A stretch of DNA of 64,000 bases, taken from assembly GCA_965178125.1 (NCBI GenBank), contig OZ237736.1, positions 806,001-870,000 on the forward strand, written 5' to 3'. Both the position numbers and the translations under genes were made by a program. The notes below the pieces were generated by a model that ran no database searches, was not told where the DNA came from, and was given only the letters and a program-made list of their open reading frames with translations. Source of the stretch: Bilabrum cf. latius (lineage: Eukaryota). This document shows positions 1 through 64,000 of the stretch, piece by piece (positions within the stretch are counted from its first letter, which is position 1; every line of letters begins with the position of its first letter).

Positions 1-1395
1 CCCTCTGTCCGTCAGTGGAGGGACTCGAGGCGGCAGGTGGAGGAGCTCGAGAGGAGGGTCGAGGCAGCCATGGACCTGGGCGTGACCGTGGAGCAGCTGG
101 ATGTGAGGTCCAGGGACCTCACTGCAGAAGAGAAGGCGAGGAGGAGGCAGACGCCGACCGCGGTCCTGGCCCGGTCGGACCGCCTGGCGCACAGGCTCGG
201 CCTGCAGGTGATCGACGCGCTGCCGAGGGACGTGTGCACGGGAATCCTGAGGGAGATCTGCGTGGCGCTGGAACTGTCGGACCCTTACGCGGCTGCCGCG
301 GGCGTCCGCACCTTGGCGCGTGTGGTGCATGGCCTGCCTCCAGTGGAGGCGTTTCTCTCTGATGCGGTCGAAACCATCTGCGAGGCCACATACGGGCTGC
401 CTCAGTTTGATGGGGACAGGGCCAGGGGGGCCGAAGCGGGCGCACAGGGCGGCAGCGGGGCAAGTGTCCCGCCGATGCTGCGGGGAGAAGCGCTGGCTGC
501 GGTCCTGCGGCGCCTGCAGTACATGTGTGACGAGTGCAATCGGTGCGGGGAGCTGCTGCAGCTGCGGCGGCAAGTGGAGCGGGAGCTAGGCGCGAGGGAC
601 AGAGCTGCCGTGGAGCGGCTCAGTGATATGGACAGGGCCAGAGATGGAGGTGTGGCGAGTGATGGTGTGACGAGTGCGGATGGGTTCACCGATGCTGGGA
701 TCGTCAAGGCTGTGCGGGGGCTAGTCAGGCTAGAATCAGCTGCGAGCCAACACGGCGCTGTGTACGAAGCGGCAGAGGCGGCGCAGCGGGGCGACCGGAG
801 CGTGCTGAGCAGCATCGTGAGGCATTACCAGGACCTGTTTGAGGTGCCGAACCTGCAAGGAACGTTCGCCAGCATGTCTCAGCTTCGCTCTGCTGCTTCG
901 GAGCACACGGCCCTCATGGCTTCACTCCGCGTGGAGCTGGGTCTCCGCGCGGGCGCTGGGGTGGGCCCTGGGTCCGTGGTGGCGGCTGTCCGGCAGCTGA
1001 AGAAAGAGGTCGCGAGAAGCTCTGCAGCGGATGCTGGCGCTGCTGCCGGGGCTCTGTATGCCCTGGCTGGGTCTAAGAGGGCCAGGGGCGCGAGTGGGGC
1101 CGCCAGTGTTCTCCGGGGGGAGGTGCCTGGTCGTGCGCAGGGCAAGGGCACGGGCCAGGGCCAGGAGGCCGGTGCGAAGGGTGGCGTGGTTCGGTCTTCC
1201 GTGGGGGGACTTTCGGCTGCCAGGGGTGAAGATGGAGTGAGAGATGTTTAGGAGGATCGGGTGATGGACGGTGCGGGTAAGGTCGAGCACGGGGCAGCAG
1301 TGTCATCTGATGAGGCTGCTCGTCTTGGCGAGGGTGCTGCGGGCGGTGTTGTTGTGAGCACGGTGCGGGATGCAGCATCTGCTGTTACTGGGTAA
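1..1395 (+). CDS. CEP70-like centrosomal coiled-coil protein (5' end outside window)
   Basis: IVRHYQDLFEVPNLQGTFASMSQL resembles the CEP70 C-terminal motif (HFQKLFDVPSLNGVYPRMN). The frame continues through TAG 1249-1251 to TAA 1393-1395. Confidence 0.65.
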
Positions 1396-1573
1396 TGTTG
1401 TGAGTCTGGAAATCTTTGATGTTCTCTGTACAAAATGCACCATGGCAAAAATGCGCGGCGCCTAGTAGTACCGGCGGCCAGCAGTAATGCCGTGCGGAGC
1501 CGGACCGAGTGCCAAGGCAACTAGGCCACTCGCTTGCTGCAGGCTCAATCAGGCCTGATACCTACTTGCAAGT

Positions 1574-4500
1574 ATGAGTTCATAGAAGCCCAAAGACTCT
1601 CGCGCAGGCGCGGGTGCATAGGTTGCGCAAAGTAGTCGATCCAAAAAGAAGGTTGCTTCGTTTCCCGCGGCGGCTTTTGACGAACTGGCAGAGCAGCTTG
1701 CTGCTGCAGGATTGATCCGGGCAGAAATAAGATCTCGATTTAAAACGTATCGGGATGCCACGCGCGGCTCGGATGTGGTAGCTTGGCTGCTGGGCCGATA
1801 TGGAGGCCCTGGCGGTCTGTTGCGATCAAGAGGAGCAGCATGCCGCCTCGTGCTAGAGTTGATCCGGCGATCCACGCTAATTCCAGTAGGGGGAAAGATT
1901 ATTGCTTCGGCATCGGCTATTGATAGCGAAGACACAATCATGCGCCTATCAGAGAAATTCGCTCATTTCAGGAAGCAATCCGACGTGTCTTCCATCGTCT
2001 CTGGCGGGTTGGGAGCTCACTCTGCGGCTTCCATGGATGACTCCATTGATTCTTATGGAAATCAGCTCGGCGTTGCGGTGAGCCCAAGCGAGCTTGAGCA
2101 GATTCGTGTCCCAGGCGGCGATGGTTTAACGAAATCAGAACGCAGGAAATCTGGCACCTCTGACATTGGTTTGCCGCTACCGAGTGCATCTCCCAAGTCA
2201 ATTCTGGACGGTACCGATACTGGAGACTCTCCAAATGCGGCTCCCCCCGAACTGGCATCGCAACAGAAGGGAGTTGGTCGCGGTGCATCCCGCAGCTTTG
2301 TAGGTGGAGGCGACAGCTCTGTTGCAAGATTTCTCTTCGAAAAGCAGGCTGTGAAGACGACCCCATCAAGTATGAAACAAGCTGCGATCGGCAGACGCCA
2401 GCGCAGCAGCGGAGCTGTGGAATCTGGATCCGCTCTCCGAGGAGGGGTATCTGGCGAGCGTGCTCGCTTTACCAGCACCGGTGATTTCCAGCCCGGCATG
2501 CTCCGAGTCGCATCGCATGAAGGGGCGATCGGGCGAGCACCTTCTGCGTCGTTTGCAGCGCCTGGTTAGCAGCGTGGCCTCTCCGCAGGAGACTCGCCTC
2601 TGGCAGGCAGGTCTCGAAGCCAGGCTGCTCTCGCACAGATGGCGCTGGCAGGTGCTCGCGACGCTGGCGCAGGCGGCTCGATCACTCCGAACAGCGCCCC
2701 CATCGACCTCACGGATCCAGAGGAGCAGAAGACACAGCCCTAGTTGGACCCAAGGCCGGTTCCATCCGCAAGCACGGCCGCGGCAGCAGAGGGACACGGG
2801 CAGTCACCCGGCCCGGTGGGTCCCGCCGATGTCGCCGTCGGAGCACACGCGAGCGCACTGGCCGCTGCCGATCTGATCGACTCTGTGTCAGTGAGGGTAG
2901 TCGCGGCCGAGACCGTGGGCCCTCAGGGCTAGCCCGCTCCCGCCTCCTCCCCCTCCTCCTCCTCCCCATTCTCTCTCTTCGGGGGTCCCAAGCAGCACAC
3001 GGTCTACGTGGTCAGGGTGACGGTGGGGCTCAGAGAGTGGGACGTGAGGCGCAGGTACTCGGCATTCAGGCAGCTGCTCGCAGCCGTGGCCGAGAAGATG
3101 GGCCAGGGAACAGTGGACCGGCTGCTGCCGCCCTTCCCTCTCAGGACCGTCCTCACGCCAGCCATGGACCCATCCGTTGTGCAAGAGAGAAGGACGGCGC
3201 TAGACGCATGGCTCGCTGGGCTGGTGCGACTGCCCGCCGCGTGGGCCGTTGGGACGTTGGCACGTTTCTTGGACGATGGGTCTGGTGTTCTCAAGATGTA
3301 GACGGAGCTTCTCGTGAGTCGTTTAAGCCGCACCCGACTCCGATGATCCGCATGATCCGCATGGCCTGCTCGCCCTGTCTTGTTGTTCCATTTGTTGCGC
3401 CGCCCAGCTCAGGACATCCACACCTGCTGCACCCTTTCGCGTATTGTTCTATGCACCTTCCTCGCTATCGCAGAGTATGCGCAGAGCGCAGGCAATTCTG
3501 TTGTAGCGGGCCTCCGCAAAAGACGACGAGATCCGCCGTCTGCGAGCCGACGTGCAGCGGCTTCAGGGTCCCAAAGCCGGTGGCCCTGGCCAGTCTCAGT
3601 CGGCACAGAAGCGACGAATGACCGGTTCAGCTGACCGTAGCGCGCTTCGGACGCGCAGGAGGCTTTCAGACCACTCCAGTGTGGCGTCGAAGGGCAGCGT
3701 GCGGAGCAGAGGCAGCAGCCGGAGCGGTCGGCTCGGTAGGTTCAGGGCAGGCTCTAGCAGCTCAGCGTACTCGACTCGGACGGCAGAGAGCCAGGCGGTC
3801 TGGCCGGCGTCGTTCTACCGACCTTCTGGCGTGTCCGACCTAGACCCGTACTTTGAGGCTTCGTCGGCTGACATGAGACACCTGAGCGTCGACGCGAGCA
3901 TGGGAGCCACCGCCCTCTTCAAGATGCAGCTGGGCGAGAGGGTGCCCAAGCTGCCGGCACCCGAGGGGTTGCCCGCTCCCCACAGCGGCGGGGCAGGGAG
4001 TACTCGAGGTAGCCAGGGCCCAGGGCTACCCCTCGAGGACGACCCCCGATTCGTCGCTCTGGGCGGGGAGGGCTGGTGGGACGATTGGCTCTTCAAGCCC
4101 GGCATGTTCCAGATGCCCAAGAGCGCCAGGACTCCCGCGAGGCTCAGACTAGGGAAAATTCCGGCGGCTAGCCAGCTGGGTGGAGCTGCTAACGACAAAT
4201 CCGCAGACGCTGCTGCTGCTGCACCCGAGGACGCAGCCTAGCCAGCAGTACCTCGTGGGCTGCGGGAAGGCAGCGTCTCGTTCAGCGAGCTGTCCTCTGC
4301 TTTCGAAGCCATTCAAGCCGCTGCTGTTCGAATTTGGGCGGATCGGTGCGAGCTGTCTGCGGAGGAAGGTTTCAAGAAGCTGCAAGAACTCATGAAGATG
4401 CCCTCGGCCGACACGGGCGAGACCGGGTCAGACGCAGACAGGGCGGACAGCGACAGCAGGGGCAGGCGGGACTCCGATGCAGACTCCATGTCTTCGTCGA

Positions 4501-7500
4501 TGACGGCGCAGCAGAGAAAGGCAAAGTTCACAACGGCCGAGGTCATGCGATAGCTCGCCGCCGACCGAGCAGCACTCTCCCATGCCCTGAAAGAAATGCC
4601 CGACGCGGACACTCCCAGCGGCGACCTCGAATCGGACGAGCCGGCAGAGCAGTACTCTGGCGTCCTGGAAATCCCCCTCAAGCACATCGCTCTTGCGGCG
4701 CAGGCCATGTCAGCGCCACCAGTCATCGACGGGCAGGCACAGCCGGCCAAACGAGCCCTCTTCCCGTCTCCCGAGGCCATCACCTACGCCCTGGCCGTTC
4801 TGCACGCGGACGGTGGCGGCGAGCTGGGTGCCTCACCGGACGACACTGATGCCACCACCGCGCCCCAGGCGACCGGCTGCGACTGCCTGGCGGCGGTTAC
4901 AACGGAGATGGACAGGCTGCTGCTGGGCCTTTGCCCCACGGGCGAGTCAGTGGCCAAGAGGTAGGCCGTGGTGAGACTGACAGGACGCGCGCTGCGCGTG
5001 AGCGTGTCTCCAGTCGCCGAGGCAACCATCACTGGCAGCACGGCCAGCAGGGCGTTCCTGCCGAGCGGTGACGTGGACATCACGGCCCTTTTCGCGGCGC
5101 AGGCCATGGAGCACGAAAGCCCTCGCGCAGCGCCGGGGGGTTCCGCAGCGAACCTTCGCAAGCGGGCTGCTGCAGCGATGGCGCACTCGATGCAGGCGGT
5201 GGATGAGGTGGCCCTGGCTCCCAGCGTGGATGGGCCGATGGGCCGCGAGTTTCCCGTGAACCTGCCCCTTGACTCCCTCGGGGCACTGGGCAATGCCACC
5301 GTCGCTAGGGCAAAGCGCTTCGCCGAATCGCAGGCGATGCTCTCCCACGGAAGCGGTCAGGACAAGGGAGGGCCGCATTCGAAGGGGGGCGGCGGTCACG
5401 ATGGCAGCGGGAGCTAGAAGCGGAAGAAGAGGTCGAACAGACGGAAAGGTATGGCGGCGATCGCTGCCGCTGGCGGTGCACCCTCTGAGGGCGGCGAGGC
5501 AGACGGCACGAATAAGAATAAGAAGTCCTTAATGGGAGAGGCTTCGGGAACTACCGTAGACCCGAAGTCCACGGCCGATGGGCCTGCGCTGCAGGAACCA
5601 TCTGCGATCGAGTACGATGGGCCGTGGTACCTCCGCTTGCAGCGGTTGCTGTGCCTTGCCGCAGCCAGGTCAAGAAACCCCACAACTGCGCCCAGCGATG
5701 CACTTCTGGCTGCTCTGCGAGGCGTGGGCTTTGATGCGCTCTTGCTGCAGGGGGCCCACCTTCCCGGTGCCGTGCAGGTTGCCCAGCAGTACCGACAGGA
5801 GCTCGTGGACATCGCGAACGGGCATGCTCTTACCAGTTCCCTTGCTATCGAAGGTGCCGCGGTGCACGCCCGGGGCAGCGAGCAGACTGAGAGCAAACAG
5901 AGAGCGGAGCAAGAACTCCTCCGGCTGATGCTGCAGGCAGGTGTGAGGCCCCAGAGCAGCCCCTCCCACCCATTCCTGAGACCATCGCGCGTTGGATCCC
6001 TGGTGGACAGGGTGCAGTTCGTGAATGCAGATCCGAGGCTCGTGCGGTTCAACAGCGGGCCCTTCGAGGTGGACGTGTCGGCGAACGCCGGGCCGGCCAT
6101 TGCAGCCACCTGCCTCGTAGAGCTATGCGACCGGTGGTTCGGCTGCGGACACATGCTGAAGCGAACGTTCATTCTGCTGAAGGCATGGGCGAGCCTGGAC
6201 GGTGGTCGCGCTGCCTCGGCACTGGGGCACGGGGCGGCTGCTGCCACTGGGTCCCGGAAGGGAAGGGGAGTGCCCAACGCTCAGCGGGCGCAGGCAGAGG
6301 CTGGTGGCTCTGCGCCAGAGCGCACGCTGCTGGGGGCGTCTTCAGGCGGAGTGTCCTCGTACGCCCTCTTCGTCCTGCTGCTGGGCGCGCTCAACGGCTC
6401 GACCACAGTGCCTAGAAGTAGGTCTCGCTCTGCTAGCAGCGACACCTCGGCCGAACCCATCGAGGTCATGGACGTCCCGCAGCACCCCCTCCAGGCCCTC
6501 GCCATGTTCTTCAGGTACTACGACGGCATGACCTGGGAGAGCTGCGTGGTCGGATTCGATGGCGCGAAGAATTTCTACTCGAGGGAGCGCTGGCACGGAA
6601 ATGGAATCGCCTCCTCGCAGCCTACCCGCATCACCGCTCTCATGCTGCGGCCACTGCGGGAGGCCGCTCTGGGCTGCGTGGGCAGGCCTAAGTTCCTGTC
6701 CAAGCTGGATTTCGACATGAGGGAGTGCAACGTGGCTGACCCCCTCCGCCCCTGGGAGAACATCTCGAGGGGCGTGAACACGGCCGGGCTCGATTCCCTG
6801 CGGCGGGCGATCCGACGGGCGCGCGGGGCGCTCTCCTTGGTGCTTTCGCGGGCCTGCCTTGCGTCTCGCATGGAGCTGCCGGCCCCCGATGCGGCAGGGG
6901 AGACTGCGGGTGCATCGTCCAAGCAGAAGTCTCTGAAGGAGGCCGGCGAGAGGAAGGCAAAGGAGGTGCGTGACAAGGTGACCCGAGTGATGCCGGAGCA
7001 CGAGCTGAGCGCAACCCGTGCCGAGGTCAGGGGCATGAGCGCCCCGCTGTGGTGCGCCATGGTGGGCATGCGGAGGCTGCTTTCCAGATGCTACGACCTC
7101 TACGGCAGGGGAGACGGTTGGAGGGAGGACGCACAGAAGCACATTCGTGCGGTGCACGAGGGCGTCACGGCCAGGTCGCTGCCGGCACAGGGGTACGCCG
7201 CTCGCAACACGGCTAGCATGGTGTCGACCGCACACATGTCCATGGTGACCAGGGCCGAGTCGGCAGCGGAGCGAGCAGCTGCCGCCGGCGAGCGTGCCCT
7301 GGCCGTGGTGGAGCGCGCGCGAGGGTCGGGCCTCCGAGACCGCGTGCTGGTGCGCATGTCGGCAGTCGCCGCGGCCGCCGTCGCCCACGCAGACGCTGCG
7401 CAGGACGCCAGCGATGCTGCCCAGGTGCTGGCGCCATCTGCGGGGCCGGACCAGAGCCTTAGGCTGGCTAGGCTGGCCAACCAGCATGGGATGCTGGACC

Positions 7501-9893
7501 CCAGCACGGAGTAGGGTGACGGTGGGGCGGGCCAGGACGTGTCATCGGCGAGGGCGGGGGGCTCTGAAGGAGGGGCCGAGGGTGCTGCCTGGGAGCGGCA
7601 GTGCGGTGCAGCCAGGTTCTTGTGCCGAAGCAAAGGGGCACCCCAGGCACCAGACGCCGCGGCTGCCGCCCACGCCCAGATCGCCGAGCGGCTGACTGAC
7701 CTGTGCGACCAGATGCTGGCTATGGAGGACACCAAGGTCAGGCTGGCGGCAGAGCCGCAGCGCAGGCTGCAGGGCACGATCGAGTCGAGGATCGCCTTCG
7801 ATGCCACTGCAACTGCTTCCCCCATGCCGGAGCTGCAGGGATTCGAGCACACGGGCGTCGGCGCCACGCTCGGCACCGCGTCCATTCCGCCGACCCAGTG
7901 GATGGCGCAGGTGGCACGCCCGGGGCTGGTTCCTCCCGCGCCCATCCTGGACGGAGACTTCGAGCCTCCCCCGCCCACGGCCTGCCTGGATCCCCTCAGG
8001 GGAGACCTCCTTGCGATGATGCGCTCCGTGTAGCGCGCCGCACTGCTCTGCGGGCTCAGGGCGGAGGAGGACTGCCCGCTGCCTGGGTTCGTGCTGGGGC
8101 GGGGGGAAAACGGCGAGGACACGCGCGGTGACAGGTCTGCTTCTAGCTCTGGCGCTGGCGCTGGCGCTGGGGGAGACCCGGGTGCTGGTGGGGGCAGCAA
8201 GGGCAGGAAGGGCAGCGGGTCTGGACGCGAAGACAGCGTGGGTGCACTGCACGGCGGTGGCGGTGGCGGTGGCGGTCGCAGGCGCAGTCGGGGCGGCAGC
8301 CGATCCTCAGCGCCAGGAAGCGGCAAGCGAGCCACAGTCGGCACAGCAGCCATCACTGCCGCGGCTCTGGTGGAGGAAGCGCGGGCGGCTCTGGGGGCGG
8401 TGGCCCCCACAGAGGTGTCCAGCCCTCTCTACGGCCTGTCCCAGGTGGCGTGGATCGCGCTGTCGCTACCGTCACACGCCAGGTTCGGTGCTGTGCCGAC
8501 TGCACAGCAGCAGCTCGCAGAGGATCGGAGCCTGATGGGCCCGCTGGCGCCGAGACACGTGCTTGTGGACGTGGCGGCAGTGAGATCCATCCCGGTGGGG
8601 GAGGTGGGCAAAGGCGTGTCTGCCCGGGTGCAGAGGGTGGACATACCGGCGCGAGTCAAGGAGGCGTTCGACGGGCTGAAACGGGTGGTGGAGCTGAGGC
8701 CGTGGGCATTCACCGTCGCTCGGACCCACCCCTTCAACCCAGTAGTCACCCTTGCGGAACTTGGCGCCACGCATGCGATGGGAAGTGTTCATGGGCACGG
8801 GCACGGGAAAGGTCTCAGCTCGGTCGCGTCCGTGCCGCGCGGATTGCAGGTCCCGCCGCCCCTCCCAGGGGCAGCAGGCAGGCACAGCAGGGACGTGGAC
8901 GGTGCCAGCGTGGTGCATTCCTTCGATAGTGGTATGGGCATGGGGTCCGCCCCTGGCGGGCCGAGGATGGGCACCCCCGTGCTCCCCCCGGGGTCGCCGG
9001 GGAGCGGACCCCTGGATGGGGTCGGCAGCAGGGGGCAACGCGGGGGTAGCAAGAGCAGCCGCCGCCGTGGGAGCAAGCGACGCAATGGAGGCGGACAGGG
9101 GAGCCCCAAGCTGGGGCCAGACGGCAACCCCCACGGGGGGTCGGCCAGGGGAATTCACCCGAGAGGTGTGGGCGGGGCATCCTCGTCAGTGGACGGCATG
9201 CCCCCTGTGGTGTCTCTCGGTGTGTCTGCAATCGGGGCATCGGGCCGTGGTAGAGGCAGAGGCCGCGGCAGGGGCCGAGGCCGGGGCAGAGGGTACGACC
9301 ACAGCCACGGGCAAGGTCACGGCCAAGGCACAGTGCCAATGACAGGGCACATGGGCGGAGCGGGCGCGCCTCCTGGGGCCTAGCAGCATCACCATGCAAT
9401 GCAGCAGATGCACGCCTACCAGCACGCGCAGGCACAGGCTTATGCCCAGGCTCAAGCGGCCGCCGCGTCAAGCGCGGCAATGCAGCACCATGCAATGCAT
9501 CCGCCTCCGCAGGCTCCGGGCATGCCCATGTATTCCAGCATGGCGGGACACGGCTCGCCCATGATGGGCAGCCTACCGCCGCAGATGATGCAGGGCCAGC
9601 ACCAGCCACCGCTTCCGACAACTAATGGAGCACTGCCTCAGATGGGTGCTCCCTACTAGGGAGGAGGGCCCGGACTTGGTGGCGCCCCGCGCACCGGAGG
9701 GCATACCATCCAGATGTCGACGTCCGTGCCGACGTTTCGGCCAACAATTGATGCTTCGTCGGGGCGTGCAGGTGCAGCAATGCAATCATCTCCGCTACGG
9801 ACGGCCGCGGCTGTCCCTGGAGACGGAAGCTCAGCTGGAACAGCGGCAGTTGGACCCTCGAGCAGTGCTCGCCAAGACTCTGAGGAGCCCTGA
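1574..9893 (+). CDS. DEP + PX domain protein fused to a non-canonical poly(A) polymerase / terminal nucleotidyltransferase (PAP2/TRF4-like NTase + PAP/OAS1 substrate-binding domain); one intron ~3314-3473
   Basis: DEP: RSRFKTYRDATRGSDVVAWLL. PX: HTVYVVRV..WDVRRRYSAFRQL..LPPFP..ERRTALDAWL. NTase: GSTASRAFLPSGDVDIT, VDVSAN, KRTFILLKAW, GGVSSYAL, VADPLRPWENISRGV. Intron gtgagt(3314)..tcgcag(3473) joins the frames in phase 0. About 15 in-frame TAGs and no TAA/TGA until TGA 9891-9893. Confidence 0.75.
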
Positions 9894-10146
9894 GCACGAT
9901 TTTGGAAGACGGACATTGAAGTTTGCTTGCTCATGACACTGATTTATTTCTCATATTCTCTTCTTCGACTATTTTTGCGATTGATTGATTCATGACGGTA
10001 CTAGCTAGCTTTCGACATAGCGAGAGCGGGATCTGCAGCTCCGATCGATTTTTTGCATCCTCTCCCAATCCGATCGTGAGGCATAGTCGGCTCGACGTAC
10101 AGGCAGTTCATACTATCCACGTACCATCAAGAAGAGCATCGTCAAA

Positions 10147-12150
10147 ATGGCGGCCGTTGCCACAGCCTCAGATTCTACAAGCCATGCTGCATACAGGAGG
10201 TTCATGACTCTCCCTGTTCCGGGCACCAAGTGCCAGGTAAGCCAGCCAAACGACCATCGAGACATGTCTTTGAATGGAGATACACCTCTCTTTCGCACTG
10301 CTGTCCACGGTTTTCGCTGCACAGGCAGAATACGTTTGGATCGGAGGAACTGGTCAAGACCTTCGGTGAGTTCACCGCATACAGTCAATCCATGCTCTGA
10401 GGATGGCGGTTTTGTTGCGGGTCGGCCTTGTTGCCCTCCGCCGCATCATTGCGCTTTTCTCGGGATGAAGTGCTCATGTGGAAGAGACACTTCGGCTGGC
10501 CCACTATATCACTATCATTGATATTATAAGAGCTGATTTTGAGTCTATGGAAGGTGTCGATGTTTGCTGCGACTGAGCTGCTTTGTGTCGTGCCTTCCGG
10601 GGTTGATGACGGGAAGGTTCTGAGTTACGGCAGCTTCCCTTTTAGATAGAAGAGCGGTGTATCTGATACCACGTTCCAAATGGAGCACATGCGAAGATCA
10701 ACAGCCTGCTGCGCTCCCATTTGAGCTCACGGTGCCCCTTCCAACCCACAGCCCTAGCCCCCCCCGCCGCGTTTCTCACGCCGCAGTTGCAAGACCAGGA
10801 CGTTTGAGAAGGTACCCACGGATGTCTCTGAGCTTCCCATTTGGAACTTTGACGGCTCGTCAACCGGGCAGGCCCCAGGCGACGACAGCGAAGTGTTGCT
10901 TCAGTGAGCATGAGAAATCGCCGCCGCCCCAAGTGCAACTGCCGTGGTCATCGGGTCAGAGTCCCGCTGTCCTCCACCTCGACCAGCTCACACCATGTCC
11001 TCGATGCATGCACAATGAAATCCATGTATTAGTCTTGATTGCCCGCGATTCATGCCCTGCGTGCCCCTGGATCACACCGAACACGTCCTTCTCATTCGGT
11101 TGCATGCCTCGCGCCCCTTCGCCCCTTCTCCCATCGCAGGCCCGTGCGCATGGTTCCCGACCCCTTCCGCGGCGCCCCGCACATCCTCGTGCTGTGCGAA
11201 TGCCTCAGCAAGGACATGGAGCCCCTCAAGGGAAACACTCGCCGCGCCGCGCTCGAGACCTTCGCCAAGGATGAGGCGGCCAAGCCCTGGTTCGGCATCG
11301 AGCAGGAGTACACATTGTTCGAGGCGGACGGCGTCACTCCCCTAGGGTGGCCCTCTGGAGGATTCCCTGCCCCCCAGGGACCTTACTATTGCGGCGTGAG
11401 TTGGGTTTTCGATCGGCGAGGCCGCGACATGGCGCGTTTTTGGTTGCTCGGTGGAATGCCCCAACCCACTCGTGTGTTGCCCTCGGTGGCTGTCTTGCTG
11501 CCACCCCCCATTGAGCTTTGGCCGAATAATTTGCCCTCTAGTTCTCTCTTTTTTGATTCATGCTGTCGCAGGTGAACACCCAGGTGGGTCGATTGCTCGT
11601 CGAATCGCACTACAGGGCGTGCCTCTACTGCGGCATCAACATCTCGGGCGTGAACGCAGAGGTGATGCTGGGCCAGTGGGAGTACCAGATCGGGCCTTGC
11701 ACCGGGATTGAATCCGGGGACCACATGATCCTCAGCCGATTCTTGTTGCTTCGGATCGCCGAGGAGTTCGGCGTGAAGGTTTCGTTCGACCCCAAGCCCA
11801 TGCGCGGGGACTGGAACGGCGCGGGCTGCCACACCAACTACTCGACCATCAAAATGCGCGAGGAGGGCGGGTACGATGAGATCGTCAAGGCCGTGGAGAA
11901 GCTCGGCACCAAGCACGCGGAGCACATCAAGGCGTACGGGGAGGGCAACGAGCTGCGACTGACGGGGGCACACGAGACGGCTTCGATCGAGAAGTTTTCC
12001 TACGGCGTGGCGGACCGGGGGTCCAGCGTGCGGATCCCTCGGCAGGTGTTTATCGACAAGAAGGGCTACTTCGAGGACCGCCGCCCCGCGTCCAACATGG
12101 ACCCTTACTTGGTGACCTCCATGATCTTCCAGACGACTCACCTGGACTGA
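10147..12150 (+). CDS. GLN1: Glutamine synthetase type II, 5 exons (10147-10236, 10325-10365, 10787-10903, 11140-11395, 11572-12150)
   Basis: Motifs [77 protein letters not shown]. Four GT..GCAG introns restore the frame. Ends at TGA; no in-frame TAG. Confidence 0.95.
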
Positions 12151-12550
12151 GTGAGGTGTGGGACGGGGTGGTGAAGCGGGCCGACCGTGCTAGCTCTATA
12201 GAAGCAAGGACTAGCACGCGCAGTCTAAATTTCTTTTGAGTCGTTAGGTTTGTGTGTGTGTACCTGCTGCCTGGTTGGAGTCGGCGGTTGGGCATCTGCG
12301 TGTTGGCTGTGATGAGAACAGCTGCCAGTCTTGGGGAGTTCCTTCGCTGAGCGAACTAGCGATGGCCATGATGAGCGCATAGCTGCTTGGTGCCTTGCGA
12401 GTTGCCACGGCGACTTCGAGTTTGTCGAGGCCTTGTTGCGTCGATTGATTATTCAGCCAGGGGGTTCCTCTTTCATGTGTATTTGATCTATCGTGGCACT
12501 GGCACATTCGAATAGCTGCACGGCTTGAGGTACGCGCAAGAACCATCGCA

Positions 12551-14722
12551 TTACGAGTTCAACTATCTGGCCACGTGATCCAATTCCTCTGCGATTCGAT
12601 TTTCTTGCTTTTCTAAGAATGACAGCGGCTGCATCACTGCAGCACGAACATCATTTATGCCTCGCACAGCGATTCGATGCCTTTGGGCACCGGTTTCGTC
12701 GTAGACAAACTGCTCCCATGCATGTTTTCTCCTCCTGTCGATGGCGCTGTCCTTAATATTTAAACGAAGCTCAGCCGTGTCTCCCACTGCTGCCAGAAGC
12801 GATTCTGGCACTCGGACATGCGACGAATACTGCCCCTCCCGTGCCTTGTATGCTACTCGGCAGATCATGTCTATCGCTGATGCTTTTGCTGATGTTGCTG
12901 CTTCCCAATTTGCCTTACTTCCAGGGGCGTCACGCTCGAGAATCAGGCACAGCGAATGGAAGTGCAACTGCAAACACGCTGTCGAACGGCGGGCGGAAAG
13001 GTCGTCTATTGCCACAATGAGCGCCTTTATCAGCCCAGCCTTCTTTCCTATTGCTATCATTAAATCTTCCATGAAAGCCTCGCTACTCCTGGGTCGTACT
13101 GCAGGCTGTACCATGCGGGGCAGCTTTGGGTCACAGACACCTAGTGCGCGGTCAAATGCTTCATCGCGGATGCACTATCCCGAGCATGCTCTCCCACAAC
13201 GTTTGTTTTGCCCTCGGCATCCCAGAGCGCATGGGAATCGCATGCCCCTGCAAGCCAGCAGAACACTTACGACACACGATGCGACAGTGCCAGACGAAGG
13301 CATCTGACGGAGAAGTGCAACAAGCGGCGCCAAACAGTGAGGCCCTTTTCCGTTGCCGCGCAAGGCATCCACACCTAGTGCGGGCAGCTGCGGGGACAGG
13401 CGAGCGAGCAGCCTGCAGGCCTCCAGCGACACCTGAGGACGGTCTGCGAACTTTTCCATGCATCGCAAGCACGCCAAAATAGATGTTCGAACGGCTTCAT
13501 TGAGCTCTGTCTGCCTAGTTTGAGGAACTGCTCGCTTTGTGCCCGCCGGCAGCTCACTGTGCCCACCCACTGACACTTGCTCGGCGTGCCCTGCCGCTCT
13601 GGGATCGCTTGCGCCGTCAGTTGCAACCGCTCCGAGTCTGCTTGCAGCGAGTGGGACTGGTGCAACATCACCATCAAAGTTTGGCTCTCTCATCCTTCTC
13701 TCGTGGGAAGATGCCTCCTCAGCTGCAACTGAGCTTGGTCTACCCCTCGCTGGCTCCGGGTTCTGGTTGCCGGTGATGGCTGCCGCACCATGTTCGTCAG
13801 TCGTCAGCGCTAGACAGCACGCAGCCGCACACACGGTGCCCCTGAACCTTTGGCCGAGCGCGGTGGCTCGATCATGGGCAGGCTCGCAGTGTGCCGCTGG
13901 CTCGCTCACGGACAGGCTCTCGGCCAGCGCCCCCGCCGTCCAATCCAGTGCATGGCTGTCGTGGTGCCATTCGGGGACACCATCGAGAGCTGCGGATGCT
14001 TGTCGCAATGTCTCTATTCCGTGGGCATCCCTCGCGGCGAGCACTTGCTCCGCGGCGCGGTACACCCGAACGAGCACGGATTGCTGCCTCGCCTCTGCCG
14101 ACGACCCGGTGTCGGTACCTCCCGCAGCAGCCGACTGCGGGCGAGCAAAATTTGCGTGGAGCAACTATACAACATTGCGATCGTGCATCATACTTGCAGC
14201 AATCGTATTTTGTCCGAGTATTTGCACGAACTACACGCACAATCGTGCCAGAATCGGATCAGCAATGATGTCCCGGCTGCTGAGGAGGCGAGCGATCGCA
14301 TCTACTGCGCCGCAGTCGCGCAGCGTGTCTATATTTCGGTGATCGTATGCAACTGTGATGGCATGGTGCAACGCCTCTTCGATTGAATCCAGATCTGTTG
14401 CCTTGCCAGCTGCGGCTGCTTCCAAACCGAGCAACTGCTGAAGCCCGGCCGCTGCGGCCATGGCGCAGTTCTCTCGCCCATGCCACCACAGGCTGACTGG
14501 TACGACAACAAAAACAATCAAAAGTTCCCACAGAGTTGTCAGTCCCGGAAGCTCGACTGGAAGGTCCGGTGAGACGGGCCCCCCAAGCGAAAGCTGGTGT
14601 TGTAGCCGTTGCTTGTCCTTGCGAGACCATCCAATGCGAACTATCGGCTGCCATTCTTCGTCAATGCCGTCTATTGATTGGCTAATATCGTGGTGATACG
14701 CGTTTATGGCACCAGATTCCAT
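12551..14722 (-). CDS. Hypothetical alpha-helical (armadillo-like) protein; start and 3' end uncertain
   Basis: ORFs 14231-14830, 13175-14164 and 12563-13114 are in one frame separated only by TAG; the first true stop is TAA 12551-12553. ARM-like segments LRDCGAVDAIARLL and VSLEACRLLARL. Confidence 0.55.
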
Positions 14723-14915
14723 GCCATGCGCTGCGCAGGACCTGCGAGACCGGAGCGCTTTTGGGCCATCCGGCCCAAAGTTCGTGGGGAACCGAAACCG
14801 AACCTCCCATCCTGCGTTTTCAGAACGCAATAAAATCGGTATCGCAGGCAGTGTTTGCCCGCTGTATCAAGCATATATGGTCTGAGTTCATATATCGATT
14901 ACGATCGTTCTGAGC

Positions 14916-17120
14916 ATGACATTCACTGCGTCTACAAGGGCAGCTTCTGTGATGGCGTTTCTTATGGCGGCGACACAGAGCCACGCATTCGATTCCGGTG
15001 CTGGTTTTACAGACATGCTGCAGTCGAAACCGCACGAAATCGTACATGCAGTACCAGTGGAAGGTCTGTCGGGGCATTCTATGCCTGAATGGATGGAGGG
15101 CTTGTACGTACGCAATGTCCCCTCGCTTCACGGACTTGGCGGTCGCAATTTCACGCACATGTTTGATGCATTCTCCAAGCTACATGCATGGACCATTGCA
15201 AACGGTAGTATCTCTATGTCTGCCCGGTTTACTCCGAGTGTCGAATGGAACAAGACGCAAGCGCTGGGGTCCCCGGTCCCGGTTCGCTTGCTGGGCGGCA
15301 TCGATCCTGCATGGAATCAGTCCGAATGGATGGACTCCCTGATTGCGTTCCCAGACAATGCCGGTATAAATGTTTGGAGATTTGGCTCAGAGGCTCAGCC
15401 CCAGTTGGCCTCTACAACCGACGAGATGGTGTTCTAGGGCTTCTCCGATTCACCGGACGCCAACTACCTCGGCCCGCTGCAGTTTAGCGCGCCGAAGGCC
15501 GATCCAGTCGGAAACAAAGGCAAAGAAAAACAAGAAATTGATTTGCTGTCGTGCGATTCGCAGCAGCAGCGAGCCCAGGTGCTGCGGGGCATCGCTTGTG
15601 CGGCCGTCTCAAGCGATGGGACACAGGCTGCACCAGGATGCTCGGGTGGCAATAGCATATACAGGTCCCACGCCGCCAAGCTGCAAGCAGAGCGCAGCAA
15701 CGGATCTGTAGGAGCCCCGCGAAAGTGGCTGGCTGGTGGCCTTGCGGGCCTACCCCTCACCGCGGTGCTGTCCACCTCCCATCCCCACCATGCAGTGCAC
15801 GACCACTCCATCACGTACAACGTGGCGGGCGTGGTAAACCCACTGGCGTTGGTCGACCCATAGGAGCACCATTCAGTCGTTCTGTACAAGGTCGCGGCAC
15901 CGAGCACCCCCAGTAGCACCGGGGGCAACAGGCGGGCAGAGCGCAGGGAGAGCAGCGGCAGTGGAGGTGCCAGCGGCAAGAAGCAGACGTCGGAGCAATC
16001 GAGCAGCGAGCTCGTGGCGATGCAGATCGCGAGCATCCCAACCAAGGGGCTGAAATACCTGCACTCCTTTGCGCTGACCGAGTCGTTCGCGGTGATCGTG
16101 CTGTGGCCGTGCCACATCGACGTGCTCGGGCTGGCGCTGGGACAGCCCGTGCTGCAGTCCATCATGTGGGACGGGGCACCAGCTCGCGGCACAGCCGAGG
16201 GGCCGTAGGACGAGTACGACACGCAGACGAGGGTATTCGCCGTGCGTCTCAGCGACGGGGAGATCGTCGCGAACGTGACAACAGACCCATTCTTCGCCTA
16301 CCACCACGTGAATGCGTTCGAGTCCAGCGATCCCGCGACGGGAGAGGTCGTGCTGACCGTGGACACGACCGCTTTCAACGACACGGGCACCATGAAGTTC
16401 TGGGAGATGGCAAACATCAGGAACTCGACGTACAGGAATGCCTACCCGGACAACACTCGGATCCGCAGACTTTCCATCCGGCCCTCAGGAGGCTCTGTGA
16501 ACCGTAGCGCCACAGGAAAGGCATGCAGCTAGCAAACGAATGCCACGAGAGGAGCCGCACGGGAAGAGATGGGCTCGATCACGTACCAAGACATCGAGGC
16601 AATCGTCACACCAGGCACGAGCCGAGTTACTGTGGATGGCGCCCCTCCCGTCGTGGTGCAGCCTGGCAGCGAATTCGCTGGCATGCGGTTCTCAGGGCCC
16701 GAGCTGCCCCGCATCAACTACGGGGATCGCAACGGTCGCACGTACTGCTTCGTCTACGGCTACAGCGGGCACGCATTCGAGTCTGAGGTGTGGGAAGCTG
16801 CCGCCGTGGTGAAGGTAGACCTGTGCAGCCTCGAGCCTGCGCAGCCGGCGGCTGCCAGCCACCGCACCGACGGCGTGGTGAGGCTGGCGCCCGTAAGCGT
16901 GTGGGCGAGGCAAGACGTGTACCCATCGGAGCCCGTTTTCGTGCCTTCCCCCTCCCCTCGGTCAGAGGACGACGGGGTGCTCCTCTTCGACGCGTACGAC
17001 GGACGCAAGAAGCAGTCTTTCCTGTGGGTCATCAACGCGACCACCATGGAGGACGTGTCCGTGATGCAGTCTCCTGTCACGGTGGCATGGCCGCTGCACG
17101 CGCAGTTTTTCCCGAAGTGA
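14916..17120 (+). CDS. Carotenoid cleavage oxygenase / RPE65 family protein
   Basis: Motifs PEWMEGLYVRNVP and HMFDAFSKL. All four Fe-ligand His motifs (TSHPH, YLHSF, YHHVNAFE, PLHAQF), ELPRIN and SEPVFVP..EDDGVLL lie in one frame interrupted only by 4 TAGs (15435, 15861, 16206, 16530). Ends at TGA. Confidence 0.9.
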
Positions 17121-17255
17121 GAAGCCCATCGGAGGTGCATAGTGTTGCGACTGGTGCGCCTTGATGACATACAAAGAAAGGAGATTGTTATTGCTTGATT
17201 TGGCGTGGTTTTGCAATTCAAGTCACCCCAGAGTCCCCACAGCATCGCATGCACC

Positions 17256-19184
17256 TCATGAGATGATGCAGGGTGCCTGTTTCTGGGCCTGCGCCGCGCT
17301 CTCGAGATCCCTGACCCCACGCCGGGTGCGCACCGCGGCTGCCTCCGTATTATCCCTGACCGCATCGAACATGGGCTGCTGCTCGTCCACCAGGTCTGCC
17401 AGGTCCTGGAAGATCTCGTGGACCTCGAGCACGTCCTGGTGGATCGCCTCGATCTGCTCCGCCCTCTCCTCTGCCAGCACCGCGCTCAGCTCCACCTGGT
17501 CCAGCTTCTGCGCGAGGATGCTCCGCTGCTGCGGTGCTGGCGGGCCTGATTCCCCGCCAGCCTTGGTACCTTCTGCAGCCATGGCGGGCAGCGCCAGCCC
17601 GGAAGCGGCTGGTTCCTTCTTGAGGCGGTGCTGCCCGGAAGCAGCTGCCAGCGATCCTGCGGGGCCGCTGCCTGACGCACCCATGTCTGCAGAAGCTCCT
17701 GCGGTATGGCCTCGAATCCCGCCTCGCCTGCTGGCACTGCCTTCAATCAGGTCCATCGCATCTCCACCCTCAGCAGGCGCCTCTGCAAGCAGAGAGGTCA
17801 GTCGGCCGTACAGCCCCCTCCATGCCGTGCGCAGCTGCTGGCAGTCTGAAAGCAGCTTGTGCCACGTGGCGTCAGAAGCATGGTGCCCATCCGCTGTACT
17901 GATGCCGCTAGTCGGTACAGCCGCCCTGCCCTTGGCAACAGCAGCGTCACCCTTGGCGACGGCGGGGTCACCCTTGGCGACGGCGGGGTCACCCTTGGCG
18001 ACGGCGGGGTCACCTGCCCTGCCTCGACCCGAAGCGGCGCCCCAGCCAGAGCCAGCCCCAGCCCCAGCCCCACCCATCCGACTGAGGTCAAGGCCAGCCG
18101 CCCTACCAGTTCGCCTTTTCCCGCCCCTGGCCGATTCACGCACTGCTGCTGCTGCTGCTGCGACTGTTGTTCGGGACCTCGCCAGCGAGCCTGCCTGCCC
18201 AGCTCGGGCTCCTGCGCCTGTCCGCCTAGTAGCAGCATCTGACGCGGATATGCATCTCCTGTGCAGATTCTCGATGTTCTGCGTCATGAATGATGCCGCC
18301 TCAAGGACGGCGCCCCTGGACTACGGCGTGCTGCTTGGCGAGCTGCAGTCCTTCACTGCTGACTCGAAGTGAGGCACGGTGCGAGCGAGGGCTCGGATCT
18401 CAGCCGCGATCGTCGACGCAGTGTCCTTGCTCTTCGATGTTTCGGCATGATCTCGGATTCCGCTGGTATGCCCGCCCCTACCTATACCGCTGCCACTGCC
18501 CGTGCTACTTCTTCCCGGAGGTCCTGCCAATCTGTCGGCGCCTGCCGCACGGCGTCCACCTGATGCATCCTTCAGGACACCCCCACGGCCCGGTGGAACC
18601 CCCCTGTCTGATGTATCGCCTCGCAATGTTTTAGAAATTGGCCTGGAATACTTTCTCGAACGAACGGCGAGAACCCCTGTGCTTGCTGCGCTGTCGCTAG
18701 CTCGCCTTGCACTTGCAAGCGATCTGTGCCAATCCGTTTCTGCACCCCTTCCCTTCCATGACAGTCTGCGAGGGAAATAACCTGATTATTCTTCGGTTTG
18801 AATGCCATTTGAGGCCTCTGAAACGGCTGTGTGGCGGAATCTGTTGCACTCACGCATACCTCCACCCTTGTTCATCTGTTGTGGACCCAGAATCTATGAC
18901 AGGCGACCAGTGGCTCGTTGCGGAGTGGCCCCGCGGCGGTTCCAACGATACTGGGTTTATTTCAGACGTTGCATCCGCTTTTGTCCACCCTGGCGGAAGC
19001 ACAGCTGACAACCTGCAAAAAGTGGCGAACGGCAACTGCTGAGTTTCAAGTTATGCATCTGATCTAATGACCAGCAGGGCTCTACCGATGCATATTATCG
19101 TTGAATAATTCCACCTGTTGCTTACCTATCTGGAATTTCAGCTTGCCAACGGTTGTCACGGCCAAGCCACTGATTCTCAAGCAT
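17256..19184 (-). CDS. DysF (peroxin/ferlin/TECPR-type) domain + Qa-SNARE (syntaxin-like) protein ending in CaaX (CIIS); at least 2 introns, start uncertain
   Basis: DysF motifs ENQW..W, TDEQGWRYA and VRSRKYSR span GT-AG introns. SNARE helix IEAIHQDVLEVHEIFQDLADLVDEQQPMFD. TAG at 18321 is read through. Ends CIIS-TGA with no TM helix. Confidence 0.7.
17930..18015 (-). repeat. 21-bp coding tandem repeat (GDPAVAK x3-4) inside the syntaxin gene
   Basis: gtcacccttggcgacggcggg is repeated. Confidence 0.85.
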
Positions 19185-19360
19185 CTGCAAAAAGGATTGT
19201 GCAGGGATTACTGATCTATCATGAGCACTGATTGCAATGGAAATACCTGGCACTCTAATCATTCCAACTAACGAACTGCATACGTGTACAGTACCCTCAA
19301 GTATTTCCTCAAATGCGAGAATCGGGTTCGCGCACTGCCTGGAAAAGGTGTTCCGGTTTC

Positions 19361-19621
19361 TCAGACAGGCTGCACCCGTGGCTTCTTCGCTTCTGGAATG
19401 CCGGCAGAGGACTTTGCTGCCTCCTCGACTGACAAAAGTGCATCTTGCCCGACCCTCACTGGTGAATCTACGGATGATGCAGCTCTGCTGCCGCCCGCCA
19501 GCGGCAGATCGTCCCCAGCCCGAGGCCGCTTCGATCCCAGCAGGCCCGTGGACGCAGCATCCGACCCTGATGAGCTTGACTAGGCTGATGAGCTCGCGCC
19601 TGCTGGTCCTGTGCCCATGCC

Positions 19622-19658
<37 letters not shown>

Positions 19659-20449
19659 GTGCTGGTGCTGGAGGTAGTCGATGCAGCAGACGCAGTAGAG
19701 CCACCGGCCTGGATGGTCGGGGCCCTTGCCTCCATCGATCCTTCACTCGCAGACAGCTAGGCCGGCAGCACAACTCCAATCGGGTCTGCTGGTGGTGTCT
19801 GAGAGCGCTCGCTTGCCCCACCCCCGGCCTGCGACGAACCTTTCGCCTTTCGCGCGGCAGACCTGGCCGCCTTTCGCCTCTCCATGGCGGCGCGCATCCT
19901 CGGAATTTCATCGATGCGTGGATTGATCACGATGATGTCGTCAGCCGTGTACTCTTTCGAGCAAGACGGGCAGTGGTGGACGCGATGGCTGTCTCCTGAA
20001 AAACGAGACAGCCCCTCCTCAGAAAATGCATGCCCGCAGCCCCACAAAGCGATAAAACGCCTAGTCCCATCAGCCGGATGCAAAGTGATTGGACAACGAA
20101 ATAATGCCGTGACGCCCGCAGCGTAAAAAGACAGCGTGTCGGCAGAATCTGCAGAGCTGGACTACTCGGCAGGCTCTGCTTGCAGCTCCACGACGTCACG
20201 CTTAAACTTCCTCAGGTGCGAAAATGACGGATTCGATAGCTATTTCAAAAAAAATCGCATTGCGGCCTCCCGATTGATCAAATTGCCGAGCTAATCGATC
20301 ACGAGTGGCAGCGAGAGCTTTTCGCCCGATATGGCGCACGTCCCCCACTTGAGCTCCCGCTTCTCGTCTGCAGCCATGTCCCGCTTAACCTTCTTTCGCT
20401 TGACAACAATTTTCCTAGCGTTTGACACGGTCCCCCCATCGTTCCCCAT
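19361..20449 (-). CDS. RTF2: Replication termination factor 2 (Rtf2 RING-like)
   Basis: MGNDGGT start, WGTCAIS..PLVID*LGNLINRE, SHLRKFKRDVVEL, FRCPIT, FIALWGCGHAFSE, CPSC..DDIIVINP. About 5 in-frame TAGs; TGA 19361-19363. Confidence 0.9.
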
Positions 20450-20511
20450 GCTACGCAAAGTGCCTGCGACCAGCGAAGGCGACCGCAAGCCAGGCCCCCG
20501 CTGTTTGTAAC

Positions 20512-20668
20512 GTATTGTGACTGGATAATACCAACGAATTTCTGCCAAAATTTGCCAGTTTCTGCCAGTTCTTGCCAAAAGCTGCCAGAATTCTGGCAAG
20601 ACTTTTCTGGCCAGAAATAGTCAATGACAGCCAGTACAGCCAGAAATACTTGTGGTCAGACACACCAT
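20512..20668. repeat. Left array of degenerate TTTCTGCCAG decamers with terminal GTATTGTG(A/T)CTG motif; partly palindromic, MITE-like
   Basis: tttctgccaaaa tttgccag tttctgccag ... ctgccagaattctggcaag. Inverted relative to the array at 28280-28374. Confidence 0.65.
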
Positions 20669-22395
20669 ATATTGCACAGCGATGGACATGATTCACTTTA
20701 AATACTAAAATAAAAGACACTGCTGCGGGTACATGCCCTCAAGGGCGATACATGGGGCCAGTATTGACGAAAGCACAAATTCTCCCGCAGCACGTGAGCG
20801 CCCAGCTGCTGACACAGTGCTGAGTGCAAGTCTAACCAAAACAGCTTGAACTGCTTCACTTATTAGTACATACCATATTGCTGTATTCAAAGCGGTCAGG
20901 TCTGGGCAGATAGTCCGTTTGATGATGCTGGATGTATCGAGCTGCTGACAAGATGCCAGGTCTGACAAATTCTGCGAGCACTTCATCCTCATACTACAAG
21001 AGAATACTTTAATTACTAATAAACATCAATTGAGGACCGCATATGCCGCTGTTGTGGGATGGTCAGTATCTGGAGTGTGTGTTGCTGTTGAGCGGTTTGC
21101 TCTCCATACACTCCGCGCAAATCATATGAAGAAATGTACTGTCGCAAGCAGGTAAAGCTAGCACCTATCATACAGTGTATGTTGGCGTCGAGGTCTAGCA
21201 GTAGTCTTGCACCCAAGAAGGACATCTGCTTCAGTGTGCGTGTTTGCCCAATCCAAGGTGATTGCGGAAGCCTCTCAAGCAAGGGAAATCAGTTCAGTGC
21301 CTACCGAGCGATGCGTAAGTAGACTTGATGCCATGGGGGTAGTTCTGGGAATCGGCAACATGGTGGAGCTCCGGGGTGGCCAGCTGATGTAGATTCAATC
21401 GCGATCATAGAAGTGGGCCGACGCGCTGGGTTGCCGTTTGGTGCATACTCGGAGGCGTCCTATTCCGCTCCATGCACCGTCTAGTCCTTTATCTTGTAGG
21501 TTCACGCGCGCAGCAAGGCACTAGTGCGGGTGGGCGTAGAGCGGATTTCAAGAGGATAGTTGACAACGACAGATATCCAGCCACCTGCGTTACAACCTGC
21601 AATCATGGATAGTCGATACTGAATCCCCATCCTGAGTCATGTAAATTGCCCGACACTAAGCCCTTCGGGTCTATAGATAACTGTAGTATCAATGGATTGC
21701 AGGAGGGCGACCTCTCGGAACGCAACGTTCAAAGATGGAGGCAGCCAATGATATCATGTTTACTCGGTCATTAGGATTGAAGCGACGGGGAGCAGAGATG
21801 AGCTGGAAGACGAGGCAGGCACAGGCGAGGATAGTGCGGTGTCAATAGGTAGAACACAATGGGAGGAATGGGGCCCCAGGCGCCAGGCACAAGGGATACG
21901 CGAGTGGTAGCGGGCTGCATGGTAAGCAGCGCACAGGTGGCCAACAGGCAGGTGGGTAGACGAGGCGCAGGGGAAGGTCGGCCAAGACCTGCACGTGCTG
22001 GCTGTGGTTTAAGCAACAAATCTGATCTCAAGCCTAGGTCTAAGTTCAACTCTAGGATGCGGCCCAGTGGCAGCGCATCAGAGCAGTTCAAGCGAGACGA
22101 GTAGGCTCGTCGTAGGCCTATCCATAGGATCGGATAGAAGAATCTCAGGTGGCGACGTCCAGCCTTGTACAATGCATGATAATACAGCGGAGGCGAATTG
22201 GAATCGAGAAACAAGTGGTGCTAGAGATTGTCTAAACGAGCGGCTTATATGCACAAAGCAATCAGGATCCGTCAGATCACAATAAACAAAACAAGTGATC
22301 AATACTATAACAATACACGAATAAGCAACTCAAGTGGCAAAATAAACAAGTAATGAAATATTACAAACCCAACATCAATCTAAATATATCGCAAG

Positions 22396-25300
22396 CCCTC
22401 CCTCCCCCCTCTCCACCTCACACCCGGTCGCCCACAGCACCAGCTCGCACTGCCCTCGAGGACATGACGCCGATACTGCACACGGCTCCCTCCCCCCTCT
22501 CCACCTCACACCCGGTCGCCCACAGCACCAGCTCGCACTGCCCTGGAGGACATGACGCCGATACTGTACACGGCTCCCTCCCCCCTCTCCACCTCACACC
22601 CGGTCGCCCACAGCACCAGCTCGCACTGCCCTCGAGGACATGACGCCGATACTGCACACGGCTCCCTCCCCCCCCTCCACCTCACACCCGGTCGCCCACA
22701 GCACCAGCTCGCACTGCCCTGGAGGACATGACGCCGATACTGCACACGGCTCTCGTCCCCCTCTCCACCTCACACCCGGTCGCCCACAGCACCAGCTCGC
22801 ACTGCCCTGGAGGACATGACGCCGATACTGCACACGGCTCCCTCCCCCCTCCCCACCTCACACCTGGTCGCCCACAGCACCAGCTCGCACTGCCCTCGAG
22901 GACATGACGCCGATACTGCACATGGCTCCCTCCCCCCTCTCCACCTCACACCCGGTCGCCCACAGCACCAGCTCGCACTGCCCTGGAGGACATGACGCCG
23001 ATACTGCACACGGCTCTCGTCCCCCTCTCCACCTCACACCCGGTCGCCCACAGCACCAGCTCGCACTGCCCTCGAGGACATGACGCCGATACTGCACACG
23101 GCTCCCTCCCCCTTTGCACCTCACACCCGGTCGCCCACAGCACCAGCTCGCACTGCCCTCGAGGACATGACGCCGATACTGCACACGGCTCCCTCCCCCC
23201 TCTCCACCTCACACCCGGTCGCCCACAGCACCAGCTCGCACTGCCCTGGAGGACATGACGCCGATACTGCACACGGCTCCCTCCCCCCTCTCCACCTCAC
23301 ACCCGGTCGCCCACAGCACCAGCTCGCACTGCCCTGGAGGACATGACGCCGATACTGCACACGGCTCTCGTCCCCCTCTCCACCTCACACCCGGTTGCCC
23401 ACAGCACCAGCTCGCACTGCCCTCGAGGACATGACGCCGATACTGCACACGGCTCCCTCCCCCCTCTCCACCTCACACCCGGTCGCCCACAGCACCAGCT
23501 CGCACTGCCCTGGAGGACATGACGCCGATACTGCACACGGCTCTCGTCCCCCTCTCCACCTCACACCCGGTCGCCCACAGCACCAGCTCGCACTGCCCTC
23601 GAGGACATGACGCCGATACTGCACACGGCTCCCTCCCCCCTCTCCACCTCACACCCGGTCGCCCACAGCACCAGCTCGCACTGCCCTCGAGGACATGACG
23701 CCGATACTGCACACGGCTCCCTCCCCCTTTGCACCTCGCAATCGGTCGCCCACAGCACCAGCTCGCACTGCCCTCGAGGACATGACGCCGATACTGCACA
23801 CGGCTCTCGTCCCCCTCTCCACCTCACACCCGGTCGCCCACAGCACCAGCTCGCACTGCCCTCGAGGACATGACGCCGATACTGCACACGACTCCCTCCC
23901 CCCTCTCCACCTCACACCCGGTCGCCCACAGCACCAGCTCGCACTGCCCTCGAGGACATGACGCCGATACTGCACACGGCTCCCTCCCCCCTCTCCACCT
24001 CACACCCGGTTGCCCACAGCACCAGCTCGCACTGCCCTCGAGGACATGACGCCGATACTGCACACGGCTCCCTCCCCCCTCTCCACCTCACACCCGGTCG
24101 CCCACAGCACCAGCTCGCACTGCCCTCGAGGACATGACGCCGATACTGCACACGGCTCCCTCCCCCCTCTCCACCTCACACCCGGTCGCCCACAGCACCA
24201 GCTCGCACTGCCCTCGAGGACATGACGCCGATACTGCACACGGCTCTCGTCCCCCTCTCCACCTCACACCCGGTCGCCCACAGCACCAGCTCGCACTGCC
24301 CTGGAGGACATGACGCCGATACTGCACACGGCTCTCGTCCCCCTCTCCACCTCACACCCGGTCGCCCACAGCACCAGCTCGCACTGCCCTCGAGGACATG
24401 ACGCCGATACTGCACACGGCTCCCTCCCCCCTCTCCACCTCACACCCGGTCGCCCACAGCACCAGCTCGCACTGCCCTCGAGGACATGACGCCGATACTG
24501 TACACGGCTCCCTCCCCCCTCTCCACCTCACACCCGGTCGCCCACAGCACCAGCTCGCACTGCCCTGGAGGACATGACGCCGATACTGCACACGGCTCTC
24601 GTCCCCCTCTCCACCTCACACCCGGTCGCCCACAGCACCAGCTCGCACTGCCCTCGAGGACATGACGCCGATACTGCACACGGCTCCCTCCCCCCTCCCC
24701 ACCTCACACCTGGTCGCCCACAGCACCAGCTCGCACTGCCCTGGAGGACATGACGCCGATACTGTACACGGCTCCCTCCCCCCTCTCCACCTCACACCCG
24801 GTCGCCCACAGCACCAGCTCGCACTGCCCTCGAGGACATGACGCCGATACTGCACACGGCTCCCTCCCCCCTCTCCACCTCACACCCGGTCGCCCACAGC
24901 ACCAGCTCGCACTGCCCTGGAGGACATGACGCCGATACTGCACACGGCTCTCGTCCCCCTCTCCACCTCACACCCGGTCGCCCACAGCACCAGCTCGCAC
25001 TGCCCTGGAGGACATGACGCCGATACTGCACACGGCTCCCTCCCCCCTCCCCACCTCACACCTGGTCGCCCACAGCACCAGCTCGCACTGCCCTCGAGGA
25101 CATGACGCCGATACTGCACATGGCTCCCTCCCCCCTCTCCACCTCACACCCGGTCGCCCACAGCACCAGCTCGCACTGCCCTGGAGGACATGACGCCGAT
25201 ACTGCACACGGCTCTCGTCCCCCTCTCCACCTCACACCCGGTCGCCCACAGCACCAGCTCGCACTGCCCTCGAGGACATGACGCCGATACTGCACACGGC

Positions 25301-27878
25301 TCCCTCCCCCTTTGCACCTCGCAATCGGTCGCCCACAGCACCAGCTCGCACTGCCCTCGAGGACATGACGCCGATACTGCACACGGCTCCCTCCCCCCTC
25401 TCCACCTCACACCCGGTCGCCCACAGCACCAGCTCGCACTGCCCTCGAGGACATGACGCCGATACTGCACACGGCTCCCTCCCCCCTCTCCACCTCACAC
25501 CCGGTCGCCCACAGCACCAGCTCGCACTGCCCTGGAGGACATGACGCCGATACTGCACACGGCTCTCGTCCCCCTCTCCACCTCACACCCGGTTGCCCAC
25601 AGCACCAGCTCGCACTGCCCTCGAGGACATGACGCCGATACTGCACACGGCTCCCTCCCCCCTCTCCACCTCACACCCGGTCGCCCACAGCACCAGCTCG
25701 CACTGCCCTGGAGGACATGACGCCGATACTGCACACGGCTCTCGTCCCCCTCTCCACCTCACACCCGGTCGCCCACAGCACCAGCTCGCACTGCCCTCGA
25801 GGACATGACGCCGATACTGCACACGGCTCCCTCCCCCCTCTCCACCTCACACCCGGTCGCCCACAGCACCAGCTCGCACTGCCCTCGAGGACATGACGCC
25901 GATACTGCACACGGCTCCCTCCCCCTTTGCACCTCGCAATCGGTCGCCCACAGCACCAGCTCGCACTGCCCTCGAGGACATGACGCCGATACTGCACACG
26001 GCTCTCGTCCCCCTCTCCACCTCACACCCGGTCGCCCACAGCACCAGCTCGCACTGCCCTCGAGGACATGACGCCGATACTGCACACGACTCCCTCCCCC
26101 CTCTCCACCTCACACCCGGTCACCCACAGCACCAGCTCGCACTGCCCTCGAGGACATGACGCCGATACTGCACACGGCTCCCTCCCCCCTCTCCACCTCA
26201 CACCCGGTTGCCCACAGCACCAGCTCGCACTGCCCTCGAGGACATGACGCCGATACTGCACACGGCTCCCTCCCCCCTCTCCACCTCACACCCGGTCGCC
26301 CACAGCACCAGCTCGCACTGCCCTCGAGGACATGACGCCGATACTGCACACGGCTCCCTCCCCCCTCTCCACCTCACACCCGGTCGCCCACAGCACCAGC
26401 TCGCACTGCCCTCGAGGACATGACGCCGATACTGCACACGGCTCTCGTCCCCCTCTCCACCTCACACCCGGTCGCCCACAGCACCAGCTCGCACTGCCCT
26501 GGAGGACATGACGCCGATACTGCACACGGCTCTCGTCCCCCTCTCCACCTCACACCCGGTCGCCCACAGCACCAGCTCGCACTGCCCTCGAGGACATGAC
26601 GCCGATACTGCACACGGCTCCCTCCCCCCTCTCCACCTCACACCCGGTCGCCCACAGCACCAGCTCGCACTGCCCTCGAGGACATGACGCCGATACTGCA
26701 CACGGCTCTCGTCCCCCTCTCCACCTCACACCCGGTCGCCCACAGCACCAGCTCGCACTGCCCTCGAGGACATGACGCCGATACTGCACACGGCTCCCTC
26801 CCCCCTCCCCACCTCACACCTGGTCGCCCACAGCACCAGCTCGCACTGCCCTCGAGGACATGACGCCGATACTGCACACGGCTCCCTCCCCCCTCTCCAC
26901 CTCACACCCGGTCGCCCACAGCACCAGCTCGCACTGCCCTCGAGGACATGACGCCGATACTGCACACGGCTCCCTCCCCCCTCTCCACCTCACACCCGGT
27001 CGCCCACAGCACCAGCTCGCACTGCCCTGGAGGACATGACGCCGATACTGCACACGGCTCTCGTCCCCCTCTCCACCTCACACCCGGTCGCCCACAGCAC
27101 CAGCTCGCACTGCCCTGGAGGACATGACGCCGATACTGCACACGGCTCCCTCCCCCCTCTCCACCTCACACCCGGTCGCCCACAGCACCAGCTCGCACTG
27201 CCCTGGAGGACATGACGCCGATACTGTACACGGCTCCCTCCCCCCTCTCCACCTCACACCCGGTCGCCCACAGCACCAGCTCGCACTGCCCTCGAGGACA
27301 TGACGCCGATACTGCACACGACTCCCTCCCCCCTCTCCACCTCACACCCGGTCGCCCACAGCACCAGCTCGCACTGCCCTCGAGGACATGACGCCGATAC
27401 TGCACACGGCTCCCTCCCCCCTCTCCACCTCACACCCGGTCGCCCACAGCACCAGCTCGCACTGCCCTGGAGGACATGACGCCGATACTGCACACGGCTC
27501 CCTCCCCCCTCCCCACCTCACACCTGGTCGCCCACAGCACCAGCTCGCACTGCCCTCGAGGACATGACGCCGATACTGCACACGGCTCCCTCCCCCCTCT
27601 CCACCTCACACCCGGTCGCCCACAGCACCAGCTCGCACTGCCCTGGAGGACATGACGCCGATACTGCACACGGCTCCCTCCCCCCTCTCCACCTCACACC
27701 CGGTCGCCCACAGCACCAGCTCGCACTGCCCTCGAGGACATGACGCCGATACTGCACACGGCTCCCTCCCCCCTCCCCACCTCACACCTGGTCGCCCACA
27801 GCACCAGCTCGCACTGCCCTGGAGGACATGACGCCGATACTGCACACGGCTCCCTCCCCCTTTGCACCTCGCAATCGG
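22396..27878. repeat. 88-bp tandem satellite, ~62 near-identical copies, with higher-order periods of 615 bp and 2198 bp
   Basis: Unit CCTCACACCCGGTCGCCCACAGCACCAGCTCGCACTGCCCT(C/G)GAGGACATGACGCCGATACTGCACACGGCTCCCTCCCCCCTCTCCA. ORF-track offsets are 88 bp, and variant patterns recur at +615 and +2198. Confidence 0.97.
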
Positions 27879-28279
27879 TTGTTGGTTGGCGTTTCCATTG
27901 AGTAGTTGTTGTACAACAATGAGTTGAGTTCAATGCTGGGCGGGAAAAGGATCTGTATTAGGGAAGGCATATATATTCAGATCCGGTGCTACTTATCATG
28001 AACTACAACTACATTATCGTAGATTAACAGTTAAAATTAGTCAGCGGTTGACACGCTAAGACAAGAGTGAACACAAACAACTTGAAGGTTTTGCGATAGC
28101 TTACAGTCGAACAAGTCCATATCTTCCCTAAATACCAGAAAACAAAAGCATAGCTGTAGCACGCTGCCTAAACATGAACGATAGTTAGCAAATTTGAAAA
28201 CCAGTAAGTGTTGGTATCCAGTTTTCGCCATGTCCTTGTAGCCATTCTAACAGCCGCCGGCGTGCAATGCATTTTTCTT

Positions 28280-28374
28280 TCTGGCAGGAACTGGCAGAAA
28301 CTGGCAGAAACTGGCAGAAACTGGCAGAAATTCTGGCAGAAATTCTGGCAGAACGGTTCCGTCAGACACAATAC
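28280..28374. repeat. Right array of CTGGCAGAAA decamers (~7) ending CAGACACAATAC; inverted partner of 20512-20620
   Basis: ctggcaggaa (ctggcagaaa)x4 ttctggcagaaattctggcagaa..gtcagacacaatac. Confidence 0.8.
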
Positions 28375-28467
28375 AGCGACAACACCCGCGCAGCCGGTTG
28401 CAACTGCCAGATTTTCTCAACGCTTCCGACCCCCGACCAATCTTTGCGAGGGCACCGAAGGTAACGA

Positions 28468-30624
28468 ATGGGTACATTGTGTAGTTGCGCACAATCAAAG
28501 TGGTGTGGAGCGTGAGAAATGCGATTGGGTGACCGCCCTGTGTGTGCTCGCTTGTACAACGATGTGGCTCCCGTGCGTTTTCCGTAGGCTTCTCCCATGC
28601 GTACTCTCCTCATCCGCAAACCGTGCAGGTATGATCCAGTACCCAGTCGATATTATGAGCGGCAATCGTTCCAGCGAATGGCAGATTTGCTGTTCTTGAC
28701 CGACTCAGACCTTCGAGCTCTGTGGCACGGTTTCAAGACGCTTCGCAAGCGGCGTGGAGACAAGAAAATAAGGGTGCTTGACTTGCTGCGTAAAGCAGAC
28801 ATATCACCAACACCATTCAGTTAGAGGGTGTTTGAAATTGCCGACCTGGCCGGCAAGAAGCAAGTAGACTTTCATGATTTTATCGTTAGCACCTGGAACT
28901 ACTGCACGCTGTCCCGCGACGGACTGATCGAGTTTGCCTGGGATGTGCTGCGAAGTGAAAACAATGGCGAAGTAGAGCTGACAGATTTGCGGCAGCTTAT
29001 CGAAGAAGTTCTGGGGAGTACGATGGGCCAGGCTAGCCGCGAATTTGTAAACGAGGCCGTTGCGCGATCGCCGCACATTGGGGTAACTGGGCGCCAGTTC
29101 TACCTCCTGGCGATCCGTGACGCCGAAATGCTCGCACCGGCGTACTGGCTGCAGGAGCACATGCGCTCCCTGGTAGCCTCCTACGGCTTCTGGCGCATGG
29201 CCACCGAGAAAAGAGCTATGTTCTTAAACAACCAGGCGTGGAAGGACCTCGTCAAGCAGCTCAACCCCCTGGGCCGAGCGGAACCGGGGTCTCTTCCCGC
29301 CGTGTCTGGGACCATCGCCGTTAAGAAAACTGCAGACATGCTCGGTTCGGGGGCCGGAGCAAGTGCTCCGAAGGAAGGCAAGATGCTCGGCAGCGCCGGG
29401 GGGGTGCCCACCATGAAGCCCGGTGGCATGGCCGCGCTGGCAGTCAAGGGGCCGGGAGGCGACAAGAAGACCCGCCGGGGCTCAGCAATGATGCAGATAC
29501 AGAGGCAGGGCAGATCCACCAGGCAACTGGACGGAGACGGTGGTGCTGCCGGTGGTGGTGCTGCGGGGGGCGGCACGTCCACGGTGCAGGAGGCTAGGGC
29601 TCTGATCCTGGGGGCGGGCGCCTCTGCAGCCGCCGAGTCCAAAGCTGGGGGCCCTTCAAGCAGCTCCGGGGACGCCAAACCCATGCGCAGTGAGGTCGCC
29701 AAGTATCTGCTGCCCGACGTGAGGATGGTGCACGTGGCCAATGCGGGAACGGGCGGCTACTACCCAAACAACCCGGAGGCTGCAGAGAGCATGCAGATGG
29801 GCCTCGACTCGCAAACCGCGCTGCAGCTGGCCAATCCGCCCGATGACGCCATCAAGGGCTACTACAGGAGGGCTCGTAAACACAACCTCCCGCAATACGT
29901 GCTTCACACAGACAACAACTCTGACGCTGCCCAGTTCTCAATCCCCGGCGTGGTGGACGGCGTGCGAGGCCGGTGGAGGCACGCCCGCGTTAGGGTGGAT
30001 CGGACCGACAAGATGAACGGCTTGGTGCGCGCGCGAGGCGGCGGATACTTTAGCGGGATGCCGTGCTCGTCGTCCAACGCCGAGCTGGACGGCCGCTTCG
30101 ACGCTGAGATCGTGAGGATCCCGCCCTCGTCCGCCAAGGCCACCCAGGACTTCCTGCGGAAAAGGGGCCTGGCCTCCAGGGCGGGGGATCGCGCAGAAGA
30201 GAAAGACAAGGAGAAGGGCAAGCCATCCACGGCCTCCGTGTTCCGCATGCCCCAGGCGGCAAGGGTGCTGGCTGGGATGCAGGGGCAGAGCGCCGCGCCA
30301 TCCGTGGCCGCCCCCGGGGAGCCCGTTAGGGACTTGCCCACCTACGGCACCCTCAGGGAACAGCACCGTGAGCTGGAGCTGCGCATGAGGGAGGAGGAGG
30401 ACGCTGCGATGGATCGGCAGGACGCTGCGCTTGATGCGCTCGATGAGGTGGACGAGGAGGAACGCGCGGCAGAGGCGAAGCGCAGGGCGAAGATGAGGCC
30501 GGGACGGCTGGCAGCTGTTCAGGAAGAGGCCGGGGACGAAATCAAGGCGAAGATGGCCGCTGAGGCGCATTCCAAAGCGGGGGGTGGCGGCAGCGGTGCG
30601 GCCGCCTCGATCAAGACCGATTGA
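28468..30624 (+). CDS. Calcineurin-B/CBL-like EF-hand protein with N-terminal MGxxCS acylation motif and long low-complexity tail; intron 28512-28628
   Basis: MGTLCSCAQ start; TPFS*RVFEIADLAGKKQVDFHDFIVSTWNYCTL..FAWDVLRSENNGEVELTDL. One in-frame TAG (28822); TGA end. Confidence 0.75.
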
Positions 30625-30786
30625 TTGCGCTCTCTCGCCATCGAGTGCCATCAATCATTGTGTGAAACAAGGACACAGGGTTGCATTATTCTCATGCTAT
30701 ATTGGTCTGTCGTGGACCACTCGTCCACGCCCCAAGCAAGCAAAGCAAGCAGCCCACCGACCTGACACGGAATCACACCCAGGATG

Positions 30787-32307
30787 TCATCGCAATCCGC
30801 CCTGCCTGGCAGCCTCCATCGCCTCTGCCTCCTCTTCGCCCCGCTGCATCTCCTCCCAACGCGCCTCCTCCTCCTGCTGCTTTCTCAAAGCCACAGCCTT
30901 CTGCGCTCTCTCCAGCTCCGCCCCCACTGCAGTGCCCTGCAGGTGCCTGCTCTCGTTCCTGTCGAACACGCTGCCCTTGGACCCACCCCCGCCTCTCTTC
31001 CGGAACTTGGCCACGCGCTGCACCACCACGCGCTCCCCTCTGGACAGAGAGGGGCGCACCCCCAGCTTCTTGAGTTCTCTCTGCATTCCCACGACGTCCG
31101 TGGGGAACTGAAACCTGCACAGCTTGCTGCAATTCGTCTGTACCTGCCTCCACAGGGCACGGATGTCCAGGCTGCAGCCCAGCCGGTGCAGGCTCACGTC
31201 CATCGAGGCACCGGCACCGGGCCCCGCTCCGCCGGAAGATAAAGATCCGGCGGCAGAGCCCGGGAATTCGGAATCTGGACGGGCGCGCTTCTGGCCCGCG
31301 CGTGGGCCACGCCTCGCTGCGGAACCAGGCCCAGAATGCGCGGCGCCCCACGCCTTGGCCATGCCCTCGTCGAAGGCTCTCTTCTGCTCCTGCTCCTCAG
31401 TGCTCCACTGGAGCGGTCTATCTGTCGTTACGGTCCTGTCTGGCCCGCCGTGCGGATGCGCGTACATCCACGACTGATGCAGCCTGTGCTTGCCGGTGGC
31501 AGTGGCGCCGAAATGTCCGCCGGTCTCCTTCACCGTGAGTGAGGGCTGGTCCTTGACCTTGCCTCGCTCCATCTCTCGCTCCACCAAAGCTGGTTCGGCG
31601 ATCATGCCTCGCCCGATCGTCATCTTGGCCTTTGCAACGTCTCCCGCAAGCATGGCGCTCTCAGCTGCTTTCTTCAGCTCGCGTGACATCGGGATCGCAT
31701 CCAAAGAAACACGAAAGGGATTCCCGTTCACAACGATCAGTTCGCCTCTGGCTATTTCATCGTCTATGCGTGCGCCCGGCTACAGCTTCAGCGTTCGCTC
31801 GCCTTCTCTGGCAGCGGCAGTGCCGCCAACTGGCACCACCAGCCTGTGGTCGATTTCTCCTCTAGCCGCCATTCCTACTCCCTCGTATGGATCCGCTCCG
31901 AGTCGAGGGAACACCCTGTCTCCAGATTGCCTGTCTAGGCTGTATACTCTGATACACTTGCCCGTGCGAACCAGCTCAGCGAGGTCTTCCTCAGAACCTG
32001 GGTACGCATCCTCAAGGTCCGCCGCGGACAGGCCCCTGGGTGATTTGGCAATAATATTAAGCATATCAACAACATCGTCCAAGATGATAGATGAAACGTA
32101 CCGAATCGTCTGTCGACGAGTTTCAACCTCAACTTTGGGGTTCTATTGCAAGGATTCCAGCAGCTATGCGCGACCAATAATGGGGATCCCAGTTCCCAAT
32201 GCAACTTCTACGAATGAGCACGGCCTTCTATTTGCGGGGCTCTTAATGAATTGAAGTATGCTCTGGATCTGCTCCCCCAGGGGAGCGAACGCTGGGATTG
32301 CCGCCAT
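30787..32307 (-). CDS. TFA2: Transcription initiation factor TFIIE beta subunit-like
   Basis: LLESLQ*NPKVEV, GLSAADLEDAYPG..DLAELV, DIRALWRQV..P..MQRELKKLG, NESRHL. Three in-frame TAGs; TGA 30787. Confidence 0.75.
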
Positions 32308-32470
32308 GGCCTAGCCCCACCTGCTTCACAGCCAATCCAAAGCAGTTCGAAGTAACCTTAATTACGTGTCTACCGTAAGCTGTGCTATAGTTGGCAACCG
32401 CAAGGGAAGAAGTGCGGCAGCGGGCGACGGAAGAGGAGGAGACTAAATGTGTATGAAAGCGCCGGCGGCT

Positions 32471-34249
32471 TCAATCTCCAAGTTCCAGCATGGTGTCGTC
32501 ATCCCTTGAAGCGAGCATGTCATCGCTGATTTGGGAGCCGCCAACTGCTTGCGATTCATCGTCTTGCATGCCGGTCGTTGCCTGGCCAGCCCCAGCCCCA
32601 GCCCCAGCCCCAGCCCCAGCCCCAGCCACAGCGCCGCCACTGCCTGGCTCTTGTCCCTGGCGCTGCTGCCCTAGCGGCTGATTCGCAGGCGCCGATTCCG
32701 AGTTTGGCACGGAGGGGATGTCATAGTCCCAGTAATCATCCGGGGTGGACTGGCAGGGCCTCTCCTGCTGGAACCGGGGGTCCTGCGCCCTCAGCTCCTT
32801 CCCCAACTCGAGCCCCGCTTCCTCCATGGCTCGGTACGCTGCATCTCTGCGCTTGGTCTCGAAGTCATTCATCCGCTCCGTGGGGATGTACCGCACCCGT
32901 GGCTTGCCCTATCGTGCCGCCCCAGCACCGGCTCCGGACGTTCCCGGCATTCCTCTTAGAATCTCGGGTGTCCTGCTGTACATGCTCGACCTGTCGTTCG
33001 AGGACCCATCGCCGCTGCCGCTCCCGCTGCTGCGTGCGCTCTTTGGAGTGACCTGCCCTGACCCACCCCCGGTCCTCCGACGCTTGCCGGGGGACGACTC
33101 TTTCTCCTCATTTTCCTCCTCCATATCCCCATTCCCATCCGCACCCGCATCAACATCGCACCCGCCACTTGGCGCACCCCCTCTCCCTCCGCCTCTCCCT
33201 CTCCCTCGCCCTTCCAAACGACCTCGTTTGCCCCCCAGCGCGGACTTACCCCCCCTGCTGACCGCCCCCTCCCCGCTCCCACCATCGATGACCCCTCGCG
33301 CCTGCCCCAACTGCGCGATGCCACGCCCTGTGGCAGGCGCGGACGAGGACGAGTCAGGCATGTCAGGCTCCCATAGCGAGGCAGCTGGCATCTGGTCTTG
33401 GATGCCCCCGCGCTGGGATAGGGGGAAGTCCCCCTGGCTGCCTCCGAGGCCGAGGCTGCCCCCCCACTCGCGTGCGGGGCGGGCTGGGCTCTGGCTACCC
33501 CCCCACTCGCGTGCGGGGCGGGCTGGGCTCTGGCTGCTGCCTGCCACGGGAGCCTGCAGGGCCTCTTCGGCGGGAGACTGAGAGCTGGCTTCCGGCTGGG
33601 GGCTACCTGCCAGCCGAATCTGGGGGCTAGCGGCAGCAGCAGCAGCTCTTTGCTGTGTTGAGCTGTGTGATATCTGGCGTTTACGAGCGGGCGAGCGGGC
33701 GACCGCAACAGCTGCACTAGTACTATTTAAGCTGGCATTGGACCTTCGTGGGGCCATCGAGCCAGAGCCACCGGCAGCTGGGCCACTACTTGGACCTGGT
33801 ATTGGCATTGTGCCTAGTGGTGGTTGGTCGGAGGAGCTGGACCTGGAGCTGGAGCTAGGGGCTAACGAGGCTCCCAGCCTTGGTCTGCGAGCGTCCTGCA
33901 TGTTGCTCTGTCCACGAACTGGGTACTGATCCTGAGTCTCGCTTGCGGCATGGCTGTGGGCTGGGCTGAGGATGGCTGCCCGGGGCATTTTGCCGGCACG
34001 CAGAGGGGCGGCACCAGCCTCTGAGCTCGATGCAGGCACGGCAGGAGCCCGCAACGACGAGGCGACCCCCCGCCCCTCTTCATGCGAAGAGCGCTTGTCG
34101 TCTGGGTTGCGGCTGCAATCCGACTCGTTGCCATCGACGCTGCTGTCGCTGTCGCTCACAACAGCCCTTTCGAACGCCTCATCTGCCCGGCGCTCCTCAG
34201 AAGAAGTTGTCGACTCTGCCCGGCTTGGGCTACCTTGCTGTGACGGCAT
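32471..34249 (-). CDS. Hypothetical low-complexity (Ser/Gly/Arg-rich) protein
   Basis: ORFs 32909-34249 and 32471-32896 are in one frame joined by TAG; TGA end. No domain recognised. Confidence 0.6.
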
Positions 34250-34685
34250 AGGATCAATCCTGCTTGGATTTTTTTAAAAAAAGGATCGGAGCAGAATACA
34301 GCCTTGCTGCTGGAGCAGCGAAGTACTTGCTTTCAAAACATGGAATTACGAAGCTAACCCTGTTGCGCTGGACGAGTCTTTCCCATACCTCTTGCGCTTT
34401 GCTAATTTGCTTTGTAGGGCAATTACGCGTATAAGACCTTGGAGTGAAGCCAGGTGCTCCTATGAGCGTTCAAACTGGTTCTCAAATCTTGTCAGAAGTG
34501 CAATTCGAAGGCTCTCTGGGCCCAGCCTCTGGTATGCAGACGCGAACTGCTGCTTTGAGGACAAATAATGCGGTATATCATTCATAATTGATGCTACGTG
34601 TTCATTGTCTTTCACAACACCTTTGCAGAACGCCATTTGTAGCGTAACTGCTCAAACATCACGTTACTATTATTATACGTACCCT

Positions 34686-36608
34686 TTTGGATGCAGAGCA
34701 GCGGACGCGGGAGAGACGGATGGGGAGTGGACCATCCCACTTGCCTCATCCTACCTGTACCTCGGTCTACTCATTTCGACCCAACCAGTACGGATCAGCC
34801 CAGATGAAGTAGCTGGGCTGACGCAGGCGAGAGACATCTGGGTAATTGATATGGCACCCCACGTACGCAGGAGGATTGCGATGGCGTACCGGGCGGCCAG
34901 GGACATCACACGAGCGGCGGTGAACGGCAACTGGGCGGTCTCCCTGCACGCCCAGCTGCTCCATGCAGGAGCAATCACGAGTGCATTCTACGGAGCAGAG
35001 GCAGCGGCATGTGCAACAGGATGGGACACCTTGTCAGGATTAGGATATGGTTCCCAAGTTTTCTACGGGATGGAACTGAACCTGGAAGTCCTCAAGATGC
35101 TGGACAAATTCCTGCTGGATACGCGCTGGATGATTGTCAGCGGATCGACACAGGTAAGGCCCTTCACCATGGGCGGTCGATACGTGCCAAACCTTGCGAT
35201 GGACACTGAGCTGCTGACGGCATCGGCAGCAGGGCGTGTTGCTATGGGCCTGCTGGACCTGATCGAGTGTCCCTCGAAGAAGGGCCTTGATGTTGCGGCC
35301 AGGTTCATCCACCAGGGCCGATTCCTGCAGGGACCACCAGTACAGACAGGCCCACTCGGGGCCGCGCTGGCACTGGGATTCAGGATCAAGATGGCAGGGT
35401 GGACCCACCGGATCGATGACGCGAAGGACTGGCTGGGATGCCAGGAGACTGCAAAAAAAGTCACAAAGTGGAGGAAATCCAAATCCGGAGCTGCTGACCG
35501 ATCGTTCACAAGCCTGAGCCTGGGATGCTCGCACGATCCGGCACTGTCGGATTGGGACCGGGAGAGAGCTGCGCTCGGAGTGGTCATGCTTAACCGGTAC
35601 GCAACGAAGGGACGGTATGCCTTCGGACCAGGAGCCATGCCAACAGCAGCGGTGGTGCAGGAATACGGCCACCAAGGAAGACGAATTCTGCGCATCCGAG
35701 CTGGACAATACCCGCAACAGGGCACGCCCAACCTTCAAGTGATGGGCACCGCGGTAGAGCAGATGGAGCGGGCCGAGCATGACCATCATGCCGGAACGAG
35801 ACCGTGGCAACCCGATGATGCGGATCAGAATAGAGGGAGGTCCCCTGCCTCCCTCCGGAAAGCATGGGCGAAGACAGCTCTCGCTCAGGACCCTTGGGAC
35901 GAGAAGCTGGAGCGCACCAGCAGGGCCAAGCCAATCGTCGAAGACGCACTCACTCGGATAGAGCGTACGATTGCGCGGTCATCGGAACGGACAGCTGTCA
36001 AGGAGCTGGCCAACCGAGTGGTGCAGGTGATCAGGAACCAGCTGCGCTAGCAGGAGTAGCTGACGTGCAGGCAGTGGATGCGAGGCGATGCGGCGGCTGC
36101 TCTTGCCGCCACGGCCACGCAAGAGCTGATAGCGGCAACCAATGCGAACGCTCGGCTACAGCGACGGATGTTTAAGCCCCACGGCTTGCTAAGGGACATA
36201 GAGAGGCAATGGGCCAAAGGCATGAGCGCGTGCATGCTAGCCTCTCTGAAGGATCGTGAGACGCAGAGACGGTCATGGAGGAGGAAATGGTGGGTTCCGG
36301 CAGGGGACCCTGATGTGGGACTGGACCGCGCTTTGTGCCGGGCACATGCTCCGCACCTGTATGCTTTCTCCCTGTGAAGGCATCAGGCTGAGGGCTTGTG
36401 GGGGACCACATTGATGGCGAATAAAGGGGACTCGGCGGTGTAGGCTGAGATTGGGGGGCCTTTGGCCTGAAAGGGTCGGGGGTCTTGTAGTCCTTGTTTG
36501 AGGACTCCTCTGGATTCAGGTGATCACTCGAACTCCTTCGGGGGCAACGGTGCATCTGGGTGCTTGTGGAATCTTTACCCAACAATGTATTTCTGTATTT
36601 CTGTATTT
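34686..36608 (+). mobile_element. 5'-truncated non-LTR retrotransposon (LINE), copy 1: RT C-terminus/thumb, C-terminal region, 3' UTR and (TGTATTTC)n tail
   Basis: IPLASSYLYLGLLI (YxYLG), HVRRRIAMAYRA and SAFYGAEA are non-LTR RT C-terminal motifs. The ORF runs through two TAGs to TGA 36377. Tail tgtatttctgtatttctgtattt; flanked by TACCCT. Confidence 0.85.
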
Positions 36609-36614
36609 TACCCT

Positions 36615-38076
36615 CGACACAGGTAAGGCCCTTCACCATAGGCGGTCGATACGTGCCAAACCTTGCGATGGACACTGAGCTGCTGACGGCATCGGCAGCA
36701 GGGCGTGTTGCTATGGGCCTGCTGGACCTGATCGAGTGTCCCTCGAAGAAGGGCCTTGATGTTGCGGCCAGGTTCATCCACCAGGGCCGATTCCTGCAGG
36801 GACCACCAGTACAGACAGGCCCACTCGGGGCCGCGCTGGCACTGGGATTCAGGATCAAGATGGCAGGGTGGACCCACCGGATCGATGACGCGAAGGACTG
36901 GCTGGGATGCCAGGAGACTGCAAAAAAAGTCACAAAGTGGAGGAAATCCAAATCCGGAGCTGCTGACCGATCGTTCACAAGTCTGAGCCTGGGATGCTCG
37001 CACGATCCGGCACTGTCGGATTGGGACCGGGAGAGAGCCGCGCTCGGAGTGGTCATGCTTAACCGGTACGCAACGAAGGGACGGTATGCCTTCGGACCAG
37101 GAGCCATGCCAACAGCAGCGGTGGTGCAGGAGTACGGCCACCAAGGAAGACGAATTCTGCGCATCCGAGCTGGACAATACCCGCAACAGGGCACGCCCAA
37201 CCTTCAAGTGATGGGCACCGCGGTAGAGCAGATGGAGCGGGCCGAGCATGACCATCATGCCGGAACGAGACCGTGGCAACCCGATGATGCGGATCAGAAT
37301 AGAGGGAGGTCCCCTGCCTCTCTCCGGAAAGCATGGGCGAAGACAGCTCTCGCTCAGGACCCTTGGGACGAGAAGCTGGAGCGCACCAGCAGGGCCAAGC
37401 CAATCGTCGAAGACGCACTCACTCGGATAGAGCGTACGATTGCGCGGTCATCGGAACGGACAGCTGTCAAGGAGCTGGCCAACCGAGTGGTGCAGGTGAT
37501 CAGGAACCAGCTACGCTAGCAGGAGTAGCTGACGTGCAGGCAGTGGATGCGAGGCGATGCGGCGGCTGCTCTTGCCGCCACGGCCACGCAAGAGCTGATA
37601 GCGGCAACCAATGCGAACGCTCGGCTACAGCGACGGATGTTTAAGCCCCACGGCTTGCTAAGGGACATAGAGAGGCAATGGGCCAAAGGCATGAGCGCGT
37701 GCATGCTAGCCTCTCTGAAGGACCGTGAGACGCAGAGACGGTCATGGAGGAGGAAATGGTGGGTCCCGGCAGGGGACCCTGATGTGGGACTGGACCGCGC
37801 TTTGTGCCGGGCACATGCTCCGCACCTGTATGCTTTCTCCCTGTGAAGGCATCAGGCTGAGGGCTTGTGGGGGACCACATTGATGGCGAATAAAGGGGAC
37901 TCGGCGGTGTAGGCTGAGATTGGGGGGCCTTTGGCCTGAAAGGGTCGGGGGTCTTGTAGTCCTTGTTTGAGGACTCCTCTGGATTCAGGTGATCACTCGA
38001 ACTCCTTCGGGGGCAACGGTGCATCTGGGTGCTTGTGGAATCTTTACCCAACAATGTATTTCTGTATTTCTGTATT
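36615..38076 (+). mobile_element. More deeply 5'-truncated copy 2 of the same LINE, in tandem
   Basis: Matches 35146-36608 at offset 1469 with about 8 substitutions; same tail; flanked by TACCCTCG. Confidence 0.9.
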
Positions 38077-38335
38077 TACCCTCGGCGAATGAAACCGATG
38101 CATGAAACACAGGTTCACATCCACTTTGGGGGGTTTAAAGGCGAATTTTTGCGACAATTGAAAAGTAGACTTGTTTTCTGCTTCCCTTGAAGTGATAAGC
38201 GCTGTGTGCACATCGTAGTCGTTAGTAAAATACAGGTCGGGGCTTTTCCGCCAGACAGACCGTGGAACGAACCAGTACACCCCAACCTTAGGATCTAGTC
38301 ATCTGTATCTCAAGGAAACCCTGTCCTAAGCGGCT

Positions 38336-39642
38336 ATGGCCCAAGTAGGAGGCGGTGGATCGTCGGCAGGTGGCGCTGCCATGGGAAGCAGCACAGCCGC
38401 GGGTATCGATCTCTCTTCTGGAGAAGACCCAGCCCCCCCGGTGGAGTTTAGCTTTGCAGATGATCCCAACCCAAAGCATAGGCCCCAAAATGAAGATGCG
38501 CACATTATTACCTGCCTCCTGGAGTCCGAGGAATTCAGTGTGGGCGCCACGGAGGGCGGGGCTGGAGGAAGTGCCGAATACGCGCCGAGATCGTTCGATG
38601 GCTTGAAGACGCCTGGAGCAGGAATTGGAAGCAAGGGAGAGGCATCGGCTGCCATTCGATAGTCCGGGTCGTTCACCGGATTGGAGACTTACAAGGATGC
38701 TGCGTCAACTCAGTTTGCCAAGGGCGGCGCGCTTGCTCGCTCGTCCAGGTCGAGCGATAAGGGCGCCAAAAAGAAGACCCAGCCTTTAGCCGCCAGATTA
38801 GTAAGACCAATTCACATGTTTGCGATCTTAGATGGTCACGGAGGCAAGGCGTGTGCCGCGTACTGCGCAGAAAAGCTAGTCGAGGTCTTGCAGCAGAAAC
38901 TGTGCAAGCACAAGCGATGGGCCTCGGCCTTGCCGGAGGCATTCCAAGAAACAGGTAAGCAGATTGCAATGCAACAAGTCCGTTTGCAACAGGGATTCCC
39001 TGTTTTCGTCCGCAGTCTCTTGGTATCGCTGCGCCCCAACCCGCACGCGCCACGATACTCCATGTCAAAGCCTGGTCCAACCGTTGCCCCGCAGATAGGC
39101 AATTTCATCGGGCCATGCCCAAGGATACGAGCGGGTCCACCTGCGCCGCCGGCATCATCCACGGCCACGGCGAAAAGCGCGAGCTGGTGCTCGCCCACGT
39201 GGGCGACAGCCGGATCGTCGTCTGGGACACTGAAAGCGGGGGGGGTCACGCCAGGAGGCTGACGACTGACCACACACCAGCAGTCAGAGCAGAGGTTGAC
39301 CGCCTGGAGTCGGACGGCGGCTTCGTGGCGCGCGGTCGGGTGATGGGGGTGCTGGCGGTGACCCGCGCGTTCGGCAACTGGGAGATGAAGAAGCAGAGCC
39401 CCTCGCACCCAGACGTGAGCAGGATCCGGCTCGGCCTGCCGCCCCCGAAACGGTCTGATCGATTCCTGATCATCGCGTGCGACGGCCTGTGGGACGTGAT
39501 CTCGGACACGGACGCGTGCAAGGTGGTCCGCGCTCACCTCAAGAAGGGGGGCAGGCCCGAGCTCGCTGCCAAGGTGCTCGTCCAGGAGGCGATGGCGAGG
39601 AGAACCACGGATAACGTGACTGTGCTCGTTGTTTACTGCTGA
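38336..39642 (+). CDS. Protein phosphatase 2C (PPM family); intron 38955-39094
   Basis: RPQNEDAH, FAILDGHGG, SGSTCA, AHVGDSR, DHTP, LAVTRAFG, FLIIACDGLWDV, DNVTVLVV. TAG 38660 lies between the EDAH and DGHGG motifs. Confidence 0.92.
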
Positions 39643-39981
39643 GTCAAGCTGGGCCGGGAAATCTGGAGCTTGTCACTGTCACTTTTGGCGGTGTGTGGGG
39701 GGACGGCTTGCATGTTGCAATCTCGTGTTGGCCCGCGATTCGGAGCTTCACCTCCTCGGTGTTGCTGATGCGTGGCCCGCGACATCTCTAGGGGAAGATA
39801 GGAACATTTGAAGATCGACTTGCATCATCTATATCAAGACTAGGCCTGCAAGGGACCTCGCTCGCTCGATTTGGAGCTGGGTTCCGGTTTGTTCAGTCTC
39901 CTGCACTGAATTAAACGATGATCTTCTGCACCCACAAAGCTGCAGCTCTTTGACCCATGTCTTAACCACTCGCTCGTAGCC

Positions 39982-41916
39982 ATGTCGCTGTGTTGGTGCG
40001 TGGGGGAGTGTTCGTCGTCGGAACGCAGTCTGGCGAGACTGTTTGAAACTCCTGTTGTTCTCAACAGGGCGGACACCTCAAGCGCAGCCTCGTATCAAAT
40101 GTTTGGACCGGTCATAATTACTTGTTTGCTGAATGCTGCACTCGCTGTATGCGTGGGGCTGCCCATGGAAGGGAGTGGACCCTGGAGGTGGTTGCTGCCA
40201 AACCCTGGAGCAAGCGGCGACGGGATCCTGGGTGATCCAGCAAGGCGGACGATTGATACCCTGATCAACACCTCTGTTCTGATGGGTGCCGTAGTAGCTA
40301 CGACATATTTCTTCGCCTGGCTCTACATGCTTCAAGCTAGACGGTTCATGGTTGCATTCTTGGTTGCTGCGCACCTCTTTTGGTTTGGGCTATTCACTTT
40401 TTACCTGTTGGCCATTGCCAACAGGCACTGGAAGTGGCATTTGGACTGGATCACGGCCATACTAGTATCGTGGTGGGTTTCCGGTGGGCTCACCTTTGTC
40501 CTCTTCTTTGAGTATCCCTTGGAACTCCCCCGGCGCACGGTCTCCTACCGCCTGCGCCCGTCCAGGCTAGCACACGACTGGGTGCTGAGAGCAAACGGAG
40601 TGGCACAGTCAGCCTTAAGCCTGCGCCGGTACACCCTGCAGCTGGCATCGATGAATGGTCTGCGGTAGGATGAGGTCTCGAAGCTCCTGCCGCGCGATGC
40701 CCACGTCGCCGTGTAGAGAGCCACGAGACACCTGCCCGGCCCGCCGTGGAATCGACTGCAATGCCAGTGCGGCATGTTTGGACGTGACCAGGAGCATATG
40801 CTGCAGGAAGCCGATCGGATCGAGAGAGAGGTGAACGGCCGAGCATTGACCGCGGAGCAACTGCTCGTGGTGCTCCCAACTGCGCTGCAATGCGCTGCAC
40901 GAGCCCCACACGACCGGGGCAGTGCTAGTGCGCACAATGTAGAACCGCTTACCAATACGTCTACTTCGTAGTACCCGCCTGGCGGTACTACATCTCTGTA
41001 GGAGCTGTAGGGAGCAGAGATTCAAGCAGTGCCTGCAAGCGCCAGCACTAGTGCAGCTGTTGTCTCGCCCAGGCAGGTGCGTCCGAGGCGTCTGGACACC
41101 GAATGCCCCGGACACGCGTCGCAATCACCAAGTGCTTCTACTCGCGCCAGCATTGCGGGGCATGAAACCAGCAGCGGCGGCGGTGATGATGCCGAAGCTG
41201 CGGCCGAGGTAGCTCGTCTGGCCGAGGGCTTCTGGCAGCAGCAGATGGACCGCACGTTTCCAGAGCCTGAGTCGCCACTCGTCACACTGCGCCGGTCTCA
41301 CTTGTCCTGCTAGAACATGAGCCTTTGCCTTGGTGCCGTGGTGCTCGGCTGGCCGTTCCTCTGCTTCCCCGAATGGACCTTGTGGAGCACCGTGGTGGCA
41401 CTCATCCTGTGGGACATCGTGGCTGTGCTGACACCGTGCGGGCCGCTCGGATACATCATGAGACAAGAGACAGAGCGGGCACGTTTGCTGCAGAACCGAG
41501 CGTTGCGCAAGCAGCAGCAAGAGAGGGAGGGGCAGCCGACAGTAGAGGCGGAGCGGCAAGGCCAGGGTGGAGAGGAGAATGCAGGGGAGGAGGAGGGGGA
41601 GGCGGCACTGCCTGGAGTTGCGATGCCGCCGGGGCTGTTGTACGAGGGTGACCTGTTCCGGCTAGGGACCGGGGACATGCTTTTTTTCTGTGTGCTGGTG
41701 GGTCGAGGCGCCATGGCTGGTTGGGAGGTCTTTGTGATGGTGCAGGTGGCGGTCTTGGCTGGTCTCGCGGTGACCATCGGGTTGTCATTTGCGACCAAGA
41801 TGGTTGTGCCGGCGCTCCCCGCTGCGCTGGTCCTGGGAATTCTGGCGTACTTCCTCGGGACATTTGCGGCTTCCGGCTTCTTCGGGTGGTTGCAGAGCAG
41901 AGGATACGGGATGTGA
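39982..41916 (+). CDS. PSEN: Presenilin (GxGD aspartyl intramembrane protease)
   Basis: LDWIT, PEWTLW..WDIVAVLTPCGPL, RLGTGDMLFF, PALP. About 6 in-frame TAGs in a large TM4-TM5 insertion and at the start of TM5; TGA end. Confidence 0.9.
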
Positions 41917-42092
41917 GCCCTTCTTCGGGTGGTTGCAGAGCAGAGGATACGGGATGTGAGCCCTTCTTCGGGTGGTTGCAGAGCAGAGGATACGGGATGT
42001 GAGCCCTTCTTCGGGTGGTTGCAGAGCAGAGGATACGGGATGTGAGCCCTTCTTCGGGTGGTTGCAGAGCAGAGGATACGAGATGTGAGCCC
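41877..42092 (+). repeat. 43-bp tandem repeat x5 spanning the presenilin stop codon
   Basis: CTTCTTCGGGTGGTTGCAGAGCAGAGGATACGGGATGTGAGCC at 41877, 41920, 41963, 42006 and 42049. Confidence 0.95.
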
Positions 42093-42187
42093 TTGGTGAC
42101 TGAATTGAGGAACGTCTGCCAGAGTCGGCTGCTCTGCAAGTACAAAACTATTGAGCACCAATTCATGGCATCAAGCCAATCACTGCG

Positions 42188-43531
42188 TCATCTTGGCCGT
42201 GGGCGCTTCGTGCCAACGGTTAGCCTGATGGTCGGGCCCTTTCCCCTCTAACTGGAGTCTGGGCCACCTCCCGCTGTCTGCTCCGTCGCAGCACCGCCAG
42301 CTGTCCCAGCTGCAGCAGACGCATGCTCCCCCACTCGCATTTTTTTGCTCGAGCTAGGCATCGATCGATTGCTCGCAACGGCAGCAGAGGCGGCTCGCAG
42401 CAACCCGGCGCTACTCTGCCGCCCCACGGGCCAGGTGCGCAGTGCCCGCATGGCGAGTGCTCGCCTGCTCGCTGCGAGCACTTGCTTGCTCACTCCCCCG
42501 GCCCGCAGCGCCTCCTTAGAGTCGTGTCCCATGCGGTATTCCCTATCCCTGCCTTTGACACTCTTGTTCCCTGCCTTCACTGATGACCCTGCCTGCGCAG
42601 ACTGCTCGCCGCCCATGCGCTCCCCGTAGGCCGGCGTGAGAGTAAAGCTGCGCTTGGCAGGCCTTGATCCTGCCGCAGCACCCATGTTAATAGGTGCACC
42701 GGCGATGAGCTGGGGAGGTGCTACCATGGGCAACGTGAGCTGCGCGACGCGTGGATGCGCTGCGCCGGCTCCGCCTGTCTAAGCATCGTGTTCCTGTGCG
42801 GCAGCAGCTGCGTCAGTTAGTGCAGCCTCAAGCTCGCGCAGCTTGTCGCGGGTCTCACGCTTAATCTCTGCTTCTAGCTGCGCTGCTATCTCTGCTACGT
42901 CTGTTTTGAGCGGGATCGCAGCCTACTTCTTTGCGCCTTCTTGCAAGATTCGTTTACGCTTCTCTCGGGCGGACTGCTCCACTACCATTCGCCTTAGCCG
43001 GTCGTCACGAGTGACACGAATATGAGCTTGTAAAGCCCGGCTGTCTTCTTGCTTCTTTCTCGCCGCCTTCTATATGTCTGCTCGATTGCTCGCGAGCTCG
43101 TCTGCCATCTCCTTCTTCGCTTCCTTGACGTTGATGCCGTCGGCCAGCCATCGAATAATCCTTTCACGTTTTTCTTGGTACTTGTCCCAAGCCTAGTGTG
43201 CCTCAAGGGTGCCTTCGCCGTGCATGTCTTCAAAGTCCGAGAGGCTCTTGCTGAAAACACGGCCAGCCTCACGGCGCACCTGGACCTCTTTTTCAAACTA
43301 AGCCGTGTTTGCATCCTTGGTCTTCAATTCATGACGGTAAAATCTTTTCTGGCAGTGCGGGCACAAGACCTGTGAAGCGCGTGATAGCTCGCGGTTGCTG
43401 CAACGAACACAAACCCGGTGGGTGCAAGGCGCCGTGAGAAGCTTTGCTTCTGGATCCAAGTAATTGTGCCCATTCCCATCACAGCTCCAGCAATGCTCCA
43501 GCGCGTGTTCGACTAGCGCATGAGAGCTCAT
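42188..43531 (-). CDS. MNAT1: CDK-activating kinase assembly factor MAT1 (TFIIH Tfb3)
   Basis: RING CWSC..YLDPEAKLL..CTHRVCVRC..CPHC, then *FEKEVQVRR..VFSKSLSDF..WDKYQEKRERII; C-terminal RAGG..RRALA. About 6 TAGs; TGA 42188. Confidence 0.85.
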
Positions 43532-43640
43532 TCATAGACCTCGCAGTGCAGACTAACCCCAAAATAAAAAAAGCGCACCGGAATCTTGAGGCTTTTTCCG
43601 GTTTGGCTCCCGCTTGCCGCCGCCGGCGATGCGCCGCGTA

Positions 43641-46600
43641 TCATGATGACGACCCCTGCCTGAGCTGTACGCGCCTTGGCTTTGCTTTACCGGACAATAA
43701 TAGCTCCTTGCCGCTCTAGGAAGGCTTGCATCTCCCTGACGCGGCCTCATCACCTGCTCGCTTCAGTGCGGAGGACACGATCGCAGCGGCGACGTCACGC
43801 GCCCCCATCGGCTTAGAGAACACATTGTCCAGGCCGGCAGCGCGAAACTCTGCCAGATCCTCGGGGAGGGCATCTCCGGTCAGCCCGATAATCAGCAGCG
43901 AATCGCCGAACCTTCGCCGGAGTTCCCTGGTGCACTCGATGCCCCCCATGACGGGCATGGATCGATCCATGAGCACTGCGAAGGCCACCTGCTCGCCGTT
44001 GTCGCTGCTGTGCGTCGCACCGGCATCAGCACCGCCTCTTGCAGCTGTGCTCGTTGACTACCTGCTGCCCGTGCCCCTCTCGCTCCAGCTGACTGCCCCG
44101 AACCCCCTCACCGCCTCAGACTGGTCAGACACGGACCGCGAGGGCTCGAGTCCACTCACTCCAGGCGCACTAGTGGCTGCGCCGTACTGACCGGGCCTTG
44201 ACTCTTCGTATCCTCTTCTGAAACCACCCGACTTGTCACGGTGCCGCCGTCCAGATTGCCCGCGTTCTACCGGATTCGCATCTAATGAAGCGTCTCGTTC
44301 TTCATGTCTGTTGTACTGGGCAGATAAAACACCACCCTCCACGATGGCAGAGTCTATTGACGTAGCATTGTGGCCGCTGCAGCCCTCAGGACGAAGTGGG
44401 TGCCCGCGGGCGAGGGCCATGACCTCACTGCTTCGATCCAGGCTTGGAGTTGTTCTCAGGGACCTGCCTTGCCCAGTCCCGAGGATGCCCTCACTTGCAC
44501 CTGCACTGCTTGCGCCTGCTGGCATTGTCTCACTGGACCCCAGCCCTCCCGTGCTGCCGCCACTGCAGCCTTCCATTTGGCCGGAGGATGCTACAGTGAT
44601 TGCACCGGCTATACCAGTCGACTTTAGGTGATACGTCTGCTAGTCACTACAGGTGATACTGCCCGGCTCGCTTGACCCTATGGCACCCCCTCTACGCATG
44701 CTCGATTGCTGCCTCTCACGCGTGCTTGTATTGGTCGCGTGCTTACCACCAGCTGTTTTTGCCCTCTATGATCCGTTCGAATGAGCCGTGGGGTAGCTCG
44801 TGGCCTCAGTAGCTTCGAGTGTCGGCTGACCGAGCTGCGTTTCGGGGCGGGAACGGCCTGTACCATGCTGGGAAGCTCCATGCTGCAAGGCCACCATCAC
44901 TTCGTAAGCCACTTTGATCGCGTCTGACCCATTCTCGGCCTCGTGCACCACGAATCCTTCGCGTGTCAGTCCCTTGCACATCAATGATCTACCAATGCGT
45001 TCGTCATCTACCACCAAGACATGCCTACTCACAGACGCCTCTATGGGCTAATCCCGTACCGCTCTCTGCTCTGAATCGCTTGGACCTCGAGTCGCCCGTT
45101 TCTTGACGCGGCGTCGCTTCGTCGCGTGATTCCCAGGAACGTTCATACTTGGCAGCTTACTGTTATTTGCCTCCAAACGATGCACGCCCTGAAGCGAACC
45201 TAGAGATCTCGAGCCGGCACTGTGTCCACGCAACGGGCTGGCTGCAGGCCCAGCTACAACAACTCCACCATGGAATTCCACTTCACCACGCGTCTCATCA
45301 CCCTCCCGAGGAGCCATCGCTCCGTTCCAAGGCGTGTCGCCGCGGTAGGAAGACTTCGATTCGGTCGCACTGCCGGTGCTTGCCTTGCTCGCAGCTCCAG
45401 CATCACTAACAGGTACGGACGGCATCACCAGGCTGCCTGGGTGGTCACCGGAGGAGCTGCTTCCGTGGTCGCGCTGGAGGATCGCTGCAGAGAAGTCAGA
45501 CTGGCTATCCCAACTTCTCTACTCGCACGGCGCCGCTATCAATTGACCAAGTCCCCCGTTGGCCTGGATCACATGTCTTGATTCGCCTGCAGTCGGTAAC
45601 TCGGATGAATCGTACGGTCCCTAGAGCACTAGTCCGCACCTGACCCTGGCCTCGAACAATGAACCGGTGCTACGCGTGCTGACGACGCGCAAGTCACCGC
45701 CGTGCTACCGAGCAATGCCACGGGAAATGAAAAGACCCATCCCAGTGGACTCCCGGCCAGGCTGCATTCCCAGAACACCCTCTGCGAATGGATCGAAGAG
45801 CGTCTCTAGCGCTGAATCGCGAATCCCTGGGCCTTTGTCACTCACTGTGATAGAGAGCGTAGCACTCGATGAGGGACTAGGAAGCAAATAGCTGCCGTCA
45901 GGACTGCTTGTGCCTGGCTGCGTATTAGTGCCGGCGTGGCTCGCACGGATTGCACCAAACGGCCCCCAGCACGCATCGTGCTGCAGCTCGCGAATGCCAA
46001 CGATGACCCTGGACCCCCGCGCGGAGTACCGGATAGCGTTTGAAACGAGATTTGTGACGATTTGTTGCAGTCTCTGGGCGTCGCCAACCAGCTTCGCGTG
46101 CATGATATCTTCGTCGTGCACTTCGAGCGTAATTCCAGCGAGGTGGGCATGCCTGGCATGCACCTTCAGTGCCCATCTCCCCAGCTGCCGCCTCGGGTCA
46201 AACGCCGCCTGAACAAGCCGTAGGCGCCCTCGTTGCAGCCGTTCGGCATCAAGTACGTCGTTGAAGATCCTTCGCATTGACGCGCACCCTTGCACCAGCT
46301 GCTATGCCACGCCCTGCATGTCCATGAGACGAGCCCTTACCTCGGGCATGTTACACTGCGACACCACGCCAAGCTGATCTTCTATTGCTTGTTGTGGCTG
46401 ATAGGAGCCGGGAATCAATATGCCCGGGCCACCTGGTTGAGATGAATCGTCCGACAGCTGGATCTCTGATGCATGCGACCGCCTCACTGGGAAAGACCTG
46501 CTGTCCAGTACCCGCTCAATCCCGGTGCAACGCAGCATTGACACACTGTCCCTGCTACGATCGCCCAGCCCACCACCAGATTTAGCCATGCTTACCACCG

Positions 46601-48180
46601 TCGTGTCAGTATCCACCGTAGAATCAACCTGTCCCCGCTGTGCAGCAACTGGAGTCGAGATACTGCGGTGCACCGCGGGTATCGCGACCCCTTGCCGCTG
46701 CCTGGCTCTTGCCAGAATCCCGTTTGAGCTGCCAGGCGAGGGAGTCCCCTGGCCGCGAGCCAATCTTTGAGCACTGGCAGGACCAAACCCCGGCCGCCCA
46801 GCTGGCCGGTTGTCGTGCACTCTCGCAGGCGCAGCTGCATCCACGATCTCTATGGCGTCGTGAAGGCTGATTTTGATCTCCTGGCTGCCGAGGTGCACTG
46901 CCTGCAGCGGAACCCTCGCTTCGTGGAAGACGTATCTGAGAAACTGCTGCACGTGCTCGATCTGGCTTCGGGCGGCCTTGGCCCTCCAACTGTGCATCTC
47001 CCAGGCCAGCTCTGTCTGTACTGAAAGCAGCACCAGAACGACCATCCAGAAATACAACATTGCAGACAATACGTCCATGATAATGTTCAGCCGCTCTTCT
47101 TCTGATTCGCTCAAGCCCATGGCCCTGGGCACTATGTACAGCAGTGTCCGAACGCACAAGTACGCTGCGTACACAACAACAGCAACCTGGCCTCGTTCCC
47201 AGGCCTGATCCGAGCTCTCTTTGGTGCGACTGGTCAAATCGGCGTGGATTGGGGGCTAGACACTAGACTCATGACTTTCTAGGGCGGCGCTTGTTATTCT
47301 GCCCTGCTACGAATGTCCAGCAGGTCCCGCTTCGACCCGAACTCTAGACAAGCAGCAGAAGCCGCCTGCACCAGCTGCTCTTCTCGGTCTCATTCGACTA
47401 CGGTGCACACATTCTGTGTCTGTAAAATGTGAAATTGCGGGCCGGAGTGCTGCTGCAACAGATGCTGGCTGTGTCAGCAGCATCCTCGCAATTGCCCACA
47501 CTATCCCGATCGCCCCGAGGCAAAAAAAGACTGCCTGCTACCATATCCCAGTCCCAGCGACAATGGACAATAATGGAAATAAAGCGTAGGTTGCAATACT
47601 CTGCGCTACTAGCATCAGATTCGAGCCGGAGGAGCCATATCCTGGTGGCTACGCAATGTGCTGAATCAGCCATGCTGACTAAAGTTCCATTTGAATCACG
47701 ATCAGGCTTCTATCTGTGCACTACGACCTCCCTCCCAAATCTACCCCGCATGAAGATATGCCTACGCCGCGATATGCGAAAACGCTGGCGAGCTGCGATC
47801 ATTGCGCGAGAACTCGATTTTCAGGATGACGTAAAAGAATAGTTGAACGAGCTGCAAATGACACATGCTCAAGAAAATTACACCTGAATCTCACGCCGAT
47901 AGTCTGCACTGCAACGACTCGTGCTACACGCGCGAGCTTGGACTCCCCAGTTGCTGTGACCAGAAACACCGCCGCGAGTGCCCACATCCCGTGCATGATG
48001 GCAAGCCCAATTCCCATCGCCTCAAACGTATCATGCCCTTCTACATACATATCACGTCTGCTTTTCGCGACCTTGGCCGATGCAACGCCTACATCTAGGG
48101 CACATGAAAACGTCGTCAGCGCCGTTATGCTAGCTGCCACCAGGAAGGAACGAATGGCTGCTGAAAGCCACTCCCCAGCG
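43641..48180 (-). CDS. Hybrid sensor histidine kinase: multi-TM opsin-like N-terminus, HisKA, HATPase_c, receiver; at least 1 intron (~47794-47894); start uncertain
   Basis: FLRYVFHEARVPL, GDAQRLQQIVTNLVSNAIRY, VSDKGPGI, GMGLFISRGIAR*HGG, VLVVDD..MDRSMPVMGG..GLTGD..KP. Six ORF-track fragments share one frame linked by TAGs; TGA 43641. Confidence 0.85.
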
Positions 48181-48755
48181 AGTACTTTGTTTCATAGAAT
48201 ATGATGTATGCTTCAGTCTTTATAAAATGTCTGGTACTGTACTCAGGATTGAAGTCGTGTCCCAACCTGGTCGTCCAATTGTGCGAAAGTGCCTCTTCAC
48301 TTTGTTGGTTAGCGGCCGTTGGGTAGCAAAGTGCGGTCGCAGCAACCGGCTCGTCGCCTGGGACACGTGGCATGTCCAGCTAAGCTTAACCGTGGGTTTT
48401 CGCCAACATCTGAGCAAGAGGCTGACTCGCAGTACGCATCAGACAGTGTGGCATTGGCACTGCGTGCACCTGCTCTTGCTCGCTACGCTGCACCGCCACC
48501 TTGGAGGCAGCCTCTCAGGCTGCCAGTGAGCTCGTTCGCCGGCAGGCCAGCTGCAACGCAGCGCGTTGGCACAGCACGTCTGCACAATAGCTGAAATTCC
48601 TCCGAGCTGTTTTCATTGGACTCGAAGACGGCGACTGCACGCACTGTTCACCATAGATCTACAGGAAGGCAAGGATGATCCGATCATTAAGTGCATTCCA
48701 CTGTAGTGCAACGTGTGTGTGGCCAGAATCGGTGCATTGTGCTTCTTGAGCGTAA

Positions 48756-51700
48756 ATGCTCACACTAGAAAGTATTGCGAGCAATTCTTGCAGATTCGGG
48801 ACGTTAACGGTAGCTTTCGCAGGTCTGTGCGCAGGATGCCTCATTTTTGCAGCGGCGGGAGATCTGGCGGTATCCAAATATCTCGCAGCTTCAGCAGCCC
48901 TTGTGGCGGTCCTTGTGTGGCTCTATTCATTTTTGAGTTATTTAGTCCTATCAGGTAAGGACTCCATAGTGCTACAGCCAGCCCAGATAACACCTGTCGA
49001 CCGCTACGTTGATGAGACCAGTGATGTAGAGGACCACTTCTCAGGGATGAGCGCCTCTTGCGTTGCCAAAACGATTCGGGATTAGAATATAAGCTGTAGC
49101 TAGTACGTGGAATCTGCGATCGCTCGGCTTTGTTCTGCGAATTAGGAGCTAAATTGCGTGACATCGGAGCGATTCGAACTTGCCAGAGCCGAAGCAAGAC
49201 AAGTGGACGCAGCTCTAGCTGGAATTAATGCAGGAGATCAAGATGCGCACATGTTGCTAGAATCTATTCCAGGGCGCCCATCACCTGATGCGCCGTTCCT
49301 GGGCGTCCCCACCACCATCAAAGAGTGCCTCGCAGTGGACGGGCTGCCGCAGACTGGTGGCCATGCTCCTCACGACCCTTGGCACGCCCTCGCTAGGATG
49401 TCTGCTGCTACGGATGCGACCGCAGTCGCGAGGCTGAGAAAGGCAGGCTTCATCGTGATCGGATCAACGAACCTCAGCGAACTGTGCCTATGGTATGAAG
49501 CCTCGAATCCAGTCCATGGAGTGACGGCTAATCCTTTCGACGTTCACAGGACGTGCGGAGGCAGCAGTGGCGGCGAGGGGGCTGTCGTAGGCGCAGGAGT
49601 AACCCCTTGCGGGCTAGGCAGTGACATCGGCGGCAGCATCCGAATGCCTGCGCACTTCTGCGGCGTGTTCAGTCACAAGGGGACCGGAGGCCTGGTGCCA
49701 AACACGGGCCAGCTGCCGTACGGGCCCACCAGGCTGTGCACGACAGGTCCCATCGCATCCCACGCCGAGGATCTTTGGCCCATGCTTGTGGCCATGGCAG
49801 GATCGGACGGGCTGGATGCCTGCTGCAGGGCCCGCTAGCTCATCCCTTGCGGAGGGGACCGGCGGCAACCAGATCAGCCAGCAGGGGGCAGTGATGACGA
49901 GCCACAGGCACAAGTAGCAGGGGGGGTTGTTGGCCAGCAGGCAACCTCTGGGGCTCGAACTGCGACCAACAGTGGCGTGGACAGGCCGAGCGAGAGCCGC
50001 CGTGCCGGCGTCGGTCCCACACGGGATGCTCAGAGCACCGCCGGGACTGCGGCAGGAAAAGTCGCCAGTGGCAAACAGCAAGGCGATAAAGATCAGGCTG
50101 CCGACGATGCGAATGAAGCAGGCGACCGGTCCGATGCCCCCAGTTCAGTTGGGTTGGAACTGGGCGAGGGGAGGCGAGCACCGGCGGAAGGCAGGGGCAG
50201 TGGCAACGGCAAGGATGAAGACGGAGAAGGTGACCAGGCGGGTGGACAGGGCGACTCATCTGCAGCGGCAAGCAGCGTTGGCAGCGGCAGAGTGCCCTCT
50301 GGCAACCTATTTCGGCAGGCGTACACGAAATCGACAGTCAATAGCCGGGACAATTCGCCGGTAGCTGACGCAGATGATGTTGTGATGCCACCCTCTGACG
50401 AGGAGGAAGACTTGCATGACACGACAGTGTTCTCTCGCGTGTCTCAGGCAAAGCTCAAGGGCGATGGGCCTGCGCGGCCACAGGATGGCGGCACTGCGAG
50501 CACGCAATCAGGTGGTGCCGTCTCTAAGGATCCCGAAGAGCGGGCATCCGGGAATCAATCAGAGGAAGAGAGGGCATCACTGTCGTCATCGACCCAGCAA
50601 CAATCGTCGGCAGAGTGTTCATCGTCGTCGTCATCCTCCAGCAGCTCGATCCGGCGTAAGAGCGCATCAGCTGTCAAGGTAGAGGCGGCTGCCTCCAGTG
50701 GGGGTGCTGGCAACCGGGGCGGCTCTTCCGGTGGCGCGGGCGTAGTAGACGAGGCGACGTCAAGTCGGCTGCACGCATCGCTTGCAGCGGCTGGCATCAT
50801 CGCGCCGCGCCCCGACTCGAACGGGAAGAAATCGAAGTCCGCGTCCTCGAGAGGGGCCAAGCCACTTCGGGTGGCATTGAGGAGATCGCGGGGCTCCAAG
50901 CCGGCCCGCAAGGGCAAGTTCGTTTCCGACGGCGCATCCGTATTCCCTCTAGAAATGGACGAGCTGCAATCAGCCGACGCAGACGCATTGGGAGTGCTGT
51001 AGGAGCTGGCTGGGAATGATGCGGATGCAAGCGGCGACCGCGTTACTAGTCACCGGGCAAGCCAGAACGTCATACAGTCAAGGCTCGACTCGAATGGGAA
51101 GATCCACTTTACAGAGCTGGCCAGCAGACCCAGTAGCGGCGAGGCTAGCAGAGACGAAGAAGACTCTGACCGCGAGGAGGATGGCGCGCCCGCTGCAACG
51201 GACCAGTGGTCCCTGGCTGTGGCCGGCCTCGACGGGAAGGAGCTAGGATCTGCCAGTGATGAGGAGGAAGGCGATGATGACCCGCCTTCGGCTTCGACAA
51301 ATTATATCCGATCAAGCGATGATCTGCTCAGGGCGCCCTTCCAGTCGTGTGGCATTGCACAGCCGAGCGTGACTCGCGAGCAGCTAGCGGCAGGCTCGCT
51401 CAAGAAGCCAGCACAGGTAGCTGCATGGACGGGCCCTGGAAGCGGGAAGGGCCGGACCAACCCGCCCCACGCGCTTCGAACAATGCCTGGAACAGTATCG
51501 GCACATCGTCACGTCGGGTAGCCGCTGCTGCCGGTGAGAAATGAATCGAAGCTAGCCCCAATGCCAGGCAGCCAGGAAGAGAACCATTCCAGCAGCTAGT
51601 CACGGAGACGTCACAGGAGGGGCAGCAGAGCACGGCTTGTCGTTCACTCCGACAGCTCCGGGGAGGACTCCGATGGCCGAGGTGATGCTACCCGGCGGCC

Positions 51701-53657
51701 GTCGCAGGGCAGACCCTCTCTGCACCTTGGTAGGCAAGGCGACCTCGACGACGAGGACGACGAGGACGACGAGGTGTCGCCGGGCTCGTCAGGCTGGGGC
51801 GAACAGCCAGTGGTGGACGTGCCAGGCACACCCGCAGACGTGGACCTCAGAGACATCGAAGTGCTGCTTCCTGCGCAGCTGTTCCACCCCGACGCATAGA
51901 AGCGTGTGACGCCTCCGTTGACCACCCCGGTCGACGACAGGTACAGGAATGCGGTTCTGCTGGCGGCGCGTCGGTTGGTAGACCGGTGCGGCTGCAAGGG
52001 GCCATACCTGGTGCACCTGCCCGGCTGGGAGCAGCAGTTCGACCTCTGGCAGGGCATGCTGGCCGATGACCGCCTCTCTGGATTCTAGAGGCTCTACTCG
52101 AGTGACGATGCCGGTATCACCACCTGCACGGATCGGGCAGTGGCACTGTGCACGTCATGCTCGCTGTCGCCAACGGAATCTAGCCGGAGGTGTCTGGACG
52201 CCGGCCGTGTGATGTGCATCTGTGCACTGCCGCGCTTGGTGGCGTGGATAGCGTGCGCAGCCGCGTTTGACCTCTACTCCTTCGTCCGAGCTCTGCTCGA
52301 GATGAGCGTGCAGCTGTGCTGCGGAGCCGACCCAGTCGCGGTCGCGACCAAGCGTCCGCAGGAGCACAGGCTCTCTACCTGTGGTCGCTTCTGCGTCCGG
52401 CTGAGTGCGTGCGGGGCGGGCAGCGGTGCAGCCTGGGAATCAGCCGGTGCGCCAGTCCTCACGTCTACAGATGGATTCGTGTCTAGGCCCGGATACCGGG
52501 CCCCGGTCCAGCACCCTGCAAATGCAGCAGACAAGCAGGCACCAGCTGCGGGTGCCGAATGGCGATCGGTTCTGCAGCTGCCAGCCGGCTTGGGTGACGG
52601 TCCAGCGCATGCCCCGCCTCTGATGGGCAGGCCAGACACGGCCGATGTGTCTGGCCTCAGCACTCCCGTAGCGCGCGAGATCGGATCCGAAGATGAAGAG
52701 GACACCGAGGGCAGCGAATCGGCGTCTGTTCCGGGCAGCACGAGCGGCGTGGCAGCTGAGGGAGGGACTTCGCACCAGGCAGACAACACGGCACAGGTTT
52801 CATCGGGACTGCGTGGCAGGTGGTCACACCGGTGCTGCCGGACGACTTTTCCAGCCCTGGGCCTGGCCCTCATTGAGACAATCTTCAGCGAGTGCCTGCC
52901 CTGGATCGATCGGCGCGCGAAGCTTGTCGGGCGCCGGGCCAGGTACCATCTGTCCAAGACTCTGCGGGAGCGTCGGGCCGTTGTGCTGGTGCCGACCCAC
53001 CCCACACCCGCCCCCGTGCACGGGCTCGCACTGTTCCGCCCCACCAACGCGGGATACACAGCGTACTTCAACGCGATGCAGACCCCCGTCACTCAGGTCC
53101 CAATCGGGTTCCTGGGCATGCCTCTGTCCCTTGACGAAGAAGGGGTCCAGGGCGCGCTGGAGGCGGCCAGCACGTCGCGCGCGTGTGCCAACGCCAGGAA
53201 GGTGCACCCATGGGCCTCTCTTCCCGTGGGAGTGTCGGTGGTCGGGCCCATCGCGCACGACCACTGGACCATTGCAGTGGCGCTTGCGCTCGAGCGTAGG
53301 TGCGGGGCAGGGTGGGTGCCGCCTCCGCTGGCTGGTCCACAGGCGGCGACGCGAGTTCTTGAGCGTGTGTACGGCGTGAGCAGTGAAGTCGGGGCACTTG
53401 GTAGATCTAGTAGCAGCGGTGACGACAACGGCGGGATTGCAAGGGGTCGCCGTGCAGGCAGCAGCGGGCACGAGGGCTCCCGTGCCTCCCGCCCGTTGGC
53501 ATCCGCCAAGACGATGCAACGCGGACAGGTGCAGCCGAGGGAGTCCGGTGGCAATGCGAATTCCGTATCTGTAGGCAGCGGGCATCGAGGCAGCGGTGGC
53601 GACAGCTCGACCAGGCGGAGGGCGGGCAGCAGGGCCCGGCAAAGGAGGAGGGATTGA
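48756..53657 (+). CDS. Amidase-signature family enzyme (FAAH2-like) with N-terminal TM and very large low-complexity insertions
   Basis: PFLGVPTTIKE, GGSSGGEG, GLGSDIGGSIRMPA, YTAYFNAMQTP, LPVGVSVVG. About 9 in-frame TAGs; TGA 53657. Confidence 0.88.
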
Positions 53658-53728
53658 GATGGCGACAGCTCGACCAGGCGGAGGGCGGGCAGCAGGGCCC
53701 GGCAAAGGAGGAGGGATTGAGATGGCGA
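53598..53728 (+). repeat. 63-bp tandem duplication spanning the amidase stop codon
   Basis: ggcgacagctcgaccaggcggagggcgggcagcagggcccggcaaaggaggagggattgagat x2, plus a partial third copy. Confidence 0.9.
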
Positions 53729-53816
53729 CCTATCTGTTTGCGCAGACCTGTACGTGATTCATGCATGCATCCCAATGGCAGACGTTATTCAACTGTCGCA
53801 GTATCCGGATTCCGGA

Positions 53817-54998
53817 TCAAGTTGAGCCTATTGAATGATAGGCAGATCCCCCAGTCTTGGCCGCATCAACCACTGCATCCTTGCTTCCCAACAACTGCAC
53901 TGCGGCAGCAAGCCACGCGGCTAAATCATCGGCTGGCCCGCGGGCCAGCACGCTCCAAGCATCCTCCGAACGCGACCCAATCGACGCAATCTCTCGTCTC
54001 GCATCGGATGATGCGGCCGTGTTGGACGTGGTAGACGCCCTTCCAATAGCAGACTTTGACCGCCAGTCCGAATCCCACTGTGTTTCGCACTCCAACAGCG
54101 CCCGCTCGTCCGCCATCATGAGCCCGGCGCCGCCTGCAGGGGACTGAGTGCTCGCCACTAAGCAAGTGCTGCGCTGCGAGCGGGACTCTGCCATGGCAGT
54201 ATGCTCGCCCTGGTCGAACTCAGCAGCCCCATCGTGCGAAGGAACATGACCACAAGAGGCTGCTGCTGTGGCAGCCAGGCCTACTTTGGCTGCCAGGGCA
54301 TCCGCATGGGAGGGCAGGCGAGCAGGGCGCGTGTTCTCCGCGAGCGGAACCCTGAGAATGCCATCCACCGATGAAACTGCCGATGCAGCCTATCCACACA
54401 TGTATCTGGCGCTGTTGTGGATGAATCGCGCGGAGGCTTCGAGAAATTGGCAATCCGCCCGGCCTGCTCCTCTGTCCAGAGCAGCTGCTCGAGCTGCCAC
54501 TGCGAGAGCCACCCTGGCATCCCGAGCCTGTGCGTCTGCGAGCGAGCACACTGCCTTTGAAACTGATGCCATATTTGATGTCTGCTGGTCCAGATCGGCG
54601 GCAGCTGCTGTTTCGATGGCAGCTCGAGCGCCCGGAATGGCAAACACCAACCCGAGCCCGGCCGGAGGCTCATCGCTGGGATCGGGCACGGGCGCTGGCA
54701 TCGAGGGCGGGTGTACATGGCACAATGCCGTAGCCACATCACGACTGGTGGTCGGCTTTCCTCCCTTCACGATAACAAGCCTCTCCCGCGCTACTCGGAC
54801 ACCCCTGGCGGCACGCCGCCCCAGGTCCCAGGTCTCACGCCAGTCGGACCACCTCTTAAACGTGGCGTCCAGAAATTCATCAATTGCGGAAGCGTCGGTA
54901 TCAATTTTTGATGCGAGAATGCCGCGAGACTTTTCACTTCTTGATGGTGCGGAGGATGGGGAGCCGGCCCCGCGACCTCGTGATCGTTTCCCTGGCAT
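53817..54998 (-). CDS. Hypothetical protein
   Basis: ORFs 54390-55043 and 53817-54368 are in one frame joined by TAG; ATG 54998; TGA end. Confidence 0.6.
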
Positions 54999-55006
54999 TC
55001 CAATTT

Positions 55007-55411
55007 TCACAGCAGCTCTCCCGTGAAATGCACTGCCAGCCAAATCGCTGGCTCCGGGTTTTCTGTATCTTTTGGGCCTCCTGATGTGTACGTCACCTTG
55101 TGCTTCACACCTTGCGGGATGATCAGGTAGTCTCCGCGCCCGAGTGGTCGTTCCTCGCTTTCAGATTGGATCCGAAGCTTTGCTCTGCCTGACACAAGAA
55201 TCACAAATTCGTGATCTTTCTGTTCAAACCACTCGGAACCGTCGCTGGGCGCCGTTTGTCCAGTGCTGGTGATCCACTGCACCTGGGTTGAATCCCCTCC
55301 TCGGGCGTTCACAAGCTGCTCGAACTGCTCTTGGTCGAAGGGCTCACTCTTGCTGTTTAGTATGGAGCCTGCCTAGACCGTGCTGTATTTGGAGGGCGCT
55401 GCTTCGGCCAT
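55007..55411 (-). CDS. Small cupin-domain protein (bacterial-type Cupin_2 family)
   Basis: WITSTGQTAP..WFEQKDHEFVILVSG..LGRGDYLIIPQGVKHKV..IWLAVHF. ATG 55411 with one in-frame TAG; intronless; TGA end. Confidence 0.8.
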
Positions 55412-55419
55412 CAGAGGGG

Positions 55420-55900
55420 TGGGAAAGGAAAAGGAAAGGAATTCTGGTTTAAGATGCAATTCACGATAGTGTAATAAGCACGCAACCCGAAAATCCGAAA
55501 AACTACACACTCCTGTGCGGTAGAGCACCTAACATAGTAAAAGCAGAAATCCAAACAGGCGGATTGTTGCGGGACAAGCCCTCGCACCCAACCACAGCGG
55601 TCGCTGTGGCACCGGTATCCCCCAAAACTGCTTTAGTATCTGGGGAACGCGAACGGTGAGGGGCAGATCGCGATTGATGCTGCCTGCACCGTCAATGTTT
55701 CAGGGCGCCGCCACCACGCTCGTCGGCGTGATAGAGTGGCCATGAAGTCGTCTCTGAGTCGTGAGGTGGCATGTGCTGCCGAGGCGAGCCGAACTGTCCA
55801 TGCCTTGTCGAGTTGGCGTTCTAGGCGTCTGAGCACCTTACGCTAGGTAGAGCCAGAGGACCACGATCCAATGCTTGTCTCCACCCCAGGTATCTGGCAG
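55420..55900 (-). mobile_element. Divergent 3' fragment of a related LINE (ORF end + 3' UTR + TTCCT-rich tail)
   Basis: LRRLERQLDKAW..LAS..RRRAWW..PFAF parallels the LINE ORF end LRDIERQWAKG..LAS..RRKWW..LYAF. Hairpin ccacagcg/cgctgtgg in the UTR. Confidence 0.45.
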
Positions 55901-56544
55901 GAGATAGCCAGCGGTAAGGGTGGGGCCAGCCGACAGTCGCCCGACACAGTGCGATGCAACCGGCGGACCAAAACTCAATGTCACGCTGTGATAAGAAGCC
56001 AACAGATGCTCGTAATCAGCTATCTGGACGACGCTCCCCTTCTTGATTACAGCTAGAACTCAATGACTGTCCTCATATTGGCACGTGATCGAGCGCAGGA
56101 ACACCGAGCTATGCACACGGAACCAACGCAAGAATTCAACAAATACCTTTCCTCAGTCCATCTCATTCATGGGATCTCATCCATGGGATCATTTTCATCG
56201 TCGCCTGCTCGGCTCGTGCCATTGCCCGTGCCAATCAACCCGTCACCAGCTCGCCCAGACGGCGCTTGGTTCAGCTGCACCTGGCCGCTCCCAGCCCCAG
56301 TTGCGCCACCAGTCGCCCCAGCACGCTGAGGGGCGTGCCCAAGCCAGTCTCGCCGATGCCAGCTGCTGCAGCGCTGGCTGCAGTTGCAGCATTTGCCCGC
56401 ATCCCAGGGTCCCTCTCACTTCCACTCCAACCCTGCCTTTGCCGCAGGCCCTGGTGGCCAGCACGGGAGTGGCCCTTGAGGCGTTCTCCAGGTCAGGAGG
56501 GGTCATTCTGCAGATGGACCCAAGGCATCTTCATCGTTGCCCCC

Positions 56545-59500
56545 TTAGAGGTCTGAATCATCTCGCCTCAGGACACAAGCTTCGTACACCGTAGGACGCT
56601 TGAGCTGCGACAAAAGTATGCTCTTCTCGTCCTCGGACAGCTATGGGGACGACTTGTACAACCCAGTTACAGCAAGCTGCACCGCTGGGATGGCCATCCT
56701 CCAGAATTCCTCCCCACTGACCACCTTCACGCCAGCCGCTTCCATCTCCTCGCGATCGCTAGGATCAACTGCCGACAGCCACAGAGGCAGGTGCGTCCAT
56801 TTCTTGATGTGCCTCAGATTGCTGGCCTGCGCGAGCTAGGACACAACAGGATCATGCCCATCCACCGCTCTATCCCACGACGCAGCAAGTATCTTCGCAT
56901 CCTTCAGGCGCTTGTCGGGTATACGCCCCATCGTTACCTGCGCCCGAATCACCACAGCCTCGTCGGAGCTATCTACGGCGCAAACTGCCACCAAGTCGGC
57001 TTTGCGCCGGTCTGGCGCTTCCTTGAGAATGGTGTTCAGCGGAATACCAGCACCGGCTTGAGCAATGGCTTTCAAGTCGAGCCTCTCAAGTCCGGCAATT
57101 CGCTTCGTGTCCCTGTTCTCTGGCCCGACAAGAGGCAACGACCGCAGGAACGTACCGCAGTCAAGTCGCCGGAATCCGAGCGTACCCTCCAATCCCACGT
57201 CTTGCCCAATCACACCCAATCCATTCAGTGCCAATCCCTCCGCCACGAGACCCTCCACAGGATCTTGGGCGGCATTCCCACTTGCATCATGAAGCCCATT
57301 GAACTCCAAAGTGTGCAGATTGTCTCCCACGTGGTTCAGGTGCGCGTTGGCGATCAGGAGGAACAGCTTGGAGCTAAATCGTACCACGCGAGCCGTGGAC
57401 AAATTTGAGCTGTCTGTCTCGGTCACAATATGACCATGCTCATTGTACATTTCCAAGAATTCAGACACCGATCTCCTGTCCATTGGGTCAACCCGCAGTG
57501 ATTCCAGCACATTTTCATCCGAAACTGGCACGCCGCTACTCTTTACGAATTCCTCTTCCGATAATTGGAGGCTACGGCGGCCTTGAGCTAAAATTTGACG
57601 CTGCAGCCAACCAGCGAAGTGCGCAAAGGCCCGATCGTTACTGAGGTCTGCCCGTAGCCGATCGGCGAGCATGTCAGAGACGCTCTCGTCAACAGGTCTG
57701 GCCAGAAACCGCGGGATGCTTGCAGAGGCATGCCGCAATACCTCGACGAGCCGCTCGCCCTCCTACGCATGCTGCTCCCAGTCTGGGTCAGCTTCCCTCC
57801 ACCTCTTTGCGTCTCCCATTGTGATCAGGACTGCTGCGTTGCCTTCTGAAGACCCATCAGTCCCCATGAGTGGATAACGAGACAGGAAGCCGTGTTTCCG
57901 CAGAATGAATAGCTGGTCATCCTCGAGCATCCTCTTGGCGACTGCCCTCGCTATGGCTATGCCACGGTAAGGCTTCCGACCTGGGTTGCCGTACAAGCAC
58001 ATCAGCTGCGCCTCGACTGTAGAAAGGGTATTCTGCAGCGATTGCTTCACTGTCTTGTGGTAGTTCAAGACTGGTCGTTCCGGGCGGTTATACAAAAAGT
58101 TCGGAGTCTCTGACCACGTGCCAGTAAGCCGCAAGGCCACAGTCCCGCGATTCTCGGCAATCGCTCGAACGTGGCGGATGAACCGATCGGCCACTTCAAC
58201 ACCAAGGTTGCGCATTTCAGCGACTTCATCGAGAAGTAAGATCGGGATGATGAGCTTCCCCTTGGCCTTCCTCCATTCCTTTATCCAGCTCTCGAGGTTG
58301 ATCTAGCGCGTGTTGGGATCTGGTTCGGACTTGGCATCGCACCAAGGGGGGAGCTGCCCGTCATCACCAGGCAACACCCCCCTCGCGTGCATGGCAGCTG
58401 CAAGGTACGCCTCGGGGACCGCAGCACACGGTTCGTTCACGTAGACAGTGCAGATGATCACGTCGGGATTGGCGAACTCGATCATGGCCATTGCCACTCC
58501 GATAGATTTCAGCAGCGACGACTTGCCCACCCCCTTTGCCCCAACCACCAATTTGTTGTTCATGTCTTGGTTCGGATATCCAGCAAGGGTATTCATGACG
58601 GCGTCAATGGCAGAGAAAAGAACCCGGTCCCGATGGGACTCTGGATCCTTCCCCCAAAGGGGTGGGAGCACCCCGCTCAGGATGTGGGCATCGCTCAGAG
58701 GCACCGAGCCAGCCACTACCATCGCATGCACGAGCACCTGCGTGGCCTCGACAATCCTGCTTGCGGCCTCTTTGCAGTCGTCATCGGACTTCATATCTGG
58801 CCGGATGTGGCATGTCGAGCGGATAAAATCAGCAGCGGTCCTGCCGCATGCGGTGCGATAGCCTGCGGCCTCTGACTTGGAGCACCAATCCTCGATCTAC
58901 TCTGGGGTCCACGTCATAGTTCCGAACATACCCGGACGGTACTTGTCTAGCAACCCGACTCGTAGTAGCTAATCGTCGCGGATTCTCTTCCCTTCTGCCT
59001 CAAGCTTTGTTTCTTTCTGCTGCCAATCTTCTTCTTTCTGCCGCGCTACCACGTCATGATCCAGCAGTTCTTCAAGGCGACTTTGTATCATGTCAAAATC
59101 TTCGGATGCTTGTTTTGCACGCAAGTACCGGACTGTAGCTGCAGACAGCAATGCATCGAGTACGCCAGCCGAACGAAGACGCTCCATCCGCTCGGCGAGC
59201 TCGGCATCTGCAGCAGGAAGTCCAGGCAAGCCACGAATATTCTCGCCATCAGTATTTAAAGCATATTCTACCGCGCTGATGACTTCTCGCTCGTTACTTC
59301 CAACGCTGCGGCTGACGAAGGTTGCATCAGCATGAGCCTGCTGGACTGCTGCAGCGGCCGATTCAAGAGACTTCCGCGAGCCCGGTCCACGCCACTAGAT
59401 GTACGCATTTTTTGCTTCTAAGGTAAACGCATCATAGCGTTCCAAACGCCAGGCCAGCTTCAGACTTTGTAGCCAGACAGCAGTGAGGTCAATCACTTTT

Positions 59501-59709
59501 GCCTGCCGCTGTGACGAAAGAAAGCGACCCAATCGATGCCCCAGGCATGGGTGCACACGAATTGAAATTGCTTTGTAGTCGTTCATGTCACTGACAGTCG
59601 CCCAATGAGATGCATCGAGGCGTACATTTGCTCGCGTCCACAGTCGCCCCGGCCTCGACAAGCGTGATATACCCGACCTCAGCATCCGAGGCACGGAATA
59701 AGCACGCAT
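56545..59709 (-). CDS. ~1054-aa P-loop NTPase + PD-(D/E)xK-like nuclease (Crinkler/RHS-type effector architecture), intronless
   Basis: Walker A VVGAKGVGKS, Walker B ILLLDE, C-terminal KADLVAV..IRAQVT. 3165 nt with 7 TAGs and no TAA/TGA until TAA 56545. Confidence 0.72.
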
Positions 59710-59842
59710 ACTGGACGGCAAAATAAGTTTGAAAGTATTTCTTAATGATCGGACGGAATTTGAAGCGATTTGGCTGCCCCTACTGCAAACTCATATCGCG
59801 CCGTCCATTCGTGAAAAGTCGCCGACGGCGTATCGTTACATT

Positions 59843-60480
59843 CAATCATCATCATCACCTTCGAGATTTCGCACCGGACCCTCGTCCAACACTTAATCTC
59901 TGTGGCACTCATCGAGACTCCCGAGTTCACTCAGGATGATCCAGAAGCACCTATACCCCGCCGTGGTGGGGTTGTGCTGCAGCTGGAGCTCCTGGATCCT
60001 CGGGCTCGATCCCTTGAGGAGGTGCTTCGCCAGGGTCAGCAGCTGCGACTGCTCCTCCCCGGGCTCCGCCCTGCAGGTTGAGTGCGACCGGCAGTTCTCC
60101 CTGCTGCTGGTCGGCTTCAGCTTCGGTCTGTTCAACGACTGCTGCGAGTGCTGCGGCCTCTGCCGCCTCACCTGCCGCTGCCATTGGCCCATTGCTGCTG
60201 CTTCCTGTTGCTGTTCCGCTCTCTCTGCGTCCTCCCTCTTCTTCTCCTCCTCGGCAATGGCACGGCGCGTAGTAACCAGCTGAACATGTTTGTAATAGTC
60301 GTTCATGTACTTCGCCCGTGTCGTTGCCAAACTCATCGTGATGCGCCTGGCCCACGTCCTGACCTGTGCGTCCACGCTCTTGCTCTGTTCTGGCCCAACA
60401 CGCTCTCGCCTGATCCTCGCCAGTTCCTCTAAGACCTTCCATGCGCCGGTACCAAGTTTCCCGGTGTGTATATCGCGCCG
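59843..60480 (-). mobile_element. 3' fragment of a probable restriction-like-endonuclease (CRE/R2-group) non-LTR element with (TGA)n tail
   Basis: TGKLGTGAWKVLEELAR..WARRITMSLATTRA resembles the RLE C-terminal G-x-LG..A..L..LA...R.S..L motif. Tail gatgatgatgattgaatg. Confidence 0.5.
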
Positions 60481-60532
60481 TCCATTGATTGAATGATACG
60501 TGTTTTCAAAAAGCACACGTTACCCAACAATC

Positions 60533-60720
60533 GGTCTGGCCTGGAGGTCCCAACATCAGGGCCGGTACATGGGGGGCCTTTGGTCTGAAAGGGTCGGGGG
60601 TCTTGTAGTCCTCTTATGAGGGCTCCTACCGCTGCAGGTGATCACCTGAGATATGGTGCATCTACGATCTGTGGCGGGTTCGGTAACTTAACCCAACAAT
60701 GTATTTCTGTATTTATTTCT
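60533..60720 (+). mobile_element. 3'-UTR-only copy (SINE-like or extreme truncation) of a sister subfamily of the 34.7-38.1 kb LINE
   Basis: Shares tggggggcctttgg(t/c)ctgaaagggtcgggggtcttgtagtcct, caggtgatcac, ggtgcatct and acccaacaatgtatttctgtattt with the LINE 3' end. Confidence 0.85.
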
Positions 60721-60791
60721 GGCCCCGTGCCGTGATCCGATCGCTTTTCTTAAACCAGACATTTTGGAGTGTTCGTGCAGGTTTTTACCCT

Positions 60792-61570
60792 CGTTTCTGT
60801 TCCCCTTCTCCAGAGCTGACTAACAAGGTGGCTGTGGAGATGACTCGCCGGGAGTCATCGCTGCAGTCATGTGGTCTTCAGGCAGAGTGGGTCTCCGGTG
60901 ACTGGGCCAGTCGAAGTTCAGAGGAGAAGGGCAAGACAACGAAGGCATGGGCGGACCATGGCCTACGTCTTGAACCTCACCCACAACCTCTGGAGAATGA
61001 CAGGCGTGGAATCGCTGCTGCTGAGCGAACCATTCCCAGGATGCGCCGAGCAATTGCCCGCTCTAGTGCCTCTGTTGGATTGGTACGGCTTGCGACACGG
61101 GTAGTTGATGAGCTGAGTGTAAAGGTCAGAACGTTTCCGTCCTGGACTGCCTGCAGGTGGTGGACTGGGGCCTCGGTGCGAGGCTGGACTGCGAGCTCAT
61201 CGGATGACCTGAATACCGCAATGCGAACTCAGGATCGAAGGGGACATCGGGTGGCTCGCCCTAGAGGGCTCATGCGCACTCTTGAGAGGATCTGGGCGCG
61301 TGAGATGGCAACTTCGCTTCGTTGTGTCTTGCGTGAAAGGGAGTAGCTACGTCGTACATGGACGTCCCGCTGGTGGCGGATGGTACGTGTTGACGGTCCG
61401 GCTGTTCTTACGAGGATGGCCCGGGCCCATTCTCCTTCCCTCTGGTCCTTTGGTGGATGAGTGGGTTAGTCCAAGGGTGGTCGTCTCGGTATGTGTAGTA
61501 CCATGATGTTTCGGAAATCCTCTTCGGGACGAGGGGTTCTTCTTTCTTTCTTTCTTTTGCTTTCTCTTGA
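60792..61570 (+). mobile_element. Divergent 5'-truncated LINE relative (ORF C-terminus to TGA ~61460, different 3' UTR)
   Basis: KAWADHGL..RMRRAIARSS..LATRVV..PRGLMRTLERIWA..RERE*LRRTW..RWW..RAHSPSLWSF aligns with KAWAKTAL..RIERTIARSS..LANRVV..PHGLLRDIERQWA..RAHAPHLYAF. Preceded by TTTTTACCCTCG. Confidence 0.8.
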
Positions 61571-62012
61571 GGCTTTGGACTTTGCTCAAGGTGGTGGTTC
61601 TTGGTCTTTTGAACCCGTTGTTCTCTTGAGGTCATCTTTGATGGCCCCACAGTGGGCTACTGCCTGTCAGCCGGGGTGGGGGTGGTGCCGCTGTGATGAG
61701 CATCCTCGCTGCAAGACATGCATGAAAAGTAGCCTTATATAACCTCCCCCGCTCGGGTCCAGCGGAACCCATCAAAAGGGGCCGTGGCGTGCGAGAGTGG
61801 ATAGTGCGCCCGTCAGAGTGGGCAGCTCTGGACGAATCCAGAGGCAGCTGGCTTGCGGGAACAAAGCAGAAGTCAGCACAGCTAAGATCATGATTGAATA
61901 TAGAACTAATTGTTACTTGTCACAGAAACGCAAAGAATTCATGAATGGTTGAATTCAGCTGCCTGCGACTGCACGTATCTTCGAAAAAATACTACTCCGT
62001 CGGGCCTTGGTA

Positions 62013-62586
62013 TTATTTGCAGCAGCCCCATCGTCGCGCCCCCCCCTACTGCTGGGCAAAGACCTCAATGACACTCCCTTCCTCCATCTGCGAGACGCTA
62101 AAATTCGACAGCCACGCGCGAAGACGATTCACTGCAGCCATTTCGATCAGGACTGCGAATACTTGTTTGAATCTTACCCCGTAATGCTTGATTTGCTTGT
62201 CTGGATCGTCGAGCTGCGATGAAGTCGGGCTTTCTCCAAATAAGCTATTTCATAAAACATGAATGAAATGCAAGCAATCAAAGAACATTGCTTACGGTGT
62301 TTCCATCAAAGCTAAATCGGACCGCATCGGATGACAATCCATTCTGCTTGCAATACGCATCCATGATCTTGCGCGCAGGCGTCTTCTTCTTAACCTGCAA
62401 AATCAAATGACAACAAGTGGGGGCTGCCGTGTGACATGTGAATGCATCAGGACACAAGGCCCATGCCAACTAACACCTGCAATTCGAACCGTCGTCGTAT
62501 CTCACCTTAAACGTTATCTGCTCGCCATCAGAGGCCTTGACGACAATTGATATTTTGGAGCTACCGCTGTCGTCTGCTGCTGCCAT
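62013..62586 (-). CDS. SUMO: SUMO-like ubiquitin-related modifier, 4 exons
   Basis: ISIVVKASDGEQITFK|VKKKTPARKIMDAYCKQNG..VRFSFDGNT|LDDPDKQIKHYG|MEEGSVIEVFAQQ*GG-ARRWGCCK-TAA, with three GT..GCAG introns. Confidence 0.88.
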
Positions 62587-62764
62587 TATACACTCGGAAC
62601 AATCGGGAGTACCTGGTCGACGTTGAGCTATCATTGGTTCCGCTACAATGGTTCCGCAAGCGCCGCGGCAGCGATACTGCGCGGCGCCTCCTGCACTTCG
62701 TCTTCAGGCCATTTGCAGGCTTGAACGCGCTCGAAAGATGCACCACGTTTGGTTTGCTCATCAA

Positions 62765-64000
62765 ATGCGAGAGCTAGGCTCTTGTTTATGCGGTGTCGTT
62801 GCATGTCTGTGCTGTCTGGGGCCTGTTTCACTCATTATTGCAATCGTCTTCTTTGTCGGAGCGGCTAGGAACCACAGAGAAGACCTGGTAGAGTCATACA
62901 ATGGCGTGGTTGACATATGGAAGCATGGATTAGCGGCACAATTTGGTGCAATCTCGCCATTTTTGGCCCAGGCCACGGACGTCGGCATTAGTCGAAGAGT
63001 TGCTGTAAACTATACGAGCCAGCCTCCTCCGAGAATCGATTCTGGAAGCGACCTGGACAAGTATTCATAGCACCCTATATTCTATGGTGTTGGACGGCTA
63101 TTTAATGATGTGCATGGAGCCTACAACTGGCCCATCGACGACTCGCACTACGTTCCATCAGCGATTTAGATCCCGTCGTTCCGGGTCTTTTAGTAGAACT
63201 CTCAGTCCACCGTGCTGCCATACACTGGCGAGCACCCATCAGGCGGTGCTCCTGTGGTCTTCATGGCAAAGGAGTTTGGAGCATCGCAGTCGAGCTGCAT
63301 GTCAAGGCGGGGCATCTTTGTGGGCTCCCCTTCCTACATGGACGACGACGATTTCTCCACGCGAGACGATGATTACCACCGCTACGACGACGATGATGAT
63401 TTCAACCACCATCACCACCACCACAAGACTGTGAAAGGGGTGTGCATCACTTTCTGGGCCCTGCGGAGCGTGTGCGTCACTGTCACCGTCCCGTCAACGA
63501 CGACGCATAGGATGCCGCTGGCAGTGCGAAACGGAACCGGGGCCGCAGCTGTAGACCGCAGCTGGCACAACGAGGCCGGTTGCGAGGGAATCCCACAGGC
63601 GCTACGAGCAGCGACGGTCCCATCCGAGCTGAGGTTCGGATCGGCGGCGCCGTTCGGCGTCTCCTCCTTCGGGTACGAGCAGGTGCCCGCCTAGGGGAGA
63701 AGGGGACCGTCTGTGGTGAGCCTCAGCAGCACCCGCGTGACGGTCCGGTCGGGAGGGGACCCGTACGTGGAGGCGGTGCGCCTGACGAACGGGAAGCCCA
63801 CGTCGTTCGGTTTGACCAGGGCGACCCAGTTCGCAATCGCGGTGGCTTTCTTTGTGATCGGGGGGATTGGCTGTGCCATCCCCATTGGAATTCTCTGCTG
63901 GGTGCGGGCCTGCGTGGGCGGGGGCAGCAGCAGCAGCAGCAGCAGCGGTGGCTCGGCAGGAGGGCCGTGGGAGGGGCAGCAACCGCAGGGAGGGGGTGCG
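62765..64000 (+). CDS. Two-TM membrane protein of unknown function (runs off the window)
   Basis: N-terminal Cys-rich TM (CLCCLGPVSLIIAIVFF) and C-terminal TM (FAIAVAFFVIGGIGCAIPIG). One frame linked by TAGs at 63068, ~63192 and 63692. Confidence 0.65.

Follow-up and report, generated by a model that had tools for sequence, protein, structure and literature searches.

Sense UAG codons, probably read as glutamine, in nuclear genes of a GC-rich eukaryote

Nuclear genetic codes in which UAG and UAA carry differing meanings are described in few lineages outside the ciliates, and those named in the accounts consulted are a rhizarian, Iotanema and Scotinosphaera (PMC11687900, PMC5304391). The code in which UAG specifies glutamine while UAA and UGA remain stops (the table 15 type) has been reported in the fornicate Iotanema spirale, the ciliate Protocruzia tuzeti and some phyllopharyngean ciliates (PMC5304391, PMC11687900). 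In the rhizarian exLh, UAG was assigned to leucine, with the terminators found by comparison with orthologues (PMC5304391), and in the green alga Scotinosphaera UAG is reported to stand for serine (Li et al. 2021, as cited in PMC11687900). In the aphelid Amoeboaphelidium protococcarum, both TAG and TAA are reported as glutamine (PMC6299283, PMC5304391). Reassignment of UAG alone in nuclear genes is rare and already known in a few lineages, and the DNA analysed here, a contiguous stretch of 64,000 nucleotides (positions 1-64000, hereafter the window), is a further case.

The window shares with the table 15 type that only UAG is reassigned, probably to glutamine, that UAA is kept as a stop, and that a tRNA with a CUA anticodon is to be expected. 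It is eukaryotic DNA of high GC content (60%, with a range of 56-67%) in which long genes lie on large contigs and contain spliceosomal introns, and which encodes hybrid histidine kinases together with a carotenoid oxygenase; it is thus unlike ciliate macronuclear DNA. With exLh, it has in common a UAG-only, non-ciliate nuclear code in which the terminators were judged against orthologues; however, leucine is disfavoured by the close relatives, which carry Q, Q, G, R and K at five TAG sites, and Leu-like columns are confined to the kinase G2 box and to sites 270 and 648 of an NTPase. Scotinosphaera is likewise a non-ciliate with UAG alone reassigned, but serine finds no support here, as it occurs at none of these five sites and at 2 of 25 stop positions predicted from relatives of the NTPase, against a background of 7%. 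Amoeboaphelidium protococcarum, too, lies outside the ciliates and translates stop codons as glutamine; compared at the level of the published code, it differs from the window in that no in-frame TAA lies within the supported spans described below. Our literature search of main texts brought up no description of a GC-rich, non-ciliate, UAG-only code matching the window, which does not prove that there is none.

We consider it highly probable that in these nuclear genes UAG is an amino-acid codon, most likely for glutamine, and that UGA (mostly) and UAA terminate, as in NCBI table 15. In the 22 ORF pieces that were assembled (15,215 codons), TAG occurs in frame 90 times, whereas TAA and TGA are absent from their interior; the TAG count is somewhat above the hand count of about 80 in the preliminary description. 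In the portions of eight genes backed by homology to Pfam families, PDB structures or relatives (5,302 codons), 42 TAG were found together with no TAA and no TGA, which agrees with the original proposal of TAG as sense with TAA and TGA as stops; the total of 42 falls to 36 when the amidase span is cut to its strong N-terminal Pfam match. TAG makes up 28% of the stop triplets in all six frames (811 TAG against 415 TAA, the rarest, with TGA the commonest), so that 42 of 42 interruptions would all be TAG by chance with a probability of about 10^-23. TAG accounts for 0.6% of all codons and reaches at most 15 per gene. Under the standard code the longest ORF has 698 aa and none reaches 800 aa, whereas five ORFs of at least 800 aa, the longest of 2188 aa, are obtained when TAG is read through; reading through TGA likewise extends ORFs, but only owing to the high frequency of that triplet here. 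ORF length alone is therefore no test, and homology was used instead.

The Pfam families that span in-frame TAGs are RPE65, Amidase, HATPase_c with Response_reg, Presenilin, MAT1, Rtf2, PX and PP2C. The carotenoid oxygenase of the RPE65 family (14886-17120, plus strand; E 2.9e-53) contains four TAGs, and its TGA follows a C-terminus that lines up with the point where solved homologues stop; among RPE65 structures, a lancelet BCOL and an archaeal CCD come nearest to it. Rtf2 (19361-20449, minus strand; E 1.3e-45) contains five and had no match in PDB. A TFIIE-beta-like gene (30787-32310, minus strand) contains three, two of them within the winged-helix core, with scores slightly under the Pfam cut-offs (TFIIE_beta 25.5 bits against 28.1; winged helix 24.7 against 26). 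Presenilin (39922-41916, plus strand; E 6.9e-38) has six, and its structure alignment begins downstream of its one conserved TAG site. MAT1/Tfb3 (42188-43531, minus strand; Pfam) also has six, four within the MAT1 domain; a search for MAT1 homologues gave none at E <= 1e-5, the candidates being swamped by coiled-coil words. The amidase (48756-53657, plus strand; E 4e-54) carries nine TAGs, with the N-terminal half of the domain at aa 118-354 and a weak C-terminal half some 1000 aa further on, without a change of frame.

Examples named in the preliminary description were checked and hold. An ORF of 2188 codons with no known family (3327-9893, plus strand) contains nine TAGs. In a P-loop NTPase of the AAA_22/AAA_16-like type (56545-59790, minus strand), which has seven TAGs and ends at TAA, one TAG separates Walker A from Walker B; 53 fragmentary relatives of this protein were found, and one of them, P0010, ends within 3 residues of the window's TAA. 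The hybrid histidine kinase (43641-47792, minus strand; HATPase_c and Response_reg) has 15 TAGs, one of which (45705-45707) falls in the G2 box (IAR-TAG-HGG), and the gene call for a relative's kinase terminates precisely there. At its TAG 1361, located 24 codons before the end, the relative has K; beyond it, some three quarters of the final 24 residues, as judged by eye from the alignment, match the relative, and both proteins share the end RQGSSS. A metagenome scan with the kinase returned three distant loci only, which share 23-52% identity with it across domains; a close relative was not among them.

The ends of the genes tell the same story, as had been claimed at the outset: each of the 20 ORF ends is TGA (17) or TAA (3) and none is TAG, in a small sample whose tally follows in part from the way in which ORF boundaries were set. 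For six of them (RPE65, presenilin, PP2C, glutamine synthetase, NTPase and kinase), C-terminal homology provides independent backing, and none of the six is TAG. In this small sample, UGA (mostly) and UAA still terminate, and UAG has no terminator role.

Contigs from four runs of four separate studies are concordant at each TAG from 38 to 58 kb. Those of X6 and X7, from two studies, are RNA-like, an assignment that was made from their splicing, borders and depth and not taken from a record: they carry GT..AG joints at 38951>39092 and 47792>47895, stop at gene borders, and vary in depth per gene, in contrast to the flat depth of 17-21 in the DNA run X1. Across PP2C (38330-39642, plus strand; Pfam; one TAG, in exon 1), presenilin, MAT1, the kinase and the amidase, X6 and X7 show no other letters and leave the TAGs unchanged, and the DNA runs X1 and X5, from two further studies, are identical over the same genes; this agreement is to be read with the caveat that contigs lose rare variants. 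The PP2C intron (38955-39094, GT..AG) is absent from the RNA-like contigs of two studies, with the spliced frame open until TGA, and the 5' intron of the kinase (47793-47894, GT..AG, minus strand) is spliced in them. An RNA-like contig is colinear with presenilin over 39948-41906, with 0 differences, and the one over the amidase (48814-53681) is unspliced; depth in the RNA-like contigs is highest for PP2C. With homology crossing the TAGs, RNA-like contigs keeping them, and the downstream frame and C-terminus conserved, it is supported that TAG is a sense codon in these nuclear genes.

Other accounts of the same TAGs have to be weighed against this reading. That they are not translated as such, because the genes are pseudogenes, because CAG was turned into TAG in assembly or base calling, or because the RNA is edited or freed of micro-introns, has a negligible probability: there was no positive sign of it, and it is opposed by the concordance of the four runs, by the RNA-like contigs, whose only joints are the two GT..AG introns (four extra skips are confined to the DNA run X1), by interruptions that consist solely of TAG, and by the stop in the relative's gene call at the same kinase site. 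The observations that had been named beforehand as telling against sense TAG were looked for, and there was no splicing-out or editing, no discordance among the four runs, no TAG among the six verified ends, and no in-frame TAA or TGA. It is improbable that UAG is still a stop with inefficient or context-dependent readthrough, through near-cognate suppression or a dual stop/sense role. A C following a stop codon is a weak termination context, and C follows 30 of 84 in-frame TAGs compared with 24% of all codons; the mixed residues of relatives at TAG sites are also compatible with ambiguous decoding. However, low-efficiency readthrough could not pass up to 15 TAGs per gene at 0.6% of codons, and TAG ends none of the six verified genes, while conserved sequence continues after a TAG located 24 codons before the kinase end. 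Reassignment of TAG and TAA together (the table 6 pattern, as in Amoeboaphelidium), with TAA appearing stop-like only through its rarity in GC-rich DNA, would fit the aphelid precedent, in which TAG and TAA are apparently glutamine in the account given in PMC6299283, as well as the predominance of TGA ends and the scarcity of TAA triplets. It is nevertheless very improbable, as about 13 TAA would be expected in the supported spans from the window's CAA:CAG ratio of 132:428 and none was found beside the 42 TAG, the NTPase TAA coincides so closely with the end of P0010, and reading through the three TAA ends yields a gain of merely 7, 25 and 13 codons.

As to the residue, glutamine is the likely reading of TAG, with evidence from relatives on both sides. 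At two TAGs of Rtf2 (20291-20293 and 20240-20242), the relative P0002, 97% identical, has glutamine at both sites. Since the relative's kinase is broken exactly at a TAG site, the gene calls of that database, from which P0002 also comes, evidently treat TAG as a stop, and the glutamines of P0002 are thus true glutamine codons. A relative of Rtf2 at 58% has H, Q and G across three TAG sites. In the fragmentary relatives of the NTPase, predicted stops fall on a glutamine of the window at 5 of 25 distinct places (P = 5e-4; glutamine is 2.8% of the protein), and at 4 of 14 when exact ends only are taken; this test presumes that the fragments finish at stops, not at the edges of contigs, and that TAG is the stop in question. 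Glutamine is also present in 3 of 10 relatives at NTPase site 468, and it scores best, at -2, in BLOSUM sums over 19 TAG sites. That TAG is sense but stands for something other than glutamine is rather unlikely; the candidates would be lysine and arginine and, with lower probability, leucine, serine and glutamate. For lysine and arginine speak the closest kinase relative (81-88% identity), which has G, R and K at its three covered window TAG sites, the substitution counts of the kinase pair, which favour R over Q by 5.2 and K over Q by 3.4 natural-log units, the repeated occurrence of R or K at NTPase sites 104, 648 and 1022, and the lysines at 3 of the 25 predicted stops (P = 0.09). Against them stand the two glutamines of P0002 and the enrichment of glutamine alone at the predicted stops; moreover, conversion of an arginine tRNA to CUA requires two anticodon changes, which we count against arginine. 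In favour of leucine, this residue makes up 52% of the G2-box column (L 60, M 24, Q 3 among 116 kinases), and NTPase sites 270 (I, V and L in the three best-aligned relatives) and 648 (M, L, I, R, R, R) are wholly or partly hydrophobic; yet its BLOSUM sum is -34, and in the kinase pair none of 42 leucine positions lies opposite G, R or K.

Several further comparisons were uninformative about the residue. When the TAGs of MAT1 were set to ten residues, the Pfam score ran from 41.3 to 44.9 bits, a spread of less than 4 bits. The hmmbuild emissions at TAG columns were flat, because they are flattened by weighting, so that their ranking tracks background composition. A classifier based on neighbouring composition ranked T, V, R and S top without discrimination, and no pattern of TAGs in Ser- or Gln-rich runs was seen in their codon context. 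In the PDB alignments of MAT1, the amidase, RPE65 and TFIIE-beta, the residues at TAG sites were inconsistent (E/T, V, M/Q, E/Q; G, G, G; A, E, A; P, G, G; P; K).

If UAG is read as glutamine, it would be decoded by a dedicated tRNA with a CUA anticodon, presumably a tRNA-Gln whose anticodon has changed from CUG at a single base, and eRF1 would have lost or weakened its recognition of UAG, keeping that of UAA and UGA. A tRNA scan of the 64-kb window returned no genes, and Rfam no matches; the eRF1 gene lies outside the window. With a contiguous assembly and matching RNA data in public runs of several studies, the identity of the tRNA for UAG and the means by which eRF1 separates UAG from UAA would be open to direct test. 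To our knowledge, stop-codon capture is not usually expected in GC-rich genomes. The window may tentatively be seen as an independent and undescribed origin of a UAG-only code, in a little-sampled clade of GC-rich eukaryotes outside the ciliates, a suggestion that is open to considerable doubt. At least two related taxa appear to share the code, because the gene calls of relatives break at matching places, and the code may be in flux: close relatives show TAG against CAR at conserved sites, C is in excess after TAG, as if eRF1 were still competing for the codon, and several TAG sites lie in hydrophobic columns, so that decoding may not be by glutamine alone. Standard gene callers badly mis-annotate such genomes, and proteins of this clade can be seen in databases to be cut at TAG.

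We found no basis for the term flagellate, which had been applied to the organism, and its description as intron-poor is right in a relative sense only, since at least three introns interrupt the glutamine synthetase gene and a single one is present in both PP2C and the kinase gene. The last exon of this type II glutamine synthetase (11587-12150, plus strand) is a contrast case, with no TAG, a GC3 of 0.90 and a TGA end, and the protein is about equally close to plant and yeast structures. Atlas matches were just generic glutamine synthetase clusters and AAA_22-like bacterial clusters. MAT1 of the window is closer to yeast Tfb3 (E 3e-14) than to human MAT1 (5e-7), which may be a weak hint of a fungus-side affinity.

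The window, with a G+C content of 56-67% (the overall figure used for comparison being about 60%), is tightly packed with eukaryotic genes on both strands. Pfam identified a PX-domain protein, a carotenoid oxygenase (RPE65 family), Rtf2, a TFIIE-beta-like protein (slightly below Pfam's cut-off), PP2C, presenilin, MAT1, a hybrid histidine kinase (43641-47792, minus strand, 15 in-frame TAG), an amidase (48756-53657) and a type II glutamine synthetase; several further long ORFs lack a known family. With the standard code, every ORF is shorter than 800 aa; reading TAG through yields five that attain this length, the longest with 2188 aa. ORF length alone is weak evidence, because TGA, the commonest stop triplet in the six frames (1668 TGA, 811 TAG, 415 TAA), extends ORFs even more when read through. 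Pfam domains continue uninterrupted over in-frame TAGs, solved carotenoid oxygenases match both sides of TAGs up to the last residue, and relatives of the kinase and of a P-loop NTPase (56545-59790, minus strand, seven in-frame TAG) align across or up to TAG sites. Altogether 90 in-frame TAGs occur in 22 ORF pieces (15,215 codons). The proposal in the preliminary description that TAG is a sense codon is borne out by this homology across TAGs, since the 5,302 homology-spanned codons include 42 TAG, 0 TAA and 0 TGA. The TAG count falls to 36 if the amidase is restricted to its strong N-terminal match, its C-terminal half lying about 1000 residues downstream in the same frame with a weak match (E = 0.0087). 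With TAG accounting for 28% of stop triplets, the probability that 42 of 42 stops would be TAG by chance is about 10^-23.

The preliminary description had also placed gene ends at TGA or TAA, and this held for 20 of 20 ORFs (17 TGA, 3 TAA). Because end counts partly follow from ORF delimitation, the ends were checked against homologues, whose C-termini agree at six: the RPE65 alignment reaches the last residue, that of presenilin extends to residue 655 out of 664, PP2C fits its profile through the final position, the glutamine synthetase alignment comes to within 2 residues of the end, the NTPase relative P0010 (a database protein) terminates no more than 3 residues from the TAA of the NTPase, and the kinase shares its final six residues with a relative. 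A TAG 24 codons before the kinase end corresponds to K in the relative, and some three quarters of the next 24 positions are identical (by eye, from the printed alignment), which argues that translation does not stop at that TAG. Reading TAA through in the three TAA-ended ORFs adds only 7, 25 and 13 codons. Were TAA a sense codon, about 13 in-frame TAAs would be expected beside the 42 TAGs (CAA:CAG is 132:428), and none was seen. UAG is decoded in frame, and UGA and UAA terminate genes.

Ten public sequencing runs from six studies match part or all of a 10-kb stretch of the window, and contigs of four runs from four studies were compared over 38,001-58,000; run contigs longer than 200 kb exist, none of them spanning this interval. 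Runs X1 and X5 were taken as DNA because their contigs cross gene borders and X1 coverage is largely even, at a depth of about 17-21 apart from repeat peaks; X5 gives sparse, uneven coverage and leaves much of 49.3-58 kb uncovered. We infer that X6 and X7 are RNA, as both contain GT..AG joints, one of 140 nt in PP2C and one of 102 nt (minus strand) at the kinase 5' end, their contigs start and stop at gene borders, and depth differs more than 20-fold between adjacent genes. X6 contigs, and X7 contigs where covering, have no other letters over PP2C, presenilin (6 TAG), MAT1 and the kinase (21 TAG) and the amidase (9 TAG), the sole listed contig differences being intergenic (55,482-56,346). Removal of the PP2C intron (38955-39094) leaves the frame open to TGA with one TAG retained. 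The TAGs, whose splicing-out or editing would have spoken against the preliminary description, are thus kept unchanged in spliced RNA-like contigs, which rules out splicing-out, editing, pseudogenes and assembly error to the extent that contigs, which lose rare variants, can do so.

The same contigs bear on two gene structures. The amidase domain halves lie about 1000 low-complexity residues apart, and this stretch is present in an RNA-like contig, which indicates a very large insertion, not an intron. The kinase and MAT1, minus-strand genes whose facing stop and start codons are about 107 nt apart, share a single X6 RNA-like contig (42132-48261); this could reflect overlapping UTRs or a shared transcript, between which contigs cannot separate.

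As to the residue inserted, distant homologues give noise, and close relatives are more telling. PDB alignments place G, A/E, P/G, E/T, V, M/Q, E/Q, P and K opposite TAG, ten trial residues at TAG change MAT1 Pfam scores by less than 4 bits, and profile emissions at TAG columns are flat. The Logan-derived database protein P0002 shares 97% identity with the Rtf2 N-terminus, and both window TAG sites correspond to Q in it; in an Rtf2 relative of 58% identity, three sites read H, Q and G. A 5,862-nt Logan contig of a relative yields three kinase fragments (81-88% identity), one ending exactly before the window TAG of IAR-TAG-HGG. This break shows that the relative retains a stop there and that TAG counts as a stop in the gene calling behind the database, which makes the Q residues of P0002 real Gln codons. 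An exhaustive search of a 1.84-billion-protein library with the NTPase (AAA_22/AAA_16-like by Atlas features) gave 53 relatives at E <=0.001. Each is a fragment, with lengths of 59-465 aa, a pattern that points to a multi-copy family from organisms in which standard gene callers break genes into pieces. Residues at the seven NTPase TAG sites are mixed among relatives: Q, Q, Q, H, R, G, K, G, V and one gap at site 468, I, V, L, D and A at site 270, and M, L, I, R, R and R at site 648. When relatives' stops were predicted from the fragments' C-terminal ends, on the assumption that the fragments stop at TAG codons and not where a contig ends, the window residues at 25 distinct positions included 5 Q, 3 K and 1 window TAG. 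Among the Q positions, one was reached by three fragments and one by two. Enrichment of Q (2.8% of the protein) has P = 5e-4, or about 0.01 corrected for 20 residues; exact ends only (4 of 14) give a similar P, and P for K is 0.09.

With most weight on the Rtf2 pair and the fragment-end test, these comparisons make glutamine the probable residue, and BLOSUM scores summed over 19 sites are likewise best for Q (-2.1; K -3.7, E -5.5). Lysine and arginine, taken jointly, are an unlikely alternative. Against glutamine, the kinase relative carries G, R and K at three further TAG sites, a set that by kinase-pair substitution counts fits R and K better than Q. Leucine, serine or glutamate has a low probability, leucine scoring -34 in the BLOSUM sum against -2.1 for Q. 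The TAG in the kinase G2 box (45705-45707) is kept as a stop in the relative, though of 116 other kinases 84 carry L or M in this column and 3 carry Q; this is unexplained under glutamine, as are two hydrophobic-looking NTPase TAG sites.

The nuclear genetic code of this GC-rich eukaryote is therefore a genuine variant, of a type already described elsewhere, with the table 15 pattern (NCBI; UAA and UGA kept as stops) and probably glutamine as the residue. The code is common to at least one related organism. Homology, RNA-like contigs and checked gene ends support the main interpretation offered earlier, a UAG-only nuclear reassignment. Such reassignments are listed in PMC11687900 and PMC5304391 for a rhizarian (Leu), Iotanema spirale (Gln), Protocruzia tuzeti (Gln) and several phyllopharyngean ciliates, and in PMC11687900 for Scotinosphaera (Ser); in Amoeboaphelidium both TAG and TAA are reported as Gln (PMC6299283). 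By analogy with cases in PMC5304391, a tRNA with anticodon CUA would decode UAG and eRF1 would no longer act on it. Anticodon CUA pairs with UAG, not UAA; a tRNA scan found no tRNA genes in the 64-kb window, and no Rfam family matched there. The base 3' of in-frame TAG is C in 30 of 84 and G in 20 of 84 cases, versus 24% C and 40% G after codons generally (chi-square about 12, 3 df, by hand calculation). C after a stop is a weak termination context. The excess of C may reflect selection against termination, and eRF1 could still be competing.

The long genes, large contigs, 60% G+C and spliceosomal introns of this DNA speak against a ciliate macronucleus. Plant and yeast structures are about equally near to the glutamine synthetase, yeast Tfb3 is nearer than human MAT1 to MAT1, the carotenoid oxygenase comes closest to the structures of a lancelet BCOL and an archaeal enzyme, and Atlas clusters gave no useful lineage signal. 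No publication in the literature searched could be matched to this organism; four studies released runs containing this DNA in 2025, so a description may be in preparation.

The glutamine synthetase gene (10300-12150) has at least 3 introns, a last-exon GC3 of 0.90 and recognisable exons that are all free of TAG; highly expressed genes may avoid TAG. A satellite at 22398-27860 (88-bp unit, 62 copies, 96% matches, C-rich plus strand) accounts for the scarcity of ORFs there and for the GC skew of -0.42 at 24-28 kb. At 35145-37846 an ORF of unknown family has its 3' portion, with both TAGs, tandemly duplicated at 1469-bp spacing, with 100% identity across the 300-nt reference copy; together with a diverged paralogue (60687-61460, one TAG), it looks like a repeated, possibly mobile, element. 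High-copy dispersed repeats lie at 38001-38667 and 55343-56009, where summed X1 contig depth is 1189 and 96, respectively, versus about 18 elsewhere, and many contigs have loose ends. A related repeat occurs at 28037-28609, and a copy lies upstream of Rtf2 in P0002, absent there in the window. In presenilin TM6 (41300-41420), the first catalytic aspartate stands in WD in the alignment, against YD in solved presenilins.

Follow-up and report, generated by a model that had tools for sequence, protein, structure and literature searches.

TAG is read as glutamine in NCBI translation table 15. A change of UAG alone to glutamine, with UAA kept as a stop codon, is described for Iotanema spirale (Fornicata), for Protocruzia tuzeti and for two phyllopharyngean ciliate lineages (PMC5304391, PMC11687900). 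For Iotanema it is argued that the anticodon CUA is the only one that reads UAG but not UAA (PMC5304391). A change of both UAA and UAG to glutamine is given for many ciliates, Hexamita, Streblomastix, Ulvophyceae and Amoeboaphelidium protococcarum (PMC11687900, PMC6299283). Other meanings described for UAG are leucine in the rhizarian exLh, serine in Scotinosphaera, and glutamate, either with UAA read as lysine (an uncultured ciliate) or as UAR in Blastocrithidia (PMC5304391, PMC11687900, PMC12153298).

The window is the whole stretch of DNA analysed here, 64,000 nucleotides in length. An earlier note on it proposed that TAG is a sense codon, with glutamine favoured and glutamate not excluded, and drew attention to one TAG codon in a presenilin gene. 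The analysis presented below strongly supports the view that UAG is an ordinary glutamine codon in this organism, with a probability of about 0.9, as judged from sequence comparisons. Locations of the features discussed are shown in Table 1. In all translations given, X stands for TAG.

Table 1. Location of genes, TAG codons and the intron discussed in the text (positions in the window)
Feature	Position	Strand	Remarks
Rtf2 TAG, residue 70	20240-20242	minus	Q in P0003; CAA (Q) in L001
Rtf2 TAG, residue 53 (IDXLG)	20291-20293	minus	Q in P0003; CAC (H) in L001
701-codon gene, 87% identical to L001 orthologue	28519-30624	plus	two CAG opposite L001 TAGs
TPFSXRVF TAG, residue 102 of the 28519-30624 gene	28822-28824	plus	CAG in L001, local identity 0.95
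TFIIE-beta-like gene	30787-32307	minus	six CAG and one AAG opposite L001 TAGs
TFIIE-beta TAG, residue 55 (LQXNPKVEV)	32143-32145	minus	TAG in L001 too; only shared TAG site found
PP2C-like ORF TAG, residue 109	38660-38662	plus	CAA (Q) in L001
Presenilin gene, 644 codons, 6 in-frame TAGs, TGA end	39982-41916	plus	Pfam PF01080, E-value 5.8e-38
Focal TAG codon	41311-41313	plus	residue 444 of presenilin ORF; context SHLSCXNMSLCLG
Intron, 102 nt, canonical GT..AG (GTGAGA...CAG)	47793-47894	minus	skipped in X5 and X7 contigs
Amidase TAG, residue 361	49836-49838	plus	Q in P0006
P-loop-like gene, 1054 codons, 7 TAGs, TAA end	56545-59709	minus	distant-homologue control

In-frame TAG codons and terminators

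Seventeen open reading frames of the window, with a total of 13,082 codons, contain 84 in-frame TAG codons. TGA and TAA have no internal occurrence in these reading frames and are found as terminal codons only: all 16 complete open reading frames end in TGA (13) or TAA (3). The two off-frames of the same 17 reading frames display 449 TGA, 212 TAG and 86 TAA triplets. The in-frame TAG pattern far exceeds chance. When TAG is read through, open reading frames reach up to 2,138 codons; the long ones break into pieces under table 11. Genes that carry TAG include presenilin, amidase, Rtf2, MAT1, RPE65 and histidine kinase genes, all confirmed by Pfam. TAG is therefore an in-frame codon and not a terminator in these genes, TGA and TAA terminate, and, as described below, TAG exchanges with CAG and CAA between relatives. 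Annotation of the genome requires that TAG be translated as glutamine, because nearly every long gene fragments under the standard code.

The window open reading frames have 84 TAG, 381 CAG and 120 CAA codons, and TAG would constitute about 14% of the glutamine codons if it encodes glutamine. Were TAA to stand to TAG as CAA stands to CAG (120:381), about 26 internal TAA codons would be expected; none is observed. The three open reading frames that end in TAA have the next TGA only 7, 25 and 13 codons further on, and for two genes of a related contig (L001, see below) the terminator is TAA, whereas the orthologues in the window have TGA. Thus TAA is a genuine terminator, beyond mere rarity.

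The sequence contexts quoted in the earlier note are all present: GAXQHHHAMQQ at positions 9381-9383, WTPEXIEDW at 58897-58899, GSGSXKRKK, STEXGDG, HSSSXSRRR, CSXYVE in the amidase, TPFSXRVF, IDXLG in Rtf2, and AQQXGG in a SUMO-like fragment on the minus strand (62013-62249). This last is a C-terminal fragment that ends in ...VIEVFAQQXGG, with TAG immediately before the di-glycine. The open reading frame looks partial, and thus the gene may contain an intron. A tandem TAG pair (FRVFXXNSQ) is found at positions 63191-63196, within a 3′-open reading frame that starts at 62648, has 5 TAGs in 451 codons and shows no Pfam match.

Two other open reading frames, 34851-36377 and 36668-37846, have an identical C-terminal segment of 392 residues with the same two TAGs, and the antisense open reading frames are duplicated as well. 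The pair represents either a tandem duplication of recent date or a repeated element; it gives no Pfam match, and the syntenic part of L001 lacks it.

A search for tRNA genes in the 64-kb window and in L001 gave none, there is no Rfam match in the window, and an eRF1 gene is not among the genes of the 64 kb or of L001.

Public sequence runs and splicing

Three other studies provided four further public runs, the contigs of which were compared with the window over positions 39982-59981. They show no differences from the window in genes, and there is no polymorphism at TAG codons among the four sets of contigs over this region. These runs are filed under three other organism labels. As the identical sequence is found in them, the window organism therefore occurs in samples labelled otherwise, as a companion, a parasite or a contaminant.

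The 102-nt intron listed in Table 1 is the sole intron seen in the 20 kb compared, and is located upstream of the histidine-kinase ATG at position 47690. Contigs of run X6 retain it. Contigs of X5 and X7 skip this canonical GT..AG intron and thus appear to behave like spliced RNA, the basis for this being the one spliced joint.

The presenilin gene and the focal TAG

The focal TAG was found to be in frame, as the earlier note had stated, at residue 444 of the 644-codon presenilin open reading frame, which also matches the PDB presenilin-1 and presenilin-2 sequences. It is situated at the start of the transmembrane helix that precedes the PEWT motif. The earlier note had placed this codon opposite the first Gln of LQQAYL in presenilin-1 (PS1). 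That alignment is reproduced when a 7-sequence profile is aligned with PDB presenilin-1; a plain pairwise HMMER alignment misses the site because it begins at residue 456. As evidence for glutamine the column is weak: PS1 has Q, and the five nearer homologues that cover the site have L, L, S, N and T. A search with the C-terminal half of the protein yielded a 65%-identical relative (P0127) that begins after the focal site, and no close relative among those found spans residue 444.

Directly between the PS1-like PLEL sequence and the focal codon there is an insert of 261 residues (residues 183-443; positions 40528-41310), which is absent from PS1 and from homologues with 35%-40% identity (P0128-P0130). 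Since the insert holds five of the six presenilin TAGs, an intron ending in ...CTGCTAG at the focal codon was considered. This was rejected, as the frame stays open and the spliced-looking X5 contig keeps the insert; that contig spans positions 39982-41906 with no gap and no difference. Because the contig appears to behave as spliced RNA and yet covers this region, both the insert and the focal TAG would be expected to stay in the mature message.

A tandem repeat with a 43-bp unit (5.1 copies, 99% matches; positions 41877-42094) begins inside the last codons of the presenilin gene. Each copy repeats the presenilin C-terminal ...SRGYGM and the TGA stop.

Distant homologues and sequence context

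TAG columns were examined in distant homologues of several window genes. In 120 amidase homologues, the four TAG columns display R62/G49; E57/D27/A25/Q5 (residue 116); P103; and P36/E23/A19, and the summed BLOSUM score over the four columns has the order P > E > Q. The MAT1 TAG sites are opposite E/T, V/gap, M/Q and E/A in the yeast/human structures. An alignment of RPE65 with the PDB sequence shows P at one TAG site and a gap at another, and Rtf2 gave no match in a search against PDB.

The 1054-residue protein encoded by the P-loop-like gene yielded 53 fragmentary matches with 31%-76% identity. A local identity of at least 0.5 is reached by 8 pairs, located at 3 sites, with R in three, L in two, I, M and P in one each, and Q in none. 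Log likelihoods (lnL) relative to the best residue on those 8 pairs are R 0, M -0.1 and Q -0.4, with R, M, Q and L all within 0.7. Over 41 pairs at 7 sites, which are non-independent, the values are R 0, Q -3.8, K -5.1 and E -20. Substitution counts from this set itself were used, and ordinary Gln is self-conserved just 25%-32% in it. All 53 matches are cluster representatives and all are fragments, of 59-465 residues; the protein belongs to no Pfam family. Such a set is compatible with a lineage-specific family of many copies, in which gene prediction stops at TAG.

In these comparisons the columns that hold TAG are variable, and distant homologues are thus uninformative as to which residue TAG encodes. 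The tabulation of consensus residues at TAG columns of conserved homologues, proposed earlier as a way to decide, gave variable columns and no answer when carried out from the window. Sequence context does not help either. There is no Gln enrichment within 3 residues of TAG (0.78x background, vs 1.63x for Gln around Gln), and the Gln/His-rich tract at 9381, which had been cited in favour of glutamine, is therefore an anecdote and not a pattern. The earlier note's own arguments for glutamine, among them the presenilin column and the Gln-rich context, are weak.

The amidase (48756-53657) is FAAH2-like and is split. Its N-terminal half is at residues 118-354 and an apparent C-terminal amidase part is near the end, the two being separated by about 1,000 low-complexity residues. 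Full-length homologues are at best about 50% identical, and where a source is named, as it is for few of them, the label is Deltaproteobacteria, Myxococcales or Sorangium.

Exchange of TAG with CAG and CAA in close relatives

A search with the Rtf2 sequence gave as relatives P0003, a Logan fragment listed with 97% identity, and P0002/P0126, which are 58% identical. P0126 was located on a JGI metagenome contig. An alignment of the Rtf2 proteins was used for a metagenome scan, and this led to the contig L001. L001 has a length of 11,669 nt, a GC content of 55%, and is syntenic with the window. It carries five orthologues of window genes with 32%-87% identity: that of the 28519-30624 gene (87%), the PP2C-like open reading frame (75%), TFIIE-beta (61%), the 32471-34249 gene (32%), and Rtf2. 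Over 2,419 codons it contains 23 in-frame TAGs, and its five genes end in TAA (2) or TGA (3). Because L001 also uses TAG in frame, and has one TAG site in common with the window, the reassignment of TAG is common to both organisms and older than their split.

In the window, Rtf2 and the 28519 gene are 8 kb apart, and most of this distance is taken up by an 88-bp satellite of 62 tandem copies (96% matches; positions 22398-27860), which is C-rich on the plus strand. The corresponding gap in L001 is about 230 nt.

The five orthologue pairs were compared codon by codon. They contain 12 window TAGs and 23 L001 TAGs, 35 in all, seven of which are unaligned; the others make up 28 distinct aligned sites. 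One site, in TFIIE-beta, has TAG in both genomes. Partners at the other 27 are Gln (12), Gly (3), Ala (2), Ser (2), and His, Ile, Pro, Lys, Thr, Asp, Glu and Val (one each). Sites were kept if the 10 residues on each side, taken together, showed a local identity of at least 0.5 and no fewer than 14 of them were aligned. By this threshold 11 sites were dropped, eight in the 32%-identical gene, two in Rtf2 and one in TFIIE-beta, with partners Q (1), G (3), S (2), and A, I, T, D and E (one each).

At the 16 sites kept, the partner of TAG is Gln at 11, and His, Ala, Pro, Lys and Val at one each; Glu is found at none. Thus five of the 16 well-aligned partners are not Gln, which counts against glutamine, and the proportion that are Gln (0.69) matches the self-conservation that ordinary Gln shows in these alignments (0.69). 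The Gln partner codons are CAG and CAA. CAG is a single transition away from TAG, as the earlier note remarked. Of 112 Gln codons, 11 have TAG as their partner, compared with none of 188 Glu codons (Fisher p = 1.4e-5), and if TAG encoded Glu the probability of at least 11 Gln partners in 16 would be 3e-11. With a substitution matrix counted from the same five alignments (2,880 residue observations), lnL at the 16 sites is -32.7 for Gln, -55.2 for Glu, -64.0 for Lys, -67.4 for Arg and -92.2 for Leu. Glutamine is therefore ahead of Glu by 22.5 units, of Arg by 34.6, of Leu by 59.5 and of Ser by 88.4.

Two protein fragments point in the same direction. In 91 coding residues there are three differences between P0003 and the window, namely one K/R site and two TAG sites, both of which are Q in P0003; its 5′ leader has diverged from that of the window. 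As the coding part is otherwise nearly identical while the leader is not, P0003 is a distinct close relative, in which differences between TAG and Gln codons act as silent changes. P0006, a fragment with 77% identity, has Q opposite residue 361 of the amidase, at the edge of the alignment. The strong evidence for glutamine comes from these two fragments and the one relative contig, L001.

The preference for glutamine expressed in the earlier note is borne out, mostly by way of these relatives (11 of 16 sites in L001, two sites in P0003, one in P0006), and its reservation about glutamate is largely lifted by the L001 partners and likelihoods. Three sites had been singled out as compatible with Glu. 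Two of them are resolved: TPFSXRVF has CAG in L001, and the TAG of IDXLG in Rtf2 is matched by Q (P0003) and by H (L001). The third, CSXYVE in the amidase, is covered by distant homologues alone, namely by the residue 116 column given above.

Alternative readings of UAG

If UAG encoded glutamate, the meaning of UAR in peritrich ciliates and in Blastocrithidia, the residue 116 column of the amidase, where E is the most frequent of the residues in distant homologues, would find an explanation, as would the E of yeast Tfb3 opposite MAT1 residues 78 and 204 and the single Glu partner in L001. This partner lies in a stretch of 0.20 local identity; none of the 16 well-aligned partners is Glu, none of the 188 Glu codons counted has TAG opposite, and the likelihood at these sites is 22.5 units below that of Gln. 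Glutamate is disfavoured in the distant 1054-residue set too (-20), and P0003 and P0006 have Q at their three sites. A meaning of glutamate is thus extremely unlikely. It may also be asked if the residue is a different one (Arg, Lys, Leu, Tyr or Ser), the Gln partners reflecting only the origin of the TAGs by mutation from CAG. Arg is marginally the top residue in the distant 1054-residue family, and hydrophobic residues are opposite WTPEXIEDW (I, L, V) and opposite the presenilin site (L, L). In the L001 alignments, however, sense codons pair mostly with their own amino acid (self-conservation 0.55-0.96), and at the 16 sites K is found once and R, L, Y and S never, with likelihoods 31 to 88 units worse than that of Gln. 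Further, both genomes use TAG and share one TAG site, so that TAG codons are not all recent mutations; the reassignment predates the L001 split. Another residue is therefore very unlikely, if a shade less so than glutamate.

The alternative to which we would give slightly more room, though it too is improbable, is that TAG has a mixed meaning, i.e. that it acts in part as a terminator with read-through or is decoded by more than one tRNA, glutamine being the main product. Four open reading frames have their last TAG close to the end, at a distance of no more than 20 codons: 3 codons (the 12551-14722 open reading frame), 14 and 19 codons before the stop in the window, and 5 codons before the stop in the 3518-5527 open reading frame of L001. 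At 6.4 TAGs per 1000 codons, chance alone would place a TAG in the final 20 codons of about 2 genes out of 16. Nearly all TAGs are followed downstream by conserved domains whose translation is required, among them the catalytic GxGD region of presenilin and the core of the amidase, and 16 of 16 complete open reading frames end in TGA or TAA. Finally, the chance that the TAGs are not translated at all, being located in introns or pseudogenes or resulting from assembly errors, is close to negligible. The concentration of presenilin TAGs (five of six) in an insert of 261 residues without a PS1 counterpart is in line with this, as is a pyrimidine-rich stretch before the focal TAG that resembles a 3′ splice site. 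Against it, reading frames of as many as 2,138 codons are interrupted by no 'stop' other than TAG, runs from three other studies are identical (0 differences), contigs that splice out 47793-47894 keep the presenilin insert, and the relative L001 shows the same usage of TAG.

Proposed decoding of UAG

With UAG read as glutamine, UGA would be the main terminator of this organism and UAA a minor one. A single C/T transition, without effect on the protein, would turn CAG into TAG or the reverse, and TAG would thus stand where relatives have CAG or CAA. Most TAGs would occupy moderately conserved Gln positions, the TAG at 41311 being one of these. By analogy with described systems, UAG may be decoded by a tRNA-Gln with the anticodon CUA that arose from tRNA-Gln(CUG) and is a substrate of GlnRS, and eRF1 may have lost recognition of UAG but not of UAA and UGA.

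Comparison with known genetic codes

The type of code proposed here, UAG alone changed to glutamine, is already known; its carrier may be a new lineage. The features of the window organism do not, in our impression, resemble those of a ciliate. Among the literature covered, which does not extend to subscription journals, no GC-rich non-ciliate eukaryote with UAG-only glutamine was found. It is possible, but doubtful at present, that the window organism and L001, with 54%-87% protein identity, the same use of TAG and one TAG site in common, belong to an undescribed clade of GC-rich, intron-poor eukaryotes in which UAG was independently reassigned to glutamine and UAA and UGA were kept as stops. 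If true, it would extend UAG-only changes to glutamine for the first time beyond ciliates and fornicates, and for the first time to a genome of high GC content, for which the usual account of stop codon capture by AT pressure fails.

UAG-only reassignments are rare, and each new one has a bearing on the question of whether UAA and UAG must change together. High GC content, together with UGA as the main stop, is an unusual setting for the capture of UAG. With regard to approach, the amino acid was settled, at the probability given at the outset, from one 64-kb window by comparing codons one by one with those of a close relative in which the code is the same; the conserved columns of distant homologues gave no answer.

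The window has the same amino acid, and presumably the same route by way of a suppressor tRNA-Gln, as the codes in which both UAA and UAG are glutamine (table 6 type). It differs from these in that TAA is never internal (0 in 13,082 codons) and ends 3 of 16 genes in the window and 2 of 5 in L001. As in exLh and Scotinosphaera, UAG is a sense codon in nuclear genes while UAA remains a stop; in contrast to exLh, Scotinosphaera and Blastocrithidia, the residues found there, Leu, Ser and Glu, are respectively 59.5, 88.4 and 22.5 lnL units below Gln here.

The closest similarity is to the type seen in Iotanema, Protocruzia and the phyllopharyngean ciliates: UAG alone is found in frame, UAA and UGA terminate, and UAG sites correspond to Gln in orthologues. 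As in Iotanema, a tRNA with anticodon CUA would be the expected decoder. The window differs from this type in its GC content of 56%-67%, its long and nearly intron-free genes, the dominance of UGA as stop codon (13 of 16), and its gene content, which includes hybrid histidine kinase, RPE65-type oxygenase and presenilin genes.
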